Source: an uncultured archaeon (lineage in GTDB: Archaea > Thermoproteota > Nitrososphaeria > Nitrososphaerales > Gagatemarchaeaceae). Taken from it: 64,000 bases of DNA. The notes below the pieces were generated by a model. That model was given only the letters and a program-made list of their open reading frames with translations. It made no database searches and was not told the origin of the DNA. Of this stretch, positions 1 through 64,000 are shown piece by piece. Location of the stretch: NCBI GenBank assembly GCA_963817525.1, contig CAWFOU010000007.1, positions 576,001 to 640,000 of the forward strand. The letters run 5' to 3'. Position 1 is the stretch's first letter; each line of letters opens with the position of its first letter. A program made the position numbers and the translations under genes.

Positions 1-1840
1 TATTTTGCCGAGTTCCCTTACCTACAGTTCCCCGATACGCCTTAGGCTTCTCACCTAGGATCACCAGTGTCGGTTCTAGGTACGATCTCGTACACCCCTC
101 TCATTCCTCTGTTTTCAATGTCTCCTGGAATCCAGTAAACGACCCCAACGGGCCGCTATTCTCTTCTCGAGAAAGTTCTCGTCATTACGACACTCCCTTT
201 CTCTCAATAGATTAAACAGAGCGATAAACTCTGCAAACCGTATCCGGAAGCGTCAGAGGCGATACAGTCCCTTGCGGGACAACGGAATGCACGAGGCTGC
301 AGAATATTAACTGCATTCCCTCGTTCGAACGAATACGTTGGTTTCGTTCTTAGGATCGGCTAACTCCTGGCTGATGACGCATTGCCAGGAAAACCGTGTC
401 CTTTCGGCGATCAGGATTCTCACCCGACTACGCTGCTACTACTACCAGGATCTGCACTGGAAATCGGTCCACTGGACCTCACGGCCCAGCTTCTTCCCAA
501 TCACCACGCCAATCTACCACATACGTCTCACAGAGACGCAGTCCAGAGTATCGGTACTGGGCTTTAGCCCCGTCCATTTTCGGGGCCCCTAACCTCGGCA
601 GGTGAGCTGTTACGCTTTCTTTGAAGGGTGGCTGCTTCTAAGCCTACCTCCCTGCTGTTTTAGGTCAAAGACTCCCTTTTGCTTGACACTTAGCCCAAAT
701 TTGGGGACCTTAACTCTAGTCTGGGTTAAACCCCTCTCGGTTATGAGGCTTACCCCACATAAACCCGCCTCCCCGCGTCGACTGCGTTGACACATTCGGA
801 GTTCAAGAAAAAGGTGGACCCTTTCGGATCCTTGTCTTTTCGTTGGTGCTCTACAGCGTCAACAACATCGGCGGAGACAGGACTGGGATCCGCTTCGATT
901 GGAACTAGCAATCACCAAGCTAGATAGGCTTTTGGCCCCTTGTCCAGAATCAGGGGACTAAATTGCACGTTAAGACCCTTGCAGACCTCCACCAGGCTTT
1001 CGCCCGGCTTCATCTTGTTCTGGACACGATCGTTTGGTTTCTAGTCTAAACCGCCATGACTCAAAGGCCCTTTCAGACCTCCTCCCACGCGCCTTGCGGC
1101 GTTACGGAGAATCGGTTTCCCTTCGCCTCCGGGCTTCGAACCCTTAGGCTCGCCATGACAGTTAACTCCCTGGCCCGTGTTTCTAGACGGAACGCACCAC
1201 ACTGAGGCACTTAACCCCTCTTGAGCGGCCTTGCGGCCACTCGCGTTGGATTCATACCTCTTTCATGCGATGCACGTCTGTAGCCAAATTGTTTCAGGCT
1301 CTTTGCACACCCCTTTCGGGGTACTTTTCAGCTTTCCCTCGCGGTACTGTTTCGCTATCGGTCTTGGGTAGTGTTTAGCCTTGGAGGCTGCTTTCCTCCG
1401 TCTTCGCTAGACATTGACGAATCCAGCTACTCTGCCCTCAGCACGACCTCGCTTCCAGCTCGCCTACAGGAGTATAACCTTCTATTCTGTGCCATTTCAG
1501 GCAACTTCGGCTACTGGTCGCAGGGTCGCATATGCTGGGGCGAACACTACATCTCCCTACCCTTTCGGGTAGGGATTCGGTTTGGGCTAACCCGTTTTCG
1601 CTCGCCGCTACTAACGGGATCTCAATTGATTTCTCTTCCTGCTGGTACTCAGATGTTTCCTTCCCCAGCGTTCGCGCGCCTTGCGGCGCACCGGAGCGCT
1701 TGCGCAACTCCGGTGGATTGTACTCCATTCGGGTATCTCTGGATCGTAGATTGCGTGCGTCTCCCCAGAGCCTATCGCGGCTTGCCACGCCCTTCCTCGC
1801 CACCCAAGCCAAGCCATTCACTATTTGGCGTAGTTGTGTC
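1..1840 (-). rRNA. rrl: 23S rRNA, 5' part (continues beyond window start)
   Basis: Reverse complement shows conserved archaeal 23S segments (ACTACGCC...GTGAATGGCTTGGC near the 5' end, CCGATAGCGAAACAGTACCGCGAGGGAAAG, GTAAGGGAACTCGGCAAA). 5' end approximate. Confidence 0.97.
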
Positions 1841-1996
1841 GAATGATTAACATCCCCGGCGGATGCTTGCGCGAACCCAATGCACGGCTTCATCACGGAG
1901 GCGCCACTATCCGCGCTCGCAATTTCCGTGGCGCGTGGTGGCCCGTCCTTGTTCCGCTTGCCCTTCGCATGTCATTCAGCATGACATGCTGCATAC

Positions 1997-3650
<1,654 letters not shown>

Positions 3651-3773
3651 CGGTTAGATCTCCACATTTGTACGCGCATCTGGAGGTCGTGCGTCTCAAA
3701 GCAAGGGCTCCGCCCGTCCGCTCCACGCAGACGCCGCCAAGCTATGCGCAAAAGTCCGTATCTTCGCCGTCCG

Positions 3774-3790
3774 GATATAAACCTTCCATT
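3774..3790 (-). promoter_or_regulatory. Probable rRNA operon promoter (BRE/TATA)
   Basis: Minus strand GGAAGGTTTATATCC about 200 nt upstream of the 16S 5' end. Confidence 0.6.
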
Positions 3791-3800
3791 CTGGCGCGAG

Positions 3801-4385
3801 TTAGAGACCGTAGACCTTGGGGTTCAGCCAGGGGAAGAGGGCCATCGAGACGCACTGCTCGGTCATCTGCACGCGCGAGAGGCGCCTCCCGCTAAGGTGG
3901 TAGACTATGCCGTGCTCCTCACGGATCTTGCCGGCCCCCGTGAGCTCGTGGGCGTAGCGGTCGAGCTCCTCGTGGCTCTCCTTCAGCTTCGAGGCGAACT
4001 TCCCAGGGATGGGGAACCCGGAGGAGCACCCGAAGGAGAGGTGGCCTGCCGAGTCGACGACGGCCGCGACCTGCAGGTTGAGGTGGTGCCCTGGCCAGCC
4101 CTTGCCCAGCTCCACGAGGCCGGCCTCCACGCCGACGCCATAGTCGGGTCTGGCGGTCTCGAGCGCGAAGATGGCCCTCTCCTGCGCCCCCTCCACCGTC
4201 TCCTCCAGCGTCAGCGGCTGGGACCTGACCAGCGCGGTGGTGTCGACCGCCTTGAGCACAACCGTCCCAAATGCGTGGGAGAAGGCGAGCCTGGTGCCCT
4301 TCATCTTGGCCGGGTTGGCCGACCCCAAAGCGACCCGGGTGCGCCTCGCAGGCTTCATCTGGATGGCCGAAGCTCCGTTCGGCAC
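3801..4385 (-). CDS. yjjX: Inosine/xanthosine triphosphatase (YjjX/DUF84 family)
   Basis: VALGSANPAK N-terminal motif, QPL..EET..GA..RA, GVGVEAG, GIV..LS...LSR. Confidence 0.85.
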   Translation of the reverse strand: MPNGASAIQMKPARRTRVALGSANPAKMKGTRLAFSHAFGTVVLKAVDTTALVRSQPLTLEETVEGAQERAIFALETARPDYGVGVEAGLVELGKGWPGHHLNLQVAAVVDSAGHLSFGCSSGFPIPGKFASKLKESHEELDRYAHELTGAGKIREEHGIVYHLSGRRLSRVQMTEQCVSMALFPWLNPKVYGL

Positions 4386-4415
4386 TTTTTATAGTTCTGC
4401 GAGGACGCAAGCCGC

Positions 4416-9391
<4,976 letters not shown>

Positions 9392-9511
9392 TTTTCGACG
9401 GTGGCCGCTATAAGGCTATGGCAGGTGCAATATGGAACCACATGTCTAGAACGCGCGGGGCGCACCCGGCAGACGAAAGGCTTTTTGACCGCGCGCGGGC
9501 CTCGGACCCTT

Positions 9512-9657
9512 GCGAGAGTAGCTAAGCCTGGTCAACGGCGGCGGGGCCGATTCGGCGCCGATACTCAAGATCAGATGTCGCTCCAGGGCCTACAGCGACG
9601 CAAGGAGAAATCCGCTCGTTTAGGCGTTCGTGGGTTCGAATCCCACCTCTCGCACCA
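9512..9657 (+). tRNA. tRNA-Leu(CAA) with two BHB introns (30/31: 9545-9562; 37/38: 9570-9609); CCA encoded
   Basis: Acceptor GCGAGAG/CTCTCGC-A-CCA; spliced anticodon arm GCGGA-CTCAAGA-TCCGC; long variable arm; T-loop TTCGAAT. Confidence 0.9.
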
Positions 9658-9673
9658 TAAAGAGCATCGAGGC

Positions 9674-10006
9674 CTAGTACACGAATGCCCTGACCGGCTT
9701 GGAAAGGAGGCCTCTCATGAACTCGACAAGGTCCTCCTTCACTTTGAACTCCTTCACGAGCAGCCGCCTGCCCGGGGCTGGGGCGTTCCCACCCTTCCTC
9801 TCGTACACCATCAGGGTGTAGGTGTCGTGGGGCGACCTCGTGGCGAAGACGAACTGGCCCCTCTTCCCCTGGTAGTCGCCGAAGGTCCTGATGCCGCTGT
9901 CGAGGTCGAGGAGGTCCACCTCCTCCACCAGCTTGGTGAAGGAGCCCACCTTCTTCTCGTAGAACAGTTCCCGGGACAACGGGCCCACGGGCGCCCTCCA
10001 CTCCAT
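9674..10006 (-). CDS. Hypothetical protein (110 aa)
   Basis: Host-like codon usage, ATG at 10006, divergent from cysS. Confidence 0.6.
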   Translation of the reverse strand: MEWRAPVGPLSRELFYEKKVGSFTKLVEEVDLLDLDSGIRTFGDYQGKRGQFVFATRSPHDTYTLMVYERKGGNAPAPGRRLLVKEFKVKEDLVEFMRGLLSKPVRAFVY

Positions 10007-10100
10007 ATGAGACTTGCGCTCGCGACAAAGGCTAACATACAAGCCGGGCCCGCCGTCATCGGCAAGACCTACAGTGACAACAGAGAGGCGGCGCAGCATC

Positions 10101-11297
10101 ATGCTCTTCGACACCATGAGCCAGAAGAAGGAGCCTCTGAAGGTCGTCCCAGGGGAGACCCTTCGGATGTTCGTGTGCGGGCCGACCGTCCAGAGCTTCA
10201 TACACGTGGGGAACGCGCGGACGCACGTCCTCTACGACGTGCTGGCGAGGTACCTGACGAGCCTCGGCGCCCGCGTGGACTTCCTCATGAACATCACCGA
10301 CGTGGACGACAGGATAACCGAGACCGCCAAGAGCGAGGGAGGGAGCCCCGCCGAGGTCGCGGACAAGTACACGCATGCGTTCTTCGAGGATATGCGAGCC
10401 CTGAAGGTCCAGTCCGTGACGAGCTTCGAGCGCGTCTCCGAATACGTCCAGGTGATGATAGACCAAATCACGATTCTCCTCGAGGATGGATACGCGTACC
10501 AGGCCGACGGGGTCGTCTACTTCGACACGTCCAAGTTCCCGGACTATGGTAAGCTCTCCCACCAGTCGAAGAGCGAGCTGTCGCTGAGGCCCCTGGAGCT
10601 CACCCCGAACAAGAGGAACCTCCTGGACTTTGCGCTCTGGCGGCCGGTCATCCTCGAGGAGGGTAAGTGGGACAGCCCGTGGGGGAGGGGGTCTCCGGGT
10701 TGGCACATCGAGGACACGGCCGTGACCCAGATGAGCTTCGGGCCGCAATACGACATCCACGGCGGCGCGTACGAGCTGATCTACCCGCACCATGAGGCCG
10801 AGATAGCGCAAGGGGAGTCCCTGACGGGTATGAGGCCGCTCGTGAGGTACTGGGTGCACACCGGGCTGCTCAACCTGAGCGGGCGGAAGATGTCAAAGTC
10901 AGCGGGGAACACCTTCCTGGTGAGGGAGCTCCTCAGGGAATACAGCGCCGACGAGCTGAGGCACTACCTCCTCTCGTGGCACTACAGGGACGACGTGGAG
11001 TTCAGCATCCCCCGGCTGAGGAAGGCGAGCAGGGCGTACCTGAGAGTTGCGGGCAAGGCCAGGAGGCTGAGGGCCTCCGCGAAGGCCGCGGGAGGCGCGG
11101 AGCGCTCCCCCGAGGAGGTGAGCAAGCGCCTCTCTCCGTTCTACTCGGCCATGGACGACGACATAGACACCCCCAGGGCGATAAGGTGGGTCGAGGAGGA
11201 GCTGGTCGGCGGGGGCTCGAAGGACGCGGCGCTGGACTATTCGGCGCTGCGCATAGTGTCTGACGTGCTTGGAGTGGACTACCTTGCCGAGCGGTGA
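10101..11297 (+). CDS. cysS: Cysteinyl-tRNA synthetase
   Basis: MFVCGPTV, HVGN (HIGH), NITDVDD, DFALW, PGWHIED, HHEAE, KMSKS. Confidence 0.93.
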   Translation: MLFDTMSQKKEPLKVVPGETLRMFVCGPTVQSFIHVGNARTHVLYDVLARYLTSLGARVDFLMNITDVDDRITETAKSEGGSPAEVADKYTHAFFEDMRALKVQSVTSFERVSEYVQVMIDQITILLEDGYAYQADGVVYFDTSKFPDYGKLSHQSKSELSLRPLELTPNKRNLLDFALWRPVILEEGKWDSPWGRGSPGWHIEDTAVTQMSFGPQYDIHGGAYELIYPHHEAEIAQGESLTGMRPLVRYWVHTGLLNLSGRKMSKSAGNTFLVRELLREYSADELRHYLLSWHYRDDVEFSIPRLRKASRAYLRVAGKARRLRASAKAAGGAERSPEEVSKRLSPFYSAMDDDIDTPRAIRWVEEELVGGGSKDAALDYSALRIVSDVLGVDYLAER

Positions 11298-12588
11298 TGA
11301 CAGGGAGTACGAGCTCAACGAGGTGGGCTGGTGGGGAAAGTGGGTCGACGAGACCGTCTGGGTCTCCAAGAACAGCTACGCCGTCTTCTCGGATGAATTC
11401 AAGGGCGAGGACTTCTACAACCGGGGCGGGTTCATTGGGGCGGAGAGGGTGCCCAGGGACGCCGTCGAGGCCATAGAGAAGGAGTTTGCGAAGAGGAAGA
11501 GGTCGAAGCCCTGCATCGTGGTGGAGGAAGGCAGGCCATGGAAGAAGGTGCGCGCGTCCTTGTCCAAGAGGGGTTATGCGGTGACAGACAGGATGCTGGT
11601 GATGGAGGGACGAAGGAAGGCCAAGCCCTCGGCGAACCCGGAGGTCGAGGTCGTGGTCGTGGGCCCTCGCCCGAAGGGCAAGGAGCTCCAGGAGTGGACC
11701 CGGGTCTATCTCCAGGCCTTCTACAGCGACCAGAGACTTGGCGACGTCGTCGGCAAGATAATGCGCAAGGCGGTCAAAGACAGGAAGGTCAGCGTGATCC
11801 TGGCGAGGGTGGGGAATGAGGCGGCCGGGTGTGCGGTCATGTACAGGTCGGCCGGCGCGGTGGCGGGGGCCTATTGCATCGGGACGGCCCCGAGCTTCAG
11901 GGGAAGGGGGGTGGCCGCGACGATGGTGGGGCTCATGCGCGACCTCGCCCAGGGGGAGAAGAGGCGGCTCATCCTGCAGACGCTGGCCTCCGACTCCGTG
12001 GAGGGGTTCTACCTCAAGCAGGGGTTCAGGCTGGCATACACCAAGACGTTCTTCGAGCACAGCCCCCGGAAGGCGTTGCCAGAGGATGGCGTGCCGTCCG
12101 GCGAGAGCTTCGGGGTCACCATAAACAGGGCCGCGGCCGCCGGGGTCACGGTGCCCTTCGTCGAGGTCTTCTCGGGGTTCGAGGCGGTCGACGCGGTGAG
12201 GGCCTTGTTCGGCCCGGACACGGAGGAGATAATCGGGAAACTGAAGATATCCCTGGATTCGCCCCGCGGCTACCTCCGGGTCGACGGCGAGACTGGCCAC
12301 GTGATAATCAACCCCGAGTACCTCAAGACAGGCCACGAGAGGCACCTCTACCTCGACGTGATACACGAGCTCGCCCACGTGCGGCAGTTCAGGGAGGGGA
12401 GGGAGCTCTACGACCGGAGGTATCCGTACTTCGAAAGGCCGACGGAGATAGAGGCCTACCAGGTCGCCGTGGAGGAGGCCCGGAGGATCGGCATGGGCAG
12501 GGAGGAGATAGTGGAGTACCTCAAGGTCGAATGGGTCACCGAGGATGAGTTCAAGAGGTTCGTCTCGATGATGCGCATCGAAGACTGA
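11269..12588 (+). CDS. GNAT acetyltransferase fused to a C-terminal HEXXH (zincin-like) domain
   Basis: IGTAPSFRGRGVA acetyl-CoA motif and FYLKQGF; C-terminal IHELAHVRQ...RPTEIEAY. Confidence 0.75.
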   Translation: MEWTTLPSGDDREYELNEVGWWGKWVDETVWVSKNSYAVFSDEFKGEDFYNRGGFIGAERVPRDAVEAIEKEFAKRKRSKPCIVVEEGRPWKKVRASLSKRGYAVTDRMLVMEGRRKAKPSANPEVEVVVVGPRPKGKELQEWTRVYLQAFYSDQRLGDVVGKIMRKAVKDRKVSVILARVGNEAAGCAVMYRSAGAVAGAYCIGTAPSFRGRGVAATMVGLMRDLAQGEKRRLILQTLASDSVEGFYLKQGFRLAYTKTFFEHSPRKALPEDGVPSGESFGVTINRAAAAGVTVPFVEVFSGFEAVDAVRALFGPDTEEIIGKLKISLDSPRGYLRVDGETGHVIINPEYLKTGHERHLYLDVIHELAHVRQFREGRELYDRRYPYFERPTEIEAYQVAVEEARRIGMGREEIVEYLKVEWVTEDEFKRFVSMMRIED

Positions 12589-12631
12589 GGTCGGGGTGAT
12601 GGTTTATACGCATCCGAGGTCTCAGACGGCC

Positions 12632-12943
12632 ATGAAGGCGATTTACGTGGTCTACGCCAACTGGTGCCCTCACTGCGTCCCGACCACGGTGGAGCCGGTC
12701 CAGCGCCTAGGGGCGCAGGTAGGAGTCCCTGTCGTCCTTTACGACATCGACACCGAGGACGAGGAGAAGGCTGACGACTTGGTGAAGAAGTATGGCGACT
12801 GGACCCCGGACTATTTGATACCCCAGGTCTTCGTCGAGGAGGACGACGGGAAAATCCGGCACGTCCTGACGGGAGACCGGCGAGGAATCCAGTACACCAA
12901 GCGGGCGGTAGAGGGCCTGGCGCAGAAGATAAAGTCAGGTTAG
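12632..12943 (+). CDS. Thioredoxin/glutaredoxin-like protein
   Basis: YANWCPHC motif and IPQVF cis-Pro loop. Confidence 0.8.
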   Translation: MKAIYVVYANWCPHCVPTTVEPVQRLGAQVGVPVVLYDIDTEDEEKADDLVKKYGDWTPDYLIPQVFVEEDDGKIRHVLTGDRRGIQYTKRAVEGLAQKIKSG

Positions 12944-12950
12944 TGGGCCG

Positions 12951-13643
12951 CTAGGACACCAGCGTACCTACGCGCTCCCCGAGCAGGGCCTTGCGGACGT
13001 TCGCCGGGAAGAAGCCGTTGGTGACCACGAGTGGGAGCTTGTGCTTCGCGATGAACCTCACTGCTACCGGGTCGACGATGCTGTGGATCCCTGGCCTGTG
13101 GCTGGACCCCCCGAGTATCTTGACGAACTCCTGGTAGGGCAGGCTGTGCAGGAGCTTGGCGTCCTTGTCCGTCCTGGGGTCGGCGGTATAGACGCCGTCC
13201 TGGTCGGAGGCCTTCACCAGCAGGTCGGCGCGCCAGGCGTCGCCGAGGATCGCGGCCACCGTGTCCGTGGTTATCCCCGGCCTGAGCCCGCCCATCACCC
13301 CGACCTTGCTCTTCTCGAGCTCGATTGTCATGCCCTGGATGGTGGTGGAGACCCTCTTGACGCCTAGCTCCATCGCGACGAGCTTCGCGTTCAGCCTCGA
13401 GGCCTCGATGGCGATCATGTCCTGGAGCTCCCGGGGCATCCCCAGCTCCTTTGCCGAGCCTATGTAGGAACGGGCGACCTGGCCACCGCCGACGACCACC
13501 CCCACGGAGCGCCCCGCCTTCAAGGCCTCTTGGACAACCTCCGCGTAACCGCTGAGGAGCTTGGCCTTGGGGGGCGAGCCGAGGACAGACCCTCCTATCC
13601 GAAGGACGACCTTGTTGGCTCCTGAGGCTGGCATGCTGGCCAC
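12951..13643 (-). CDS. pyrH: UMP kinase
   Basis: VVLRIGGSV, VVVGGGQVAR, MGGLRPGITTD, DGVYTADP. Confidence 0.9.
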   Translation of the reverse strand: MASMPASGANKVVLRIGGSVLGSPPKAKLLSGYAEVVQEALKAGRSVGVVVGGGQVARSYIGSAKELGMPRELQDMIAIEASRLNAKLVAMELGVKRVSTTIQGMTIELEKSKVGVMGGLRPGITTDTVAAILGDAWRADLLVKASDQDGVYTADPRTDKDAKLLHSLPYQEFVKILGGSSHRPGIHSIVDPVAVRFIAKHKLPLVVTNGFFPANVRKALLGERVGTLVS

Positions 13644-13693
13644 GTGCCCGGGGTAGTTTTTATAAACTAGCGCAGTAAACTTTCCTGTCCCGA

Positions 13694-13825
13694 ACTTTTT
13701 TTGATGGTGCTCTGGGGAGGGCGATTATCGGGAGTTTCTCCACGAAGGTAGTGCTGAAGCAGGGCCGGGCCGCGACGCAGGTTCTCAAAGAGGCGTTCAA
13801 CCTCAGCGACGACGTTATATCGTGA
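13694..13825 (+). pseudogene. Short relic resembling the C-terminal part of a VirB4/TraG-type ATPase
   Basis: Start-less frame FFDGALGRAIIGSFSTKVVLKQGRAATQVLKEAFNLSDD; resemblance judged from recalled consensus only. Confidence 0.4.
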
Positions 13826-13882
13826 GTCTTCTTGAACCTCCAAGAGGAATATGGGAGTAGAAGTGCGAAAGCTATACTCTTC

Positions 13883-15988
13883 CTACTTACTGTATTTCTC
13901 TCGGCGAGAATGGCTTCGTAGTTGCAATGCCCCCACCGCCACCAGCCAAATTGCTGCAATGGACCCCACCCCCCCTCTCGTCAAGGGAAAGGGGATGCTA
14001 ACCCCCGTCGTAGTTGCTGAAGTCGTCGTGGTGACGGTGCTGTTCCCCTCGCTCGATGTTACCACAGTCACCACACCGGATGGTATCGAAGCAGTGATGT
14101 AGATCGTCGAATCGGGCTGGATCTGAATCAATGGAATCGTCGCCCAATACGACGGCCCCGGGTTGTTGGTCGCGTTGGGGTTATCGTAACCGACCCACAA
14201 GGTAAAGTTGTAGTAGCCACTCGTATACCCGGCGGTCCCGTTGAAATAGAGGGGAGCGAGTTGCATGTAACCGGTGCCGTTGACGTCACCCATGTTGATG
14301 CAATAGTGCAATGACTCCTCGTTCCCCTCGTTGAATGGTCCATCTTGGATCACGATGACCGTCCCATTGGTCACGACCGTTCCCCCCTGGTCCGTGACCA
14401 CCTTCATGTAGACGGCCCCTTCTGTGGCCGGATTGAGTTGCACGTTCATCAATGTACTGCAGTCAGGGATGAGTTCACCAAGCCTCGTCGAGGTGCTGGT
14501 TGATGATGACTGAGTTGTGGGAGAAATCACCCAGACCGCCGCCTGACAGGAAACATACACATCCCCGTTCGATGTGTCGACGGAGCTTCCACTAGGAAAT
14601 GTGCAGAGTGGGACGGTCGCAACTACAGTATTCGTCGCTCCAGAGATGATAGATATGGTGCTGTTTATGAGGCATGCGCCCGCTTGGCACACGTCTTGCG
14701 TCTGACTCGGGACGTATATGTCGCCATTCATTGGATTGAAAACGGGTTGCCCTGCGCTGACCCCTAAAGTCGTGGTCAGGGCATTGGTTGAACCGGATAT
14801 GACCGACACGCCGCTTCCGGTGGGCACATAGACAGCACCATTGGCAGAATCGACTACGGGGGTCCCAGGGCCGTCGCCGACAACGACGTTGGTGAGCAGG
14901 GAGTTCGTCGCCCCCGATATCACGGATGTGGTGTTTCCCCCCGTGTTTGATACGTAGATGTCTCCGTTCGCGGGGTCGAACATGGGTGGCGAAGGGGAGT
15001 CAAACGACTGAAATTGATTCGTGAGAGGAAGCGGGGCGTAGGGGGAAGGGTATTCAAAATTGAGAGTAATGTTACCGACCAGCACATTTGTTTCCGTCGA
15101 GATGACCAGCACATATCCTGGCACATCTCCCACAGGGCAACCGTTGTTGCAAGGAAGGGTGCCCGTCATGTAGATGTACCCGTTCGCGGGGTCGAACACC
15201 CCTCCGTTGACGCCGGGCATGACGCTTACGTTTGCCACCAGCGTGTTGGTCGCCCCGGATATGACAGAGGTATAGTTGGAATGGTAGTTAGGGACATAGA
15301 TGTCACCGTTTTGAGGGTCAAAGATAGGGGTGACGGGGTAAGAGCCAACGGGAACCATCGAGACGAGTGTCTCTCCGGATACGATCGCGACCGTGCTAGA
15401 CAAACACGGGGGTGACGGAGAATAAGATGTCGAACAACACGATATGGGAACAGATGAACACGTGATGGACACGTAAAGATCTCCGTTGGTCGGGTCGATG
15501 AATGGCCTAAACGGGGAACTCCCTACAGCGCCCAGTCGTAATACTGCGAGAACCGTGTTTGTGCTGCTGGATATCACTGAGAGCGAGGCGTTACCCTGGG
15601 CGTATTCACCAGCACCGGCGGGCGGTGGTTGGATACTTGGCATATACAAGTATCCGTTGGCCGGGTCGAAAACCATTCCCCCAGGGCTGGGGGCCAGAAG
15701 GACCTGCCTTGAATTGAATGTTGTGATGCTCCTTCCGCTCGAAGAGGAACTCGAGGTCCGTGCCGACGTAGCGCTCGTGGACGTGGAGGATGATGTATTT
15801 GCGGAGGATGACAAAGACGAGGTGGAAGTCTGGTTCGTGCTCGTGGCAGCGATGGGAGATGACGTGGACGCAACCTGCTTGGACGAGAATGAGGCGTAGA
15901 CGAAGATCGAAAGTACGATTAGCAGGGCCACGAAGAGGGCAGCCATCGGCGCACCGGACCCGTTGCCCTTTGGGCTTTTCGTATTCAT
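13883..15988 (-). CDS. Membrane-anchored YncE/YVTN-type beta-propeller surface protein
   Basis: N-terminal TM plus Ser/Thr linker; repeated FDPxNGDIYVxN...VSVISGATN units; C-terminal hydrophobic segment with basic tail. Confidence 0.85.
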   Translation of the reverse strand: MNTKSPKGNGSGAPMAALFVALLIVLSIFVYASFSSKQVASTSSPIAATSTNQTSTSSLSSSANTSSSTSTSATSARTSSSSSSGRSITTFNSRQVLLAPSPGGMVFDPANGYLYMPSIQPPPAGAGEYAQGNASLSVISSSTNTVLAVLRLGAVGSSPFRPFIDPTNGDLYVSITCSSVPISCCSTSYSPSPPCLSSTVAIVSGETLVSMVPVGSYPVTPIFDPQNGDIYVPNYHSNYTSVISGATNTLVANVSVMPGVNGGVFDPANGYIYMTGTLPCNNGCPVGDVPGYVLVISTETNVLVGNITLNFEYPSPYAPLPLTNQFQSFDSPSPPMFDPANGDIYVSNTGGNTTSVISGATNSLLTNVVVGDGPGTPVVDSANGAVYVPTGSGVSVISGSTNALTTTLGVSAGQPVFNPMNGDIYVPSQTQDVCQAGACLINSTISIISGATNTVVATVPLCTFPSGSSVDTSNGDVYVSCQAAVWVISPTTQSSSTSTSTRLGELIPDCSTLMNVQLNPATEGAVYMKVVTDQGGTVVTNGTVIVIQDGPFNEGNEESLHYCINMGDVNGTGYMQLAPLYFNGTAGYTSGYYNFTLWVGYDNPNATNNPGPSYWATIPLIQIQPDSTIYITASIPSGVVTVVTSSEGNSTVTTTTSATTTGVSIPFPLTRGGVGSIAAIWLVAVGALQLRSHSRREKYSK

Positions 15989-16205
15989 CGGGAAGCGTTT
16001 TGAGCGTCCAGTCCAAATTAAAGGCTGTGATGCTGTGTTCTACAGTCCCGCGGGATATAGGTCAGCCTCGACTTCCGGGGGCATGCAGAGAATCAAGGTA
16101 ACTGGATATAGCAGTAAGTTGGGGTGAGGTTTCATAAATTAGACTAGTGCACTTTCATCTCCACTACCTCAATCCGAGGCCCCGAATCAGCTGCAATAGA
16201 GCGGA

Positions 16206-16994
16206 CTACCCGGTGGCGTTTTGGTACTCAACCGTCTGGACAAGCCAAGCAGTCTGGAAGCCGCTCATCGAGACAATCGTACCACCTGGCACCATGGAGG
16301 AACCCAAGCATCCCTGAAGGAACGGCTGGTAGAATGGGAAATTAGCTACCCCGACGCTGATTTGCGACATATTGTATCCCACCGCAAGCGGGATCTGGGT
16401 CGGGCACGCGTCAAAGTAGCCCAGCAAGAACTGTCCGGTCGTGCCTGGCGACACCGAGACCGTGTAGGTGACGTTGAGGCCCACCGGTCCAGCCTTCGTA
16501 ACATTGATGGATGGTGGGCTGGAGCTCGCAGTGGCCGTTGTCGCATTGACGAGGGTGTACTGTTCCGGAATCGATAGGACACCGGAGAAAGACGGTTCGA
16601 GAATGCTCGCAGTAAAGGCTTGTACTTCGCATGAGGGCTGAACCGGCTGGCAGGTCATCTCTGGGTCGGACTGATAGGCGACTACGAAACTGGCATTGGT
16701 CTCGCCCAGCGGGATTACCAACACCCTCTCGCAAAGATAGAGGCTTGTCTGTGTCATCAACGGGAAGCTCGAGTTGGTGTTTGGTCCGCCTGTTTGCTGG
16801 GCGCTCGGGCAGTTGATCTCGCCCACTCCCTGCAGTGACTCGACCATAGTCGACACTTGCGTGGCGGTAGTGGTCTCGACTCGCGCAGGAGCGAAGTAGG
16901 ACGAGACAACGATTCCGGCCGAGACAATCACCGCGGCCAACACAACCGCTAGAGCGATTCGAGCATGGTTCCGCCCGGTGCCTGCCGGGGTCAT
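16206..16994 (-). CDS. Hypothetical secreted/membrane-anchored protein
   Basis: N-terminal TM, Thr-rich linker, paired Cys, NxS/T sequons. Confidence 0.65.
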   Translation of the reverse strand: MTPAGTGRNHARIALAVVLAAVIVSAGIVVSSYFAPARVETTTATQVSTMVESLQGVGEINCPSAQQTGGPNTNSSFPLMTQTSLYLCERVLVIPLGETNASFVVAYQSDPEMTCQPVQPSCEVQAFTASILEPSFSGVLSIPEQYTLVNATTATASSSPPSINVTKAGPVGLNVTYTVSVSPGTTGQFLLGYFDACPTQIPLAVGYNMSQISVGVANFPFYQPFLQGCLGSSMVPGGTIVSMSGFQTAWLVQTVEYQNATG

Positions 16995-17154
16995 TTGGTC
17001 CGCAATTGCTCATCTCGTGATTAATACCTTTGTCCGAATCCCCGGCGGGGGCGCAATGAACCCGATACACGGCGAATGTTCTCCCGCTTCTTCACCAACG
17101 TATGTTCCATCGGGTTCAATAGCGACCGGAACTCTCCGAATTTCTTGAGGCGCC

Positions 17155-17984
17155 TTGAACAGGACACTTATCGCGGCGATTGTCGCACTTCTGGTGGCGG
17201 TCAGCCTCGGAGCCGGCTACGTTGCGGGCCGCGGAGCCCAACAGACAACGACGATCACGACTTCACAGGCTCCCGCTTCCAACGAGATTGTCGGCCAGAC
17301 AGACGGCGTTGACCTTATAGGATGCAGCATCAGCAATGATACCTGCACCTTTCTCATTACAAACGTAGTTCAGATTGGGTCAAGCATTGGAATCACTTTG
17401 GACGAAACTAACCCGCCATGCATTACTCTAAGCTATAACACCGGTGGCTCGGTTGATTCATCCGTCACCGATGGCGCTACGAGTTGCACAGACTCACCCT
17501 CGAGCGCTACGAGTTGCACAGACTCACCCTCGAACTTCATTTCCTCAACGGGCGGCTCGATCACACTCACAGCCGTCTTTCCGGCGTTTGGACCCCCAAG
17601 CCCAAAGGTGGGTCAGAGCGTATATGGTTGCATCAGATACACCACGACGATTGGCTCCGTCACTGAGCCTGGCTGTCTCGCATTCCTGGGCGTCTTCACG
17701 ACGTCCTCCAATACCGCGGTCGCGACCGTGTCGGTGACGCAGACCCTCACTACGCAGGCCTCCCAGGCTTCGACGAGGTACGCTATTCCGACTAACTGTA
17801 CCTCAACGGCCCTACTGAAACGACCACCACAACAATCACAGTCGGACCAACGCCCCCGGCGTATACGATTACGGTGACCGTGACGACGACCGCGACGAAC
17901 TATACACAAACCGTCACGGTGACCAGTTGTACATACAGCGAGCCGACGGTCACTTCTACCGTGACGACCACGGTGGACCCGTAG
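17155..17984 (+). pseudogene. Secreted Thr/Cys-rich protein with apparent frameshift near 17800
   Basis: ORF 17155-17877 loses its composition after TNC; another frame continues LNGPTETTTTTITVGP...TTTVDP* to 17984. Confidence 0.55.
17474..17533 (+). repeat. Perfect 30-bp tandem duplication
   Basis: gcgctacgagttgcacagactcaccctcga twice, in frame (ATSCTDSPS x2). Confidence 0.95.
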
Positions 17985-18207
17985 GAGATGCGAAGGCGAA
18001 ATGAACCCTTACAGCGTCAAGTGCAGTAGCGAGCTATGTCGAGCTGCGTCGGCAGGTAGGTTACCACGGTCGCGATGACGATGTCCGTTGACGCCCGCAG
18101 CGTGTACGTGACAGTGAAGTCCACCATCTCGGCGCAGCATGATTGATTTCAGTTACCTGTTGCCAGGTAGCTTATTGTGGTATGTCGCGCCGTGTGAGTC
18201 GAGTGCC

Positions 18208-18456
18208 TCACATCCCGATGACAAAGGCCGTCGAGTTGAGCGCGTAGCAGTGCCCGTAGGGAGAGCCCGTGTAGTGGTGCGCCACTTGGAAGTAGCAATT
18301 CGTCCCAGCAGGCTGGGCGGCCCCACCGGTGTAGGGAACCAGACCGTCAAGGTGTTGTTCAAGATGGGGGAGTTGAACTGACCAGTCCCGTTGAGCATCG
18401 GTGTCGGGAGCATGCCCGAACCGACCATGGTGACCGAGCACCCCGAAGGCGATCAA
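18208..18456 (-). pseudogene. Fragment of a secreted-type protein split across frames
   Basis: One frame gives LNGTGQFNSPILNNTLTVWFPTP, another gives GTNCYFQV...GHCYALNSTAFVI. Confidence 0.35.
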
Positions 18457-18548
18457 CCTATACTATAGAACGGGCGCTCTCGGGTCTGTTGTTTGGTCAC
18501 AAGAAGTAAAATCAAAGCGTAAATCTAACGTTCGAAGGAGAACCGGAT

Positions 18549-19118
18549 ATGCGAAAAATGACCGCCCGGGAACGTGAGGGCATTCTCTTCGGCGCAGGCG
18601 CCGGGCTCACCCTGATTATCCTCCTTGTCTTGCAGTCACTCATCGGCAGCGGTCTTTTCAGCACGAGAACTGTGACTGTAACTGTAACCACCTCGGATGC
18701 CTACGAGCAGGTCTCCGACGCGTATGCTTCTCATCTCATGCAATTGAACGCCAGAAACATAAACGCAGTCGCAAGTGAGTACGAGAGCAATGCCACAGTT
18801 GAGTGGGTTGGGCCCGTAGAGGTGGGCGTTGGAAATTATTCTGGCACGGCAAACATCAAGATTATGCTAGGAAGCTCCATAGGCAAGTTCAACGGCAATT
18901 TCTCGCTGTCGAACGAGTATCAGTCGATAGGAGAAGTCAAGGGCAGCAACGCTTGGATGGTAAACTCAACGTTCAACTTTCATGGAAATAATCCAGTTGT
19001 AGGCAACGTAAACGGAACGGTTGTCGCCCAGGATTCGTACGCGCACGTTAACGATACGTGGCTCATTGCATGGGAGATTTGGAACTTTACCCAGTTTAAC
19101 GTGCCTCCACTAGGGTAA
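18549..19118 (+). CDS. Membrane-anchored SnoaL/NTF2-like protein
   Basis: N-terminal TM; H...LNARN..AV..EY..NATVEW.G....GNYSG..NI and W.I..E.W patterns. Confidence 0.65.
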   Translation: MRKMTAREREGILFGAGAGLTLIILLVLQSLIGSGLFSTRTVTVTVTTSDAYEQVSDAYASHLMQLNARNINAVASEYESNATVEWVGPVEVGVGNYSGTANIKIMLGSSIGKFNGNFSLSNEYQSIGEVKGSNAWMVNSTFNFHGNNPVVGNVNGTVVAQDSYAHVNDTWLIAWEIWNFTQFNVPPLG

Positions 19119-19287
19119 CCCACCCTCTCCCCCTGGCCTGACACCGAACCCAGATTAGACTGAACCGAACGAGCCATGCTTTTATAAAGGTGAACGCCCC
19201 TCTGCCCTCACACTGATGCACTCACGAGGCAGCTGCGCAGCAGTTTCCAGCCAATCCGTTAGCTGACTCACCGGAGGTCATCCTCAT

Positions 19288-20550
19288 TTGCTAAGCACAA
19301 AGGCAGACTCTGTAAGATTATACAAGATTCGGAAGGTCATTTCCGAGCTATCGGGCAAGGAGGGCAGGGGGACGGAGCTGGTGTCCCTCTACATCCCGCC
19401 GAAGAAGCCCATGCACGAGGTCATAGCGTACCTCAGGAACGAGTGGGGGACGGCCGGGAACATAAAGTCGGACACGACTCGAAACCACGTCCAGGACGCC
19501 CTGACGAAGACCATGCAGAAGCTCAAGCTTTACAGGGACACCCCGGACAACGGGCTTGTGATCTTCTGCGGGGCCCTGATGACCAACGGCCCTGGCAGCG
19601 AGGTCATCGTCCTCCGCGAGGTCGTCCCCCCGAAGCCCGTGAAGTCTTTCCTCTACCAGTGCGACGACCACTTCCACGTGGAGTACCTCAAGGACATGCT
19701 GAGGGAGGAGAAGGTCTACGGCATCCTGGCGATAGACGCGAACGAGGCGGGGATCGGGATCCTCTCCGGGGAGTCGTTCGAGGTCGTGAACTCGATGACC
19801 TCGGGCATCTCAGGGAAGACGAGGAAGGGAGGGCAGAGCGCGAGGAGGTACGAGAGGGGGAGGGAGATGGAGCTCACGTACTTCTACCACCGGGTGGCGG
19901 ACCACGCGAACCGGATCCTGGTGGACGAATACAAGGTCACTGGGATGATCATCGGCGGCCCTGGCTTCACGAAGGAGGACTTCATGAAAACGGAGTTCCT
20001 GAACTACAACCTGCGCAAGAACACAGTCGCCATAATCGACACGGCGTACTCGGGGCGAGAGGGCGTCAGGGAGTTGGTAGACAAGGCGGCCGACAAGCTC
20101 CAGGACGTCAGGCTCTTCGAGGAGAAGAAGCTGGTGCAGAGGTTCCTGGGGGAGGTCAACAAGCCCAACGGCGTCGCCGTCTACGGCCTTCCTAGGATAA
20201 TCCAGGCGCTCGACAAGAGCAACGTGGAGACGATCCTGGTGGCCGACGACGTCGACACGCTGAGAATCACCGCGACGTGCAAGAACTGCCAGACGGTGAA
20301 GGAGAAGTTCGTCCCCAGCTCGAAGAAGACGCAGGCGACGCAGGAGCTGACGTCGGAGCCTTGCTCCAACTGCGGCTCGAAGGAGTTCGTGATAGACGAG
20401 ACCGACCTCGTCGACGTCCTCGAAGAGAGGGCCATCCAGGTGGGCGCGAAGGTCGAGGTGATATCCTCGGGGACGGAGGAGGGGGCGATGCTAAAGTCCT
20501 TCGGAGGGGTCGCGGCGTTCCTGCGGTACAAGCCCGCGGGCGCCTACTAG
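19288..20550 (+). CDS. prf1: Peptide chain release factor aRF1
   Basis: GTELVSLYIP, NIKS, YQCDDHF, GGQSARR, FGGVAAFLRY. Confidence 0.96.
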   Translation: MLSTKADSVRLYKIRKVISELSGKEGRGTELVSLYIPPKKPMHEVIAYLRNEWGTAGNIKSDTTRNHVQDALTKTMQKLKLYRDTPDNGLVIFCGALMTNGPGSEVIVLREVVPPKPVKSFLYQCDDHFHVEYLKDMLREEKVYGILAIDANEAGIGILSGESFEVVNSMTSGISGKTRKGGQSARRYERGREMELTYFYHRVADHANRILVDEYKVTGMIIGGPGFTKEDFMKTEFLNYNLRKNTVAIIDTAYSGREGVRELVDKAADKLQDVRLFEEKKLVQRFLGEVNKPNGVAVYGLPRIIQALDKSNVETILVADDVDTLRITATCKNCQTVKEKFVPSSKKTQATQELTSEPCSNCGSKEFVIDETDLVDVLEERAIQVGAKVEVISSGTEEGAMLKSFGGVAAFLRYKPAGAY

Positions 20551-20760
20551 GCGCGTCGGGGTCGGTTTGTGACAATCGACAATGTCACAGTGCTAACATG
20601 TCGATAAGAAATGATAGTAGAAAGGATAGTAACGCTCGGTTCACCGTAATCTGCGTCCACGACGTGGACGAATAGGCTTAACTAAAGGGGCCGAGCTGTT
20701 TGCTTCGTCCTGGTGTTTGATTCGTACAAAATTCAAAAGTTTGACTGAAATTTGTAAGAA

Positions 20761-21987
20761 GTGAGTGATATGGTAATACAAATTGGGTTAATTGGAAAAA
20801 CAAATGCAGGAAAGACAACACTTTTCAATTCTATGACCCTGAAGTCAGGTGCCATTAGCAGCTACGCGTTCACCACCAAGACTGCCGACACGGGCGTTGG
20901 CCAGGTGGACACCCTCTGCGTCCACAAGGAGTTCAAAGTCCAGGACAACCCGAAGAACTCAAAGTGCGAGGAGGGGTGGAGGTTCATCCCGATAGAGGTG
21001 ACCGACCTCCCAGGGCTCATCAAGGGGGCCTGGATGGGGAAGGGGCTCGGGAACCAGTTCCTCTCGGTGGCGGCGCAGTCGGACGCCCTACTGCACGTGG
21101 TCGACGCCTCGGGGAGCGTCGACAAGGACGGGAAGATAGCCGAGCCGGGCACTGGCGACCCCCTGGCCGACCTTGCCGACGTGGAGCTCGAGCTCGTCCT
21201 GTGGTACACCAAGCTCTTCTCCAGCAACATGGTGAAGATATCAAAGGCGGCGAAGCTCCCGGGAATGGGCCTTCCCGAGGCCATTGCCGAAGCGTTGCAG
21301 GGGATTGGCGTGAAGCGGGAGCACGTGGTCTACGCGCTCAACGAGGCGCTGCTCCAGGACAAGGAGGTGGACGCGTGGAACGAGAAGGAGGTGCAGAACT
21401 TCTGCTGGATACTCCGCGACACCTCCAAGCCGACCCTGATAATCGCGAACAAGATGGACCTGCCGAACTCCGCCGAGAACTTCAAGGCGCTCCGGGAGAA
21501 GTACAAGGACCTCATGGTCGTCCCGACGAGCGGGGAGGCGGAGCTCTCCCTCAGGAGGGCCGAGGTCAAGGGGCTGATAAAATACGTCCCGGGGGAGGAG
21601 CGCTTTGACCTGGTCAGGCCCCAGGAGCTGACGGATGCCCAGAAGACCGCCCTCGCGTACATCAGGAGGAAGGTGTTCGGGGAGTACCTCAGGACGGGGG
21701 TCCAGTTCGCCCTCAACATTGCGATATTCAAGCTCCTTCGCATGAACGCGGTCTATCCGGTCGCCGACTCTGAGAAGCTTACCGACAAGCATGGGAACAT
21801 CCTCCCCGACGTCTACCTGTTGCCTTCGGGCTCGACCGTAGAGGACCTGGCCAAGGCTGTCCACACCGATCTGTTCAAGGGCCTGCTGTACGGGGTAGAC
21901 GCGAGGACCGCCCTGCACCTCCCGGTGGACTATGTCCTCAGTGACAGGGACGTGCTCTCCATGGTCTCCACAGCCAAGAGAGGCTGA
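20761..21987 (+). CDS. ychF: Archaeal Obg-family YchF-like GTPase/ATPase
   Basis: GKTNAGKTT, YAFTT, DLPGL, GLGNQFL, NKMD, C-terminal TGS-like domain. Confidence 0.88.
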   Translation: MSDMVIQIGLIGKTNAGKTTLFNSMTLKSGAISSYAFTTKTADTGVGQVDTLCVHKEFKVQDNPKNSKCEEGWRFIPIEVTDLPGLIKGAWMGKGLGNQFLSVAAQSDALLHVVDASGSVDKDGKIAEPGTGDPLADLADVELELVLWYTKLFSSNMVKISKAAKLPGMGLPEAIAEALQGIGVKREHVVYALNEALLQDKEVDAWNEKEVQNFCWILRDTSKPTLIIANKMDLPNSAENFKALREKYKDLMVVPTSGEAELSLRRAEVKGLIKYVPGEERFDLVRPQELTDAQKTALAYIRRKVFGEYLRTGVQFALNIAIFKLLRMNAVYPVADSEKLTDKHGNILPDVYLLPSGSTVEDLAKAVHTDLFKGLLYGVDARTALHLPVDYVLSDRDVLSMVSTAKRG

Positions 21988-22059
21988 GGCGCCTCTCTTT
22001 TCCCGCGTCGCGGGACGAAACGATATAACCACTCGAAATGCTGGGCGCGAGGTGTCTGA

Positions 22060-22893
22060 ATGACGCAGCGCGAGCAAGCCGGACCCAAGGAGGCGCGGAG
22101 CGCCATCTGCTGCATCTCCGGCGGGGCGGACTCCGTGACGATGGCGTACTATGTGAAGAAGGTCATCAAGCCCGAGCACTTGCTGTTCATCTTCTGCAAC
22201 TACGGACAGAGGACGTACAGGTACGAGGAGTTCTGCATCAAGGAGATTTCGCGGCAGCTCAAGGCGCCCCTCAAGCTCATCGACCTGAAGTGGCTGGGCG
22301 GGATAAGCACGTCCCTCCTCACGCACGCCGAGAAGGAGATCCCTGAGACCAAGAGCGAGGACCTCTGGATCCCAGAGAAGGCGAGGGAGAGGATTCTAAA
22401 GTGGTGGGATCCGTGCAGGAACGCAATACTCCTGCTCGTCGGGCTAGCCCACGCGGAGTCCTTCTACATATCGACCCAGGAGCGGTTCGACGTCTACATC
22501 GGGATACGCAGGGAGACGCCCGTGGCGATGAATGACAACACCCCCGAGTTCCTCGAGGAGATCAACAGGCTGGGCGAGCAGGCCACGCACCACGGAGGCT
22601 ACAGGATGCTCGCCCCGCTCATCACCTACGACAAGGACAAGGTGGTCAAATTGGGAGATGAACTGGGAGTCCCTTGGCAATATACATACAGTTGCTATAC
22701 CGGTCATAGTTTCAAGACGATTGGGGGAAAGAAACTACCAGTTCACTGTGGGTGGTGCTCCAACGACCGAAGAAGGGCACTGGCCTTCAAGATGGCAGGA
22801 GTGTATGATGGGAGCTTATATTCGAAACGGCCATTGACAGACGTGGATTACGTGAAGACCGATGGCGTCTTTGTCCAGAAGCGAGCGCGTTAG
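22060..22893 (+). CDS. queC: 7-cyano-7-deazaguanine synthase
   Basis: SGGADS, NYGQR, PCRNAILL, TYSCY...HCGWCSND Zn site. Confidence 0.88.
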   Translation: MTQREQAGPKEARSAICCISGGADSVTMAYYVKKVIKPEHLLFIFCNYGQRTYRYEEFCIKEISRQLKAPLKLIDLKWLGGISTSLLTHAEKEIPETKSEDLWIPEKARERILKWWDPCRNAILLLVGLAHAESFYISTQERFDVYIGIRRETPVAMNDNTPEFLEEINRLGEQATHHGGYRMLAPLITYDKDKVVKLGDELGVPWQYTYSCYTGHSFKTIGGKKLPVHCGWCSNDRRRALAFKMAGVYDGSLYSKRPLTDVDYVKTDGVFVQKRAR

Positions 22894-23599
22894 GAAGACC
22901 TGGCAGAATCCAGAAAGGCGAATCAAGCAATCGCTGGCGCTAAAGAAGTGCTGGCAAAGAGAGGACTACAGGGCTCGGTTGTCTGAACACCTGCGCCAGA
23001 TTTCTCCGAAGGGCTCGAAAGAGCTAGTCCGTCTCAGGCAATCAGGAGCCATCATTCTAAGCGACGAATCCCGCAAACGGATAAGAGAGTCTCAGCGAAT
23101 TCGTTTTCAGCGGCCTGAAGAGTTGAAGAAGCTTGCGAGGGCAAGATCTCTCGTGGTCATCGACTTCCAGCAGCGTGCTGAGGTGATGCGCGAGGCCTTC
23201 CTAAAGAAGTATGGTTCCTATCTGGAGCTTGCGAAAATGGGAATGAAGGCACCCAAAAGAAAGCCAAACAAACTGGAATTGGAGGTTGCGAAGAACTTGG
23301 GAGAGGACTGGGAGTATGTGGGAGACGGTAAGACGACGGTCGGAGGCTTGGTGCCAGACTTTGTTCACCGAACCCGAAAGGAGGTCCTGGAAGTTTTCGG
23401 CTGCTATTATCATGCGTGCCCCATTCATTTTCCTAACGCGCCTATGGGACCAAAGACTTCGCCGTCCTATAGGGAATCCGTCTATGCAGCAAGCGGTTAC
23501 AAGATGCAGTTTCTCTGGGAGCACGACGTCAAGAAGGGAAGAAAACTCGCGTTTGCAGAGAGCGGAGTCAAAGACCCCTCAATCTACGCGAAGGCCTAG
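22862..23599 (+). CDS. Putative free-standing homing endonuclease (NUMOD3-like helical repeats plus Vsr/EDxHD-like nuclease)
   Basis: Repeats like KTWQNPERRIKQS; PNKLE; PDF...VLEVFGCYYHAC...GYKMQFLWEHD; lower GC than neighbours. Confidence 0.7.
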   Translation: MASLSRSERVRKTWQNPERRIKQSLALKKCWQREDYRARLSEHLRQISPKGSKELVRLRQSGAIILSDESRKRIRESQRIRFQRPEELKKLARARSLVVIDFQQRAEVMREAFLKKYGSYLELAKMGMKAPKRKPNKLELEVAKNLGEDWEYVGDGKTTVGGLVPDFVHRTRKEVLEVFGCYYHACPIHFPNAPMGPKTSPSYRESVYAASGYKMQFLWEHDVKKGRKLAFAESGVKDPSIYAKA

Positions 23600-23662
23600 C
23601 CGGGCGCTCATCCCTTGCGGAAGAGCGCGGCGCACTCAACCTAAATACCCTCTAGGTGTGGA

Positions 23663-26083
23663 GTGAAACGAGTTTTGGAGAACCAGGGGGAGCAAAAGCG
23701 GGCTACAGGTCCCGCGAACGCAGCCCCGCCCAACAGGCTAGAGTCGACCAGCTGGAACCCCGGCCTTGAGGAAGAGATGAGGAGGATATGGGGAATTGAA
23801 GATAATTTCAAGTTCAGGCCCAGTACCGATAAAAAACGCAATTTTGTGATGGACACGCCGCCCCCGTATCCGTCGGGGAAGCCCTGGCACCCGGGGGCGC
23901 TGACCCAGTACGCCCAGATAGACATGGTGGCGAGGGCCGCGAGGATGCGGGGTTTCAACGTCCTCTACCCGGTCGGCATCGACAGGAACGGGCTCCCGGT
24001 GGAGATAGCGACCGAGCGCAAGTACAGGATCCAGATGAGGAAGACGCCCCGGGAGGAGTTCATCGGGCTGTGCAAGCACGCCCTCGACGACATCGAGGCG
24101 TACATGGTCGACCTCCTGAAGAGGATGGGGATCTCCGGGGACTTCAAGGAGAAGTACCGCACCGACTCCGAGGAGTACAGGACGCTCACGCAGTGGTCGT
24201 TCATAGAGCTCTGGAACAAGGGGCTCATACACATCGCGACCAGGCCCAACAACTACTGCACCGACTGCGGGACGACGATAGCAGACGCGGAGATAGAGTA
24301 CGAGGACCTGCCGGCTTACCTTGTCACCAACAAGTTCACCGTCAAGGAGACGGGCGATGTCATCATGGTCTCGACGACGAGGCCGGAGCTGCTCTCCGCG
24401 TGCCAGCTGGTGGTCGTGAACCCGGCCGACGACCGCTACAAGCGCGTAGTCGGGAAGACCGCCGTCGTGCCAATCTATGGGAAGGAGGTCCCCATCAAGA
24501 CGCACAAGAGCGTCGACATGGAGTTCGGGACGGGCGTCCTCATGGTCTGCAGCTACGGAGACTACAATGACGTCCAAGTCTTCAGGCAGCTGGGCCTCAA
24601 GGAGATCCAGGCGATAGACATGGAGGGGAAGATGACGGCAGTCGCCGGCAAGTACGTGGGCATGGCCGTCAAGGATGCGCGGTCCCAGATAATCCAGGAC
24701 CTGCAGGACGCCAACGTCGCCGTCAAGGTGGAGCAGGTGCAGCACCGCACGCCCCTCTGCGAGAGGAGCCACACCCCCATCGAGATAATACCCATGGAGG
24801 AGTTCTACCTCAAGCAGCTCCAATTCGCCCCGACGCTGAAGAAGCTCGCGAGGCAGATAGAGTTCCACCCGCCGATGCACAGGCAGGTCCTCCTCGACTG
24901 GATCGACTCGCTCACCACGGACTACCCCATCTCCCGGAGGCGGTACTACGCGACGGAGATCCCGATCTGGTACTGCACCAAGTGCGAGACGCCGCACCTC
25001 CCCAAGCCCGGCAAGTACTACAGGCCCTGGAAGGACCCCGCCCCCTTCAGGAAGTGCTCGAAGTGTGCGAACACGAAGTTCGTGGGCGAGACGCGCACGT
25101 TCGACACCTGGATGGACTCGAGCATCTCAGCGCTCTACGTGACCAAGCTAACGAGGAACCAGAAGTTCTTCAAGGCGACCTACCCGACCACGCTCAGGCT
25201 CCAGGGCAAGGACATCGTCAGGACCTGGCTCTACTACTCGCTCCTGAGGTGCTACCTCCTCACGGGGAAGGCGCCCTGGAAGGAGGCATGGGTGGGCGGG
25301 CTCGGGCAGGACGCTCAGGGGAGGGCGATGCGCAAGAGCCTGGGCAACTTCATGGACCCGGAGCCGCTGCTCCAGAAGTACGGGACAGACACGTTCCGCT
25401 TCTGGGGCGCCGCGGAGGCTAACCTGGGCTACGACTTTAGGCTCTCGGAGGACAGGGTGGCGGGAGCGGGGAAGTTCCTCACAAAGCTCTGGAACACGGC
25501 CCGCTTCATTGCGTCGTTCCCGGAGCCGAAGAGCGCCAAGCTCACTCCCACCGACGTCTGGATACTCTCGGAGCTGAACCAGCTCATAGCGGATTGCGTC
25601 GCCGGGTACAAGGACGGCAACGGGTTCGTCCCCGCGACGAAGCTCAGGGAGTTCGTCTGGAACGTCTTCGCGGCGCACTACATCGAGATGGTCAAGGGAC
25701 GCGCCTATGGGGACGGGGTGAAGAAGGAGGAGTGCGACGCGGCGAGGTTCACCCTGCACCGCGTGATGAAGTCGATTCTGCTGCTCACGGCGCCCATCGC
25801 GCCCCACATGACCGACCACATCTGGAGGAGGCTCTACGGTCAGCGGAGCATACATTTGGAGAGGTTCCCGGATGCGGACAGGAACAAGGCGAGCAGGGGC
25901 GCCAGCCAGGCAATCATTGCGTTCGACGAGCAAATCTGGAAGACCAAGCGTGACAAGGGCGTGAGCCTGAAGGAGCCCGCCGAGGCGGTCGTGCCTACCA
26001 AGCTCAGGCCTTACGCCGCGGACTTGGGGAGGATGCACCACATCCAGAAGCCCCAGAAGGCCGCCAAGGCTGCTACCAGCTGA
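23663..26083 (+). CDS. valS: Valyl-tRNA synthetase
   Basis: DTPPPYPSG..WHPG, TTRPELL, ISRRRYYATEIP, DTWMDSS, QGKDIVRTW, MRKSLGN. Confidence 0.95.
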   Translation: MKRVLENQGEQKRATGPANAAPPNRLESTSWNPGLEEEMRRIWGIEDNFKFRPSTDKKRNFVMDTPPPYPSGKPWHPGALTQYAQIDMVARAARMRGFNVLYPVGIDRNGLPVEIATERKYRIQMRKTPREEFIGLCKHALDDIEAYMVDLLKRMGISGDFKEKYRTDSEEYRTLTQWSFIELWNKGLIHIATRPNNYCTDCGTTIADAEIEYEDLPAYLVTNKFTVKETGDVIMVSTTRPELLSACQLVVVNPADDRYKRVVGKTAVVPIYGKEVPIKTHKSVDMEFGTGVLMVCSYGDYNDVQVFRQLGLKEIQAIDMEGKMTAVAGKYVGMAVKDARSQIIQDLQDANVAVKVEQVQHRTPLCERSHTPIEIIPMEEFYLKQLQFAPTLKKLARQIEFHPPMHRQVLLDWIDSLTTDYPISRRRYYATEIPIWYCTKCETPHLPKPGKYYRPWKDPAPFRKCSKCANTKFVGETRTFDTWMDSSISALYVTKLTRNQKFFKATYPTTLRLQGKDIVRTWLYYSLLRCYLLTGKAPWKEAWVGGLGQDAQGRAMRKSLGNFMDPEPLLQKYGTDTFRFWGAAEANLGYDFRLSEDRVAGAGKFLTKLWNTARFIASFPEPKSAKLTPTDVWILSELNQLIADCVAGYKDGNGFVPATKLREFVWNVFAAHYIEMVKGRAYGDGVKKEECDAARFTLHRVMKSILLLTAPIAPHMTDHIWRRLYGQRSIHLERFPDADRNKASRGASQAIIAFDEQIWKTKRDKGVSLKEPAEAVVPTKLRPYAADLGRMHHIQKPQKAAKAATS

Positions 26084-26890
26084 CTAGGCGAACATCCTGG
26101 ACAGGGCCTTGTAGTCGTCGCCCGAGATCCTACCATCGAGGGCGTGTGCGTTCTCCTCGACGTGCTCGACGCTAGAAGCCTTGGGAATCGCGATGACGGA
26201 GTCCCTGTACGTGATCCAGTTCAGCATGAGCTGCGCCACGGTCATCCCGTATTTGTCGAGGAGCGCCTGAGGGATCTTCCTCGGTAGCCTCCCCGTGTCC
26301 AGGGGGCTGTACGCGATGACGGTGATCTTCTCCTTCTCGCAAAACGGGAGCAGGTCGGGCTCGATGGTGTGGTCGGTCAGGCTGTACCTCACCTGGTTGG
26401 AGGCGATCTCCGACCTTGGCAGGGCCTCCCTCGCATCTTGCGTCTCGGCCACCGAGAAGTTGCTGACGCCTATGTAGCGAATCTTGCCCCTGGACACGAG
26501 CTCCTCCATTGCTTTCATCGTCTCCCCTATGCGGACCTGATGGCTCGGCCAGTGCAATTGGTAGAGGTCGATTTGCTTGACGCCCAGCCGCCTTATGCTG
26601 GCCTCGCACGACTTTAGGACATCGTCGTAGCGAAAGTGCTCGGGCGACACCTTCGTGGCGATGAACGCGTCGTCTCCTGCGCCTGTGATGGCTTCGCCGA
26701 CGAGCTTCTCCGCGTTGCCGCGGCCGTACATCTCCGCCGTGTCTATGAGTGTCATTCCCAGCTCGAGGCCCTTCCGGAGGGCCTGAATCTCGAGGGCGCG
26801 CGCCTCGTCTTTGGCCTCGCCGATCAGCCACGTCCCCATGCCTATCACCGGGACCTTCTCCCGGGTCTTGCCGAGTTCGCGCTTCTCCAA
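26084..26890 (-). CDS. Aldo/keto reductase
   Basis: IGMGTW, IDTAEMYG, IDLYQLHWP, IGVSNFS, AYSPL, IPKAS. Confidence 0.93.
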   Translation of the reverse strand: MEKRELGKTREKVPVIGMGTWLIGEAKDEARALEIQALRKGLELGMTLIDTAEMYGRGNAEKLVGEAITGAGDDAFIATKVSPEHFRYDDVLKSCEASIRRLGVKQIDLYQLHWPSHQVRIGETMKAMEELVSRGKIRYIGVSNFSVAETQDAREALPRSEIASNQVRYSLTDHTIEPDLLPFCEKEKITVIAYSPLDTGRLPRKIPQALLDKYGMTVAQLMLNWITYRDSVIAIPKASSVEHVEENAHALDGRISGDDYKALSRMFA

Positions 26891-26956
26891 AGGAAGACTC
26901 GGTGAAAGTGAAACCGGTTGGTATTATGTGTGAATGGTGAGGGGCGGGCGTCCCTT

Positions 26957-27004
26957 AAAGGGAGATAAACCGACGCGGCAGGAGGGAAACTCGCGCCACG
27001 GTAG
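26957..27004 (+). repeat. Diverged inverted copy of the tRNA-Thr(TGT) promoter and first 10 nt
   Basis: aaagggagataaaccgacgcggcaggagggaaactcgcGCCACGGTAG versus aaaggagataagcagacctcggcagggggaatcctgcGCCACGGTAG (reverse complement of 29163-29209); about 41 of 50 columns match in a hand alignment. Confidence 0.8.
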
Positions 27005-27187
27005 ATTGTGGCAGGCCACACGGGCCTGCCCACAGTACGCGTGGCGAAGCCGCCGAAGACTATCCTAGGCCAGTTGCGATGCTCTAACCACGATATCAAG
27101 TTACATATCTGGTTGGTCTTTGGCTCCGAAACTACCAAGTGTCGGTCTGTCCGATGCCGAAATCGGACCTCCTGTTTACTTGGAACG

Positions 27188-27940
27188 TCACTTCACCACG
27201 AAGTGAAGTATTACCACTTGCCCCCACATGTCCTCGATGCCGACCGTGTACACGCCAGGGGTGAAGGGAGTCGTAACAGGACTGTCAATGGTCTGCTGCC
27301 CTTCGTAATTCAAGAAGACGCTGGCACGCTCCGAGTTATTCGACAGGTCCCAAGAACCGTTCGTGGTGAACGTGCCCAACACATAGTAGGGGCCCAGCGT
27401 CTCGTTAGGCTGTCCAGGGGCAGATTGGCCCGTGAGGTTCGCCTGCGCGCTATGTGGCCCGAATGTTACTTGCTCCACCCTCATCCCCGTGGTGCAGCCG
27501 AATACTGGGACGTGGACATCAGCTACGGAAGTAATGTTGCTTATCGTGTAGTCGCCCCTGAGCACGACGGCTTCCGCTTCCGCGGATACATTGAAACCAA
27601 CGCTTGACGTTCCCAGAAGCATCAAATCACAATCGGGCCACACGGCCAAGGGAATGCCCTTGAAGGGGAAACCATCTAAGACTGGCAACCTATTGGTGGT
27701 TGAGAGGGTATTGGATATGGAGACGTTGACCCGCAAAGCCTGACCCGGAGTTAGCTGCGAGGTATTTAGGGAAGCGGTCAGTTGAAGGCCGTCTGAGCCA
27801 AGGGCATTTCCCTGTACCGTTTCGTTCGCTTGAGACGTCGGAGAATAGAGGTTGTTTACCTCGTAAGCGGCGATGGTGGTGACAAGTAGCGTCACCACGA
27901 CGATAGGAATAATCCGGCGGGAGTATTCGGACATTTGCAA
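27188..27940 (-). CDS. Hypothetical secreted/membrane-anchored protein
   Basis: N-terminal TM, GLQLTASLN, C-terminal FTPGVYTVGIEDMWGQVVILHFVV. Confidence 0.7.
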   Translation of the reverse strand: MQMSEYSRRIIPIVVVTLLVTTIAAYEVNNLYSPTSQANETVQGNALGSDGLQLTASLNTSQLTPGQALRVNVSISNTLSTTNRLPVLDGFPFKGIPLAVWPDCDLMLLGTSSVGFNVSAEAEAVVLRGDYTISNITSVADVHVPVFGCTTGMRVEQVTFGPHSAQANLTGQSAPGQPNETLGPYYVLGTFTTNGSWDLSNNSERASVFLNYEGQQTIDSPVTTPFTPGVYTVGIEDMWGQVVILHFVVK

Positions 27941-28062
27941 TCGACCTAATCAGATTCAACACACACTATATTGCTACGCCTTAGCAAGAGCTTTGCTACT
28001 AGTTATTTGACGACGTTCTCACAATATTGATAATTATTCTATCTTTATCTCCGCAATGACGG

Positions 28063-28401
28063 CTAGATAGTTTGCCTTAGAGTGACGATGCTCTGGTAGA
28101 GCGAGACAATTAGGGCCACGGCTATTGTGATTAGAGAGAAAACGTAAGACGGGGTCAGAGAAGAAGGGCGGAGGAGAGTCACAAGCAGGGTGAAAGAGGC
28201 GGCCAAGAAGGTCGAAAATGCCGCCCATAACGGGATGACCATCCTTCTGATTCGTAGCATGTTTTCGAAGACTACTCTGTCCGCGCTGTAACCCTCACTT
28301 CCCTCGCGGATGAGTCCCAAGCCAACCAGTTTTTTGAGATGATATTCGGCTACCGAAGATGAACTCAAATTGAGATCTTTGGAGGAGTAGGAAGCTGACA
28401 A
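28063..28401 (-). pseudogene. N-terminally truncated winged-HTH plus two-TM protein
   Basis: DLNLSSSSVAEYHLKKLVGLGLI then two TM helices; first HTH helix appears missing. Confidence 0.5.
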
Positions 28402-29039
28402 TGTTGAGCAATGGATCCCGATACACGGCGCTCGGCGTCGGGGTAGGATCGTACTACGCGAAAGTCGGGTTCATATCATCCGATGGGGTGAGAATGAGGT
28501 TGGTCGCAAGAGAGATGGCAGCCGGGGCAAAGCTCGTCACGATGTATCGGCGGGACCCGACCCCGCTCTACAGGTTCGGCAAGATAGAGAAGAGTAAGCT
28601 GGGCTTTTGGATTGATAACGCCGCCGATGTTTACGAGGTCAACGATGTCATTCTTCAAAGAGACTATGAAAGGAAACTATTGGCTAACGGCTCGAGATAC
28701 GAGATGGCCAGATTTGGGACGGAAATTGCTTACGCCATAATGAAAGAAGGATTTGGCGTCAAGGGGTTGGTTTTTTCTGAACCGTCGAGACCGGGAGCTG
28801 ACTTGCATACGAATGATGGGAGGATTGTGGCGGAGGCAAGGCTTGCACGAATCACCAAGACTCTGGGAATTGTGGAATTGAACAGCCAGCTGCGGAGGGA
28901 CATTACTCAGATGTTCTGGAAAGTGAAATACGACCTCAAGCATAGTTTTGCGGAAAGAGGTTATGCTGTATTTTCCTACCTCACACCTGATGCTTCCCTC
29001 AAAGCGCTCATAATAGCAATGCAGCAAATGAAGAAGTGA
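28401..29039 (+). CDS. Hypothetical protein, possibly a PD-(D/E)xK-like nuclease fragment
   Basis: Low-GC ORF with GTEIAY...PGADL.....IVAEAR; ends next to the tRNA-Thr 3' end. Confidence 0.45.
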   Translation: MLSNGSRYTALGVGVGSYYAKVGFISSDGVRMRLVAREMAAGAKLVTMYRRDPTPLYRFGKIEKSKLGFWIDNAADVYEVNDVILQRDYERKLLANGSRYEMARFGTEIAYAIMKEGFGVKGLVFSEPSRPGADLHTNDGRIVAEARLARITKTLGIVELNSQLRRDITQMFWKVKYDLKHSFAERGYAVFSYLTPDASLKALIIAMQQMKK

Positions 29040-29040
29040 G

Positions 29041-29172
29041 AGCCACGGGAGGGAGTGTCAATCACTGCATGCGGCGCTTTCCGCACGCAGATGATTTTTG
29101 ATCCCTCGACCTGCTGCTTGCTTGGCTTCTAGCCTACAAGGCAGCTGCTCTACCAGGCTGAGCTACCGTGGC
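29041..29172 (-). tRNA. tRNA-Thr(TGT) with two BHB introns (37/38: 29119-29134; 59/60: 29055-29096)
   Basis: Acceptor GCCACGG/CCGTGGC-T; spliced anticodon arm GCTGC-CTTGTAA-GCAGC; central helix CTTG/CAAG; T-loop ATCAAAT after splicing. Confidence 0.9.
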
Positions 29173-29319
29173 GCAGGATTCCCCCTGCCGAGGTCTGCTT
29201 ATCTCCTTTGTTGAACCGCTCTGCCGAGGAATCGGGCGGCCCCTGAAGTTCTTTCCCAGAGTCCTAGGGCACCCAAAATCCCATAAGGAACGAAGCTTGA
29301 TTGAAATCCTCGATGTCCT

Positions 29320-29937
29320 ATGACATGCGTCCTCAAGGATGCCACAGTTGCTGCTGCGGCTAGCCTGGTCATCTCGGCGGTATCATATTTTGTGACGGTC
29401 AAGGGCGTGCATCTTTGGCTCCCGCGGATTGACGCGGTGGGAACTGCCGTCGTCCACGGCTTCCCAATCCCATACGCGGCCTACTTCCCAACCAACGAAT
29501 CGTCCTACCTGTTTTACCCTCTGAACTTCGGCGGTGACTACCTGATTTGTTCCGCAGTCGCTTTTCTCGTGATGGCCGCTTTTACTGTCAGGAGGCTGAT
29601 TCTTGCTTCGATCTCGGGGCTCGCCGTGACCGCCCTGACCTTGCTTCTGCCATCGTTGGCCTTGGCTACCCCTGAGAATCTACCTTTGGAGTGTTCAGGC
29701 ACGCCGATGGGATTTCCGTTCGAGTACTTGTTTCGTCTCGAATGTTTTACGTCCGGTGCTGTTTCGTATCAGTTCAGCCCGCTGAGCGCGGTGGTGGACT
29801 ACGTGTTGTGGTTGGGGGTGAGCTTCTCCGCCATCGGCCTTTGCTTCCTGCTCCTCGCCTCGACAAGGAGGCACCGAATCTCGAGAGTTCAAATCCCTCC
29901 CGTGGCTCTCCACTCCGCCGTTAATGGTCAGTTGTGA
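29320..29937 (+). CDS. Hypothetical membrane protein with internal duplication
   Basis: Two TM-GFP(I/F)xY...PL....DY-TM units. Confidence 0.6.
   Translation: MTCVLKDATVAAAASLVISAVSYFVTVKGVHLWLPRIDAVGTAVVHGFPIPYAAYFPTNESSYLFYPLNFGGDYLICSAVAFLVMAAFTVRRLILASISGLAVTALTLLLPSLALATPENLPLECSGTPMGFPFEYLFRLECFTSGAVSYQFSPLSAVVDYVLWLGVSFSAIGLCFLLLASTRRHRISRVQIPPVALHSAVNGQL
29881..29910 (+). repeat. Copy of the tRNA-Thr 3' end without the T-loop intron (att-like relic)
   Basis: TCGAGAGTTCAAATCCCTCCCGTGGCTCTC versus spliced tRNA-Thr TCGAGGGATCAAATCCCTCCCGTGGCT plus trailer CTC: 28 of 30 identical, opposite orientation. Confidence 0.85.
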
Positions 29938-30016
29938 TGACTCGGAGGGTCGGGGTCGCCATGTTGAATCTCGGTGGTCCTCGGATTGGATTCAGCGTGC
30001 TTTCTGTCAGAGGAAT

Positions 30017-30463
30017 TCACTGCCAACTGCCTGTGAATTGCACCGAAGAGCCATCGCTAAATTGGATGGAGCCGTTAAGATGGTATCCTGGGATAGACAA
30101 GGCATTTCCCGACGAGGGCGAACACGAGACGTTCACCAAGCCCCCGGCCGGCACGCTGCTTGCCTTCGGCGAGAGGACGCCGGGCGAGTCATTTAGCGTG
30201 CAGCCAGTCGCCTCGACGGTCCCGCCCGAGTTCACCAGTGAAACGACGCATGTTCCCTGACTGGAGTTGCACGACACATTGCTCACGGTGACATGCGCGG
30301 GCGCACCCTGAATCGGGGGGACTGTCGAGCTGGAACTGCTAGAATAGCTGCTCGTAGCACCACCGGAACTCCCGGAAGTTGAAGGCGAGTGCAATAGCAG
30401 ATACGCTCCTCCAGCCCCCGCAAGCAGGATTACGACCAGGGCAGCGACGAGTTGGCCTTTCAT
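30017..30463 (-). CDS. Hypothetical secreted/membrane-anchored protein
   Basis: N-terminal hydrophobic helix, Ser-rich linker, small Cys-paired beta domain. Confidence 0.65.
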   Translation of the reverse strand: MKGQLVAALVVILLAGAGGAYLLLHSPSTSGSSGGATSSYSSSSSSTVPPIQGAPAHVTVSNVSCNSSQGTCVVSLVNSGGTVEATGCTLNDSPGVLSPKASSVPAGGLVNVSCSPSSGNALSIPGYHLNGSIQFSDGSSVQFTGSWQ

Positions 30464-30554
30464 CTGCGCTCGGTGCGGATGGATTTTCGGATGCGATAAG
30501 TCTTGGGATTTGGATCGTGCGAGGCTCCCGAAAGCGGCCTCTGCCCCATGGCTC

Positions 30555-30956
30555 TCACTTCCTCCCGATTTCGCGCGAGCGCAGGACGTCTGACGCGAGG
30601 AGCCTCAAAAAATCGTCGTACTCCTCGTCGTCGAACCTCACCTCTCGGACCAGCCCGGACTCCTCCGCTATCTTGTAGCTCAAGATGTGGTAGCAGTACT
30701 TGGCCTTGGCGCTCAGCACGCTGTAGAAGAAGGACTCGCAAGAACAGAATGGTTTGTCCGGGTCTATGAACTCGTCCGCGTTGCTCCCGACGACCGTGTA
30801 GACGTGCCGCCCGCTCGGAAGGAAAACGTGCCTCTTGACGCTGCCGTTGAAGGCCGCCTCGACCGCCTTCTCGAACATGTTCCGGTCCTTCGAGTAGCGG
30901 GCGAACCTCGACGCGAGCTGCTCCTTGGATTCTATGGCCTCTGCCACTTTAATCAA
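30555..30956 (-). CDS. SWIM zinc-finger protein
   Basis: FCSCESF...CYH motif; coupled to the dinB stop. Confidence 0.8.
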   Translation of the reverse strand: MIKVAEAIESKEQLASRFARYSKDRNMFEKAVEAAFNGSVKRHVFLPSGRHVYTVVGSNADEFIDPDKPFCSCESFFYSVLSAKAKYCYHILSYKIAEESGLVREVRFDDEEYDDFLRLLASDVLRSREIGRK

Positions 30957-32041
30957 CTCGTGAACTCGGTGAGCGAGTGTTGGTCCACCATGTTCCTGAG
31001 GTCGCTCAGGCGGACCCCCGCCCGGCGCAGCTCCCCGACCTCGCGGAGCAGCTCGGCAAACAGCAGCCTGACCTCCTTCTCTAGGACGAGGTAGTCGCTC
31101 GTGGGCGTCTCAAGGGTCTTGCTCTTCGAGTGTTGTGACAGGTCCTTGAGGATGCCGATTACCGAGACGTTCCTGAAAAAGAGGCCCCTCGAGACGAGCT
31201 TCTGGTGGACGTCCTTCAGCGCCGGGAGGAGCTCCTCGACCACCTTCTTGGGGTCGTCCGTGTCGTGCTTCAGCGTGACAATCCTGCCGAGCTGGGTGGC
31301 CTCTCCGCGGTCAACGACGGGCTCGTCGTCCAATCCCCCTGAGGCGTTGCGGAGGTAGACCGCGAGCTTCTTTCCGAGTATGTCCTCGAGCCTCTGGGCG
31401 GGGGCGCTCGAGAGGTCTGGGATGGTCGATATGCCGTTGTCCTCCAGCAGCTTCGCGGTCTTGGGGCCGACGCCGGAGATCTTCTCGATTGGGAGCGGAG
31501 ACAGGAAGGCTGCGGTCTCGTCGTCCTTCACGACCGTGAGCCCGTCCGGCTTCTGGAAGTCGGAGGCTATCTTAGCCACGACCTTGTTGGGACCGATTCC
31601 TATGGAGCAGGTCAGCCCCTCATCTCTCGCCACCTTCTCCTTGATGCTCAGGGCGAGGGACGTGGCAGTCGCGTAGCTTCCTCCGGTCCTCTTCGTGATG
31701 TCGAAGAACGCCTCGTCTATCCCGGTCTGCTCGAGTACATCTACCTCGTTCCTGACCGCTTCCATCACGCGCTCGGAGTACGTCTCGTACTTTTCGTGGT
31801 CCATGCGTATGAAGGCGGCTTCAAGTCCGTCCAGGCGGCGCTTCGCTAGAGTGATTGGGATCCCGGACTTGACGCCGTGCTCCCTTGCCTTGTAGTTCGC
31901 CGTGCTTACCACGCCGCTCTCCTCTGTCCTCCCGGAGAAGACGCACACCACGACAGGCCTGCCCTTCAGGGCGGGGTTCTCCACCTCCTCGACCTGGGCG
32001 TAGAAATAGTCGAGGTCGAGATGACCGACGATGCGGCTCAA
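30953..32041 (-). CDS. dinB: DNA polymerase IV (Y family, DinB/Dbh)
   Basis: HLDLDYFYAQVE, VSTANYKAR, IDEAF, AKIASDFQKPDG, GVGPKT. Confidence 0.95.
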   Translation of the reverse strand: MSRIVGHLDLDYFYAQVEEVENPALKGRPVVVCVFSGRTEESGVVSTANYKAREHGVKSGIPITLAKRRLDGLEAAFIRMDHEKYETYSERVMEAVRNEVDVLEQTGIDEAFFDITKRTGGSYATATSLALSIKEKVARDEGLTCSIGIGPNKVVAKIASDFQKPDGLTVVKDDETAAFLSPLPIEKISGVGPKTAKLLEDNGISTIPDLSSAPAQRLEDILGKKLAVYLRNASGGLDDEPVVDRGEATQLGRIVTLKHDTDDPKKVVEELLPALKDVHQKLVSRGLFFRNVSVIGILKDLSQHSKSKTLETPTSDYLVLEKEVRLLFAELLREVGELRRAGVRLSDLRNMVDQHSLTEFTS

Positions 32042-32112
32042 GAAGGGCTCGTCACGCTTCCGCGCGAATCTGTTCTAATAGGCTTTGGTGTATCCGTCTT
32101 TGCTATTGGACG

Positions 32113-32267
32113 TGGTGGGGTCGCCCGGATTTGAACCGGGGGTCTCAAGCGTTCTCGAACGCGCCTTGTTAGGGACGTTCCCGAGGCATCTTCTCTGATG
32201 ATTTGAAGCCTAGACCAGACTAGCCCCAAGTTGAATCGAGTTCAACGTTGGCCTAGCCGACGACCCC
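32113..32267 (-). tRNA. tRNA-Pro(CGG) with three BHB introns (15/16: 32220-32252; 29/30: 32188-32202; 37/38: 32152-32179); CCA encoded
   Basis: Acceptor GGGGTCG/CGACCCC-A-CCA; spliced anticodon arm CAAGC-CTCGGGC-GCTTG; central helices GGCT/GGCT (wobble), CTTC/GAAG, CTCG/CGAG. Confidence 0.87.
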
Positions 32268-33422
32268 GCACCGATTACTGCCCCCGGGTGTCTCGCTTTA
32301 TATTCTATCGCCGCCTTCCTTATCGATTCAACCACTCCGTCCTTGATTTTGTTTCTCAGACGCTCCACCAGCGGCTCGACCGATGACCACCTAGTCGTCT
32401 TGCAGCTCAGGATGATTCTCATCTTCTCAATCTTCTCATTGTGGCGGCTGAGAGGCAGAATCTGGGCGGCCAGGAAAGAGACCTCCTCAAGCCGGTGAAG
32501 CCGAAGGACCCACATGTCTCTCGTGAGGGTTACTCGTCTTGGGCCCGAGACGCCCACATTATCTTGGTCGTACCGCCGCGCCTGTCCAGACGGAGCGTCG
32601 GATGCAGGCCTGCTTTTCAAGCCCCGTCTTGACGGCTCTTATCAGGACCGACTCCTCGGTAGTAATCAAGAAGGCGTATGTCAGTCTGGCGCCGTCATGG
32701 GTGATTACCCAAGAGCCGTCGGAATCGGACACGCCAGCCAGAAACTCGTAGAACTCGGCTTCGGCCGTCGGGACGGTCTGAGGCTTTCTGATCAAGTAGC
32801 TGAAAGAGTTGTCAAGATAGGCCCTCGCCTGCCAGTCATATCCGGTCAGGAAGACCTGGCGGGGCACCACACCGCAGTGCCCGTAGTGGCCGAATGTCTT
32901 CAGGAACAAATCCAGTATTGAAGGGTGTGTCGTGCTGACCCTGACCATCACTGAGTTCCGAGAGGTCCTCGCCGCGTTCAGGTCTCCACCCCTAAGACCC
33001 AGCAGGTATGCCCGCTCCATGTCATCGCCCGAAAAAGGCGTTCTAGGATATTTGACGGTCCATCGACTTCGAAGCGGGCCTGACGCCGTCTCGCGCAGCA
33101 GATGGTTTCTCGCAGTGGTGAAGCTGATTCCGGTCAACTTGGCCACCGCACGGATTGTCTTGCCTTGATTCCAGTAGAGCTCATGAATCTGCCTCGGATC
33201 GCACTTCGGTGTGTTCGCGCTCCACTCTCTTCTGGGGATGCCGTGCTTTACCATCCAATAGTGGACGTCGCTCTTAGTCGTGCCGGCCAACACGGCTATC
33301 TGCTTGAGCGATTTCCCATCCGTGCAATAGAGCCGCCTGAGTAGTTCACGGTTCTTTAGGTCAATATGCTCCTGCTCTTTTGAACCGGGAATATCGTGCA
33401 TTGATGAGATACGTGCGCTCAT
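32210..33422 (-). pseudogene. Free-standing LAGLIDADG endonuclease with two N-terminal HTH repeats, frameshifted around 32555-32620
   Basis: LY...GKSLKQIA and LYWNQGKTIRAVA repeats; AYLLGLRGGD and FLAGVSDSDGS; C-terminal part continues in ORF 32210-32620. Confidence 0.75.
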
Positions 33423-33559
33423 TATAAAAGCGCCTACGCGACTGCAGGCTTGACAGCGGGAGCCTGACCGCCCAGAGCCGTGAGCGGCGCCGACAAGAAA
33501 CCGGTAGGCCGAATAGCCCTACATAGCGATTATAAGGCGGAAACCTGATGGTCAGGCAC

Positions 33560-33856
33560 ATGTCAGGAGAGACGAAAACAGTCATAGTCGGTCAGTACAA
33601 GGAACCCCTCGCATACATCACGGCGTGCATAACCATGTTCAACAGCGGAGCGGAGCACGTCATCCTGAGGTCCAGGGGCGAGGCCATCAACAAGGCGGTC
33701 GACGTGGTGCAGCTTCTCAAGAAGCGTTTCATGAGCCAGGTCGAGATATCAAAGATACAGATAGACGGCGACAACGTGGTCTCCCGCGACGGAAGGCAGC
33801 TCAGCCTTCCAGTCTTGGAAATCGAGCTGTCGATGCCCAAGCAGAAACCGGCGTAA
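33560..33856 (+). CDS. albA: DNA/RNA-binding protein Alba
   Basis: VILRSRGEAINKAVDVV and terminal LEIEL. Confidence 0.85.
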   Translation: MSGETKTVIVGQYKEPLAYITACITMFNSGAEHVILRSRGEAINKAVDVVQLLKKRFMSQVEISKIQIDGDNVVSRDGRQLSLPVLEIELSMPKQKPA

Positions 33857-33899
33857 GCCGTCCCTTCGCAGAAGGCCGCGATTTCAGGGGACCTGTTGC

Positions 33900-35243
33900 T
33901 TGCCATCCAAGAAGAACCTAAGAATGGTGAGAGGCGAAGTCCCTGGGCCTAAGGCCAGGGCGGTGATCCGGAGGACCTCGAAGGTGGTTTCGCCGTCGAT
34001 TTCGAGGGACCTCCCGCTCGTGGTAGAGTCCGCCCACGGCTCCCTGGTGACCGACGTCGACGGCAACAGGTTCATCGACTTCTCATCCGGGATAGCGGTG
34101 CTGAGCACGGGCTCGACGCACCCCGAGGTCGTCGCGGCCGCCAAGAAACAGCTTGAGAAGTTCATCCACTTCTCCTACACGGACTTTTACTACGAGAACC
34201 TCGTGACGCTGGCTGAGAAGCTCTGCGCCCTGGCCCCGGGAGCGGGGGAGAAGATGGTATACTGGGGCAACAGCGGGGCGGAGGCGAACGAGGCGGCCAT
34301 GAAGCTCGCGAGGAACTACACCAAGAGGCCGCTGTACCTCGCCCACTCGGGGGCGTTCCACGGGAGGACGATGGGAACGCTGGGCCTCACCGGCAGCAAG
34401 CCGATACAGAGGAAGGGGGCGTTCCCCCTCGTCCCTGAGGTGGTGCACTTTCCCTTCCCGTACTGCTACCGCTGCCCGTGGAAGCAGACCTTCCCGGAGT
34501 GTGACTATTACTGCGTCGACTACTTCAAGGAGCAGTACCTGGACAAGTTCGTCCCGGTCGAGGACGTGGCGGCGTACTTCTTCGAGCCGTTCCAGGGCGA
34601 GGGCGGCTACGTCCTGCCTCCCCCCGAGTACTTCGAGCGGATGAGCTTCCTGCGCAAGGAGGGCGTCCTCTTCGTCGCGGACGAGGTGCAGAGCGGGATA
34701 GGCAGGTCTGGGAAGTTCTTCGCGGTGGAGCACTACGGCCTCGAGCCAGACATCATCAGCGTGGCCAAGGGACTGGCCTCGGGGTTCCCGCTGGGAGGGA
34801 TAATCGCGGCCGCCGAGGTGATGCGCTCGTGGGTTCCGGGGCAGCACGCCTCGACCTTCGGCGCGAACCCGGTAGCGGTGGAGGCAGCCCTGGCGACGTT
34901 GGAGGTAATTAACTCGGAGAGACTGATGGAGAACGCCGTAAAGATGGGGAGGGTCGCCATGAAGCGGCTCGAGGAGATGAAGGAGCGCTACGAGATAGTG
35001 GGGGATGTGAGGGGCAAGGGCCTGTTCATTGGGGTCGAGATTGTCAAGACCAAGAAGGGCAAGGAGCGGGGAATGCGCGAGGCGCAGGCCGTGACAGAGG
35101 CTTGCTTCAAGGATGGGCTGGTCCTGATAACCGCGGGGAGAAATACCCTCAGGGTGATTCCGCCGCTGAACGTCGCAAGGGAGGAGCTCGAGGAGGGGCT
35201 CGACGTGATGGAAGGTGCGATAGCGAAAGTGAACTCCGCGTAG
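33900..35243 (+). CDS. Class III PLP aminotransferase (4-aminobutyrate/acetylornithine type)
   Basis: DVDGNRFIDF, NSGAEANEAA, FHGRT, EPFQGEGG, ADEVQSG, AKGLASG. Confidence 0.92.
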   Translation: MPSKKNLRMVRGEVPGPKARAVIRRTSKVVSPSISRDLPLVVESAHGSLVTDVDGNRFIDFSSGIAVLSTGSTHPEVVAAAKKQLEKFIHFSYTDFYYENLVTLAEKLCALAPGAGEKMVYWGNSGAEANEAAMKLARNYTKRPLYLAHSGAFHGRTMGTLGLTGSKPIQRKGAFPLVPEVVHFPFPYCYRCPWKQTFPECDYYCVDYFKEQYLDKFVPVEDVAAYFFEPFQGEGGYVLPPPEYFERMSFLRKEGVLFVADEVQSGIGRSGKFFAVEHYGLEPDIISVAKGLASGFPLGGIIAAAEVMRSWVPGQHASTFGANPVAVEAALATLEVINSERLMENAVKMGRVAMKRLEEMKERYEIVGDVRGKGLFIGVEIVKTKKGKERGMREAQAVTEACFKDGLVLITAGRNTLRVIPPLNVAREELEEGLDVMEGAIAKVNSA

Positions 35244-35256
35244 GAGGTGCCCGTCG

Positions 35257-36459
35257 ATGTACGACTTCGATGCCCTGGTGACCGAGGTCCTCCACAACAA
35301 GCCCGAGATGAGCCGTGACTCCCTGATGGAGCTGGTTAAGGAGAAGAAGCGGACCGTCGGTTCAGGGTACCTCACCGACCAGGGCGCGCTCTTCCTGGTG
35401 GCTGGAGAGCTGGGCGTCAAGCTCCAGCACATGATCAGCGCCGACCTGACGCTCAAGGACCTTCACATTGGGGCGAACGACATCACGGTTGTCGCGAGGG
35501 TCTTGGCGATATACCCCGTGTCAGAGTTCAAGAAGAAGGACGGGAGCGGCGTCGGGCGTTATAGGCGCGTGAATCTCTTCGACCGCAACGGCGTGGGCAG
35601 GCTCACCGTATGGGAGGACAATGAGGAGGCGATGAAGCTCGCCGGCATTGCGGTCGACGCGCCGGTGAGGGTGGTCAGCGCGTACGTCAAGCAGGGCCTA
35701 GACGGGAAGCCCACCCTGAACCTCGGCAAGAAGGGGAGGATCGAAGTAGTCGCGGACATCGCAATCTCGTCGAAGCTGGTGCCGCTCTCCGAGTTGACCA
35801 AGCAACTGGACCATGTCCAGGAGGGGGAGGTGGTGGTCGCCGTGGAGGGCGTGGCAGCTACAGATAGCAGGCGCTCGACGTTCGTCCGCCGCGACGACGG
35901 GTCCAACGGCTCGCTCACCCAGTTCGAGCTGAAGGGTCAGGACGGGAAGACCGCAAGGGTGGTCGTCTGGGACGGGGTCGACCTCCCCGAGGTGAAGTCA
36001 GGGAGGAGGGTCAGGGTCACCAACCTGAGGCAGAAGAAGGGGCGTCAGGGCGAGTCGGAGCTGCACGGGGACAGCGCCACATCGATACAAGCCTTAGACG
36101 GGCAGGAGGGGGCTTCGTCGACGGCGCACGTGGCTCGTCTCGTCAAGGTGGGGGACGTGGTCAAGCATGCCGCTGGCGGCAGCGTCGACCTGGAGGTGAT
36201 GGCGCTCTCCAAGGGCAGCGTGCGAGAGGTCAACCTCAAGGATGGCTCGACCGCGAGGAAAGGGGAGGTCGTCCTAGGGGACGACACGGGGGAGATCACG
36301 GCGGTGGCCTGGGATGATGCCTCCAACGTGATTGGGGGGATTCAGGCGGGCGAAAAACTGCGCGTCCAAGGGGCGACGGTCCAGCTTTCGAAGATGGGTG
36401 CTGAGACGCTCGAGCTGGGCAGGTCGTCCAAGGTGGAGCGGGTCTTGGGAAGGGCTTGA
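35257..36459 (+). CDS. Replication protein A-like multi-OB-fold ssDNA-binding protein
   Basis: N-terminal GYLTDQGALFLVAGELG domain; three OB folds (RLTVW, RVVVWD, LGDDTGEITAVAWD). Confidence 0.85.
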   Translation: MYDFDALVTEVLHNKPEMSRDSLMELVKEKKRTVGSGYLTDQGALFLVAGELGVKLQHMISADLTLKDLHIGANDITVVARVLAIYPVSEFKKKDGSGVGRYRRVNLFDRNGVGRLTVWEDNEEAMKLAGIAVDAPVRVVSAYVKQGLDGKPTLNLGKKGRIEVVADIAISSKLVPLSELTKQLDHVQEGEVVVAVEGVAATDSRRSTFVRRDDGSNGSLTQFELKGQDGKTARVVVWDGVDLPEVKSGRRVRVTNLRQKKGRQGESELHGDSATSIQALDGQEGASSTAHVARLVKVGDVVKHAAGGSVDLEVMALSKGSVREVNLKDGSTARKGEVVLGDDTGEITAVAWDDASNVIGGIQAGEKLRVQGATVQLSKMGAETLELGRSSKVERVLGRA

Positions 36460-36477
36460 AGAGACTATGAGAGAGGC

Positions 36478-36609
36478 TCAGGTCTTTGGGCGGCGCAGGA
36501 CCTCGTATTCGTACACGAATATGACCACGAGGCTGACCACGAAGAGCAAAATCATGGCGACGCTGAGGAAGTTGTAGTAGCCGCTGACGTCTAGCACCGG
36601 AATCTGCAT
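36478..36609 (-). CDS. Small single-TM protein (43 aa)
   Basis: One hydrophobic helix with basic tail; TATA-like element upstream. Confidence 0.45.
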   Translation of the reverse strand: MQIPVLDVSGYYNFLSVAMILLFVVSLVVIFVYEYEVLRRPKT

Positions 36610-36732
36610 GTTCCGAGATGGCGGGTGATATTCATATAGAAAAGCATTCTGGATGGCGGCGCACGGCATTATCGGGCGCTTGGATTACCTCCGAAAGGAA
36701 AGATTACATAGCTACTGCGGTCCGTCGAAGTC

Positions 36733-36884
36733 GCCGGGGTAGCATAGCTTGGCCCATTGCGCCGGCTACGCCCAAGCGTGGGCGAGACTCATAATCGGCC
36801 AAGATGTGAAATCCGGAGAGGATAGCGATATCCCCGAAGGTCGCGGGCTCAAAATGCAGCGGCATGAGAATCCCGCCCCCGGTA
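36733..36884 (+). tRNA. Elongator-type tRNA-Met(CAT) with four BHB introns (30/31: 36766-36786; 37/38: 36794-36810; 45/46: 36819-36839; 59/60: 36854-36870)
   Basis: Removing the four inserts gives a 76-nt cloverleaf: GCCGGGG/CCCCGGT-A, CCGGA-CTCATAA-TCCGG, AGGTC, GCGGG-CTCAAAT-CCCGC. Confidence 0.88.
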
Positions 36885-37065
36885 CCTTTTTTGGACTGCC
36901 TTAGCGGAAGGAGGACTTAGTTGTGGTCGTGGAGTGCCTACCGGCCCCGGAGATTCGCAATCGAATTCTCGAGGGTTATGATGTCTGCGCGAAGATTCGG
37001 ACGGTCCAAAGGAAGATTCGAGGAAATTCTTTGCGGTGTGAAAAATCGCTGAAGTTCATTGTAGG

Positions 37066-37139
37066 AGCCGCGATCGGGAATTGAACCCGAGACCTTTACC
37101 TTACCAAGGTAACGCTCTACCAGACTGAGCTATCGCGGC
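37066..37139 (-). tRNA. tRNA-Thr(GGT), no intron
   Basis: GCCGCGA/TCGCGGC-T; TTACC-TTGGTAA-GGTAA; T-loop TTCAATT. Confidence 0.95.
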
Positions 37140-37204
37140 GCAGGCGCGCCACCTAGCTAACGGGATTTATCTATTCTGAGGGAGGAAGGGAGTTTGCTGA
37201 TGCA

Positions 37205-37672
37205 ATGGATGATTCCCAGTCGCGGCTCTACGCTGCTTGGAAACGCGTAAAGTCAGGCCTGTCCTCTGAGGCTGCCGTGGTCAAGTTCACGGCCAAGGAG
37301 GAGGCGTTTCTAAAGTCCAACGAGGTGTGCCGCCTCGCGACGGCCTCAAAGGATGGGAGGCCGCAGGTCACGCCCGTCATCTACGCGCTGGACGGGGCTG
37401 CCTTCGTGGTTGCGGTCGACTACGGCACGAAGAAGCTAAAGAACGTCAGGGAGAACCCGAGCGTGGCGCTCGTGGTGGACAGGCTCCGCCCGACCAGGGC
37501 GGTGACGGTCGAGGGGACCTGCAAGGTGTACGAGAGAGGCACCGAATACCTCAGGCTACTAGGCCTGCTGATGGATAGGTTCGAGAGCTATCGGAAGAAC
37601 CCGTGGGGAGAGGGAGAGTCGCCGATCTTTCGCATAGCCCCGGACAAGGCCGTGAGTTGGGGCTTGGGATAG
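37205..37672 (+). CDS. Pyridoxamine 5'-phosphate oxidase-like (PPOX class) protein; start may be 37277
   Basis: RLATASKDGRPQVTPV, KLKNVRENPSVALVVD. Confidence 0.85.
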   Translation: MDDSQSRLYAAWKRVKSGLSSEAAVVKFTAKEEAFLKSNEVCRLATASKDGRPQVTPVIYALDGAAFVVAVDYGTKKLKNVRENPSVALVVDRLRPTRAVTVEGTCKVYERGTEYLRLLGLLMDRFESYRKNPWGEGESPIFRIAPDKAVSWGLG

Positions 37673-37727
37673 GCCGCGTACTCCGGTTAGATTCTTTAAG
37701 CCGTTGTTCGCGGCCCGTCTGTTCTGC

Positions 37728-37812
37728 GCGGGAGTCGCCCAGCCTGGTCAACGGCGCGAGGCTCAGGACCTCGTCCCTCAGGGGTTCGTGGGTTCAAATC
37801 CCACCTCCCGCA
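37728..37812 (+). tRNA. tRNA-Leu(CAG), no intron
   Basis: GCGGGAG/CTCCCGC-A; CGAGG-CTCAGGA-CCTCG; long variable arm; T-loop TTCAAAT. Confidence 0.95.
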
Positions 37813-37842
37813 CTTTTCAACCCGCCGCGAAGACTAGTTGTT

Positions 37843-38706
37843 TCAGTTGAACTCTTTCCTTTCGAAAAGGAGGAGTCCCAAAATCGCCGTGACCGCGAAA
37901 TAGGCCGCGATTATCACGAGGCCTTCAGGAATGGTGACGTTGAATGTCGTCAAGGTAGGTCCGACACCGCCAGGACCGAAACGCGACGGAGCTGTCACGA
38001 CGTGTTGAGGATAGGGGGAGTCGAGAACGTTGCCTATTATCCCGGCGCCATATGTCAGGATGAACCATGGCTCGATCTGTGCGAGGTCAGAGACGAGGGT
38101 CTCTATCAACGTAAACGCGAAGAGGAACAGGATGGCGGTGACTAGGATAGAGTAGGAAGTGCTCTTGAAGAGAGAGCTGAAGAAAAATGTGAAGCCGAGG
38201 ACAGCCATGAGGTAGAACCAAGCGAAGAGGAATGACTCGGCGAATTGCCAAGGAATGCTCAGCCCGTAGTACAGAGAATTGTTAGCTATGGTAATCACAG
38301 CGAAGATGGCGAGCACTATGGAGGATGCTATGAACGCGGAGATCCACTTCCCGACATAGACGCTCGACCTGCGGATTGGGTTGGGAAGGGTGAAGTATCC
38401 TGTCTTGTTCTGAAACTCTCCGGAGATGGCGTCACCTCCGAAGAAGATTCCGGAAAGGATTACGATGAAACTCGCCGACATCCCCCACCATCCTGAATAG
38501 AACGAGAGCGTCCCGGAGCTGACGAAGCTTGCCGGCCTGTAGTGAGCAACGACGACGGTGAGGATTGCGCTTATCAGAAGCATTATGCCGAGGAGTATCG
38601 CGAATCTTCTTGACCTGAGATAATCAAGGAATGTGTACCTCATGGTGATTCCCACCTGGGTGATGCTGTTCGGGACGCTGCTCGCAGGCGCGCTCTTTTC
38701 TGTCAT
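37843..38706 (-). CDS. ABC-2 type transporter permease
   Basis: Six TM helices; DAISGEFQNKTG...PIRR....GK motif. Confidence 0.88.
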   Translation of the reverse strand: MTEKSAPASSVPNSITQVGITMRYTFLDYLRSRRFAILLGIMLLISAILTVVVAHYRPASFVSSGTLSFYSGWWGMSASFIVILSGIFFGGDAISGEFQNKTGYFTLPNPIRRSSVYVGKWISAFIASSIVLAIFAVITIANNSLYYGLSIPWQFAESFLFAWFYLMAVLGFTFFFSSLFKSTSYSILVTAILFLFAFTLIETLVSDLAQIEPWFILTYGAGIIGNVLDSPYPQHVVTAPSRFGPGGVGPTLTTFNVTIPEGLVIIAAYFAVTAILGLLLFERKEFN

Positions 38707-38711
38707 TGTTC

Positions 38712-39659
38712 TCACAATGTGTCCTTAATCAGATTCAGGTACGATTCCTCGAGCGCAGAGGAAGTTGGGGTGAAGCTAACTACTCCTATGTTGATTCCGA
38801 CAAGCTCAACGAGGATTTTCTCCTGGACGTCAAGCCCGCCGCTGCAATGAATCCTCAGTCGCTTGTCGTCCAGCTTCTCTACCGAGACCACCCCAGGAAG
38901 TTTGGTGATTGAGCCGTCGAGCACCCCAGGCTGCACCGGGCGCGTGAGCCCTACGTCCACTATGTTGTCTCCACCTGAGAACTTTCCGGTGACGTTCTGG
39001 AGTGTGTCGTAGACCAGCAACTTCCCATGGTCTATCATGGCGACCTCGTCGCAGACGTCCTCGACTTCGCTGAGGATGTGAGAGCTCATGAAGATGAGGC
39101 GGTCCTTGTTCTTCAAGGCCTTGACTATGCCTCTGACCTCGCTCATCCCTCTCGGGTCCAGACCAGTGGTTGGTTCATCGAGTAACACTATCCTAGGGTC
39201 GCTCAGGAGGGCTGAGGCTATGCAGACCCTCTGCTTCATGCCCTTCGAGAACTTGCCGACCCTCTTGTCGATCCATTCCTGCATCGCCACCTCCGTGATG
39301 ACTTCCTCTATCCTATTCCTTCTCTCGGCGTGGGGGACCCCTCGAAGTTCCGCCACCATCCCGAGGGCCTCTCTAGGCGTCAGCGAGGGATAGATCTCCG
39401 GCGTTTCGATGACGGTGCCTACCGACGCCAGGGCGGCCTTCTTGTGCGTGTGGACGTTGTCGCCGTTGATCAGTGCTTCGCCGGAGGAGGCCCTTATCAG
39501 GTCCGTGAAAATCTTGAGTGTGGTCGTCTTGCCCGCGCCGTTGGGCCCAAGGAAGCCGACGCACTTCGAGCCCTCGATCTTCAGGTTGAGGTTCGAGAGG
39601 GCCGTGAACGAACCGTACACCTTCGAGAGGTTCACGGCCTCAAGTGATGGATTCGTCAA
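38712..39659 (-). CDS. ABC transporter ATP-binding protein
   Basis: GPNGAGKTT, FSKGMKQR, LLDEPT, SSH. Confidence 0.93.
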   Translation of the reverse strand: MTNPSLEAVNLSKVYGSFTALSNLNLKIEGSKCVGFLGPNGAGKTTTLKIFTDLIRASSGEALINGDNVHTHKKAALASVGTVIETPEIYPSLTPREALGMVAELRGVPHAERRNRIEEVITEVAMQEWIDKRVGKFSKGMKQRVCIASALLSDPRIVLLDEPTTGLDPRGMSEVRGIVKALKNKDRLIFMSSHILSEVEDVCDEVAMIDHGKLLVYDTLQNVTGKFSGGDNIVDVGLTRPVQPGVLDGSITKLPGVVSVEKLDDKRLRIHCSGGLDVQEKILVELVGINIGVVSFTPTSSALEESYLNLIKDTL

Positions 39660-39682
39660 GGGTTGCTCACCTCGATTTCCCC

Positions 39683-40456
39683 TTAGCTAACTACCTTTCT
39701 GAACAGGTAGAGGGTTATGCCCATGGTAACGATGGCTATCCCCGCGATGAATACGAGGGCGCCGAGCTCCGCGCTCAAAGAGAAGAAGCCCGGGATTGAG
39801 AGGTCCCTGACCGCGTTGACTGCGTAGCTTATCGGGTTGACCTTGGAGACGTACTGCATCCACGTCGGCATGAAGCTCAAGGGGACCAGCGCAGTGCTCA
39901 TGAAGAGCAGGGGGAATGTCATGAAGGCGCCTATCCCGAAGACCGTCTCAGAGCTCTTCGTCCTGAGGCCGAGTGCGAGGGAAATGCCCGACCACGCCAG
40001 CCCGAAGAAGGCGATGATGAACAAGATTAGCAGGACGCCGGGGATTCCAGAAGCCAGCCTGAACCCCAACAAGTATGCCAGCCCGAGTATGATGATCGAT
40101 TGGACCGTGACCCGGAACGCGTCCGTCGCCAGCCTTCCGAGCAGTATCGCGGGCCGGCTCACCTGCGTGACGAGCATCTTCTGCAGGAATCCTGAGTTGA
40201 GGTCCTCGACGATGCTGGTCCCCGATTGGAGCGCACTGCTGAACGCATTCTGCATCAATATGCCGGCGGATGCGTACTCGAGATAGCTCACGCCCTTGGG
40301 GAAACCCGGGAGCAGGTTGAGCGAGTGGAAGAGCTGGGTGAAGAGGACAAGGAAGATGATTGGCTGGAACAGAGAGAAGAATATCAGGATTGGGTTGCGG
40401 ACGAGCTTCTTCAGGGCTCTGACGAAGAGGTTCCGCGTGTCGAATAGGATGGTCAT
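39683..40456 (-). CDS. ABC-2 (DrrB-like) permease
   Basis: SLFQPI, GFLQKML, FPLLFMS, NPISYAVNAVR. Confidence 0.88.
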   Translation of the reverse strand: MTILFDTRNLFVRALKKLVRNPILIFFSLFQPIIFLVLFTQLFHSLNLLPGFPKGVSYLEYASAGILMQNAFSSALQSGTSIVEDLNSGFLQKMLVTQVSRPAILLGRLATDAFRVTVQSIIILGLAYLLGFRLASGIPGVLLILFIIAFFGLAWSGISLALGLRTKSSETVFGIGAFMTFPLLFMSTALVPLSFMPTWMQYVSKVNPISYAVNAVRDLSIPGFFSLSAELGALVFIAGIAIVTMGITLYLFRKVVS

Positions 40457-40462
40457 TTCCTT

Positions 40463-41482
40463 TTATCTCCTCCTGCTCCCAAATCTTCCCGTGCTGACTT
40501 CCTTCACAAGCTCTTCTCTCCGTATCCTCTTGCCAGTGTGCTTCAGGAAGACGTCGTCCAAGCTCGGAGTGGAGATGTTGATTGATATCAACTGGATGTC
40601 TGTCTTGTCGAAGGTCCTGACGAGCTCGGGCACGAAGAGCCCTCCGTTCTTCACGTAGAGGGTGAGGCCTTCCTCTGTGTCGACCACGCTTATCACTTCG
40701 GGTATCTGTGATAGGAGGGTCTTCGCGGCAGCCTTCGTCGAGGCTCTGTCTCCGGTACCGGTCCTGTTCTCCACCGAAATGGTGATTGCGTCGGCGCCAA
40801 TCTCCTTCTTCAGGCCCAGCGGCGACCCCTCGGCTACAATCTTACCCGAGTCTACGATGCAGAGGCGCTGGCACAGCCGATCCGCTTCTTCCAGGTATTG
40901 CGTGGTCAGGAAGATGGTAATCCCTTCCTTCTTGTTGAGCACCTCGAGGTAGTCCCACACCGTCGCGCGCGACTGCGGGTCGAGTCCTGTTGTCGGCTCG
41001 TCGAGGAAGAGCACCTTCGGCTTGTGAACCAGAGTAGAGGCAAGGTCAAGCCTCTTTTTCATTCCGCCGGAGTAGCGTCCAGCCCGCTTGTCGGCCGCGT
41101 CCTTCAGCCCGACCACCTCCAGGAGATAGTCGACCCTCTCCTCGAGCTCCTTGCCATGCATCTGTTGCAGGTGTCCTTCGAGAATCATGTTCTCCCTCCC
41201 AGTCAGCTCGGGATCTACGGAGGTGTCTTGGCTCTGGACTCCGATGATTTTCCTAATCTCCCTGGGGTCCTTGTCCAAGTCGTAGCCGGCGACCGATACC
41301 GTGCCCGAGGTCTTCCTCAGAAGGGTGGTGAGGATCTTGATGGTCGTGCTCTTGCCCGCGCCGTTAGGCCCGAGGAAGCCGAAGAACTCGCCCTCCTGCA
41401 CGTTGAACGATATGCCATCGACTGCCTTGGTGCCGTCCGCATAGACCTCAACGAGGTCGCTGACGGTGATGATGTCGGCCAT
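40463..41482 (-). CDS. ABC transporter ATP-binding protein (DrrA-like)
   Basis: GPNGAGKST, YSGGMKKR, FLDEPTTGLD, TTQYLEEAD, PSLDDVFL. Confidence 0.92.
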   Translation of the reverse strand: MADIITVSDLVEVYADGTKAVDGISFNVQEGEFFGFLGPNGAGKSTTIKILTTLLRKTSGTVSVAGYDLDKDPREIRKIIGVQSQDTSVDPELTGRENMILEGHLQQMHGKELEERVDYLLEVVGLKDAADKRAGRYSGGMKKRLDLASTLVHKPKVLFLDEPTTGLDPQSRATVWDYLEVLNKKEGITIFLTTQYLEEADRLCQRLCIVDSGKIVAEGSPLGLKKEIGADAITISVENRTGTGDRASTKAAAKTLLSQIPEVISVVDTEEGLTLYVKNGGLFVPELVRTFDKTDIQLISINISTPSLDDVFLKHTGKRIRREELVKEVSTGRFGSRRR

Positions 41483-41541
41483 GGCGCTCTCTCCCGGATG
41501 CGGCAAGGTTGGTTTTATAAGTATATCTAATACGATATCGT

Positions 41542-41551
41542 TATCATTCAT
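41542..41551. promoter_or_regulatory. AT-rich divergent promoter region between the ABC operon and the PadR gene (palindrome ACGATATCGT at 41532-41541 is a candidate operator)
   Basis: TATA-like TTTTATAA and CTTATATA on either side of a perfect 10-bp palindrome; operator role is inference. Confidence 0.3.
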
Positions 41552-41607
41552 GTTGCAATGTAGTATTTAGATTGCTTATATAGAGCCGACTGCGCAGAAC
41601 GTAACAA

Positions 41608-42162
41608 ATGGAGTCCGGAGCGAAGAAGTGGATACACCCACAGGCCGTCCCTCGAGGCATCCTTCGGCTCTACATCCTGTCCATGCTGTCCAAGCGCGAA
41701 GAGACGGGGTATTCAATAATGCGGACGATTGAGGACAAGACGGAAGGCGCGTGGAGGCCCGGCCCCGGGACGGTCTACCCGTTGCTGAGGAGCTTGCTCA
41801 AGGAAGGCCTGCTCGAGAAGGCCGCGGCTGGGCGGGATACCGGTGCCATCGTGAAGTACTCTGTGACCAAAAAGGGGAAGCAGGAGCTGGAAGAGATGCA
41901 GAGGACGCTTGCCTCGGCGGGGAAGAGAGAGCGGGTCATGATTCGCCTCTTCGCCGACCTGCTGCCGGCAGAGGTGTGGGCTTCGGCCTTCGTGAATCGC
42001 GGGAGGGAGATTTTCGACGTGTTCCAAGAGGTCATCTCCCAGATTCCCCAGCCCCAGCGGGAGGCGGTGCTCAAGGACGCCCGTGCGATGTTGGAGCTGA
42101 ACGTGTCGTGGGTCGACTCCCAGCTCAAGCCCAAGAAGAAGCAGATTATAGAGGAGAGATAG
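41608..42162 (+). CDS. PadR-family transcriptional regulator
   Basis: LRLYILSML...TGYSIM...WRPGPGTVYPLL..L..EGL...YSVTKKG. Confidence 0.9.
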   Translation: MESGAKKWIHPQAVPRGILRLYILSMLSKREETGYSIMRTIEDKTEGAWRPGPGTVYPLLRSLLKEGLLEKAAAGRDTGAIVKYSVTKKGKQELEEMQRTLASAGKRERVMIRLFADLLPAEVWASAFVNRGREIFDVFQEVISQIPQPQREAVLKDARAMLELNVSWVDSQLKPKKKQIIEER

Positions 42163-42178
42163 CGGCGCCGCTGGCGGT

Positions 42179-42508
42179 CTAGGCGCTGACCTGTATCTTA
42201 GAAAGCGTCGCCTTGCCCAAGTCGGTTATCTCGTACTTCCCCGCGTCGCCGAAGAACTGGATGTTATACCTGACGAAGCCCAGCGCCAGGAGTTCCTTCA
42301 TGTGGGACAAAGTCCTCCACTGAGAGTTGTTCGAGAGCAGCTTGTCGAGCTGGGCGTTCGAGAGGCCTTCGGCGCTTTTTGCGAGGGCCTCGAGGATGCT
42401 GACCAGCTCGTCCTCTTGGGCTATTTGCCGCAGGGTCTCCTCCTGCCCCTTGGGGTCAGACGGCCACGTCCAGATGCCCTTCATCGGGTCAGGTCGTGTC
42501 GATGACAT
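42179..42508 (-). CDS. Hypothetical winged-helix protein
   Basis: ILEAL...GLSNAQL...L.ALGFV...YEITDLGK. Confidence 0.6.
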   Translation of the reverse strand: MSSTRPDPMKGIWTWPSDPKGQEETLRQIAQEDELVSILEALAKSAEGLSNAQLDKLLSNNSQWRTLSHMKELLALGFVRYNIQFFGDAGKYEITDLGKATLSKIQVSA

Positions 42509-42598
42509 TGATAAGGACGACGTGTGATTGAATTCGTTTCACGATTGAATCAACTGTTTTTCGTCCCGCCGGACAAAAGGAATTGAGGTGTCGTGTGA

Positions 42599-42862
42599 GT
42601 GCTCTTTATGGAAGTAATCACCGAATACGTGGATTGCAGAACCGAGCTAGAAGACCGGATTCGTTCGCTGGAATCGGAGCAGTCGGCCCTCCTGACAGAG
42701 ATTGCAAGCCTCAAGGAGAAGCTTACGACCCTGGAGCTTGAGAGACACGCTAACTCTCTCTCCAACGAGGTCGAGGCCTTGAGGACAGAGAAGGCAGTCT
42801 TGGAAGAGAAGGTCGCTACTTACTCCAGCCCGATAGCGCCGGCCGAAAGCTACCAAGTCTAA
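42599..42862 (+). CDS. Hypothetical coiled-coil protein
   Basis: Heptad-rich L/E/K sequence. Confidence 0.55.
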   Translation: MLFMEVITEYVDCRTELEDRIRSLESEQSALLTEIASLKEKLTTLELERHANSLSNEVEALRTEKAVLEEKVATYSSPIAPAESYQV

Positions 42863-42877
42863 GCCAGTCTTTACCGA

Positions 42878-43303
42878 CTAGCGAAGCTTGGCCGCCTTCT
42901 CCTCTAGCTCTCCTTTTTCTTTTCTCAGATAGGCGACGTGCTTCTCCAGCGCGTCGAGCTTGGCCTCGAGGACCCTTGTCTCGGTGTCCTTCTTGCTGCG
43001 CTCCAGGCCCTTCTGGAGGTCTGAGTATTCCTTGTCCATCATCTGGACGCGCTTCTCGAGGTCCTGGTTGGTCTTCTTCAGGGTCTTGATGTCCGTCTGG
43101 ATTTTTTCCATCTGGTCGTCAGGGACGACCAAGTAGTGCTGCCTGCTCACGACGGTCGGGAACTTTGTGCCGCATTTTTCACAGCCGTACATCCCGACCT
43201 TCCTCTGGGTCAGGCCGCGTTCGCCCTCCTTCGGCTCGACAATTACGGTGAAGACTTTGGAAGGAGTGGATACCGCAGTCCCGCAGTTTGGGCAAGAAGG
43301 CAA
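42878..43303 (-). CDS. Zn-ribbon protein (Cren7-like N-terminus) with C-terminal coiled coil
   Basis: CPNCG...PSKVF...KVGMYGCEKCGTKF followed by about 80 aa of heptads. Confidence 0.6.
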   Translation of the reverse strand: MPSCPNCGTAVSTPSKVFTVIVEPKEGERGLTQRKVGMYGCEKCGTKFPTVVSRQHYLVVPDDQMEKIQTDIKTLKKTNQDLEKRVQMMDKEYSDLQKGLERSKKDTETRVLEAKLDALEKHVAYLRKEKGELEEKAAKLR

Positions 43304-43343
43304 GCGCTAGCGGCCGCATGTAATTCGTAGCGTTAAATCTTTG

Positions 43344-43634
43344 CTACTCGCGGATGGACTCTAGCTCGGAGACGGCTGACCAAAGGATGACCCTGGCGAA
43401 TGATGACATGTTCGGGTCCTGAGCGACCTCGTCGAGCATGCTGATCGCGTTCGCGGCCCTCACGGCGAGGCTGACCTTCGGGTCTTGGAGGGCGACCATT
43501 GAGTCCTTCACTATCTTCCTTATGTTGCGCGGGGTGATGTTTGAGTCTGCTATCTGCTGGAGGCTCGCGCTAGCCTTTGCTAGCTTGCCGTCGTTGGCCT
43601 GTTGTTTTTTCTCTCTGTTTGTCTTGGTGCTCAT
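43344..43634 (-). CDS. UPF0147 family protein
   Basis: DSNITPRNIRK...RAANAISMLDEV.QDPNM...ARV.LW..VS.LESI. Confidence 0.88.
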   Translation of the reverse strand: MSTKTNREKKQQANDGKLAKASASLQQIADSNITPRNIRKIVKDSMVALQDPKVSLAVRAANAISMLDEVAQDPNMSSFARVILWSAVSELESIRE

Positions 43635-43752
43635 GATTGCTATCAGGTGGTTTAGGCGTTGGAGTTTCCTGTGCCTTCCACCCTAGCATATTTGGCTTTC
43701 TATGACGGGCTACAGTGTTTATAACTCTGGAGAAGGCTGTGGTGGAATATAA

Positions 43753-44094
43753 TTGAGCACGACCGCAGCCAAGACGAAGACGACCGTCGAGCTGATGAGG
43801 AGAGGGGCCGTCATGATGAAGGAGCCCTGCCAGGTTTGCAATGGGGTCCAGCTGAGGTACAAGGGGAGGGTATACTGCACGAATCATGACGACCTGACGG
43901 CTGCTCTTCAGGCAAAGGAGATACTCTACCCGGACGTCGCGGAAGACCTGAAGAATTTGCTCTTGGTCAAGCTCAAGGAGTCGATGTCTCTGTTGGAGAA
44001 TGAGAAGGACCCGGAAGAGCTCGACAGGCTGGTCTCCCTAATGACCAGGTATGTCGAGCTGCTGAGGAAAGTGGAGCCGGCTCAAAGAGCTTAA
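43753..44094 (+). CDS. UPF0148 / autoantigen-p27-like Zn-ribbon protein
   Basis: ELMRRGAVMMKEPCQVC...GRVYC. Confidence 0.8.
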   Translation: MSTTAAKTKTTVELMRRGAVMMKEPCQVCNGVQLRYKGRVYCTNHDDLTAALQAKEILYPDVAEDLKNLLLVKLKESMSLLENEKDPEELDRLVSLMTRYVELLRKVEPAQRA

Positions 44095-44117
44095 ATCGAC
44101 AAACAGGTCGCTCTCCG

Positions 44118-44597
44118 TTGCAAATGGTCCTCAGGATAGGTCAGAGGGTCCCCGACTTTACCCTCCCAGACACGAACAAGCACGACAGGAAGCTGTCAGA
44201 GTTCACCCAGAAGGGGAAAACGGTGCTACTCTTCTTCCCGTTCGCATTCTCCGGCGTGTGCGACAAGGAGGTGTGCGTCTTCAGGGATGACGCTGCGAAG
44301 TTCAACGCCCTGGGCGCCCAAGTCGTGGGGATAAGCGTCGACAGCCTATTCACGCTGAAGGTGTTTGCGCAGACGTACAACCTGCAGTTCACGCTGCTGA
44401 GCGATTTCAACAAGAAGGTGTCGAGGGCCTACGGCGTGCTCCACGATACATGGGTGGCCTTCGGATACAAGGGCGTCCCCAAGAGGGCGGCCTTCGTGCT
44501 GGACGGCAAGGGAATCCTCAGGTACAAGTGGACGACCGACATCCCTTCCAACGAGCCGCCCTACGAAGAGATCCTCGCGGCGGTCGGCAAGCTCTAA
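44118..44597 (+). CDS. Peroxiredoxin (AhpC/TSA family)
   Basis: PDFTLPD, FFPFAFSGVCDKE, GISVDS, LLSDFN. Confidence 0.9.
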   Translation: MQMVLRIGQRVPDFTLPDTNKHDRKLSEFTQKGKTVLLFFPFAFSGVCDKEVCVFRDDAAKFNALGAQVVGISVDSLFTLKVFAQTYNLQFTLLSDFNKKVSRAYGVLHDTWVAFGYKGVPKRAAFVLDGKGILRYKWTTDIPSNEPPYEEILAAVGKL

Positions 44598-44650
44598 GCG
44601 GGGAGTCTAGGGTCTCCTTTTATAGGAGTTTGACATCGGAGTCTTCGAAA

Positions 44651-45013
44651 ATGTCGTCCGAGGCAACGAAGATGATCAAACCCGTCGTGGACATCACGGA
44701 GAACGCCGCCTCGGAGCTGATAGTCTACCTCGCAAAGCAGGGCAAGCCCATGGCGGGATTGAGGGTTTTCGTGTCGGCTGGGGGGTGTTCTGGCTTGTCC
44801 TACGGCATGGTGCCCGAAGAGAAGTCGACCGACGACGACTATGTCATAGTGGAGCATGGTGCGAAGCTAATCGTCGACAAGTCCAGCATGCCGTTCATCG
44901 CAGGGTCTGTGATCGACTTCCAGCCTGACAAGCTGATGGGCGGGGGTTTCGTGGTGAAGAACCCGAACGCGGTCTCGACGTGCGGCTGCGGCGAGTCTTT
45001 CAAGACCGAGTAA
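44651..45013 (+). CDS. A-type Fe-S cluster carrier (HesB/IscA/ErpA family)
   Basis: GGCSGLSY and NPNAVSTCGCGESF. Confidence 0.92.
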   Translation: MSSEATKMIKPVVDITENAASELIVYLAKQGKPMAGLRVFVSAGGCSGLSYGMVPEEKSTDDDYVIVEHGAKLIVDKSSMPFIAGSVIDFQPDKLMGGGFVVKNPNAVSTCGCGESFKTE

Positions 45014-45061
45014 GGCAAGAATACTCCAAACCTATATTGGGTCGGAATCCCAGCGCACGGC

Positions 45062-45240
45062 GCCGGGGTGGCGGAGTCTGGTTAACGCGCGGGCAGTTCG
45101 CTCCGCTCCAAAAGAGTGCGCGAATCCGCATCTCGAGATCATCCGACTTGACAGCCCGTGACCTAACGGTCATGTGGGTTCAAATCGCGCGGGGAAAGGA
45201 CGTTTTACCTTCCCCGCGGGTGGAAGTCCCACCCCCGGCG
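45062..45240 (+). tRNA. tRNA-Ser(CGA) with three BHB introns (31/32: 45095-45131; 37/38 or 38/39: about 45139-45153; 59/60: 45185-45226)
   Basis: GCCGGGG/CCCCGGC-G; spliced anticodon arm CGGGC-CTCGAGA-GCCCG; variable arm GACC/GGTC; central helices GCGG/CCGC, TCGA/TTGA, TTCA/TGGA. Confidence 0.87.
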
Positions 45241-45241
45241 C

Positions 45242-46063
45242 TCAAACCTTGTTGTACTTGGGGTGCCAGCTTCGGGTCTTGTCGTCCAGCTCGGTGTACT
45301 CGAAGTCGTGGTAGATCAGAGGGAACCGCTCCTTCATCACCCTGGCGACCTTGTCGAACACGAACCTGATCTCGACCTCCGCGGACTCTGCGGTCCGCAT
45401 AGCTATCACATGGCGGATGGTCCTGTGGTTGGCCGTCCAGACTATAGATGTCGCCATGCCGTCGGGCATGATTCTGCGCAAGGCCGAAGTTATCCGCTTC
45501 TTTACGTCGAAGTTCATCTTGTCCCATCCGTAGGACTGCTCGAGGTCGCGGTAGTTCTTCTCGAATTCCTCGATGGCGGCCTTCACCTCCTTCTTCTTGT
45601 CCAGGAGTTCCGGGGGCAGCCAGAATCGCAGCTGCGTCGGTCTGACGTACCTTAGCGACTCTTGGCTTATCGCGACCCCGACCCTGTGCCGCACGAGCTC
45701 GTGGGTGAAGACCCTGCTCACGTTCAGGAACGCGAACGTGCAGGTGGCGTGCTCGAATATCGATCCGTCCCCTTTTGACAGGGTATTGTCGATGTAGTCC
45801 CGGGAGCTTTCCCGTATCTTGGTCACGTTGGGGTTGAGGCCCACGCCGAAGCTCTTGTAGCAGATTCTTCCAGCCACCTCGGTCAGCAGTTCACCCTCTG
45901 ATTTTGAGGCCTCCTTTGTCCTCGCCAACCAGTTCGTGGCCGTCTCTTCTCCGACGGTCGACAGCATTTCCTTCAACTGGTCGAAGTTAATCCTGCTTTC
46001 TGCGATCAGGTAGACTTGAGGTTCGACGAACTCCATTCGCTTTCTTGTTCCTTCCTGCTCCAT
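45242..46063 (-). CDS. thyX: FAD-dependent thymidylate synthase
   Basis: AGRICYKS, SIFEH, SRVFTHELVRHR...SQESLRYV, AEVEIR. Confidence 0.93.
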   Translation of the reverse strand: MEQEGTRKRMEFVEPQVYLIAESRINFDQLKEMLSTVGEETATNWLARTKEASKSEGELLTEVAGRICYKSFGVGLNPNVTKIRESSRDYIDNTLSKGDGSIFEHATCTFAFLNVSRVFTHELVRHRVGVAISQESLRYVRPTQLRFWLPPELLDKKKEVKAAIEEFEKNYRDLEQSYGWDKMNFDVKKRITSALRRIMPDGMATSIVWTANHRTIRHVIAMRTAESAEVEIRFVFDKVARVMKERFPLIYHDFEYTELDDKTRSWHPKYNKV

Positions 46064-46218
46064 GTTCGTGTCGCTATTTAATTTGCGGGGACGGGACGTG
46101 GCATTAATCGTGTGAAAACGTGGTTTCAGGTTGTTTTCGCCCAATCTGCTGGGCCGAGTAGAGTGACGGGAGGCCGTTCTAGATTAAATATGAGGTTGCG
46201 GGTCTCGCCCTGAGCAGA

Positions 46219-47559
46219 ATGCCCGTATTCGGCACCGCGGGAGTCAGAGGCGTCTTCAACTCTACCCAGACGCTCGAGCAGGTGCACGACGTCGCCCAGG
46301 CCTCGGCCTTCGTATTCGGCAGGGGGCGCTACGGCGTCGGGTGGGACGGCAGGAAGAGCTCGATGGTGCTCGCCAAGATGGTGGCAGCATCGATCGCCGA
46401 GTGCGGCAGTGAGGCGTTGGAGTTCGGGATGGTCCCCACGCCGCTAGTCGCCTTTGGGGCGCGGGAACACGGGTGTCAATTGGGGTTCGCTGTGACAGCT
46501 TCTCATAACCCTCCCGAGTTCTCGGGCGTGAAAGTCTTCAACAGGAGAGGCATGGAGTTGTCGAAGGAGGAAGAGGCCCGAATCGAGAGGGGGATGATTG
46601 TGGAGTCCAACAAGAGCTCTGCGATCGCAGGGCCCATTCGGCGCGGGGACGTGATCCTGCCATACATCAACGCCGTTGTCTCGAGATTTCCAAAAACCGA
46701 GAGTTCTCTGCGCCTAGTGGTCGACTGCGCCACGGGGCCTGCTGCGCTGGTGACGCCTCAGGTCTTGGGCGCGCTTGGGAACAAGGTGACTCCGCTCAAC
46801 GCGCACGTGTCTTGGCGGTTCTCGGCGAGGCATCCCGAGCCGACCCCGGCGACCTTGGCAGAGACGGCCGCGTTCGTCGGCGGCGCGGGAGTGGATCTGG
46901 GACTGGCGCATGATGGTGACGGGGACAGGTTGGTCCTAATCAACTCAGCGGGCCGAATCCTCCCAGACTACATGACTTCGGTGCTTGCCCTGGAAGCCGT
47001 CCAAAAGAGCTCTGGCTCGGTCATAATCTCCGAGAACAGCTCCTTCGCGGTGGAGGAGACAGCTGCGCGGATGGGGTTGCGGGTCGTGCGCGGCAGGATT
47101 GGGAAGACGTTCGCAGAGATTGACCGCGAAGGCGCGGTGCTGGCCACGGAGCCGACCAAGGTGGTCGACCCAAGCTGGGGGATGTGGGAAGACGGCATAT
47201 ACTGTGCGGCGCTGATCGTCGACGCGCTAGCGAGGAGGCCTGACCTCCGCAAGATGGTCGAGGGTGAGCTCGAGTGGATATACAGGCAGGTCAACCTGCC
47301 TGTGTCGGTGGACTTGGCGAGGGTCAACGCTCAGATTGACGAGTACTTCTCGAAGTATAGGATTGTGGAGAAGAGGTCCCTCGACGGCCTGCGGGTGGTT
47401 TTCAAGGACAAGTCGTGGGTCATGTTCAGACCCTCTGGCACGGAGCCCAAGACGCGAATTTACTGTGAGGCGAAGGACGAGTTGAGGGTGTCAGAGCTCG
47501 TCGAGACAGCGAGAACGCTTGTGGAGCGCCTGGCGAGGCCCACAATCAGCGCGCGTTGA
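46219..47559 (+). CDS. Phosphohexomutase (PMM/PGM/GlmM family)
   Basis: FGTAGVRG, TASHNPP, DGDGDR, RPSGTEPK.RIY.E. Confidence 0.92.
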   Translation: MPVFGTAGVRGVFNSTQTLEQVHDVAQASAFVFGRGRYGVGWDGRKSSMVLAKMVAASIAECGSEALEFGMVPTPLVAFGAREHGCQLGFAVTASHNPPEFSGVKVFNRRGMELSKEEEARIERGMIVESNKSSAIAGPIRRGDVILPYINAVVSRFPKTESSLRLVVDCATGPAALVTPQVLGALGNKVTPLNAHVSWRFSARHPEPTPATLAETAAFVGGAGVDLGLAHDGDGDRLVLINSAGRILPDYMTSVLALEAVQKSSGSVIISENSSFAVEETAARMGLRVVRGRIGKTFAEIDREGAVLATEPTKVVDPSWGMWEDGIYCAALIVDALARRPDLRKMVEGELEWIYRQVNLPVSVDLARVNAQIDEYFSKYRIVEKRSLDGLRVVFKDKSWVMFRPSGTEPKTRIYCEAKDELRVSELVETARTLVERLARPTISAR

Positions 47560-47566
47560 TGCCGGT

Positions 47567-49054
47567 ATGTCGACCGGAGACATGTCGCTGGCCGTCTCAA
47601 AGGCTCTGTCGCGCGGCTACCAGATAGACCCCGACGCCTTCACCTTCCTCTCGGAACTCTCTGGAAGAGAGAACGTCGAGCCGATCCTTAGGTCAATAAT
47701 CGAGAAGAAAGAGTCGTCAAACTCCGAGAGGCTGATAGTCAGGTCAGACTTCGACGACTTCCTCGCGAAGGATGAGGGGCAAAATCGCGTCGCCGTGGAC
47801 TCCCACGACTTGTTGGCCGACGTCGTCGTTGTGAGCAATCCCACGACAGAGATTCGGCCGGTGGAGGCGGAGAGCGGCTTCAAGAGGCTCTTCCAGGATA
47901 GGTACTCGCACCTCCTAGGCATAGCGAGGCAGAGACCCGACTCGAAGAGCGTCACGACGATTGAGTCTGGTAGGGAGACGCGAGACAAAGAATACAAGAT
48001 TGCGGGGCTCGTCTCCTCCAGGAACAGCAGGAAGGGCGGCGGAGTGGAGCTTGTGCTGGACGACCCCACAGGGAGCGCCAAGCTATACTGCTCGGACGAG
48101 GTCGCCAACTTGGCACTCGCCTTGCCTTTCGACAGTCTGGTTGTGGCCGAAGTGGCCCTCGGGAAAACCGGCCAGCTCTACGCGAGGGATTTGGTCCTTC
48201 CCGATATCCCGAGCAGGAAGTCGGTGGGCTCGCCGCGCAGGGTGTATGCGGTGATGCTTTCGGACTTGCATATCGGCAGCAAACTGTTTCTCGCCGAGGA
48301 TTTTGGGCGCTTCTTGGAGTGGCTCAACGGGAGATTGGGGGACCTTGATATCGTGGAGCGCATCAGGTACGTCATAGTGGCCGGAGACATCGTCGATGGA
48401 ATCGGCGTCTATCCTGGACAGGAGATGCAGCTCTCAGAGAGGAACTTGAGGGGTCAATACCGGGTCGCGAAGGCCTTTCTCGAACAGGTGCCGAAGCACA
48501 TGAAGCTCTTGATAGTTCCCGGGAACCATGATCCCGTGAGGCAGGCCCTCCCCCAGCCGGCTGTGCCCGCGGATGTGGCGACGCCCTTGTACGAGCTGGA
48601 GAATGCCGTGCATCTGGGAGGGCCGGCCAATGTCAAGCTCGACGGGGTGAACTTTTTAATTTATCACGGCAGGAGCCTGGATGACGTCATAGCCACTGTT
48701 CCCGACCTGACCTACGACAGGCCCGTGCAAGCGATGGAGGTCTTGCTCAAGGCGCGACATCTCGCACCCACCTATGGCAAGCGGACGGCATTGTCTCCGG
48801 AGCTCAGGGACATGTTGGTGATAGATCCCGTGCCGGATGTATTCCACGCAGGTCACGTGCACACGCTCGATGTGGGAAGCTACCGTGGCACGCTCGTGGT
48901 GAACTCGGGGACGTTCCAAGCCCAGACGCCTTTTCAAGCCAATATGGGTATAGACCCCATATGCTCGATTGTGCCGATACTGGACCTGTCTACCCTAGAG
49001 GTCGTCAAAAGGAGCTTCACAAAATCTAGTTTCCGAGAGCTACAGCAGGCCTAG
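47567..49054 (+). CDS. polB: DNA polymerase D small subunit DP1
   Basis: OB fold; SDLHIGS, GDIVDGIGVYPGQ, PGNHD, YHGRS, RHLAPTYG, HAGHVH. Confidence 0.93.
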   Translation: MSTGDMSLAVSKALSRGYQIDPDAFTFLSELSGRENVEPILRSIIEKKESSNSERLIVRSDFDDFLAKDEGQNRVAVDSHDLLADVVVVSNPTTEIRPVEAESGFKRLFQDRYSHLLGIARQRPDSKSVTTIESGRETRDKEYKIAGLVSSRNSRKGGGVELVLDDPTGSAKLYCSDEVANLALALPFDSLVVAEVALGKTGQLYARDLVLPDIPSRKSVGSPRRVYAVMLSDLHIGSKLFLAEDFGRFLEWLNGRLGDLDIVERIRYVIVAGDIVDGIGVYPGQEMQLSERNLRGQYRVAKAFLEQVPKHMKLLIVPGNHDPVRQALPQPAVPADVATPLYELENAVHLGGPANVKLDGVNFLIYHGRSLDDVIATVPDLTYDRPVQAMEVLLKARHLAPTYGKRTALSPELRDMLVIDPVPDVFHAGHVHTLDVGSYRGTLVVNSGTFQAQTPFQANMGIDPICSIVPILDLSTLEVVKRSFTKSSFRELQQA

Positions 49055-50233
49055 AAGCTGCGAGTCCTCTGTGACCACCTTCGTCAGGGTATCGGCCTGA
49101 ATCAGGAGTTTGATTCTCTTGGTCCTTCCCCGTCTGCCCTTGCTCACCACGGCGGCCTCCACCAGGCCCAAAAGGTCGAGTTCGGCGAGTATCCCGCTGA
49201 CCCTTCTCTGGGTCAGCGCTTCGATACCCAGCCGGCGAGCCAGTCCCTCGTAGGCGACGTAGAGATCTCCGGTGTTCGTGCCGTCGGGGAACCTCGAGGC
49301 GGTCAGGAGGATGAGTTTGTTCTGGATGGGGAGTGAGCGCAGTGCGTCGTCAATCCTGTTGCTCTCGACCCTCTCCGACGCCTTGCGGATGCAGTCTTCG
49401 CTGACCTCGTGCTTGCCTTCCCTTTCCGCTATCTCTCCGGCCACGCGCAACAGGTCGACCGCCCGTCTGGCGTCGCCGTGTTCGGAGCCGGCCAAGGCCG
49501 CACAGAGGTTGAGCATCGCGTCGGGGATGACCCCGGGCCTGAACGCGATCTTTGCGCGGGCCGCCAAGATAGCGTAGAGCTCGTCCGTAGTGTATGGAGG
49601 GAATACCAGCTCTTCTTCGCCCAGGCTGCTCAGCACCCGGGGATCGAGTTCATCCTTGAACCTGAGATCGTTCGAGATTCCGACCATCGTGAAGAAGCCG
49701 GGCTCGACGTGCTCGCCGGCGCGGGTGAACTGGTAGAGGATGTCGTCGCCGTACGCGTTAACCAGATAGTCGATTTCGTCTAGGACTAGGATGAAATGGA
49801 TTTTGTTGCCCTTTATGGTGGTGAAGATGCGGTCGAGGACAGTCCCTATCGACAGGCCCGTCCCAGGAATCTTCTTGTCTTGCTCGAGGGGTAGGCAGTC
49901 GGCAATCTTCGCCAGAGTGCGATACTCGGTAGCGGCTATCCTGCTGTTCACATAGCAGGTGAGAATGTTCTTCGAGGCGTCCTGCGTGTGCAACCTGTCG
50001 ACGACCAGCCTTGCCACAGCGGTCTTCCCAGTTCCTGTCTTACCATAGAGGAGGAGATTCGATGGTTTCGAGCCATGGAGAGCGGGAGCCAGAATTTGCG
50101 CGACCTGCCTGGTCTGGCTCTCCCTGTAGGGTAGTTTCTCAGGCACATAGTCGGGCGACAGAGCATCACGGTTTTGAAACAGAGCTCGTCCTTCCTTGGC
50201 CCTCTGGAAGATCTCGTCTACTGCATCAACCAT
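49040..50233 (-). CDS. cdc6: Orc1/Cdc6 replication initiator
   Basis: LSPDYVP..LP.RE, YGKTGTGKT, VLDEID, HGDARRA, C-terminal wHTH with SKGRRGRT. Confidence 0.95.
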   Translation of the reverse strand: MVDAVDEIFQRAKEGRALFQNRDALSPDYVPEKLPYRESQTRQVAQILAPALHGSKPSNLLLYGKTGTGKTAVARLVVDRLHTQDASKNILTCYVNSRIAATEYRTLAKIADCLPLEQDKKIPGTGLSIGTVLDRIFTTIKGNKIHFILVLDEIDYLVNAYGDDILYQFTRAGEHVEPGFFTMVGISNDLRFKDELDPRVLSSLGEEELVFPPYTTDELYAILAARAKIAFRPGVIPDAMLNLCAALAGSEHGDARRAVDLLRVAGEIAEREGKHEVSEDCIRKASERVESNRIDDALRSLPIQNKLILLTASRFPDGTNTGDLYVAYEGLARRLGIEALTQRRVSGILAELDLLGLVEAAVVSKGRRGRTKRIKLLIQADTLTKVVTEDSQLLGLL

Positions 50234-50238
50234 GTAGC

Positions 50239-50702
50239 ATCAGTGGAAATATTGCTTTAATTAAGGGATGTCCCCCTCCGTTTCCACTGCAACTCGGTAA
50301 GAAGATGCTAGGTTCTAGCTATACTAAGTAAGAAGATGCTCGCTCTTGGTTCGAATGATTGCTTATTCTCACTGATTGACTAGCCGCCATGACAAATGGT
50401 CTAGAGACAGTGCAGAAGCGCGTGATTCACCCGGGGAGTCATCTCCACCGGAAATGTAGGGGTCCCTCCCCTAATGTGAACTTGATGTGAAACCTCCTTT
50501 GTAACGACGCATACAAGCTCACAGGTTGACGCACACCTAGCATTGACGTCGTTCACAGAAACTAGGTTGATTATAGCCCCTCTGTTTCCACTGGAACCAC
50601 TGTTCTGCCGGGCACCTGTCAACTACTGTGAACATCTGTGAATCACCATTTTCACCTCAGGGCGCGGTCAAACTTTGTTTGCACTCTGTTCACAACTTCA
50701 CA
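50239..50702. other. Replication origin (oriC) with ORB elements at 50272-50293 (-), 50442-50462 (+), 50577-50597 (-) and a mini-ORB near 50240
   Basis: Reverse complement of 50577-50597 is GTTCCAGTGGAAACAGAGGGG, matching the archaeal ORB consensus with G-string; intergenic, directly upstream of cdc6. Confidence 0.9.
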
Positions 50703-50743
50703 CCATCGTCGGTTTTATCGCCTACGCCGTACTGCCACAAACC

Positions 50744-51145
50744 TTGCAGAAGAAGGTAAAGGTCGAGATCACCGACGAGGACGGGACCACCTATTCTCTT
50801 GCGTTGCAAGGCAACCTCTCTCATCACAAGGTGATGCGGATGATGGAGCTGGTGGACCTGCTCGGTCAAAATCGCCACGGGACGCCCGAGGCTCTTCCTC
50901 CCAACGAGTCGACCACCTACGGTAGGATTCTCAAACTGATTCAGTCTTCATACTCCGTCAAGGAGTTCTCTTCTGCAGACATCGCCCGCGACTACGAGGA
51001 CAAGCACGCCAACCCCATCCCGCTCAGCACAGTCTCGACCTATCTTTCGAGGCTAGCAGACAAGAAGCTCCTAAACCGGCAGAAGTTCGGCAACTCCTGG
51101 GTCTATCGGCTCGCACATCTCTCGCGCGATCAGCTGGCTACGTAA
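50744..51145 (+). CDS. Origin-adjacent winged-helix protein
   Basis: FSSADIARDYE......LSTVSTYLSRL..K.LL.R......VY; TTG start inferred. Confidence 0.75.
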   Translation: MQKKVKVEITDEDGTTYSLALQGNLSHHKVMRMMELVDLLGQNRHGTPEALPPNESTTYGRILKLIQSSYSVKEFSSADIARDYEDKHANPIPLSTVSTYLSRLADKKLLNRQKFGNSWVYRLAHLSRDQLAT

Positions 51146-51705
51146 GACCTGCCGGTATCTGTAATCTCGTACACGTAAGGCTTGTTTCTGTCGTTCCTGA
51201 TCACGAGACCACGGTCAAAGAGGGCCTTTAGCATCCTCGCTGTGTGCTCCCTCGACCTTCCTACCTCCTCCTTGATTTGTGCTGACGTTCTTGGACCATC
51301 TACAAGGAAGCGGAGCACTCTCGTTTCGGTCTCTGTGCCCTCTGACAGTAGGATAGGAGACACAGGGGAATCGACGGGCCTTGGCATCTGAATAGGCGCT
51401 GGGGCCATAGTCGGGGCCGCGTTCGTGTGAGCCGACGGCATCAAACGAGGCTGTGGTACCTGATGTGGCGAAGCCAACTTCGACGACAAGACTTCTGTCT
51501 TAGCCATCAAGTCGATGATTCGAGCATCCACCACCAAGAACCTCGCGTTCGCCGAGTCCCACACGTCTTTTGCGAGCCTGGAAGACTTGTCTGCCTCTTC
51601 GACGAGTTTCTGATACCTGTATAGTAGAGTGGCCAGAATGACCACGGCTGCAACGATCACCGCTGCGGAGGCTGCTACCACATAATCGTCGAGCATCCGA
51701 GTCAC
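51130..51705 (-). CDS. Membrane-anchored protein with C-terminal winged HTH
   Basis: N-terminal TM, coiled segment, SREHTARMLKALFDRGLV.R...KPY.Y. Confidence 0.75.
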   Translation of the reverse strand: MTRMLDDYVVAASAAVIVAAVVILATLLYRYQKLVEEADKSSRLAKDVWDSANARFLVVDARIIDLMAKTEVLSSKLASPHQVPQPRLMPSAHTNAAPTMAPAPIQMPRPVDSPVSPILLSEGTETETRVLRFLVDGPRTSAQIKEEVGRSREHTARMLKALFDRGLVIRNDRNKPYVYEITDTGRSYVAS

Positions 51706-51757
51706 AGCCTATGTGATGCTACATGATATAAGCTTGAATGACATCATCGACGGCACA

Positions 51758-52123
51758 TCATAACATCACGATACGCTCGGCTAGGACGCGGACCAAGGCG
51801 ACAACTTCGGGCGCCTTTGTCGAATCAAGGTCCACCGGGACGGTCGAAACTGTCGCCACAAGCTTTTGGACGTCCTCCTGCTTCAAAAGGCCCAGTTGAA
51901 CTGCCGTAGCTACGGTCAAAAGCGACTCCACGATGTTCTCCCTAGCCTGGTGGAGTATACGGTAGTGGGTCCCGCGGCTTATACTAGAATTTTTACGTAT
52001 TCTTAATGCAACATCCATAGTAATCTCACCTTTTAGGAGCGTAAGATGTGTTTTTAGCGTCTCGACCTGCACTCTAGTCAGGGACGACAGATCAGACACC
52101 GACTCGGGAACTGTTTTCAACAC
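51758..52123 (-). CDS. Hypothetical protein
   Basis: LT..QVETL...ISRGTHYRILHQARENI pattern, HTH-like. Confidence 0.6.
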   Translation of the reverse strand: MLKTVPESVSDLSSLTRVQVETLKTHLTLLKGEITMDVALRIRKNSSISRGTHYRILHQARENIVESLLTVATAVQLGLLKQEDVQKLVATVSTVPVDLDSTKAPEVVALVRVLAERIVML

Positions 52124-52302
52124 AACCTAGTAATACAATAATGTATTATTCATTTTGGCCACGATTTAACATAAATACTAACTCCCAAAGATAAAAGATA
52201 CAATATCCTACAGTCCAAAGTCACTTTAGTAGAAATCTCTCATTACCAATCGTTCTGCGTTCAGAATAATATTTATGCAGGCTGCAACGAGCTTCGGATG
52301 AC

Positions 52303-52557
52303 ATGGGTAGAAGACGACGCAAAGTACTGAGACAGACTCACAAGAGCTTACCAAAGGTATTCAGCTGTCCTCGCTGCGGCGTGGTAGCAGTCCGCATCAC
52401 ATCACAGCTAGATGAAGCATCACAAGATTACGTGATGGTTGTTGCATGCGGCAACGCGAGCTGCCGACTACGAAGGGAGTTCAGATATCCTACCGAGCGG
52501 CCTGAAATCGACGTATACAACAGCTTCGTGGACGAATTCGTCAGAACCGGCGGCTAA
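52303..52557 (+). CDS. elf1: Transcription elongation factor Elf1
   Basis: MGRRRRK...LPKVFSCPRCG...ACG...IDVYNSFVD. Confidence 0.85.
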   Translation: MGRRRRKVLRQTHKSLPKVFSCPRCGVVAVRITSQLDEASQDYVMVVACGNASCRLRREFRYPTERPEIDVYNSFVDEFVRTGG

Positions 52558-52564
52558 ATCGACC

Positions 52565-53326
52565 TTGACAGGTCCCACCGAGGCGCGCCTCGCGTCTCGC
52601 AAAAGAGGCTCGACAGGCCTGGCCGCTCTCATAGATCCCGACAACTTTGACAAGAAGCAAGCCATCCTCGTGGCCGAGAGCGTGGAGAAGATGGGCTTCT
52701 CTTGCATCTTCATAGGAGGCTCTACATTAGGTGACCAAAATCACCTGGATGATGTGGTACTCGCCGTCAAGCAACATGTCACATGTCCTGTGATATTATT
52801 CCCCGGAAACATCACGGGTATATCACGTCACGCGGACGCGATTCTCTTCAGCTCCCTCCTCAACTCTACAAACACGTACTTCATCATCGGAGCCCAAGCC
52901 ATAGGCGCAATCCAGGTCAGCCGCCACAACTTGGAGGCGATTCCCATGGGATATCTCGTCTTCGGAGACGAGAGCACCACCAGTTTCATAGGGCAGGTGA
53001 GGCCCATACCTTATGGGAAGCCTGCAATCGCCGTGATGTACGCGCTAGCAGCTCAATACCTCGGGATGAGGGCCTTGTACCTCGAAGCTGGCAGCGGATC
53101 AAACCATCCGATGCCCGCCGAGCTCGTCAAGGCCGTGAGGAAGCACTTCAAAGGCCTACTGATAGTTGGGGGTGGGATAACCACTCCGAAGGTCGCCGCC
53201 ACGCTGGCCGAGGTGGGGGCGGACCTACTCGTGATCGGCAACCTGCTCGAGACCAAGGACTACCAGAACAAATTGTTACCGATAACCGCCGCCCTGAGGG
53301 ACAAGCTTAAGCGCAATCCCGCCTAA
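52565..53326 (+). CDS. Geranylgeranylglyceryl phosphate synthase
   Basis: LIDPD, IGGST, ILFPG, SLLNS, YLEAGSG, VGGGI; TTG start inferred. Confidence 0.92.
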   Translation: MTGPTEARLASRKRGSTGLAALIDPDNFDKKQAILVAESVEKMGFSCIFIGGSTLGDQNHLDDVVLAVKQHVTCPVILFPGNITGISRHADAILFSSLLNSTNTYFIIGAQAIGAIQVSRHNLEAIPMGYLVFGDESTTSFIGQVRPIPYGKPAIAVMYALAAQYLGMRALYLEAGSGSNHPMPAELVKAVRKHFKGLLIVGGGITTPKVAATLAEVGADLLVIGNLLETKDYQNKLLPITAALRDKLKRNPA

Positions 53327-53339
53327 CAACAGTATAGAG

Positions 53340-56300
53340 TTGCCGTTCAAGGCTAGCTCCGCCTGGGAGCATACCAAGAAGCTCACCATCTTCCCGGCCG
53401 AACTCGAGAGCTACTACGGCGGCATCCTCGACCAATACGAGTCGGCTTACAACACCGCCGAGGAAGCGAAGTCGAGGGGGCTCGATCCGAACGAAATCGT
53501 CGAATCAAAGACAGTCTTCGACCTCGCCGACCGTGTGAACGAGATGCTCGGGCTGTCCCAATTCGAAGGCCTGGCCGAGAGGCTACGCCACCTGCTCCAC
53601 ACCACCACCAAGGAGAGAGCGACGCTCACCATAGCCGAAGAGATCGCCCTCGGCAAGTTCGGCGCAATGAACATAGACCAGGCGCTCCAGTACGCGGTCA
53701 GGGCAGGGCTGGCGGTCATAACCGACGGAGTCACTGTGGCCCCGATACAGGGAGTCTCGACCGTCGTCATCAAGAAGAACGACGACAACAGCGACTACGC
53801 ATCGATATCCTACGCGGGGCCTATGCGATCCGCGGGAGGGACCGAGGCAGCCTTCTCGGTCCTCATCGCCGACGTGGTCGCGAAGAAGCTCGGCCTCTCG
53901 CCGTATAGGGCGAGGGAGGAGGAGATAGCGAGATACATCGAAGAACTCAGGGTTTACGAGCGCGAGGTCGGGAACTTCCAGTACCGCGTCTCGGACGCCG
54001 ACGTCCGAGTGGCGCTCTCGAACCTCCCCGTAGAAATCGACGGAGTCGAGACCGACCCGTACGAGGTCGTCGTGCACAGGAACCTGAAACGGGTCTCCAC
54101 GGACAGGGTCAGGGGAGGCGCACTCCGCGTGCTCAACGATGGGGTCATCGGCAGGGCGCACAAGCTCTCCAAGATTCTCAAGGAGCTCCAGCTGTCAGGA
54201 TGGGAGTGGCTCCCGGAGCTGAAAGGAGGGAAGCAGCAGTCGACAGGAGAGACCGAGAAGGTGGGGGCGCACTTCGAGGAGGTAATATCGGGCAGGCCTG
54301 TGATATCGTCACCCAACACCCGAGGGGGCCTTAGGATAAGGTATGGGAGGGCGATGAACACCGGGCTCTCCACAGTCGGCATCCATCCCGCCATCCCCGC
54401 GCTGCTCGACAATTGTGTGGTCGTCGGCACCCAGATGAAGGTGGACATCCCCGGCAAGGCCGCCACGATAGCGTTCGTCGACTCGATCGAGGGGCCCACG
54501 GTCAGGCTCAAAGACGGGTCCGTCCAGCGGGTGAACAGCATAGCCGAAGCAGAACGCCTTCACGACACCCTTGAAATCATCATCGATATGGGCGATGCCC
54601 TAATCAGCTATGGCGACTTCCTGGAGAACAACAAGACGCTCGGGCCTTCTCCTTACGTGACGGAGTGGTGGCTCCAAGAGCTAGAGGCAGCCGTCGCGGC
54701 CAAAGACGGGCTCGCAAAGGCGGAGTCTAGTACGAACCCCGACAGGCTGAAAGGCATCCTGGGCGGGACGACGCCTTCACCGATTGAGGCCATGGAAATC
54801 TCGAAGAAGTTCGGGATTCCCCTCCATCCTTCGTATACCCCACGCTTCGACAGGCTGTCTCCAGCAGAACTGCTAGAACTCAGGGGCTTCATCACCCGGT
54901 CGGGTCGTGATATAGAAGTTAACATCACATCACATCACATCGAGCGCGCCCTGCAACAACTCCTCGTCCCATATACGCGCAAGAACGACACCGCGATCAT
55001 CTTGGAAGAATGGGCTGCCGTGCTGGGAACTATGTTAGGCATCGGCGACACCCCTGACATGACGGATGCCTCCTCGTGGGGCCCCGAGATGACCCTCGAA
55101 CTGGTGCATCGGCTCTCCGGCATAAGGGTGGGGAGGCAGACGACGGGCACGGTCGGTATGAGGGTTGGGAGGCCAGAGAAGGCGATGCTCAGACACATGA
55201 AGCCACCCGTCCACGTCCTCTTCCCCGTCGGGGCCGCCGGCGGCAGCGCTAGGGACCTGCTCGCGGCGGCGAAGCACGGGAGCATGAAGGTGGACATGGT
55301 CAACATAATGTGCCCTTCGTGCGGGAAGCGCAAGCTGGCGAGCAGGTGCGACGGCTGCGGTGAAGCTACCGTGCGCTTCCTCTCGTGCCCTCGATGCAGC
55401 CAAATCATAAACGCTGAGGAGGGCCAGATTTGCCCCAAGTGCAGGGTCGAGGGGGTCACACACTCGAACTACAATCTCGACATCAAGAGCACCGTGGACG
55501 CCGTCCTCCGGAAGGTCCCTGACGTCGCGCACACGACCATCAAAGGAGTCCGCGGATTGTCGAGCGGCTCCAAGTATGCCGAGCCAATCGAGAAAGGCGC
55601 GCTCCGCAGCAAGCACCAGATCTACGTGTACAAGGACGGGACGGCTCGCGTAGACGTGACCAACGCCCCGCTGACACACTTCAGGCCCAGCAACATACAC
55701 ACAGACATTCCGACCCTGCGCTCGCTGGGGTACGAGTTCGACAAGGACGGCAAGCCTCTCGTCGACCATGACCAACTCGTCGCCCTAAAGCCACAGGACG
55801 TGGTGATCCCGGAGAACACCGCGCGAGACCTGGTGAGGGTGGCCGCCTTCGTAGACGACGAGCTCGAGACCGTCTACGGCCTGCCACGCTTCTACAACCT
55901 GAAGTCGGTGGACGACCTCAGAGGCAAGGTCGTCGTGGGGCTCGCGCCGCACACGTCGGTGGGCGTAGCCGCGCGAGTCATCGGGTTCTCCAACGCCCAG
56001 GTCTGCTTTGCCAACCCATGTTGGCACTCAGCCAAGAGGCGGGACTGCGACGGGGACGGCGACTCGGTTCTGCTCCTGCTAGACATCTTCCTCAACTTCT
56101 CCGTCGAATACATACCGACACAGATTGGCGGGCTGATGGACACCCCTCTCCTCATCCAGCCCATCATCCTCCCCGCGGAGGTCGACGACCAGGCCCACAA
56201 CTTCGACGTGGCGTGGAAATACCCTCCGTCCTTCTACGTGGCTACGGAGTCCTCGCCCAACGCCTCCAAGGTCTCCGGGCTAATCGCCACCATCCGAGAC

Positions 56301-56837
56301 AGGGTGAACCTGCAAGACCAGTTCTACAACTACGGCTTCACGCACGACACGAGCTCGATCACGATAAGAAGCTCCCGGAGCGCCTACTCGACCCTCAACA
56401 CGCTGTCTGACAAGATATCCAAGCAGATTGAGGTGGCCGAGAAGATTGAGGCCGTCTCCGCGAGGCAGGTCGTGGAGTCCATAATCAAGACCCACCTAAT
56501 CAGGGATATCATGGGGAACATGAAGAAGTACTCCACCCAGTCCTTCAAGTGCAGGGCGTGCAGCAGGACCTTGCGCAGGCCCACGGTCTCGGCGCGCTGC
56601 GAGGTCTGTGGCGGGGAACTCAGAGAGACGCTCACGAGGGGGTCGGTCGAGAAGTACCTCGCGATCGCGCGCAAGCTGGCCCACGACTACGACGTCGACG
56701 AGTACATCAAGGAGAGGCTCGATCTCCTGGTGAGGGAGATGGACCAGCTCTTCCCCAGCAGGGAGAGGAGCACGCAGTCAGAACTCGGTGATTTCCAAGA
56801 CCCCGAGCCCGACCTCGTCGTCGGGCGGCAGGCCTAG
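53340..56837 (+). CDS. polC: DNA polymerase D large subunit DP2 (no intein)
   Basis: YAGPMRSAGGT, RVRGG, RIRYGR, RVGRPEKA, GLAPHTS, KRRDCDGDGD, Zn fingers. Confidence 0.96.
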   Translation: MPFKASSAWEHTKKLTIFPAELESYYGGILDQYESAYNTAEEAKSRGLDPNEIVESKTVFDLADRVNEMLGLSQFEGLAERLRHLLHTTTKERATLTIAEEIALGKFGAMNIDQALQYAVRAGLAVITDGVTVAPIQGVSTVVIKKNDDNSDYASISYAGPMRSAGGTEAAFSVLIADVVAKKLGLSPYRAREEEIARYIEELRVYEREVGNFQYRVSDADVRVALSNLPVEIDGVETDPYEVVVHRNLKRVSTDRVRGGALRVLNDGVIGRAHKLSKILKELQLSGWEWLPELKGGKQQSTGETEKVGAHFEEVISGRPVISSPNTRGGLRIRYGRAMNTGLSTVGIHPAIPALLDNCVVVGTQMKVDIPGKAATIAFVDSIEGPTVRLKDGSVQRVNSIAEAERLHDTLEIIIDMGDALISYGDFLENNKTLGPSPYVTEWWLQELEAAVAAKDGLAKAESSTNPDRLKGILGGTTPSPIEAMEISKKFGIPLHPSYTPRFDRLSPAELLELRGFITRSGRDIEVNITSHHIERALQQLLVPYTRKNDTAIILEEWAAVLGTMLGIGDTPDMTDASSWGPEMTLELVHRLSGIRVGRQTTGTVGMRVGRPEKAMLRHMKPPVHVLFPVGAAGGSARDLLAAAKHGSMKVDMVNIMCPSCGKRKLASRCDGCGEATVRFLSCPRCSQIINAEEGQICPKCRVEGVTHSNYNLDIKSTVDAVLRKVPDVAHTTIKGVRGLSSGSKYAEPIEKGALRSKHQIYVYKDGTARVDVTNAPLTHFRPSNIHTDIPTLRSLGYEFDKDGKPLVDHDQLVALKPQDVVIPENTARDLVRVAAFVDDELETVYGLPRFYNLKSVDDLRGKVVVGLAPHTSVGVAARVIGFSNAQVCFANPCWHSAKRRDCDGDGDSVLLLLDIFLNFSVEYIPTQIGGLMDTPLLIQPIILPAEVDDQAHNFDVAWKYPPSFYVATESSPNASKVSGLIATIRDRVNLQDQFYNYGFTHDTSSITIRSSRSAYSTLNTLSDKISKQIEVAEKIEAVSARQVVESIIKTHLIRDIMGNMKKYSTQSFKCRACSRTLRRPTVSARCEVCGGELRETLTRGSVEKYLAIARKLAHDYDVDEYIKERLDLLVREMDQLFPSRERSTQSELGDFQDPEPDLVVGRQA

Positions 56838-58126
56838 CGGTAGAAGTACGCCGGCGAGTTGTCGAAGGAGTACTTCACTCGTTGGTGGAGGCGGCGCAAG
56901 GCTCGCACACGCTTCTTCACCGAGTCGACCTTCTCCGTCGTGAGCGCCACGTGGAGAATCTCCGCGACCTCCTTCATTTCGCTCTTCCCCATGCCCAACC
57001 TTGTCAGCTCCGACACGCCCACCCTTATCCCGCCCGGGTTCGTGTAGTGCCTACCCGCCTGGAGGTCGCCTGGGAGCAGCTGCCTGTTGGCGATTATGTT
57101 CATGTTCTCGAGCTTCTTCTCGACCTGACCTCCGTCGCCGTATTTCGTGACGTCCAACGCCACCTGGTGAGACTGGGTGTACCCGTGGTTCTCCCCTAGC
57201 ACGGGCTCTCCCTTCGCTGCGAGGGCCCCGGCAAGGACCTGCGCGTTCACTGTGACCGCCTTCGCGTAACTAGGCCCGAACTTCAGGAACTCCACGAAGG
57301 TCAGGGCCTTCGCGGCCACATGGTGAAGGTGATGGTTGCTCGACGTCCCGGGAAAGACCGACTTCTTCAGCGCGTCGCCATACTGGGCCTTCGACACGAC
57401 CGTTCCTCCCTGCGGGCCGAAGAGCGTCTTATGCGTGCTGAAGCTCATGACGTGCGCGCCCTCGCCCAGCGGGTCCTGGAACCTCCCGCCGGCGATCAGC
57501 CCGGCCACATGCGCGGCGTCGTAGCACGGCGTGGCGCCGATCTCCTGCACGCTCTCGACCAACTCCTTGACGGGGTGCGGGAAAAGGAAGAGGCTCCCTC
57601 CGAACATCACTATCTTCACCTTCTTTCCGGCCGACTGGATCGACTTTAGCTTCTTCTTCGTCTGGTCCACGTCTATGTTCATGTTCTCCTTGTCGAAAAC
57701 AAAATACTCGATGTCGAGGCCGTGGACCAGCCCCGCAGTCCCCGAGAACTCCTTCTTCCCCGCCGATATGTGCCCCCCATTCGGGATCGACAGGGCCACC
57801 ATGGTGTCCCCCGGGTCCGACAACGCGGAATAGACGGCAAGGTTGGCGCAGGCCCCCGACACCGGCCGCACGTCAGCAAACTCGGCCTTGAACAAAGTCT
57901 TGGCCAGGCTAATCGCCTGCAGCTCGATTTGGTCTATGAACTTACAGCCGGCGTACACCCTCTCCCCCGGCCAGCCCTCCGCGTACCTGTGGCCTAGGTC
58001 GGAGGCTAGCACGTTTCTGACCGTGCGGGAGGCGACGTTCTCGCTTGCGACCAGCGGAAGACTCTCAGAGAACCACTTTTCGTGCTGTTTCACCAAGGAA
58101 ACCAGCTTCCCCTGTCGATTGTTCAC
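56834..58126 (-). CDS. glyA: Serine hydroxymethyltransferase
   Basis: LVASEN, RYAEG, GGHIS, YDAAHVAGL, STHKTLFGPQGG; GTG start inferred. Confidence 0.94.
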   Translation of the reverse strand: MNNRQGKLVSLVKQHEKWFSESLPLVASENVASRTVRNVLASDLGHRYAEGWPGERVYAGCKFIDQIELQAISLAKTLFKAEFADVRPVSGACANLAVYSALSDPGDTMVALSIPNGGHISAGKKEFSGTAGLVHGLDIEYFVFDKENMNIDVDQTKKKLKSIQSAGKKVKIVMFGGSLFLFPHPVKELVESVQEIGATPCYDAAHVAGLIAGGRFQDPLGEGAHVMSFSTHKTLFGPQGGTVVSKAQYGDALKKSVFPGTSSNHHLHHVAAKALTFVEFLKFGPSYAKAVTVNAQVLAGALAAKGEPVLGENHGYTQSHQVALDVTKYGDGGQVEKKLENMNIIANRQLLPGDLQAGRHYTNPGGIRVGVSELTRLGMGKSEMKEVAEILHVALTTEKVDSVKKRVRALRRLHQRVKYSFDNSPAYFYR

Positions 58127-58236
58127 AATCGCCAAGGAATCCGAATCAGTAATTATTGTTTTGTGCTGTGGTTGGCGCAAAGCGGCTTTAACAACACATT
58201 TTAAAGGGTACCCGGCCAGCGAGGCGAGAAGAAAAG

Positions 58237-58443
58237 ATGAGCGGCAAGAACAAGCAGCTTCCAGCATCGAGCGCGGGGTTGCTCAGGTTCTTCGAGGACG
58301 AGACCGAGGGCGTGAAGATCAAGCCTGAGATTGTGCTCATAGCCACGACGGGGCTGATACTGACGTCCATAATCATAAACCAGGTATTCCCTGCTCCAGC
58401 GTCTTCGACCGCATCGGCCTTCCTCGCCCTATTATTCAGGTAG
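58237..58443 (+). CDS. secG: Preprotein translocase Sec61-beta subunit
   Basis: PASSAGLLRFFEDET.G.KI.PE followed by one TM. Confidence 0.88.
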   Translation: MSGKNKQLPASSAGLLRFFEDETEGVKIKPEIVLIATTGLILTSIIINQVFPAPASSTASAFLALLFR

Positions 58444-60201
58444 ATTCATCTGTATGGCTCCGCAACTGAACAGCTAGCCCGCCGATACCGGCACCTGTTC
58501 GTCCTCCCCTCTTTCTCCGCCCTCGCCATTCTCCTAGCCGTCTCCAACGTCCTCCTCCTCGCCCCCTTGGTCGCGGTCGACGGGCTACCAGCACCCGTCG
58601 CATCGGGGATTTTCATCGTCATATTCGCCACCTCGGGTCTGGTGACCTATCTCATCAAGGCACTCGACCAAGACGCCGTGGTCTCCCTGAGAAGGATGTT
58701 CGGCCTCGCACTAGCCTCGAACATCCTCTGGACCGTCCCCCTAACGGTCGGCTCCGTGCTCTCCTGGATAGAGCACAACCATCAACCCAGCATCAACGAG
58801 TTCCTCGTCGGGACTTTCCTCGCGTGGGCCTTCGAGCTGCTGGTCATCAACGGCGCCTTCATACCCAGCACCGCCAAGAGCCTCTGCATAGCCGCAATAC
58901 AACCCCTCGCTACGTTTCTACTGGCATCCGCCTTCCTCGGGGTCGACTCAGGCACGACGTACGCAGCTGTCGCCGGGCTCGTTATCCTCGGAATCACCGT
59001 CGCCTTCTTGCTGAAGTTCAAGATGTTCAAGACCGAAGGCGCGGGGATAAACTCCCTGCAGACCTTCCAATCGTTCCTAAAGTCCTGGGTCTCCCACAAG
59101 CCAGGAGACCTCGAGAGGTACTTCACGTTGTATTCCCGTGACCAACCCGTCACCACGAAGGTAGTCTTAGCGACCGCGGCCGGGCGCACCGCGGTCGTGC
59201 TGCCAGGGGTCCACCCAGGTCCCTTCTATCCGGTGGGCAGCTACAACATATCCGAACTCATATTCCACGAACTCAACAGCGAGGGCATAATACCCATGGT
59301 CCTGCACGGTGTGGGAGGCCACGAGAGGAACCTCCCCACCAACGAGCTCGCGAAAAAATACGCGGCCGCCGTCGCCAGCGCGGTGACGTCCGGCTCCGGG
59401 GAGACCGTCGAGAGGATGAGAGGACCGAGCACGCTGCAGTTAGGCCCGACGCACTTGACAACCTTGGGGTTCGGAAGCCAGGTAGTGGCGTTCCTATCCA
59501 ACGCCCCGTACAACACCGACGACCTACCGCCGGGGATTATCGACGCGGCCGTCTCCGCGGCGACGGAGAGCGGGGTCGAGCTGATGTTAGTAGACGCGCA
59601 CAACTCCATTGGAGGAAATGACTGCGAACAGCCCAACGTAGACTGGAAGAAGGTCTTCGCCGACGTCAAGGCCAACCCCGAGGAGGAGTTCGAGGTCGGC
59701 ATGGCGCACTCCTCGGAGCTCCAGTTTGAGCACGGCTCCGACGTCAGCGACGGAGGGATCACTGCCCTCGTCTTCAGGAAGCAGAAATTAACACACGCCT
59801 TGATTAGCTCGGATTCGAACAACGCTGTCGTGGGCCTCAGGCAGATGGTGCTCGATGAGCTCAAGAAGGAAAACGTGAACCTGATCGACCTGTGCACGTC
59901 GGACACCCACAGCTCGGCCGCCAGGCAGCTGACCAACCGCGGATATCATGCCCTGGGGGAGGACACCGACCGGGCGGCCCTCGTCGCCGTCATCAAGAAC
60001 CTGGAGAAGCTCGCCGAAGAGCGGCTCTCCCCAGGGAGAGTGACTACGACCACTTTGCAACAGACGCTTCCGCTCATCGGCGACAAATCGTTGGACGACT
60101 TCGCCGCCCTGACGAAGGAGACGCTCAGCTTCACAAAGGCCTACGCGACGGGCGCGTTGGTCTCCACATTCCTCATATGCTCCGTCGCCCTCTTCCTTTG
60201 A
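58444..60201 (+). CDS. DUF2070 family membrane protein (start uncertain; first canonical start 58567)
   Basis: Multi-TM N-half; HPGPF, HG...HE.N, VDAHNS, DSNN, TSDTH motifs. Confidence 0.85.
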   Translation: MHLYGSATEQLARRYRHLFVLPSFSALAILLAVSNVLLLAPLVAVDGLPAPVASGIFIVIFATSGLVTYLIKALDQDAVVSLRRMFGLALASNILWTVPLTVGSVLSWIEHNHQPSINEFLVGTFLAWAFELLVINGAFIPSTAKSLCIAAIQPLATFLLASAFLGVDSGTTYAAVAGLVILGITVAFLLKFKMFKTEGAGINSLQTFQSFLKSWVSHKPGDLERYFTLYSRDQPVTTKVVLATAAGRTAVVLPGVHPGPFYPVGSYNISELIFHELNSEGIIPMVLHGVGGHERNLPTNELAKKYAAAVASAVTSGSGETVERMRGPSTLQLGPTHLTTLGFGSQVVAFLSNAPYNTDDLPPGIIDAAVSAATESGVELMLVDAHNSIGGNDCEQPNVDWKKVFADVKANPEEEFEVGMAHSSELQFEHGSDVSDGGITALVFRKQKLTHALISSDSNNAVVGLRQMVLDELKKENVNLIDLCTSDTHSSAARQLTNRGYHALGEDTDRAALVAVIKNLEKLAEERLSPGRVTTTTLQQTLPLIGDKSLDDFAALTKETLSFTKAYATGALVSTFLICSVALFL

Positions 60202-60211
60202 GGGGCACAGG

Positions 60212-60832
60212 ATGAAGATCCCAGGCGGCTACATCGTTGCAATCGAGGGGATAGACGCGGTCGGCAAGAACACGCACAGCCTCCTCATCTCCGAGTGGCT
60301 GAAGAAGAAGGGCGTGGCGACCGCGCGCATCTCCTTCCCAGACTATGACACGCGAATCGGGAAGGAGATCAAGGCCTTCCTTTCCGGTAGAAGGACTTAC
60401 CCGAAGGAGCTTCAGCACCTCCTGTTCGCTGCGAACAGGTGGGAAAAGCTCGACGAGCTCGAGTCCCGCCTCCGGGCAGGCGAGGCCATAATCGTCAATA
60501 GATACTCCGAGTCAAACCTTGCGTATGGGGTCGCGAACGGGCTGGATGCCGGCTGGCTCGCCAACTTGGAGAAGGGCATACCAAAAGCCAATCTGGTGAT
60601 ACTCTTGGACGCGCCTCCACACTCTCTGACTTCTAGGAGGCCTACCGGCAAAAAAGACGTCTACGAAAAGAGCTCAACATTGCAGACCAAGGCCCAGAAG
60701 GCCTACAGAGAACTCGCACGCAGGCACGGCTGGAGCCTCGTCGACGCCAGCGGGACGGTAGAGGACGTGCAGGCCGCCATCGTCAAGACAACAAAGGCCG
60801 CGCTCGAGAGGGACAAGGGCGTCTCCATATGA
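60212..60832 (+). CDS. tmk: Thymidylate kinase
   Basis: IEGIDAVGK.T, FPDY, LFAANRWE, NRYSESNLAYG. Confidence 0.92.
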   Translation: MKIPGGYIVAIEGIDAVGKNTHSLLISEWLKKKGVATARISFPDYDTRIGKEIKAFLSGRRTYPKELQHLLFAANRWEKLDELESRLRAGEAIIVNRYSESNLAYGVANGLDAGWLANLEKGIPKANLVILLDAPPHSLTSRRPTGKKDVYEKSSTLQTKAQKAYRELARRHGWSLVDASGTVEDVQAAIVKTTKAALERDKGVSI

Positions 60833-62130
60833 CGTTGAAGTACGTCGCGGAGATCAGAGACCCCATCCACGGCTACATCAAGATCACGGACGAGGAGAGG
60901 GAACTCATCGACTCTGCGTTCGTCCAACGCCTCCGCAGGATTCACCAGCTCGCCGGCGCGTATCTGGTCTATCCTGGCGGGGTGCACAGTAGGTTCGAGC
61001 ACGTCATCGGGACCATGCACGTGGCTGGCCTCGTAGGTCAGTCTGTCGCCGACAAGGCAGGGCTGAGCGACGAGGACATCCAGGAGCTCAGGATAGCCGG
61101 CCTCCTCCACGACGTGGGGCACGGGCCGTTCTCCCACCTCTTCGAGGAGGTACTCACAGAGAAGACAGACCTGACGCACGAGGATCTGTCCCAGAGGATA
61201 GTGTCGGAATCCGTCATAGGGGACATACTCAAGCGCAACGGGCACCGGCCCTCGAAGATATCGAAGCTCTGCGTGGGCAAGGCGAAGGCGCAGCCGTTCA
61301 TGAACCAGGTCATCGCGGGAGGGCTCAGCGCCGACATGATGGACTACCTGCTGAGAGACACCTACTTCACGGGGGTCGAGTACGGTAAGGTGGACATACA
61401 ACGGGTGATAGATTCGCTCGACGTCAGCGCGGACGGGCACCTGATGCTCGAAAGGGCGGCTCTCTACGCGTTCGAGGCCCTCCTGATTGCCAGGTACGAG
61501 ATGTTCAAGGCCGTGTACTTCCACCGGACAGTGAGGGCTGCCGAGCTCATGCTCGCCCACTCGATGACCCTCGCGGACAACAAGCTGCACCTTACGGACC
61601 TCTCAAGCATCGAGAAGATTCTCAGGCTCACTGACGAGGTGGTCCTCCAGCAGCTGGCAGACCTGGAGCCCGGCACGCCGGAGCTGGAGATGGCGCAGAG
61701 GCTCGCCGCCGGCTACATGCAGAGACGGCTGGTGAAGTGTGTCTTCGAGAAGGTGGTGCAGAGGAAGGACAGGACCATCCAGCGGATATTCAGCAAGAAG
61801 AGATTCAGGGACGAGCTGGCGACCGACATCGCGCAGAGCGCCCGCGTCAAGCCGTCGGACATCTACATCGACGTGCCTAACACCCCGTCCGTGCCGTACA
61901 CCTACGAGCGGCAGGCTTTCCGTTCGATAACCCTCTTCTCAAACGACGCGTTAGGCGGCAAGAGGAGGACGGAGACCGTCCCCACGGGCGAGCTCCCTCT
62001 CGTCGGGTCGATCACTGGCTTCATGGACATACTGAGGATCTACACCTTCCCCGAACAGAGGAGCAAGGTCGTCACCGCGGTTGAGGCCATGTTCGGCAAG
62101 GAAGACTTCATGTCGAGGATTTCGATATGA
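60829..62130 (+). CDS. HD-domain phosphohydrolase (dNTPase-like)
   Basis: IRDPIHG, QRLRRIHQL, HSRFEH, LLHDVGHGPFSH, DMMDYLLRD, VYFHRT. Confidence 0.9.
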   Translation: MTLKYVAEIRDPIHGYIKITDEERELIDSAFVQRLRRIHQLAGAYLVYPGGVHSRFEHVIGTMHVAGLVGQSVADKAGLSDEDIQELRIAGLLHDVGHGPFSHLFEEVLTEKTDLTHEDLSQRIVSESVIGDILKRNGHRPSKISKLCVGKAKAQPFMNQVIAGGLSADMMDYLLRDTYFTGVEYGKVDIQRVIDSLDVSADGHLMLERAALYAFEALLIARYEMFKAVYFHRTVRAAELMLAHSMTLADNKLHLTDLSSIEKILRLTDEVVLQQLADLEPGTPELEMAQRLAAGYMQRRLVKCVFEKVVQRKDRTIQRIFSKKRFRDELATDIAQSARVKPSDIYIDVPNTPSVPYTYERQAFRSITLFSNDALGGKRRTETVPTGELPLVGSITGFMDILRIYTFPEQRSKVVTAVEAMFGKEDFMSRISI

Positions 62131-62171
62131 CGCGCCATCTGTCCTGAAATAGAGTCTCGACCTAACACCTT

Positions 62172-64000
62172 GTGCTCCCAGAGGAGATCTTCCCTTACCC
62201 CTCCTTCCGGCAAGGACAGAAGGAGCTAGCCCAGTCCGTCCGTCTCGCCTGCAAGAACGGGCAGAGTTTCGTCGCCGAGGCGATGAGCGGGTTCGGGAAG
62301 ACGGCAGCCGTCCTTGCCGGGGTCATATCCGCAGCAGAAGACGACGACCTCCAGGTAATCTACGTCTGCCGCACCAAGAGGCAGGTCTTCCGGGTGCTGG
62401 AGGAGCTCAACCGATTCGCCAAAACGGTCCCCCTGAGGACGACCAGCCTCTTCTCAAAATACGACTACTGCCTGCTCAGGAGGACGAGCTTCGGGGTGTC
62501 TCCCGAGACCTTCAAGTGGTATTGCAGCTTCCAGACCTCCAACAACCTCTGCAGCTACTTCATGAACGTCGCCTTCAACCGCGACAAGATTGAGGAGCTC
62601 GTGGAGGCCCAGACCAGCCTGGCAGGCTCCATCTCGGAGCTCGTCAAGAAGGGGACAGAGTTGCACGTCTGCCCGTACGAGGTCGGGCGGCTGTCGCTGA
62701 CGCGCTCGAAAATCATTGTGACGACCTACCACTACCTGCTCGACCTCGACTCCAGATCAATCCTCGTCACAGGCGAAAGACCTCTCGACAAGATCGTCGC
62801 GGTGATCGACGAGGCCCACAACGTCAGAGAGTTCCTCTCGGGAAACTCCACCACGACGCTGTCGCTCTCGGACATCAGGGACTGCGTCAGAGACTCCCGG
62901 AGCCTGTTCTTGCCGCGGATCGCGTCTGCGATAGCCGAGATCGGAGACAGGGTGGCGCAGCTCTGCACCAATAGCGACGCCTGGCTCCTCGGCAAGCGGT
63001 CGTTCGTCACCTCCATCACGGGTGGCCACCCGAAGGACTGGCTCTCCGACCTGGTCTTCGAGCTGTCGACGAACTCGGCCGTCGCGTGGTATTCGGTGGC
63101 GACCCAAAGGAACCTGCCCGTCTCTATCATCAAGCTCGGCAATTTCTTGAGCGCACTCCTCACCGCGCTCGACTCTGAGGAAATGGCGCTGGTCAAGTCC
63201 GACTCGTCGCTCTTCTTGACCGACACACGCCCCGCGAAGAGGTTCGCCGCGGCCACAGCGGGGCTCAGGAGCGTAATCCTACTCTCCGCTACCATCAACC
63301 CCCCGAGCCTGTTCCTCCGCTCCATAGGCCTCGACGAGAGTTCCACCGTCGTCCACAGCGCGACCACCGGGTACAAGTTCAGGATAAGGACGGTCATCGA
63401 CGAAGGCGTCACCACGCGGTTCAAGATGAGGAACGCCGACATGTACTCGAAAATCTCGGATAGGCTCTCGGCCGTCTGCAGTTCGGTCGAGGGAGGCGTC
63501 GGCATATTCCTTCCCTCGTATGCGATCCTCGTGTCGGTAGCCGGCTCGCTGGGCGCGCAGGCAGGGCGCCCGTCGCCGACGGGCCCAGGGAGAACCCTCC
63601 TCGTCGAGAAGCCGGGGCTGACCAATGAAGAGTCTGAGGAGATGATGGGCGCCTTCAAGTCGAGACGCGGTTGCGTCCTCTTGGCGGTCCAGGGCGGACG
63701 GTTCTCCGAGGGAGAGGACTTCCCAGGGGACGAGATGGCCGTGTCTGTGGTCGTGGGTCTGGCGCTTCCTCCCCCATCGCCCACGACGTTCGCCGAGTAC
63801 AAACAGATGGAAGCCGACCGCTTCGACAAGCACCAGTCTTACATGGTGCTCTCGCTGCTTCCCGCTCTGAGGAAGGCGTTCCAGTGCGCAGGACGGCACG
63901 TCCGACAGCCCGGGAAGGTGGGGATGGTCGTCTTCATGGACTCACGGTTCGCAGAGCAAAAGATAATCGATCTGATGCCCTCGTGGCTGAGGGAGGACCT
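62172..64000 (+). CDS. xpd: XPD/Rad3/DinG-family Fe-S DNA helicase (runs off window end)
   Basis: Read by hand, absent from the ORF track: FPYPSFRQGQ, EAMSGFGKT, four Cys (YC..YC..LC..CPY), DEAH, LSAT, SEGED, QCAGR. Confidence 0.88.
   Translation, partial: MLPEEIFPYPSFRQGQKELAQSVRLACKNGQSFVAEAMSGFGKTAAVLAGVISAAEDDDLQVIYVCRTKRQVFRVLEELNRFAKTVPLRTTSLFSKYDYCLLRRTSFGVSPETFKWYCSFQTSNNLCSYFMNVAFNRDKIEELVEAQTSLAGSISELVKKGTELHVCPYEVGRLSLTRSKIIVTTYHYLLDLDSRSILVTGERPLDKIVAVIDEAHNVREFLSGNSTTTLSLSDIRDCVRDSRSLFLPRIASAIAEIGDRVAQLCTNSDAWLLGKRSFVTSITGGHPKDWLSDLVFELSTNSAVAWYSVATQRNLPVSIIKLGNFLSALLTALDSEEMALVKSDSSLFLTDTRPAKRFAAATAGLRSVILLSATINPPSLFLRSIGLDESSTVVHSATTGYKFRIRTVIDEGVTTRFKMRNADMYSKISDRLSAVCSSVEGGVGIFLPSYAILVSVAGSLGAQAGRPSPTGPGRTLLVEKPGLTNEESEEMMGAFKSRRGCVLLAVQGGRFSEGEDFPGDEMAVSVVVGLALPPPSPTTFAEYKQMEADRFDKHQSYMVLSLLPALRKAFQCAGRHVRQPGKVGMVVFMDSRFAEQKIIDLMPSWLRED

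Follow-up and report, generated by a model that had tools for sequence, protein, structure and literature searches.

Seven tRNA genes in the window

The window, a stretch of 64,000 nucleotides from an uncultured archaeon, carries seven tRNA genes, five of which are interrupted by 14 short introns of 15-42 nt. According to a hand parse of these five genes, Leu(CAA) and Thr(TGT) contain two introns each, Pro(CGG) three, Met(CAT) four and Ser(CGA) three, giving a mean of 2.0 introns per tRNA gene in the window. The introns are located at positions 15/16 (one), 29/30 (one), 30/31 (two), 31/32 (one), 37/38 (five), 45/46 (one) and 59/60 (three). The gene structures, as read directly from the DNA, are:

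9512..9654, plus strand: tRNA-Leu(CAA) gene, nucleotide 1 to discriminator; spliced form called Leu(caa) by ARAGORN
9545..9562, plus strand: Leu(CAA) intron 30/31, 18 nt; strict BHB, H=4, h=2, h'=4
9570..9609, plus strand: Leu(CAA) intron 37/38, 40 nt; H=3
29041..29172, minus strand: tRNA-Thr(TGT) gene; T loop ATCAAAT (A54)
29119..29134, minus strand: Thr(TGT) intron 37/38, 16 nt; strict BHB, H=4, h=5, h'=3
29055..29096, minus strand: Thr(TGT) intron 59/60, 42 nt; H=3, h=5, h'=5
29881..29916, plus strand: orphan copy of the Thr(TGT) 3' part (approximately positions 49-73), not in a gene; inverted relative to the gene
32116..32267, minus strand: tRNA-Pro(CGG) gene; CCA encoded after the gene
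32220..32252, minus strand: Pro(CGG) intron 15/16, 33 nt; HBh', H=4, h=0, h'=4
32188..32202, minus strand: Pro(CGG) intron 29/30, 15 nt; strict BHB, H=4, h=3, h'=2
32152..32179, minus strand: Pro(CGG) intron 37/38, 28 nt; H=4
36733..36884, plus strand: tRNA(CAT) gene, Met and Ile2 not told apart; G1-U72, T loop CTCAAAT (C54)
36766..36786, plus strand: Met(CAT) intron 30/31, 21 nt; HBh', H=4, h=1, h'=5; in 12/12 orthologs
36794..36810, plus strand: Met(CAT) intron 37/38, 17 nt; H=3, h'=2; in 12/12 orthologs
36819..36839, plus strand: Met(CAT) intron 45/46, 21 nt, 3 equivalent registers; H=3, h=0, h'=5
36854..36870, plus strand: Met(CAT) intron 59/60, 17 nt; strict BHB, H=4, h=5, h'=3; in 12/12 orthologs
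37064..37139, minus strand: tRNA-Thr(GGT), intronless; found by ARAGORN, Rfam (72.2 bits) and our own finder
37728..37813, plus strand: tRNA-Leu(CAG), intronless; found by ARAGORN, Rfam (49.9 bits) and our own finder
45062..45240, plus strand: tRNA-Ser(CGA) gene, discriminator G; spliced form called Ser(cga) by ARAGORN
45095..45131, plus strand: Ser(CGA) intron 31/32, 37 nt; HBh', H=4, h=0, h'=6
45138..45152, plus strand: Ser(CGA) intron 37/38, 15 nt; weakest of the 14, H=2, h'=2
45185..45226, plus strand: Ser(CGA) intron 59/60, 42 nt; H=4, h=5 (T stem), h'=1; 41-48 nt in orthologs

When the 14 introns were cut out by script, ARAGORN called all five products, as Leu(caa), Thr(tgt), Pro(cgg), Met(cat) and Ser(cga), with stems of 7/7, 3-4/4, 5/5 and 5/5. 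An automatic finder, written after the hand parse, combines a T-loop anchor and a 7/7 acceptor stem with tests for conserved nucleotides and with BHB rules; it returned identical introns in each of the five genes and no further tRNAs in the window. The intron counts and positions proposed in an earlier sequence-only reading of this DNA are thereby fully reproduced, as is its statement that Thr(GGT) and Leu(CAG) lack introns, both being called intact by ARAGORN and Rfam. The Rfam tRNA model scores 9512-9654 at 32.3 bits in an E<=10 search; at this threshold the window holds no extra tRNA pieces, and a check for group I and group II introns with the Rfam intron families gave no match in it. ORF-free gaps failed as markers of tRNA genes in the window, because spurious ORFs overlie these genes.

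Splice motifs at the exon-intron junctions

A BHB or relaxed motif, with H>=3 (out of four central pairs) and a flanking helix, is present at 13 of the 14 junctions, six of which have the strict hBHBh' form. For comparison, random (x,y) pairs with the observed lengths passed the BHB rules in 1565 of 200000 trials (0.78%). All 14 window introns pass these rules, or 13 before inclusion of an H=2 clause that was added after the Ser 37/38 motif had been seen; the value of 14/14 is partly circular, as the rules were tuned on the same genome. All-against-all local alignment of 40 introns gave a top score of 9, compared with 12 in shuffled sets, which bears out the earlier impression that the introns have no obvious sequence in common.

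Orthologs with and without introns

Six of the 14 introns, namely both of Thr(TGT), all three of Pro(CGG) and Met 45/46, are precisely absent at the predicted boundaries in same-genus orthologs. The 37/38 intron of Thr(TGT) is missing from seven of nine resolved same-genus orthologs, the 59/60 intron from all nine as well as from the ortholog of one other family, and the predicted mature form is identical at 74/74 positions to the intronless ortholog L081 of genome G018. Similarly, genome G010 (L112) contains the exact predicted mature sequence of Pro(CGG) with none of its three introns; each of them is variably present among the Pro genes of the genus, whose intron number is 0, 1, 2 or 3. Across 12 genus orthologs the mature tRNA(CAT) sequence keeps an identity of 95-100%. 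Three of the 12 have the 45/46 intron and nine precisely lack it, so that this gene carries either three or four introns in the genus; in the window it is followed by CC and a T run. Position 54 is not U in two of the five interrupted genes (A in Thr, C in Met), and this is conserved in relatives. A residue other than U54 is unusual in functional tRNAs.

Intron-free orthologs were not found for the two Leu, the three Ser and the other three Met introns, and only cloverleaf, motif and conservation define the boundaries of these introns. Leu(CAA), which is followed by an encoded CCA, closely matches the intact Leu genes in three regions, its D, variable and T arms being near-identical to theirs. 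Its 30/31 intron occurs in all nine resolved genus orthologs with a length of 13-18 nt, and the orthologous 37/38 introns measure 23-41 nt. The 31/32 intron of Ser(CGA) is likewise found in all eight resolved orthologs (26-38 nt), and distant orthologs of this gene display compensatory changes in the acceptor and variable-arm stems. Exon identity is 0.85-1.00, versus 0.47-0.82 for same-site introns in the more distant orthologs, which also change in length; the exons thus evolve at a slower pace. Contigs from four soil DNA runs of one study, which may include the source sample, show no differences in the Met and Pro genes, and the DNA contigs of these runs contain no intron-skipping joints. 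A look-up of sequencing runs listed no RNA run for the 9-kb stretch. The interrupted genes are not an assembly artefact.

The rearranged Thr(TGT) locus

Compared with the G018 relative, the Thr(TGT) gene is inverted at the same locus. The orphan fragment, located about 700 bp from the 5' end of the gene, aligns to the 3' part of the G018 tRNA and has an identical stretch of 16-17 nt in common with the 3' end of the window gene. The conserved downstream flank picks up again 630 bp beyond the fragment. A Pfam search of the eight ORFs around Thr(TGT) revealed no integrase. If the rearrangement and the 59/60 intron were the result of one event, the locus would provide the first concrete footprint of the entry of an intron into a gene; a candidate for such an event is recombination or repair involving tRNA-gene copies or the attachment site of an integrating element. 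We consider it rather unlikely that the genus captures, as a natural time series, gains and losses of BHB introns that are young enough to reveal the mechanism at the DNA level.

Alternative readings of the interrupted genes

Repeated letters render some junctions ambiguous (1 to 7 registers), and one may ask whether the counts are essentially right while some boundaries or counts are off, owing to a wrong register or another cut route, for example at Ser 37/38, Pro 15/16, Met 45/46 or in the anticodon arms with two introns. Pro 15/16 has seven equivalent registers because of a 6-nt direct repeat, Met 45/46 has three and several 37/38 introns have two to five; at Ser 37/38, where H=2, the next base over gives H=4 but without flanking helices. 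Against such errors, each ambiguous case has a single register with an accepted motif, which is also the one with the best BHB and coincides with the position named in the earlier reading; for Pro 15/16 it is the sole register of the seven to yield a motif. In addition, three distant Ser orthologs have a better 37/38 motif (H=3, h=8, h'=3), and the mature tRNA sequence is identical under any register. We consider misplaced boundaries or counts improbable.

A markedly smaller probability, close to dismissal, attaches to the view that the interrupted genes are decaying pseudogenes or bear unspliced insertions, with the real tRNAs residing in the 5% of the genome that is missing from the assembly. 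In its favour, completeness of the MAG is 95% and contamination 8.75%, and four expected anticodons were never found (Ala(GGC), Phe(GAA), Val(TAC) and a third CAT gene, for which the finders and a noisy anticodon-loop motif hunt were used); furthermore, there are the T loops without U54, the rearranged Thr(TGT) locus and the orphan 3' fragment near it. However, searches of the genome turned up no second gene with the Leu(CAA), Thr(TGT), Pro(CGG) or Ser(CGA) anticodon, the exons are 95-100% conserved across the genus while the introns drift, stem changes are compensatory, and splicing motifs occur at the junctions far above chance. The same interrupted genes are moreover present in the relatives G007, G009 and G018, which are assembled in one or a few contigs. 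Deleting two to four segments can make a tRNA-like sequence from much DNA, and the permissive intron-aware searches used at first indeed built many false four-intron tRNAs from coding sequence while missing true parses, and were dropped. Even the stricter finder reports 12 low-scoring false loci across the genome and four in a reversed-sequence control (2 x 900 kb). Yet none of the four control loci passes the filter. Introns of 40-126 nt, imperfect stems and odd T loops set the false loci apart from the five window genes, which have 7/7 acceptor stems, 5/5 T stems and introns of 15-42 nt, and for which orthologs lacking the introns exist. An over-fitted parse was thus tested and rejected for these five genes, and we assign it virtually no credence. 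With high confidence, we regard the interruptions as ordinary archaeal protein-spliced tRNA introns, unusually dense, in a soil Nitrososphaerota (Gagatemarchaeum-like, group I.1c).

Splicing enzymes and proposed order of intron removal

PF01974 and PF02778 each match twice in the genome, indicating two EndA genes. The alpha subunit (187 aa, contig C1) is closest to the catalytic subunits of A. pernix, S. tokodaii and P. aerophilum (E 3e-42 to 9e-38), and its catalytic Tyr, His and Lys align with those of the solved catalytic subunits. In an ungapped alignment a Lys lies opposite residue 44 of 3P1Z_B, corresponding to A. pernix K44, which the available text of PMC5829648 describes as the conserved specificity-loop lysine of this EndA. 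In the beta subunit (about 190 aa, contig C7), which is most like full-length EndA units, a Lys replaces the catalytic His of alpha. RtcB is encoded as well (PF01139, 479.7 bits). As judged by these sequences, the genome is predicted to encode a two-subunit, (alpha-beta)2-type EndA of the broad-specificity type with a loop lysine, in line with the earlier statement that a heavy load needs a broad-specificity splicing endonuclease. Compared with the solved (alpha-beta)2 enzymes that bear the Crenarchaea-specific loop (A. pernix 3P1Z/3AJV, S. tokodaii 2CV8, P. aerophilum 2ZYZ; PMC5829648, in the part available), it is alike in having two subunits and in the end-to-end alignment of alpha; it differs in that the protein is known from sequence alone and that beta resembles full-length EndA units.

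For intron removal in vivo, the order of splicing and the specificity of the enzyme, we infer the following scheme. Each interrupted gene would give rise to a single precursor transcript, in which every exon-intron pair would fold as a bulge-helix-bulge or its relaxed hBH/HBh' form. The (alpha-beta)2 EndA, whose catalytic subunit bears the specificity loop with the conserved lysine, would cleave within the two 3-nt bulges, and RtcB would ligate the exons. In Leu, Pro, Met and Ser an intron splits the 5' strand of the anticodon stem (29/30, 30/31 or 31/32). This intron would have to be removed first, followed by the 37/38 intron, because only then does the anticodon stem become available as the outer helix of the 37/38 motif. 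On deletion of the neighbouring intron, this helix grows from 1-2 bp in genomic context to 5-7 bp, specifically from 1 to 6 bp in Leu(CAA), from 2 to 7 bp in Pro(CGG), from 2 to 5 bp in Met(CAT) and from 1 to 7 in Ser(CGA). Ordered removal of neighbouring introns is also described in the accessible part of the tRNAscan-SE 2.0 paper (PMC8450103).

Host lineage and known multi-intron systems

The 55 closest EndA-alpha loci all come from records labelled Nitrososphaerota, Thaumarchaeota, Nitrososphaerales or archaeon/bacterium MAG. EndA-alpha shares 94% identity with that of Thaumarchaeota archaeon AcS1-13 and 69% with that of Ca. Gagatemarchaeum stordalenia, and the GC content fits the Gagatemarchaeum table (PMC10640624). 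By the labels of its relatives, the host is assignable to a Gagatemarchaeum-like (group I.1c) lineage of the Nitrososphaerota/Thaumarchaeota, not to the Thermoproteales.

The gene layout is already known in Thaumarchaeota and other archaeal groups. In the available part of the tRNAscan-SE 2.0 paper (Chan et al. 2021, PMC8450103), a Thaumarchaeota-specific BHB model was built for multiple non-canonical introns, 107 of which are counted over its Thaumarchaeota genomes, and 'up to three' introns are given per archaeal gene. Since such introns are documented for the phylum, the layout is not new in kind, and the earlier suggestion of an independent expansion in this lineage was too strong. The group I.1c family is not discussed in those sections of PMC8450103. 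As far as these sections go, the Thaumarchaeota cases resemble ours in phylum, BHB and relaxed motifs, canonical and non-canonical positions and ordered removal, and differ in that one gene here has four introns. The word 'intron' is absent from the Gagatemarchaeaceae genome paper (PMC10640624). A literature search on noncanonical tRNA introns in Nitrososphaera returned nothing relevant, and one on four-intron tRNA genes with bulge-helix-bulge gave, among the matches listed, work on a red-alga tRNA and on group II introns of phage genomes.

Multi-intron genes of the Thermoproteales were described by Sugahara et al. (2007, 2008) and Fujishima et al. (2010), as cited in the available text of PMC4090602 and PMC8450103, which put the average load at 0.84 introns per gene and the highest at 1.54 (71 in 46 genes of P. 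calidifontis). To the extent covered by these excerpts, our genome is comparable in its load (about 1.1), in positions 29/30, 30/31, 45/46 and 59/60, in the loop-bearing enzyme type and in the variation of intron content among close relatives. In contrast, it represents another phylum and a mesophilic soil lineage, and its 40 introns lack similarity beyond the null, whereas Thermoproteales introns form families of similar sequence at different sites, pointing to transposition. Even higher loads are given in the accessible portion of an Asgard preprint (bioRxiv 10.64898/2026.10.13.758758, citing Valentin-Alvarado et al. 2024), where the focal families have 2.2 introns per gene, with as many as five interrupting a single gene. 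As these families carry more, neither the four-intron gene nor the 2.0 introns per gene in the window are records. According to that portion, the Asgard case is alike in its many genes with >=2 introns, in D-arm introns missed by annotators, in repeated gains inferred from intron-free relatives and in the enrichment of introns at BHB-capable boundaries; it differs in superphylum.

The genes described here leave the known picture of archaeal tRNA splicing unchanged, and extend heavy loads (about 1.1 per gene, one four-intron gene) to a mesophilic soil lineage. Their main use is to document cleanly how introns are gained and lost within one genus, and to warn that ARAGORN and Rfam overlook or mislabel such genes. 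In this genus the sole difference between many orthologous genes is the presence of single introns, as in Thr(TGT) with 0, 1 or 2, and this presence/absence set is raw material for dating gains and losses and for studying the origin of BHB introns.

Genome-wide load and annotation

The whole genome contains at least 43 introns in 40 tRNA genes, about 1.1 per gene, and the load is therefore not limited to the window, although the rest of the genome is less intron-loaded. The sequence-only reading had asked whether tRNAs elsewhere are mostly intronless or single-intron; 23 of the 35 automatically found genes do have none or one, but the genome mean is still about 1.1. A D-arm-anchored search that allowed shorter introns added one gene, and a relaxed T-anchor pass ran through contig C7, with contigs C8-C15 outside its scope. 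Provisional hand parses of Asn(GTT) and Lys(TTT) give spliced products that ARAGORN recognizes as tRNAs, with three of their four introns failing the BHB rules; for a provisional parse of Gly(TCC), ARAGORN wrongly reports Pro(agg).

The expectation that these genes are under-annotated holds for generic tools. By default, ARAGORN detects two of the seven genes in the window, Thr(GGT) and Leu(CAG). With the -i option it mistakes Leu(CAA) for Ser, Ser(CGA) for Leu and Pro(CGG) for Val; because of such wrong isotypes and 'introns' of 300-1700 nt elsewhere, it was rejected as a gene caller and kept as a pointer only. The Rfam tRNA model reports 27 tRNAs above cut-off in the whole genome. Half of the tRNA genes of the genus are invisible or mislabelled to ARAGORN and the Rfam tRNA model, and for group I.1c Thaumarchaeota any tRNA count, inference from codon usage or MAG quality score will therefore be off unless a checked BHB-aware tool is used. 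Other families of the order likewise have low Rfam tRNA counts, at 11 to 41 per genome, for which reason the trait looks order-wide.

Interrupted tRNA genes of the window

Five of the seven tRNA genes in the window are interrupted, together by 14 introns. The window lies inside contig C7 of a metagenome-assembled genome (MAG) of 2.82 Mb (61% GC, 95% complete, 8.75% contamination). ARAGORN and the Rfam tRNA model recognize only tRNA-Thr(GGT) and tRNA-Leu(CAG) as intact tRNAs here, with a weak extra Rfam match at 9512-9654; the five further genes were found by reading around T-arm and D-arm signatures.

tRNA genes of the window
9512-9654 (+), tRNA-Leu(CAA), 2 inserts
29172-29041 (-), tRNA-Thr(TGT), 2 inserts
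32267-32116 (-), tRNA-Pro(CGG), 3 inserts
36733-36884 (+), CAT gene (Met or Ile2), 4 inserts
37064-37139 (-), tRNA-Thr(GGT), 0 introns, ARAGORN and Rfam
37728-37813 (+), tRNA-Leu(CAG), 0 introns, ARAGORN and Rfam
45062-45240 (+), tRNA-Ser(CGA), 3 inserts

The inserts measure 15-42 nt and are located at positions 15/16, 29/30, 30/31 (twice), 31/32, 37/38 (five times), 45/46 and 59/60 (three times). Once they are cut out by script, ARAGORN calls all five genes as tRNAs with the expected anticodons. The sequence-only reading had arrived at 14 introns in the same five genes with identical counts and positions, and its span of 9512-45240 corresponds to the first and last base of the set. Its claim of under-annotation in genomes of this lineage is upheld in part, at the level of the tools and the window: at default settings ARAGORN and Rfam see the two intact tRNAs only, and ARAGORN -i gives wrong isotypes for three genes, mislabelling Leu(CAA) as Ser(cga) (9512-9657), Ser(CGA) as Leu(caa) (45062-45241) and Pro(CGG) as Val(aac) (32113-32267). 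At its start (1-3569 (-)), the window holds a 16S rRNA gene together with the 5′-most 1.8 kb of a 23S rRNA gene.

Splice motifs and chance controls

The geometry of the bulge-helix-bulge (BHB) splice motif was calibrated on His(GTG), a plain canonical intron of the same genome: the last six exon bases comprise a 4-nt strand of the central helix and two bulge bases, and likewise at the intron 3′ end. Thirteen of the 14 window junctions form three or four of the four central pairs plus a flanking helix. The strict motif hBHBh′, with outer (h), central (H) and inner (h′) helices, is present at six junctions, and the remainder adopt the relaxed forms hBH or HBh′. The Ser 37/38 junction is weak, with two of four central pairs, an outer helix of 7 bp and an inner helix of 2 bp. 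Repeated letters permit two to seven equivalent registers per junction, and the motif appears only in the register named by the sequence-only reading. Random site pairs with the same spacings pass the rules in 1565 of 200000 cases. As these rules are our own, tuned on this genome and extended by one clause for Ser 37/38, the fair motif count is 13 of 14.

Early permissive searches readily built false multi-intron tRNAs, and we therefore constructed a strict finder. It retrieves the 14 introns of the five window genes and no other loci in the window; reversed sequence (2 x 900 kb) yields four loci, none of which survives the filter.

Orthologous genes with and without introns

Further support comes from orthologs in genomes of the same genus, which are kin and not independent samples. 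Thr(TGT) of the congener G018 is intron-free and matches the predicted spliced sequence at 74 of 74 positions, including the odd ATCAAAT T loop. The 59/60 intron of this gene is absent from all nine resolved same-genus orthologs and from the ortholog of one other family; an intron at or beside 37/38 occurs in two of the nine. At 26 Pro(CGG)/Pro(TGG) loci of relatives, introns at 15/16, 29/30 and 37/38 (once at 22/23) occur in all combinations from zero to three, with an almost invariant mature sequence, and one locus (L112) has the exact mature Pro(CGG) sequence of the window without any of its three introns. The CAT gene contains four introns in 3 of 12 relatives; the other nine lack exactly the 45/46 intron and have three. 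In total, exact absence in an ortholog verifies six of the 14 introns.

Both Leu(CAA) introns are kept in nine of nine resolved relatives, one of which adds another intron within the variable arm, and the three Ser(CGA) introns in eight of eight; at nine further Ser loci of relatives the strict finder returned no parse. For the introns other than the six, exon identity is 85-100%, and same-site introns drop to 47-82% and change in length. The acceptor and variable-arm stems of the Ser orthologs display compensatory changes. Contigs of four soil DNA runs, which stem from one study and may include the source sample, span the Met and Pro genes and agree with them at every base, so assembly error is not the origin of the inserts.

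Splicing enzymes and order of removal

The sequence-only reading had held that such a load requires a broad-specificity tRNA-splicing endonuclease (EndA), and the genome encodes two EndA genes, for a catalytic (alpha) and a second (beta) subunit. From end to end, the alpha subunit (187 aa, contig C1) can be aligned to its catalytic counterparts in A. pernix, S. tokodaii and P. aerophilum (E 3e-42 to 9e-38). The Tyr, His and Lys residues are retained, and within the specificity loop a lysine aligns to residue 44 in the chain from A. pernix. According to a portion of PMC5829648, the loop around this residue is credited with the cleavage of relaxed as well as non-canonical sites. The beta product, of about 190 aa, is encoded on contig C7; it shares 29% identity with alpha and has Lys in place of the catalytic His. 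Judged by its two genes, the enzyme is predicted to adopt the (alpha-beta)2 arrangement, which sections of PMC5829648 and PMC4090602 assign to Thaumarchaeota and Crenarchaeota.

The genome also encodes the ligase RtcB, which contains about 1.4 kb of inserted, in-frame sequence. At C1:1102130-1104943 (-), its profile match is split into 1-50 and 49-426 within one 996-aa open frame, and the insert may be an intein.

By established pathway knowledge, the precursor would fold locally at each intron, EndA would cut within both bulges and RtcB would ligate the exons. The intron at 29/30, 30/31 or 31/32 in Leu, Pro, Met and Ser relies on a helix within the intron itself (h′ of 2-6 bp) and can do without the anticodon stem. 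Since the outer helix of the 37/38 intron in these four genes grows from 1-2 bp to 5-7 bp only once the neighbouring intron is removed, the two are likely excised in an ordered, two-step manner. Ordered removal of close introns is described for archaeal tRNAs in a section of PMC8450103.

Lineage and genome-wide intron load

The closest EndA-alpha loci belong to Nitrososphaerota/Thaumarchaeota MAGs (94% identity with 'Thaumarchaeota archaeon AcS1-13' and 69% with 'Ca. Gagatemarchaeum stordalenia'), and the GC content is consistent with the Gagatemarchaeum table of PMC10640624. On these grounds the organism is a non-ammonia-oxidising group I.1c soil thaumarchaeon, and membership of the Thermoproteales is ruled out.

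tRNA genes and introns of the genome
Strict finder, 35 genes, 40 introns
Lys(CTT), 1 gene, 2 introns (37/38 and 53/54)
Cys(GCA), 1 gene, 1 intron (37/38)
Intact Val(GAC), Arg(CCT) and Ser(GGA), 3 genes, 0 introns
Subtotal, 40 genes, 43 introns
Provisional hand parses of Asn, Gly(TCC) and Lys(TTT), 3 genes, 5 introns
Total with provisional parses, 43 genes, 48 introns

Genes with zero, one, two, three and four introns number 13, 10, 7, 4 and 1 among those from the strict finder, whose introns occupy 14 positions and are mostly non-canonical (25 of 40). The tally is a lower bound and includes a second copy of Arg(GCG) from a small contig; four anticodons went undetected in the genome (Ala(GGC), Phe(GAA), Val(TAC) and a third CAT gene). 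The heavy load claimed from the window reaches beyond it, with about 1.1 introns per gene in the genome, but the window, with 2.0, is richer than the remainder.

The two near-identical Arg(GCG) genes (C3:7277-7371 and C1:834086-834180) each contain a 19-nt 29/30 intron, and one is on a 33-kb contig; the pair may reflect strain heterogeneity or the 8.75% contamination. The provisional Gly(TCC) (C7:~743100-743220 (-)) carries an intron of 42 nt in the D loop, and its position 33 is C instead of U.

The Rfam tRNA model detects 22-27 tRNAs per genus genome (at least 90% complete) and gives 11-41 matches in twelve other families of the order. This count, a rough proxy, suggests that interrupted tRNA genes are an order-wide trait. 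Two genomes from other families, G024 (94% complete) and G023 (99% complete), yield 11 and 21 matches, and interruption of tRNA genes may be heavier still in these two than in the genome described here.

Comparison with known systems

Parts of PMC8450103, the 2021 tRNAscan-SE 2.0 paper, describe tRNA genes with multiple non-canonical introns in some Crenarchaeota and Thaumarchaeota, a Thaumarchaeota-specific BHB model and 107 non-canonical introns in the Thaumarchaeota genomes covered there; there, introns number 'up to three' per archaeal gene, the Thermoproteales mean is 0.84 and the record is 71 introns in 46 genes. The four-intron gene of the window exceeds this 'up to three'. It is no record, however: Asgard archaea, according to part of bioRxiv 10.64898/2026.10.13.758758, carry 2.2 intervening sequences per gene in its focal families and reach five in one gene, with about 30% missed by the standard annotator. 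The word 'intron' is absent from the Gagatemarchaeaceae genome paper (PMC10640624). The family-level description seems new and its kind already known; the per-genome supplementary table of PMC8450103 could list closer relatives.

The impression that the introns share no obvious sequence was sustained, as their similarity does not go beyond chance. Hence, in contrast to the intron-family transposition described for Thermoproteales, we see no sign of such a process here.

Additional features of the tRNA genes

U54 is regarded as near-universal in tRNAs. Of about 40 tRNAs of this genome, 5 have another base at position 54 of the T loop: Thr(TGT) and Glu(TTC) have A there, and the CAT gene, Tyr(GTA) and Thr(CGT) have C. 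Relatives show these letters too, whether or not a 59/60 intron is present.

Non-U54 genes outside the window
C1:227741-227897
C7:401511-401603
C8:23860-23955

The Thr(TGT) gene (29041-29172 (-)) is inverted relative to G018. An orphan copy of the 3′ portion of tRNA-Thr(TGT) resides on the opposite strand at 29881-29916 (+), ~700 bp from the 5′ end of the gene; its T loop reads TTCAAAT, as is normal, and it is identical to the 3′ end of the gene over 16-17 nt. In the comparison with G018, the conserved downstream flank resumes ~630 bp past the fragment (about 30545 onward). No integrase was detected among eight nearby ORFs. Thr(GGT) (37064-37139 (-)), intron-free here and in G018, belongs to a distinct sequence type, in which the anticodon stem is A-T-rich and the loop reads TTCAATT. 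In the other genus members resolved at this locus, the syntenic gene is of the GCCTCGG or GCCACGG type, has A54 and contains one or two introns, and Thr(GGT) of the window and G018 looks like a gene replacement.

Follow-up and report, generated by a model that had tools for sequence, protein, structure and literature searches.

Organization of the interrupted tRNA-Thr(UGU) gene

The window, by which we mean the whole 64,000-nucleotide stretch of DNA from a soil archaeon that was analysed, contains two separated plus-strand pieces of a tRNA-Thr(UGU) gene that flank 2876 bp of lower-GC DNA (Table 1). Nucleotides (nt) 11–46 of the resident gene are gone and the 2876 bp stand in their place, with a GC content of 0.530 as against 0.619 and 0.588 in the flanks. 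Alignments and base composition thus bear out an earlier sequence-only reading, in which a plus-strand promoter with nt 1–10 and a T-arm with 3' end bracket about 2.9 kb of lower-GC cargo.

Table 1. Features of the tRNA-Thr(UGU) and tRNA-Thr(GGU) loci, in positions of the window.
Feature	Position	Strand	Description
5' relic	26957..27004	+	promoter P_R and nt 1–10 (nt 1–10 at 26995–27004)
Left insert end	27005..27057	+	GC-rich hairpin, closed by 6-bp acceptor-like pairing with the first bases of the relic
c250	27188..27940	-	predicted secreted or membrane-anchored protein, multi-copy family
c112	28063..28401	-	small protein; N-terminal DNA-binding-like part and C-terminal membrane helices, as read from the sequence
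c212	28401..29039	+	orphan C-terminal module of a multi-copy protein family of ~700 aa
Working tRNA-Thr(UGU)	29172->29041	-	132 nt; exons 29172–29135, 29118–29097 and 29054–29041
Introns of the working gene	29134–29119; 29096–29055	-	16 nt at 37/38; 42 nt at 59/60
Promoter P_U of the working gene	29173..29222	-	diverged relative of P_R by alignment
c205	29320..29937	+	membrane protein ORF; last ~15 codons and stop codon from the tRNA 3' relic and trailer
3' relic 1	29881..29910	+	nt 47–73 and trailer; no T-loop intron, T54, one T-stem mismatch
o148	30017..30463	-	small secreted-looking protein, in a 635-bp segment between the two 3' relics
3' relic 2	30545..30558	+	last 8 nt of the tRNA and trailer; overlaps the o133 stop codon
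LAGLIDADG remnant	36911..37015	+	37 C-terminal residues, convergent with tRNA-Thr(GGU)
tRNA-Thr(GGU)	37064..37139	-	intronless; opposite in orientation to the gene of G034, G031 and clade-B species
GGU 3' relic	37212..37229	+	from the displaced gene, continuous with the old trailer; aligned to the intact G034 gene and to G012

The 5' relic is identical at 46 of 48 positions to the promoter and nt 1–10 of the congener G034, and at 43 of 44 to those of G018, where the same sequence drives an intact gene. Against the window's own minus-strand tRNA promoter it gives a local alignment score of 47 (maximum of 24 in 500 shuffles), and the promoter portion alone scores 30 (maximum of 23 in 1000 shuffles). 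An independent genome search recovered the relic at E 4.8e-4. When the sequences preceding the 41 tRNAs that ARAGORN calls in this genome were inspected by eye, its promoter was seen in none. The alignment to G034 ends after nt 10 and resumes at nt 47; the DNA beyond nt 10 is not tRNA-like, 1939 of 2000 shuffles scoring as high or higher. The hairpin that begins there (RNAfold, −34.7 kcal/mol for 26995–27062) has no match in any relative's locus.

On the right, 3' relic 1 is identical at 28 of 30 positions to the spliced working gene and its trailer and, as the earlier reading stated, keeps T54 and lacks an insert at 59/60. Searched against the whole genome, the exact 17-nt core gives an E of 0.03, and the relic is collinear with the tRNA 3' end and trailer of G034 well past the tRNA (76% identity over 29881–30554). 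By these alignments both plus-strand pieces are recognizable as the remains of the intronless tRNA-Thr(UGU) gene that was resident at this locus. A shorter 3' relic, which the earlier reading had passed over, matches at 13 of 14 positions in the window and 14 of 14 in G034, at the same position as the tRNA end in G018 and G031. We also considered a split, trans-spliced tRNA gene and rejected it, given the missing nt 11–46, the DNA after nt 10 and the position of the 3' piece inside an ORF.

The complete tRNA-Thr that the earlier reading placed on the minus strand within the cargo, with a 59/60 intron and A54, is supported by its fold and exon matches. Unconstrained RNAfold yields a cloverleaf in which each insert forms an additional helix (−68 kcal/mol), and removal of both introns leaves a 74-nt tRNA-Thr(UGU) whose three exons are 100% identical to the intronless genes of four congeners (G018, G031, G032 and G034). 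In the minimum-energy fold both inserts lie in helices with small flanking loops; when drawn by hand, a canonical 3-4-3 bulge-helix-bulge (BHB) motif is possible at 37/38 and a relaxed one, with one A–C mismatch, at 59/60. ARAGORN and Rfam both missed this gene, and no other copy of its exons was found in the assembly, where it is the only tRNA-Thr(UGU) gene found. Its promoter, P_U, differs from P_R at about a quarter of positions and by two indels, while P_R is 91–98% conserved among five species. Its 13-nt trailer is that of G031, where it overlaps the o133 stop codon (26 nt at 100%), and shows that the inverted allele derives from a gene that once abutted o133.

The remaining genes of the insert resemble host genes. 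c250 has 12 more tblastn matches in the genome and two in the G009 locus, with no match in Pfam, NCBIfam or PHROGs. c112 has a 71% paralogue at C7:81416–81736 beside a c250-like gene, and three further paralogues; c112-like and c250-like genes are paired elsewhere. c212 is convergent with the working tRNA gene and abuts its 3' end. Among 301 genomes of the order, 16 have matches to it; all 16 are of one family, and the matches lie mostly within frames of 400–780 aa. Its structural model (pLDDT 88) has a weak PD-(D/E)xK-like similarity (Z 5–7) and no Foldseek match. c205 is 75% identical to residues 4–191 of a 405-aa ORF in G012, with homology stopping at 29888–29892, and the block of P_U and c205 is common to that genome (76% over 710 nt). 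Beyond the insert, o148 has a 70% identical homologue at the same place in G034 and is absent from G018, G031 and G012; its 635-bp segment has the tRNA end on either side as a direct repeat (relic 2 on one side; on the other, relic 1 or, in G034, the intact gene). On these similarities the insert cargo is assigned to multi-copy host-type families.

The same locus in related genomes

The AKR-to-DinB interval of relatives holds the plus-strand tRNA-Thr that the sequence-only reading had suggested looking for: an uninterrupted, intronless tRNA-Thr(UGU) gene with P_R lies at the syntenic site in 4 of 15 congener loci (G034, G018, G031 and G032). G034 matches the window on both flanks, with no 261- and 316-aa genes after AKR and with the o148 segment and relic 2, and its gene order (AKR, P_R, tRNA, o148, o133, DinB) gives the ancestral arrangement. 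Because these four congeners keep an uninterrupted gene, and G034 agrees on both sides, the alignments indicate that the resident allele at this locus was replaced by the inverted two-intron allele with its own promoter. The earlier reading had offered allele replacement or intron gain after an integration; the replacement is supported, and the intron gain is the poorer fit, both introns having come in with the replacement allele as one unit. It had also set T54 in the intronless relic beside A54 in the intron-bearing gene. All four intact intronless genes have A54, so A54 is not tied to the intron; the relics of the window genome and of G012 both have T54.

G012 preserves what by comparison looks to be a related, further overwritten state, with a decayed 5' relic of P_R (nt 1–34), a P_U relic with nt 2–7, c205, a 3' relic that keeps nt 54–73, and another two-intron gene that adjoins an intact endonuclease gene. 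Since these relics extend to nt 34 and from nt 54, the junctions at nt 10 and nt 47 in the window are probably products of erosion, not the original break. The shared P_U–c205 block sits on a different flank background in G012. A locus tree of four linked genes (from a quick search only) places G012 beside G034 and not beside the window genome, so that two events or a lateral exchange would be needed to account for the shared block. In G009 an inverted relic of nt 22–37 lies about 110 nt upstream of the gene. Across the congener loci the working UGU gene is on the plus strand in 9 of 15 and on the minus strand in 6 of 15.

A second tRNA-Thr gene and its LAGLIDADG endonuclease

The tRNA-Thr(GGU) gene, 8 kb from the UGU locus, has the same topology: the gene is inverted, an endonuclease remnant comes before it, and a 3' relic of the old plus-strand gene comes after it. 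This remnant matches the intact proteins of G012 and G009 (tblastn E 8e-7 and 2e-7; hmmsearch E 0.005), so that the GGU cassette comprises a LAGLIDADG homing endonuclease gene that is intact in those two genomes and a remnant in the window. The G012 protein (P0001) carries both LAGLIDADG motifs, with G63-D64 and D178-S179-D180-G181 invariant in 26 sequences, and its predicted structure (pLDDT 95) matches I-DmoI, PI-SceI, I-SceI and I-Tsp061I with E values of 2e-7 to 1e-5. It has no Pfam match of its own, and PF14528 is found on 4 of 72 homologues and one source name. By the two motifs and the modelled fold it is a predicted LAGLIDADG homing endonuclease.

A tRNA gene directly follows the stop codon of the endonuclease relative in all 18 thaumarchaeal loci (14 tRNAs called by ARAGORN and 4 read by eye), a tally that overstates the association since the kin are not independent. 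In two loci from other genera, L035 and L043, the endonuclease lies exactly between o133 and tRNA-Thr(UGU)/AKR. All four endonuclease-linked UGU genes have two introns, and unlinked genes of the genus are intronless in 9 of 15 cases. The GGU genes beside intact endonuclease genes (n=2) have no intron, while unlinked GGU genes have one of 12–16 nt; introns therefore cannot be a general immunity device. Judged by alignment, tRNA-Thr genes appear to have been overwritten repeatedly in this group, and in relatives the overwriting goes together with the putative homing endonuclease.

Alternative origins of the interrupted locus

An assembly artefact or chance similarity is close to refuted as an explanation. 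Contamination of the genome, a metagenome bin, is estimated at 8.75%, and the exact core of 3' relic 1 alone has only the E value given above, but Logan contigs of four runs match it with no difference and no alternative joint; the runs all belong to one study, from which the MAG may itself derive. They bridge the left junction (X1 record 1; X2 record 9) and the right junction (X1 record 6; X2 record 14; X4 record 30) and cover the tRNA and its promoter (X3 record 21; X4 record 29). The independent assemblies of G012 and G034 carry matching pieces, and the shuffle controls for the 5' relic stand against chance. We think it unlikely, too, that the arrangement arose by local rearrangement with no mobile agent, in which the promoter–tRNA–trailer unit was duplicated in inverted orientation, for example in repair of a spontaneous break, variable genes from nearby were mixed in, and one of the two copies then decayed. 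The inverted gene has a promoter and a trailer homologous to those of the resident locus, the cargo belongs to host multi-copy families and the insert holds no mobile-element gene, all as this would have it. A local copy, however, would need to have gained two introns and to have diverged in its promoter far beyond the conservation of P_R; moreover, the P_U–c205 block recurs in G012 on different flanks, and the topology is repeated at a second tRNA-Thr gene, there with an endonuclease.

An integrase-borne element could also have targeted the plus-strand gene. Its attP would have been similar to the 3' part of tRNA-Thr, and it would have produced attL (the intact gene) and attR (3' relic 1) while carrying the complete inverted tRNA-Thr, the attL copy and the integrase being deleted later. 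Such elements usually leave direct repeats of tRNA 3' parts as a scar, tRNA genes are the site of 39 of the 68 thaumarchaeal integrated elements reported in PMC6563490, and Sugahara et al. proposed this model for Caldiarchaeum (PMC3293823). The direct repeats around the o148 segment, the lower GC of the insert and the T54 of the two sets of relics against A54 in the intact genes, as if the element had supplied the left part of attR, also agree with it. We nevertheless regard it as improbable. Searches of Pfam, NCBIfam and PHROGs found no integrase or recombinase in the six ORFs between AKR and o133 (c250, c112, c212, c205, o90 and o148) or in nine ORFs of the G012 interval and flanks, and no intact direct copy is left. 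The 2.9-kb insert does not end in direct repeats of one tRNA part; nt 1–10 and nt 47–73 do not overlap, and the intact gene lies within the insert in the opposite orientation. Together with the host-type cargo, this leaves an integrative element with att sites unsupported for the insert. The inverted topology at the GGU locus is likewise unexplained by an integrase, the only mobile-type gene there being the endonuclease.

Replacement of the resident allele and a candidate trigger

On balance we hold the combined account, in which the resident allele was replaced and an endonuclease may have started the overwriting, to be somewhat probable. From the trailer identical to that of G031 and the alignment of P_U with P_R, we infer that the donor was an allele of the same locus in a related lineage. 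After its arrival the resident copy would have become dispensable and then eroded. As trigger, our leading though tentative candidate is a LAGLIDADG double-strand break mended with a spare-tRNA cassette. Homing endonucleases sitting against tRNA-Thr genes would make the break in a tRNA-Thr gene, and repair would install a cassette whose spare tRNA, through introns or altered stems, escapes the enzyme; the endonuclease gene of the UGU insert would since have been lost or replaced. Relics would persist only where the spare copy is inverted, since a cassette between direct repeats would be lost again by recombination.

A complete tRNA with its own promoter between the pieces of a broken resident gene for the same tRNA speaks for such a cassette. 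Against it, no LAGLIDADG gene abuts the tRNA in the UGU insert, a feature that the GGU locus has as a remnant; in 26891–30554 tblastn found no endonuclease gene or remnant and the best hmmsearch hit had E 0.37. With neither an integrase nor an endonuclease remnant in the 2.9-kb insert, endonuclease overwriting here is a step that we infer. Further points weigh against the endonuclease model: c212, which occupies the position that the endonuclease has at the GGU locus, has no similarity to the LAGLIDADG protein; the donor trailer abutted o133 and not an endonuclease gene; and the cargo genes are from ordinary multi-copy families of these genomes. Repair guided by homology would be expected to give a direct copy, so inversion needs an extra assumption, and the same-site enzyme in two other genera may be a long-term resident instead of an invader. 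As for the link that the earlier reading drew to the idea that tRNA introns destroy att sites, the evidence speaks for homing endonucleases no less than for integrases. A broader possibility, which we put forward as speculative and rather doubtful, is that tRNA-docked LAGLIDADG endonucleases act as an engine of tRNA turnover in non-ammonia-oxidising soil Thaumarchaeota, perhaps in archaea at large, by breaking cassette-free tRNA-Thr genes that are then repaired with an uncuttable spare allele (with introns or compensatory stem changes).

The origin of non-canonical tRNA introns, tRNA fragments and split genes in archaea is an old question, on which the literature offers a single case at population level and a hypothesis that invokes integrases. 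Here a single genus offers a series that runs from an intact intronless gene, through the same gene broken around an inverted two-intron allele, to a further overwritten state. The parallel event at the second tRNA-Thr gene carries a putative homing endonuclease and so provides an alternative that can be taken to the bench: is the intronless gene cut, and the intron-bearing or stem-swapped one spared? If the endonuclease model is true, the window would record three stages (untouched in congeners, overwritten at UGU with the endonuclease lost, overwritten at GGU with an endonuclease remnant), and an arms race with nucleases, not integrases, would have produced non-canonical tRNA introns, tRNA fragments and flipped tRNA genes as side effects. 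In practical terms, standard tRNA finders overlook the only tRNA-Thr(UGU) gene found in this genome.

Comparison with known systems

A literature search found no paper on a LAGLIDADG endonuclease with a spare-tRNA cassette. The closest published case is the heterogeneity of tRNA-Thr(GGU) in Caldiarchaeum subterraneum described by Sugahara et al. in 2012 (PMC3293823). As described there, it likewise concerns a tRNA-Thr gene in the same phylum-level group, a 5' fragment with upstream region is left, and an insert of ~1.9 kb separates the fragment from a working gene with one more intron. Unlike the present case, fragment and working gene come from a population sample, the authors invoke a pNOB8-type integrase, and the 813-bp ORF of the insert, which recurs seven times in the genome (once beside tRNA-Thr(CGU)), is classed by a machine-learning predictor only. 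The window differs in having both 5' and 3' relics, an inverted replacement, congeners with the uninterrupted state, and a LAGLIDADG gene at the GGU locus and in relatives. Archaeal tRNA-gene integration, with attL and attR as direct repeats (PMC6563490; see also PMC8371274), shares the tRNA target and the 3' fragments as scars, and the o148 segment fits it; the insert itself, with no integrase or direct intact copy and with non-overlapping pieces around an inverted complete gene, does not.

A further comparison is with the free-standing homing endonucleases of T-even phages, among them SegB in the T4 tRNA gene cluster, and with 'intronless homing' and 'collaborative homing' (PMC2988022). By that account, an endonuclease gene beside tRNA genes causes the region around it to be inherited preferentially, and in collaborative homing the genome that bears the endonuclease is protected by an intron in its target gene, both of which resemble the cassette proposed here. 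The T-even enzymes are of the GIY-YIG or HNH type, however, and repair in the phages is described as proceeding from a co-infecting genome, with no relics in that account, whereas here a predicted LAGLIDADG enzyme in archaeal chromosomes is accompanied by a spare tRNA gene and broken resident genes. In fold and motifs the G012 and G009 protein is like the archaeal intron-encoded I-DmoI and I-Tsp061I and the intein PI-SceI; unlike these, it lies outside any intron or intein, has ~70 extra C-terminal helical residues and is always beside a tRNA gene. Finally, Randau and Soll (cited in PMC3293823) proposed that introns in tRNA genes, and the splitting of such genes, guard against integrating elements. 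In keeping with the hypothesis as cited there, the allele that was struck is intronless and the one that survives contains introns, including one in the T-loop; unlike in that hypothesis, the introns entered with the invading DNA instead of arising to defend the host, and a nuclease, not an integrase, may have been the agent.

Relics of a resident tRNA-Thr gene flank an inverted working gene

The window retains pieces of a resident plus-strand tRNA-Thr(UGU) gene on either side of an insert of about 2.9 kb, within which the working gene for the same tRNA lies inverted (see table). The sequence-only reading had described this pair of relics, the lower GC content of the DNA between them and an intronless 3' relic with T54, and all of these hold. 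P_R, the promoter kept in the 5' relic, drives the intact resident gene in the congeners G034 and G018. The 3' piece that ends the insert (relic 1) has T54, no T-loop insert and a single T-stem mismatch, and rightward from it the window is collinear with the tRNA end, trailer and next gene of G034 (76%). The 2876 bp between the relics have a GC content of 53%, compared with 59-62% in the flanks. Shuffle controls and a genome-wide comparison with other tRNA promoters exclude both chance and a generic promoter consensus as explanations. We also considered the 5' relic as one half of a split tRNA or as a decayed whole tRNA and rejected both, as the sequence past nucleotide 10 is not tRNA-like (1939 of 2000 shuffles scored at least as high).

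Two further observations concern the relics themselves. T54 occurs in the 3' relics of both the genome under study (29888-29910) and the congener G012 (10328-10350 of its locus, L017), and A54 in all four intact genes of the P_R type; the common T54 may mean either that the relics share an origin or that incoming DNA donated the sequence. At 26995-27062 on the plus strand, P_R and the first 10 nucleotides of the dead gene continue as a GC-rich hairpin (-34.7 kcal/mol) whose closing helix is acceptor-like and 6 bp long. If P_R is still active, this segment would yield an orphan RNA, small and structured, in antisense to the 3' flank of c250, an ORF of the insert.

The working gene received no call from ARAGORN, even with intron options on, or from Rfam. 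Its unconstrained fold is a cloverleaf with two inserts forming extra helices, and removal of 16 nucleotides at 37/38 and 42 nucleotides at 59/60 leaves a 74-nucleotide tRNA. The intronless genes of four congeners match all three of its exons with 100% identity. By hand reading of the fold, unscored, we could draw a bulge-helix-bulge of canonical form at 37/38 and of relaxed form at 59/60. A BLAST search of the whole assembly found no second copy of these exons. The status of this gene as the only UGU gene is taken from that exon search, because the identity of an ARAGORN 'tRNA-Thr(tgt)' call on contig C3 (7277-7374, 98 nucleotides) is doubtful. That sequence has C33 and an acceptor, GGGCCCG, that differs from the working gene, and Rfam reports it as a tRNA with 30 unaligned nucleotides in the anticodon region; judged by these features, the call probably represents a tRNA of different identity that bears an intron.

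The genome is a metagenome bin of 2.8 Mb in 15 contigs. Public contigs from four runs (one study, possibly the source of the bin) span both junctions as well as the tRNA with 0 differences and no alternative joints, and an assembly artefact is nearly excluded.

Features of the tRNA-Thr(UGU) interval and of the tRNA-Thr(GGU) locus
Feature	Position	Strand	Remarks
ValRS	23663-26083	+	Left neighbour in gene order
Aldo-keto reductase (AKR)	26084-26890	-	Left border of interval
5' relic, promoter P_R and nt 1-10	26957-27004	+	Matches 46/48 to G034, 43/44 to G018
Working tRNA-Thr(UGU), 132 nt	29172->29041	-	Defined by hand and folding
3' relic 1, nt 47-73 and trailer	29881-29910	+	Matches 28/30 to spliced gene
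3' relic 2	30545-30558	+	Matches 13/14; overlaps o133 stop codon; also present in G034
o133, 133 aa	30555-30956	-	Right border of interval
DinB	30953-32041	-	Beyond o133
tRNA-Thr(GGU)	37064-37139	-	Inverted relative to G034, G031 and clade-B species
3' end of displaced tRNA-Thr(GGU)	37212-37229	+	Past new promoter, continuous with old trailer

Congeners reveal an allele replacement at a hot spot

We compared the syntenic locus in 15 congeners. The AKR-to-DinB interval holds an uninterrupted, intronless tRNA-Thr(UGU) gene with P_R, on the strand corresponding to the window's plus strand, in G018, G031, G032 and G034. Its 3' end adjoins the o133 stop codon in the first three and the segment of the gene o148 in G034. 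G034 is the window's twin except for the insert: tRNA nucleotides 11-46 are swapped for 27005-29880, the genes of 261 and 316 amino acids that come after AKR at the other loci are missing only in these two, and among the congeners o148 and relic 2 occur in G034 alone. This comparison bears out the allele replacement that the sequence-only reading had proposed, with the resident intronless allele destroyed and an inverted, intron-bearing allele of the same locus functionally replacing it. We regard this replacement as very probable; the event is real and well documented, and the site is a hot spot.

Within the genus, the working gene has one orientation at nine loci and the opposite one at six; among unlinked UGU genes, nine are intronless, five have one extra segment and that of the window has two. 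This survey of orientation and intron states points to recurrent tRNA turnover at the locus. At the congener loci (L013-L027), a unit of about 125 bp comprising promoter and tRNA-Thr(UGU) lies between the 316-amino-acid gene and o133 in either orientation, often with no relic, an arrangement that suggests repeated flips or replacements.

The promoter of the inverted gene, P_U, is alignable with P_R, from which it differs at about one position in four and by two indels, against 91-98% conservation of P_R among five species. The first 13 trailer bases of the inverted allele are those of the G031 trailer (26 nucleotides at 100%), and that trailer is antisense to the final codons and stop of o133. 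The divergence of P_U and the trailer identity together indicate that the inverted allele derives from this locus in a more distant lineage and was excised 13 nucleotides past the tRNA.

P_U and the adjoining membrane-protein gene c205 are also present in G012 (76% over 710 nucleotides). There P_U is itself a relic, with tRNA nucleotides 2-7 remaining, overlaid by another two-intron tRNA-Thr(UGU) whose 37/38 intron is similar by eye to that of the genome under study; farther out lie a decayed P_R relic (nucleotides 1-34) and a 3' relic (nucleotides 54-73). A tree of four linked genes, from a quick search only and omitting G013, whose locus sequence lacks ValRS and AKR, placed G012 beside G034 and not beside the genome under study. 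Given this placement, the shared P_U-c205 block implies two insertions or lateral exchange.

A second tRNA-Thr locus is linked to a homing endonuclease

Eight kilobases away, tRNA-Thr(GGU) is a second tRNA-Thr gene with the same topology, and here a homing endonuclease forms part of the incoming unit. The plus-oriented GGU genes of G034, G031 and the clade-B species have an intron of 12-16 nucleotides, and G012 retains a longer piece of the displaced gene than the window does. On the side of tRNA-Thr(GGU) away from that displaced piece, an intact gene of 310-320 amino acids is convergent with the tRNA in G012 and G009; the window keeps its last 37 codons only. At 36733-36884 (plus strand) we observed a 152-nucleotide tRNA with a CAU anticodon and extra segments in three places, namely the anticodon-arm region, the variable region and the T-loop. 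ARAGORN and Rfam both missed it, and it is conserved in G034, where it lies directly upstream of the tRNA-Thr(GGU) site.

In the G012/G009 protein there are two LAGLIDADG motifs, whose acidic residues are invariant, and some homologues carry PF14528 or are named 'LAGLIDADG family homing endonuclease'. The intact G012 enzyme, P0001, had no match among PDB sequences; the endonuclease model (pLDDT 95) matches I-DmoI, PI-SceI, I-SceI and I-Tsp061I. A scan of relatives, one genome per species, gave 19 loci, of which one weak Woesearchaeota match was left out. A tRNA gene lies at the endonuclease stop in 18 of 18 loci (14 by ARAGORN, four by eye), convergent in 17 of them, with its start at most about 60 nucleotides from the stop, and co-directional in the G012 UGU copy. 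All four UGU-linked loci have two introns, and two of them, in other genera, sit exactly between o133 and AKR. Among eight CGU-linked loci, the six with an unbroken endonuclease match have one intron each, and the two that are intronless (L044 and L045, other genera) have the match in two overlapping pieces, apparently a broken gene. Both GGU-linked loci are intronless, and the four CAU-linked ones are multi-intron.

Three more relatives of the endonuclease in this genome (C1:195407-196936, C1:939659-940924 and C10:10509-11714) adjoin, convergently, the ends of protein genes rather than tRNAs; by reading, these ends are an EF-1alpha-like and an S28e-like C-terminus. A metagenome scan for the junction of exon and T-loop intron returned 32 stretches, none with the endonuclease or synteny genes: 31 lie outside a recognisable tRNA, judged from their flanks, and one represents a tRNA with a T-loop intron from an unrelated low-GC organism.

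Cargo of the insert

The genome has many paralogues of the gene pair to which the ORFs c250 and c112 belong, and no insert ORF matched an integrase or mobile-element family in Pfam, NCBIfam or PHROGs. The last 15 or so codons and stop of c205 (29881-29937, plus strand) are read from relic 1 and its trailer, so that the end of a dead tRNA now serves as coding sequence; at five other loci the c205 family has no tRNA linkage.

The remaining ORF, c212, corresponds to the C-terminal module of a multi-copy family of about 700 amino acids, here as an orphan copy. We rejected c212 as a degenerate LAGLIDADG protein, finding no similarity. PDB sequences gave weak oxidoreductase rows only, and Foldseek nothing at E <= 0.001. 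VIA-align Z scores of 5-7 to PD-(D/E)xK-type nucleases fall in what the tool names the noise range, and a 699-amino-acid homologue gave an Atlas lead of 0.87, under the bar of 0.9, to restriction-endonuclease-fold toxin domains; a predicted nuclease likeness is a lead only. The larger family has up to eight members per genome, with a conserved C-terminal module of about 200 amino acids followed by an ORF of about 217 amino acids (L054, L049 and 15 further loci), and no Pfam match. With its weak Atlas look-alikes among nuclease-toxin domains, it may be a polymorphic-toxin-like system of soil Thaumarchaeota.

Possible mechanism and comparison with known systems

In the mechanism we propose, an endonuclease would make a double-strand break in a tRNA-Thr gene, and repair would use DNA carrying a spare, uncuttable allele. 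The resident copy would erode next and the endonuclease gene itself decay later, a remnant at GGU and its absence at UGU representing stages of that decay. Inverted copies would persist with relics because direct repeats recombine out. We hold the LAGLIDADG endonuclease as a candidate trigger of the overwriting at slightly less than an even chance, judging from gene linkage. Several findings count against it: tblastn and hmmsearch found no endonuclease trace in the UGU insert, the donor trailer adjoined o133 and not an endonuclease, GGU genes beside intact enzymes are intronless, and two genera keep the enzyme stably at one site.

An integrase-type element that has since lost its integrase is unlikely, given the lack of any integrase match among the insert ORFs; thaumarchaeal integrase scars at tRNA genes are described as direct repeats (PMC6563490). 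A local inverted duplication is equally unlikely. For the endonuclease, phages offer the precedents treated in PMC2988022, namely free-standing endonucleases next to tRNA genes, such as T4 SegB, together with intronless and collaborative homing. In the openly accessible literature we found no paper on archaeal LAGLIDADG genes that stand free next to a tRNA gene, and none on inverted tRNA replacement.

Among published cases, the tRNA-Thr(GGU) locus of Caldiarchaeum subterraneum comes nearest. There, in the account of PMC3293823, a population harbours a 5' fragment and a 1.9-kb insert alongside a gene bearing an additional intron. That account gives tRNA-Thr as the only tRNA thus affected, types a multi-copy 813-bp ORF by function predictor only and proposes a pNOB8-type integrating element (PMC3293823). 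With its inverted geometry, double relic, within-genus series and endonuclease parallel, the locus described here is a good test bed for intron gain and fragmentation in archaeal tRNA genes.

Follow-up and report, generated by a model that had tools for sequence, protein, structure and literature searches.

A probable tRNA-Met(CAU) gene with four bulge-helix-bulge introns in Nitrososphaerota archaea

Multi-intron tRNA genes in archaea

The number of introns that a single archaeal tRNA gene can carry has been given as three for some time. A 2014 review (PMC4033280) puts the archaeal maximum at 'three introns', and the paper on tRNAscan-SE 2.0 (PMC8450103, 2021) speaks of up to three per archaeal tRNA gene, in the passages of both sources that treat intron number. 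More recently, a bioRxiv preprint of October 2026 (10.64898/2026.10.13.758758) has reported up to five intervening sequences in one Asgard tRNA gene. Here we describe a tRNA-Met(CAU) gene with four introns. It lies in a window of 64,000 nucleotides, the whole stretch of DNA that was analyzed. The window is archaeal, with a 16S rRNA gene at 2072-3569 (- strand) and part of a 23S gene, and has 58.6% G+C overall. A sequence-only reading of this DNA had suggested that four introns may equal or exceed the described maximum. Four does exceed the three stated in PMC4033280 and PMC8450103, but it is no record, given the five reported in the Asgard preprint.

The closest described systems resemble the present gene in different respects. 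The multi-intron tRNA genes of the Thermoproteales (Sugahara et al. 2008, as presented in PMC4033280 and PMC8450103) likewise have short bulge-helix-bulge introns at canonical and non-canonical positions, including introns with the relaxed HBh' motif. They share the link to an alpha2-beta2 endonuclease and the removal of neighboring introns in turn. In contrast, the maximum described for them is three introns per gene, as opposed to four here, and their hosts are hyperthermophilic Crenarchaeota, whereas the 16S rRNA gene of the window has 57.5% G+C and the relatives of the window are Nitrososphaerota, Thaumarchaeota or Nitrososphaerales MAGs. The non-canonical introns of Thaumarchaeota discussed in PMC8450103 come from the same phylum; they also occur in multiple copies and have a consensus of their own that needs a dedicated covariance model. 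However, the main-text passages of that paper state at most three introns per archaeal gene and do not mention a four-intron gene. The Asgard genes have in common with ours that there are more than three intervening sequences per gene and that many are missed by standard annotators, and they sit preferentially at the boundaries of splice motifs. The preprint concerns another phylum, and its text contains neither 'Nitrososphaer*' nor 'Thermoproteota'. It is also a census, whereas the present study follows one orthologous gene across 54 species.

No report of an archaeal four-intron gene was found in the literature on four-intron or on multiple and non-canonical archaeal tRNA introns (Thermoproteales, Thaumarchaeota, Nitrososphaer*), a search that covered the articles themselves. 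Within that literature, this is the first four-intron tRNA gene that we could find for this phylum, and it occurs in at least nine species. The range of multi-intron tRNAs is widened by a four-intron gene from a second, unrelated and environmentally abundant phylum. Moreover, a single orthologous gene with one to four introns in 54 species offers a series in which one can follow how introns are lost and gained, which substrates EndA accepts and in what order splicing proceeds.

Gene structure and splice motifs

The gene occupies positions 36733-36884 of the window on the + strand, the strand of all its parts described below. It is 152 nt long, of which the introns make up 76 nt, exactly half. 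Exon 1 (36733-36765) covers tRNA positions 1-30, namely the 5' acceptor strand, the D arm and the 5' anticodon-stem strand through G30. The short exon 2 (36787-36793; positions 31-37) reads ACTCATA and holds the anticodon CAT, and exon 3 (36811-36818; positions 38-45) is ATCCGGAG. Exon 4 (36840-36853; positions 46-59) provides the variable loop, the 5' T-stem strand and the T loop through A59, with C54 in place of the usual T54. Exon 5 (36871-36884; positions 60-73) comprises the 3' T-stem strand, the 3' acceptor strand, in which U72 faces G1, and A73, after which CCA is not encoded.

With the four introns cut out, a product of 76 nt remains. ARAGORN identifies it as tRNA-Met(cat) and finds 20 of 21 stem pairs, and our own cloverleaf score for it is 30 of 31. 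The conserved T8, A14, G18G19, U33, T-loop and discriminator positions of the cloverleaf are present. According to ARAGORN, the D stem has 4 bp with one T.T mismatch, the anticodon arm is CCGGA-CTCATAA-TCCGG, the T arm is GCGGG-CTCAAAT-CCCGC, and the discriminator base is A73. The product thus has both the CAU anticodon and the A73 expected of an elongator tRNA-Met in the ARAGORN call; A73 matters for methionyl-tRNA synthetase. Archaeal initiator tRNAs typically have an A1:U72 pair and three G-C pairs at 29-31:39-41. These initiator features are absent here, since the first base is G1 instead of A1 and the stem CCGGA/TCCGG lacks three consecutive G-C pairs at 29-31. How the gene is built, how well it is conserved and how its motifs are arranged can be read directly from the DNA; we infer from this that in a Nitrososphaerota (Thaumarchaeota) archaeon the locus very probably serves as the functional gene for elongator tRNA-Met(CAU), and that it would be transcribed and its transcript cleaved and ligated, plausibly in a fixed order. 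Two unusual tRNA traits count against this explanation, the G1.U72 pair and C54.

Both traits have a wider distribution. The G1.U72 wobble (36733 with 36883) occurs in the window and its six closest relatives, and more distant ones have G1-C72. C54 (36848; T loop CTCRAAT) replaces the near-universal T54 in tRNA-Met loci of the Nitrososphaerota type, even in those without the 59/60 intron. Position 54 is A in L048 (loci found in the survey below carry L numbers), and the other tRNAs of the window have T54.

The unspliced gene was called by ARAGORN neither in default nor in intron mode, and the Rfam tRNA model RF00005 did not match here, either at its gathering threshold or with E values up to 10. 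A gene of which half is intron would be expected to escape such a model. The prediction that standard scanners would miss the gene is thereby borne out for ARAGORN in both modes and for the Rfam covariance model. Because two common scanners overlook it, genomes of this kind may appear to lack an elongator tRNA-Met, and the tRNA counts used for grading MAG quality may be too low.

In a bulge-helix-bulge motif, the four exon bases 5' of the 5' bulge pair with the four intron bases 5' of the 3' bulge, each bulge has 3 nt, and the central helix is flanked by helices h and h', a definition restated in the methods of the Asgard preprint (10.64898/2026.10.13.758758). Intron 1 (36766-36786; gene positions 34-54) is 21 nt long, lies at 30/31 and forms an HBh' motif with a complete central helix (CGCC/GGCG, 4/4), a 5-bp inner helix and an outer helix of 1 bp. 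Intron 2 (36794-36810; gene positions 62-78), 17 nt long and at the canonical 37/38 site, has three of four central pairs (CTCA/TGTG, with a U33.U mismatch) and an inner helix of 2 bp. Its outer helix is the anticodon stem, which reaches 5 bp after the removal of introns 1 and 3. Intron 3 (36819-36839; gene positions 87-107) has 21 nt and lies at 45/46; three of its four central pairs form (CCGG/CCGA), the inner helix has 5 bp and a GCGA loop, and the outer helix has 0 bp. Intron 4 (36854-36870; gene positions 122-138), with 17 nt at 59/60, is a strict hBHBh' motif in which the central helix is complete (CTCA/TGAG, 4/4), the inner helix has 3 bp and the outer helix is the 5-bp T stem. The bulge pairs of introns 1 to 4 are GGC/AGA, TAA/AAA, AGA/AGG and AAA/AAT, in each case the sole register that gives both helices. 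All four inserts therefore show the elements of the motif: central pairs at 4/4 (introns 1 and 4) or at the 3/4 of the relaxed class (introns 2 and 3), two 3-nt bulges, and, on one side or both, a flanking helix of no fewer than 2 bp. In the minimum free energy (MFE) fold of the entire gene, the motifs of introns 3 and 4 appear exactly as described.

Intron 3 ends in CCGAAG (36834-36839), which is almost a repeat of CCGGAG, the end of exon 3 (36813-36818); in L047 and L051, the repeat is exact. The near-repeat arises because the central helix CCGG is palindromic and AG is common to both bulges.

Relaxed motifs are common, with 113 candidates in these 152 nt, and therefore the motifs alone prove little; the Asgard preprint (10.64898/2026.10.13.758758) makes the same point. 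We combined the 113 candidates into all 4,976 sets of at most four that leave 74-78 nt and ranked the products by a cloverleaf score that is blind to the anticodon and has a maximum of 31. The exact four-intron solution came first with 30, and the runner-up reached 28. For comparison, 40 windows of 152 nt drawn at random from these 64 kb gave best scores of 13-24. When the introns were shuffled with their boundaries fixed, the observed central and inner helices were matched in 3, 490, 4 and 3 of 20,000 trials for introns 1 to 4, respectively.

Orthologues and alternative readings

We scanned 185,579 species-representative genomes with a pattern consisting of the acceptor start, a gap for the D arm, GCGCCGG, a gap for intron 1, GGYG and CTCATA. 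The scan gave 56 loci, 54 of them usable; a chance match in an Alphaproteobacteria MAG (L001) and a locus cut at a contig end (L006) were dropped before counting. The pattern required intron 1 and its central helix and left introns 2, 3 and 4 free. The presence of intron 1 in 54/54 parsed loci is what the pattern demands, and its central helix in the orthologues is not independent evidence, because the search forced it. Most of the loci belong to Nitrososphaerota, Thaumarchaeota or Nitrososphaerales MAGs, including Candidatus Gagatemarchaeum, and a minority to Thermofilaceae, Asgard archaea (Baldr-, Odin- and Njord-) and Bathyarchaeota.

No gene identical to that of the window is found among the 54 loci. 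The flanks of L015, L020 and L028 are 80-82% identical to the window at the nucleotide level and those of L003, L021 and L037 74-77%, with the same aminotransferase, OB-fold protein, tRNA-Thr, PNPOx-like protein and tRNA-Leu around the gene. The spliced product is identical in the window, L015, L020, L021 and L028, and it differs by one to a few bases in most other loci of the Nitrososphaerota type.

Introns were counted in the 54 loci and the window with the same parser, which allowed up to five per gene. All four introns (30, 37, 45 and 59) are present in the window and in eight loci, L003, L013, L015, L020, L021, L028, L037 and L052; the remaining 46 of the 54 have one to three. The set 30+37+59 occurs in 25 loci, 30+37 in six and 30+37+45 in three, and an intron at 38 appears in the sets 30+38+45 (three loci) and 30+38 (two loci). 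Five further parses were found in one locus each, four of these among the doubtful ones. The doubtful parses number five of 54 (L005, L029, L045, L049 and L056), and L005, L029, L045 and L056 have two or three introns when read by eye. More than four introns were found in no locus, the window included, although the parser permitted five. Nine species have introns at all four of these sites, which shows the four-intron state to be old and maintained rather than a one-off. The 45/46 introns all begin with AG(G)A and end with CCG(G/A)NG or ACGGAA, and they are distributed patchily across D-arm types. We read this as probably one origin followed by several losses.

With ARAGORN, the motif check, the unbiased parse and syntenic orthologues that share the same exons in agreement, the gene identity and the number, positions, lengths and helices of the introns given in the sequence-only reading stand unchanged.

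The gene is far more conserved than its surroundings. Across the seven closest species, one of 76 exon columns varies, as against 95 of 120 in the 5' flank and 116 of 120 in the 3' flank. Variable columns in the introns number 2/21, 0/17, 2/21 and 6/17 for introns 1 to 4. An A/T-rich box, AAAGATTACATA, at 36699-36710 (+ strand; -34 to -23) is invariant in all seven species and is a likely TATA/BRE promoter element; A/T boxes lie at a similar upstream distance at the other five tRNA loci of the window. A TTTTTT run at 36887-36892 (+ strand), two bases past A73, is likely to act as the transcription terminator, and a T-run follows the gene in six of the seven species. Just upstream of the gene lies a 63-aa ORF (36478-36669, - strand), the start region of which (GAAAAGCATTCTGG on the + strand) is kept in the closest relatives; blastn finds it at many loci with 72-80% identity.

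The splice motifs also change in a paired manner in places. The central helix of intron 4 runs across the loci from CTCA/TGAG by way of CTCG/CGAG to TTCG/CGAA. Two of its four pairs change in both partners, C54-G becoming T54-A and A57-T becoming G57-C, and L003 has a G.T intermediate. Intron 3 has a complete central helix (4/4) in L013, L047, L051 and L052. In alignment A1, which comprises the nine genes with four introns, 93.6% of cells pair, compared with 34-53% when the partners are slid. The covariation in A1 is too weak to serve as evidence and was discounted, since a two-sided change is seen in only one of 43 pairs and 311 of 500 shuffles score equally well.

Three other readings of the locus have to be weighed. 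Because the end of intron 3 mimics the end of exon 3, a simple spliced alignment mis-joins at this point and prefers a gene with only three introns, in which a single 38-nt intron (gene positions 64-101) takes in intron 2, exon 3 and most of intron 3. Its only cost in such an alignment is one mismatch. We nevertheless rejected this merged insert, since neither of its two possible registers yields a splice motif (0-1 of 4 central pairs) and it leaves a C27.A43 mismatch in the anticodon stem of the product. Furthermore, orthologues without intron 3 have exon 3 continuous with exon 4. We give almost no credence to three introns. A decaying or non-functional tRNA-like sequence, or a gene from which only some of the inserts are removed, could be suspected on the grounds that two of the four motifs are relaxed and that G1.U72 and C54 are atypical. 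However, U72 is common to all seven closest species and C54 to the loci of the Nitrososphaerota type. Exons vary at 1/76 columns across seven species in which the flanks vary at 79-97%, the promoter box is kept, and all four inserts are retained in eight further species. Decay or incomplete removal is therefore very improbable.

The four-intron structure would be unaffected if the gene encoded tRNA-Ile2, in which the CAU anticodon is modified to agmatidine to read AUA. Archaea have three kinds of CAU tRNA gene, and ARAGORN labels all of them Met. The acceptor stems of archaeal tRNA-Ile2 resemble those of tRNA-Ile1 and are not known to begin with GCCGGGG, as the acceptor stem here does. The same acceptor and anticodon arm is found in the Thermofilaceae, Asgard and Bathyarchaeota loci, as expected of a deeply conserved elongator tRNA-Met. 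A look-up of the published TiaS determinants in the literature did not separate Met from Ile2 for this gene. On balance, an Ile2 identity appears unlikely, and we retain the reading as an elongator tRNA-Met with four introns.

Proposed maturation of the precursor, and other intron-bearing genes

We propose that the elongator tRNA-Met gene is transcribed from the A/T box about 30 nt upstream, which would give a precursor of about 155 nt ending in the T-run. Archaeal EndA would then cut inside both 3-nt bulges of each of the four bulge-helix-bulge motifs, an RNA ligase would join the five exons into the 76-nt tRNA, and CCA would be added afterwards. The archaeal RNA ligase is RtcB. An alpha2-beta2 EndA is reported for Thaumarchaeota in PMC4090602, and PMC5829648 reports that this type of enzyme cuts non-canonical introns. 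A Pfam scan of the 59 ORFs of the 64-kb window found no EndA gene.

The geometry of the motifs makes an ordered removal plausible. Introns 1 (30/31) and 3 (45/46) have relaxed motifs without an outer helix, which would form only while the anticodon stem is open, because their central helices use C25-C28 and C41-G43. These bases are also needed for the G10-C25 pair and the anticodon stem; C40 is mismatched, facing A, in the central helix of intron 3 in the window. Conversely, intron 2 (37/38) would most likely be removed after introns 1 and 3, because its weak core needs the anticodon stem as an outer helix. On the T arm, intron 4 (59/60) has an independent and perfect motif. The precursor could thus display motifs 1, 3 and 4 at the same time, with motif 2 becoming complete only later. 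Nearest-neighbor energies point the same way (-46.4 kcal/mol for the conformer with motifs 1, 3 and 4, as against -37.4 kcal/mol for that with the anticodon stem and motif 2) but leave the splicing order unsettled, because neither conformer is the MFE fold (-64.6 kcal/mol). PMC8450103 notes, where it discusses two- and three-intron genes, that introns lying close together must go in turn, so ordered removal as such is already in print.

The loop of intron 2 contains GGCCAAG (36797-36803, + strand), which is complementary to CTTGGCC in the D loop (36748-36754), and the MFE fold has seven Watson-Crick pairs between the two. For a single gene, a 7-bp duplex is unremarkable, being reached by 8-15% of shuffles. 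We surveyed 48 genes with an intron at 37/38 or 38/39, with seven loci dropped. The longest duplex between the D arm and intron 2 has 10 bp in four genes, 9 in one, 8 in one, 7 in 33, 6 in four and 5 in five. Other lineages pair with different sequences (CCAAGCT/AGCTTGG, CCAGGCT/AGCCTGG and GACCAGG/CCTGGTC). At position 17, T-A is exchanged for C-G in three backgrounds (L009 versus L004 and L053; L019 versus L007 and L048; the window versus L013), and at position 20, C-G becomes T-A in L013, with a T.G wobble in L024 and L036. L047 has an A18-T pair, and a mismatch is found in L041 and L046.

To place these pairs against a background, introns were permuted among the D arms of 20 distinct haplotypes, comprising the loci of the Nitrososphaerota type with L047 and L048; nine loci of other phyla were dropped. 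With relatedness ignored, the summed duplex length was 143 versus 127.9 +/- 3.7, reached in 1 of 5,000 permutations, and the summed energy -297.9 versus -252.2 +/- 10.0, reached in none of 5,000. Again ignoring relatedness, the register of the window type (alignment A4, eight sequences) has 94.6% of cells paired against 4-53% when slid, and the other register (A5, 14 sequences, of which three are shifted by one column) 86.7% against 3-65%. Two of seven pairs in A4 and one pair in A5 change on both sides, and the covariation scores are reached by 16 and 15 of 500 shuffles, respectively. Against the pairing, RNAalifold did not predict the helix from the MAFFT alignment (A3), in which intron 2 is set out of register; instead, it pairs the D loop with CCGGGC at the junction of exon 1 and intron 1. 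Also against it, intron calls made by ARAGORN for tRNA-Thr at the same loci show a complementarity to the D loop of only 3-4 bp. The survey of ARAGORN intron calls across the loci was noisy, many of them being mis-parses of the Met gene itself. A full-text literature search for such a pairing between an intron and a D loop turned up no paper with the phrase 'complementary to the D'.

We regard the pairing of intron 2 with the D loop, with its compensatory changes across lineages, as a moderately supported lead from sequence comparison. It is possible, though we suggest this only tentatively, that intron 2 is not a mere passive insert: its loop would be antisense to the D loop of its own tRNA, would co-evolve with it and would serve as a built-in device for both folding and ordering in a tRNA that is divided into five pieces. 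A precursor helix of 7-10 bp would hold the D arm open and free C25-C28 for the motif of intron 1, and it would block the elbow between the D loop and the T loop until the introns are out. If the pairing is real, a short archaeal tRNA intron would have a structural function in the precursor. A cause at the DNA level, such as templated correction between inverted repeats, and a role in trans of the excised intron are alternatives for the co-change that are compatible with the evidence.

Several other genes of the window carry inserts or have intron-bearing counterparts. The neighboring tRNA-Thr(GGT) gene (37064-37139, - strand) is intronless in the window; in the corresponding tRNA-Thr of L002, L015, L016, L019, L021, L022, L026 and L042, ARAGORN calls an intron of 12-16 nt. 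A second hidden tRNA gene lies at 32113-32267 (- strand). The parser reads it as tRNA-Pro(CGG) interrupted in the D loop, the 5' anticodon-stem strand and the anticodon loop by introns of about 33, 15 and 28 nt, respectively, with a cloverleaf score of 31/31 and an encoded CCA. It is mis-called as tRNA-Val by the intron mode of ARAGORN and missed by Rfam. At 45062-45240 (+ strand), there is a 179-nt class II tRNA gene with G73, a long variable arm and a 42-nt intron at 59/60 with a perfect motif. A further insert of about 52 nt in its anticodon arm may be more than one intron, and the best, incomplete parse gives the loop ATTGACA with anticodon TGA (Ser) and an odd C37. The intron mode of ARAGORN also reports a tRNA-Ser(CGA) at 9512-9657 (+ strand) with a 58-nt intron beside the anticodon, where default ARAGORN and Rfam are silent. 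Finally, the gene for the beta subunit of a 2-oxoacid:ferredoxin oxidoreductase (5314-7395, - strand; TPP_enzyme_C, PFO_beta_C) contains an apparent intein with a LAGLIDADG domain.
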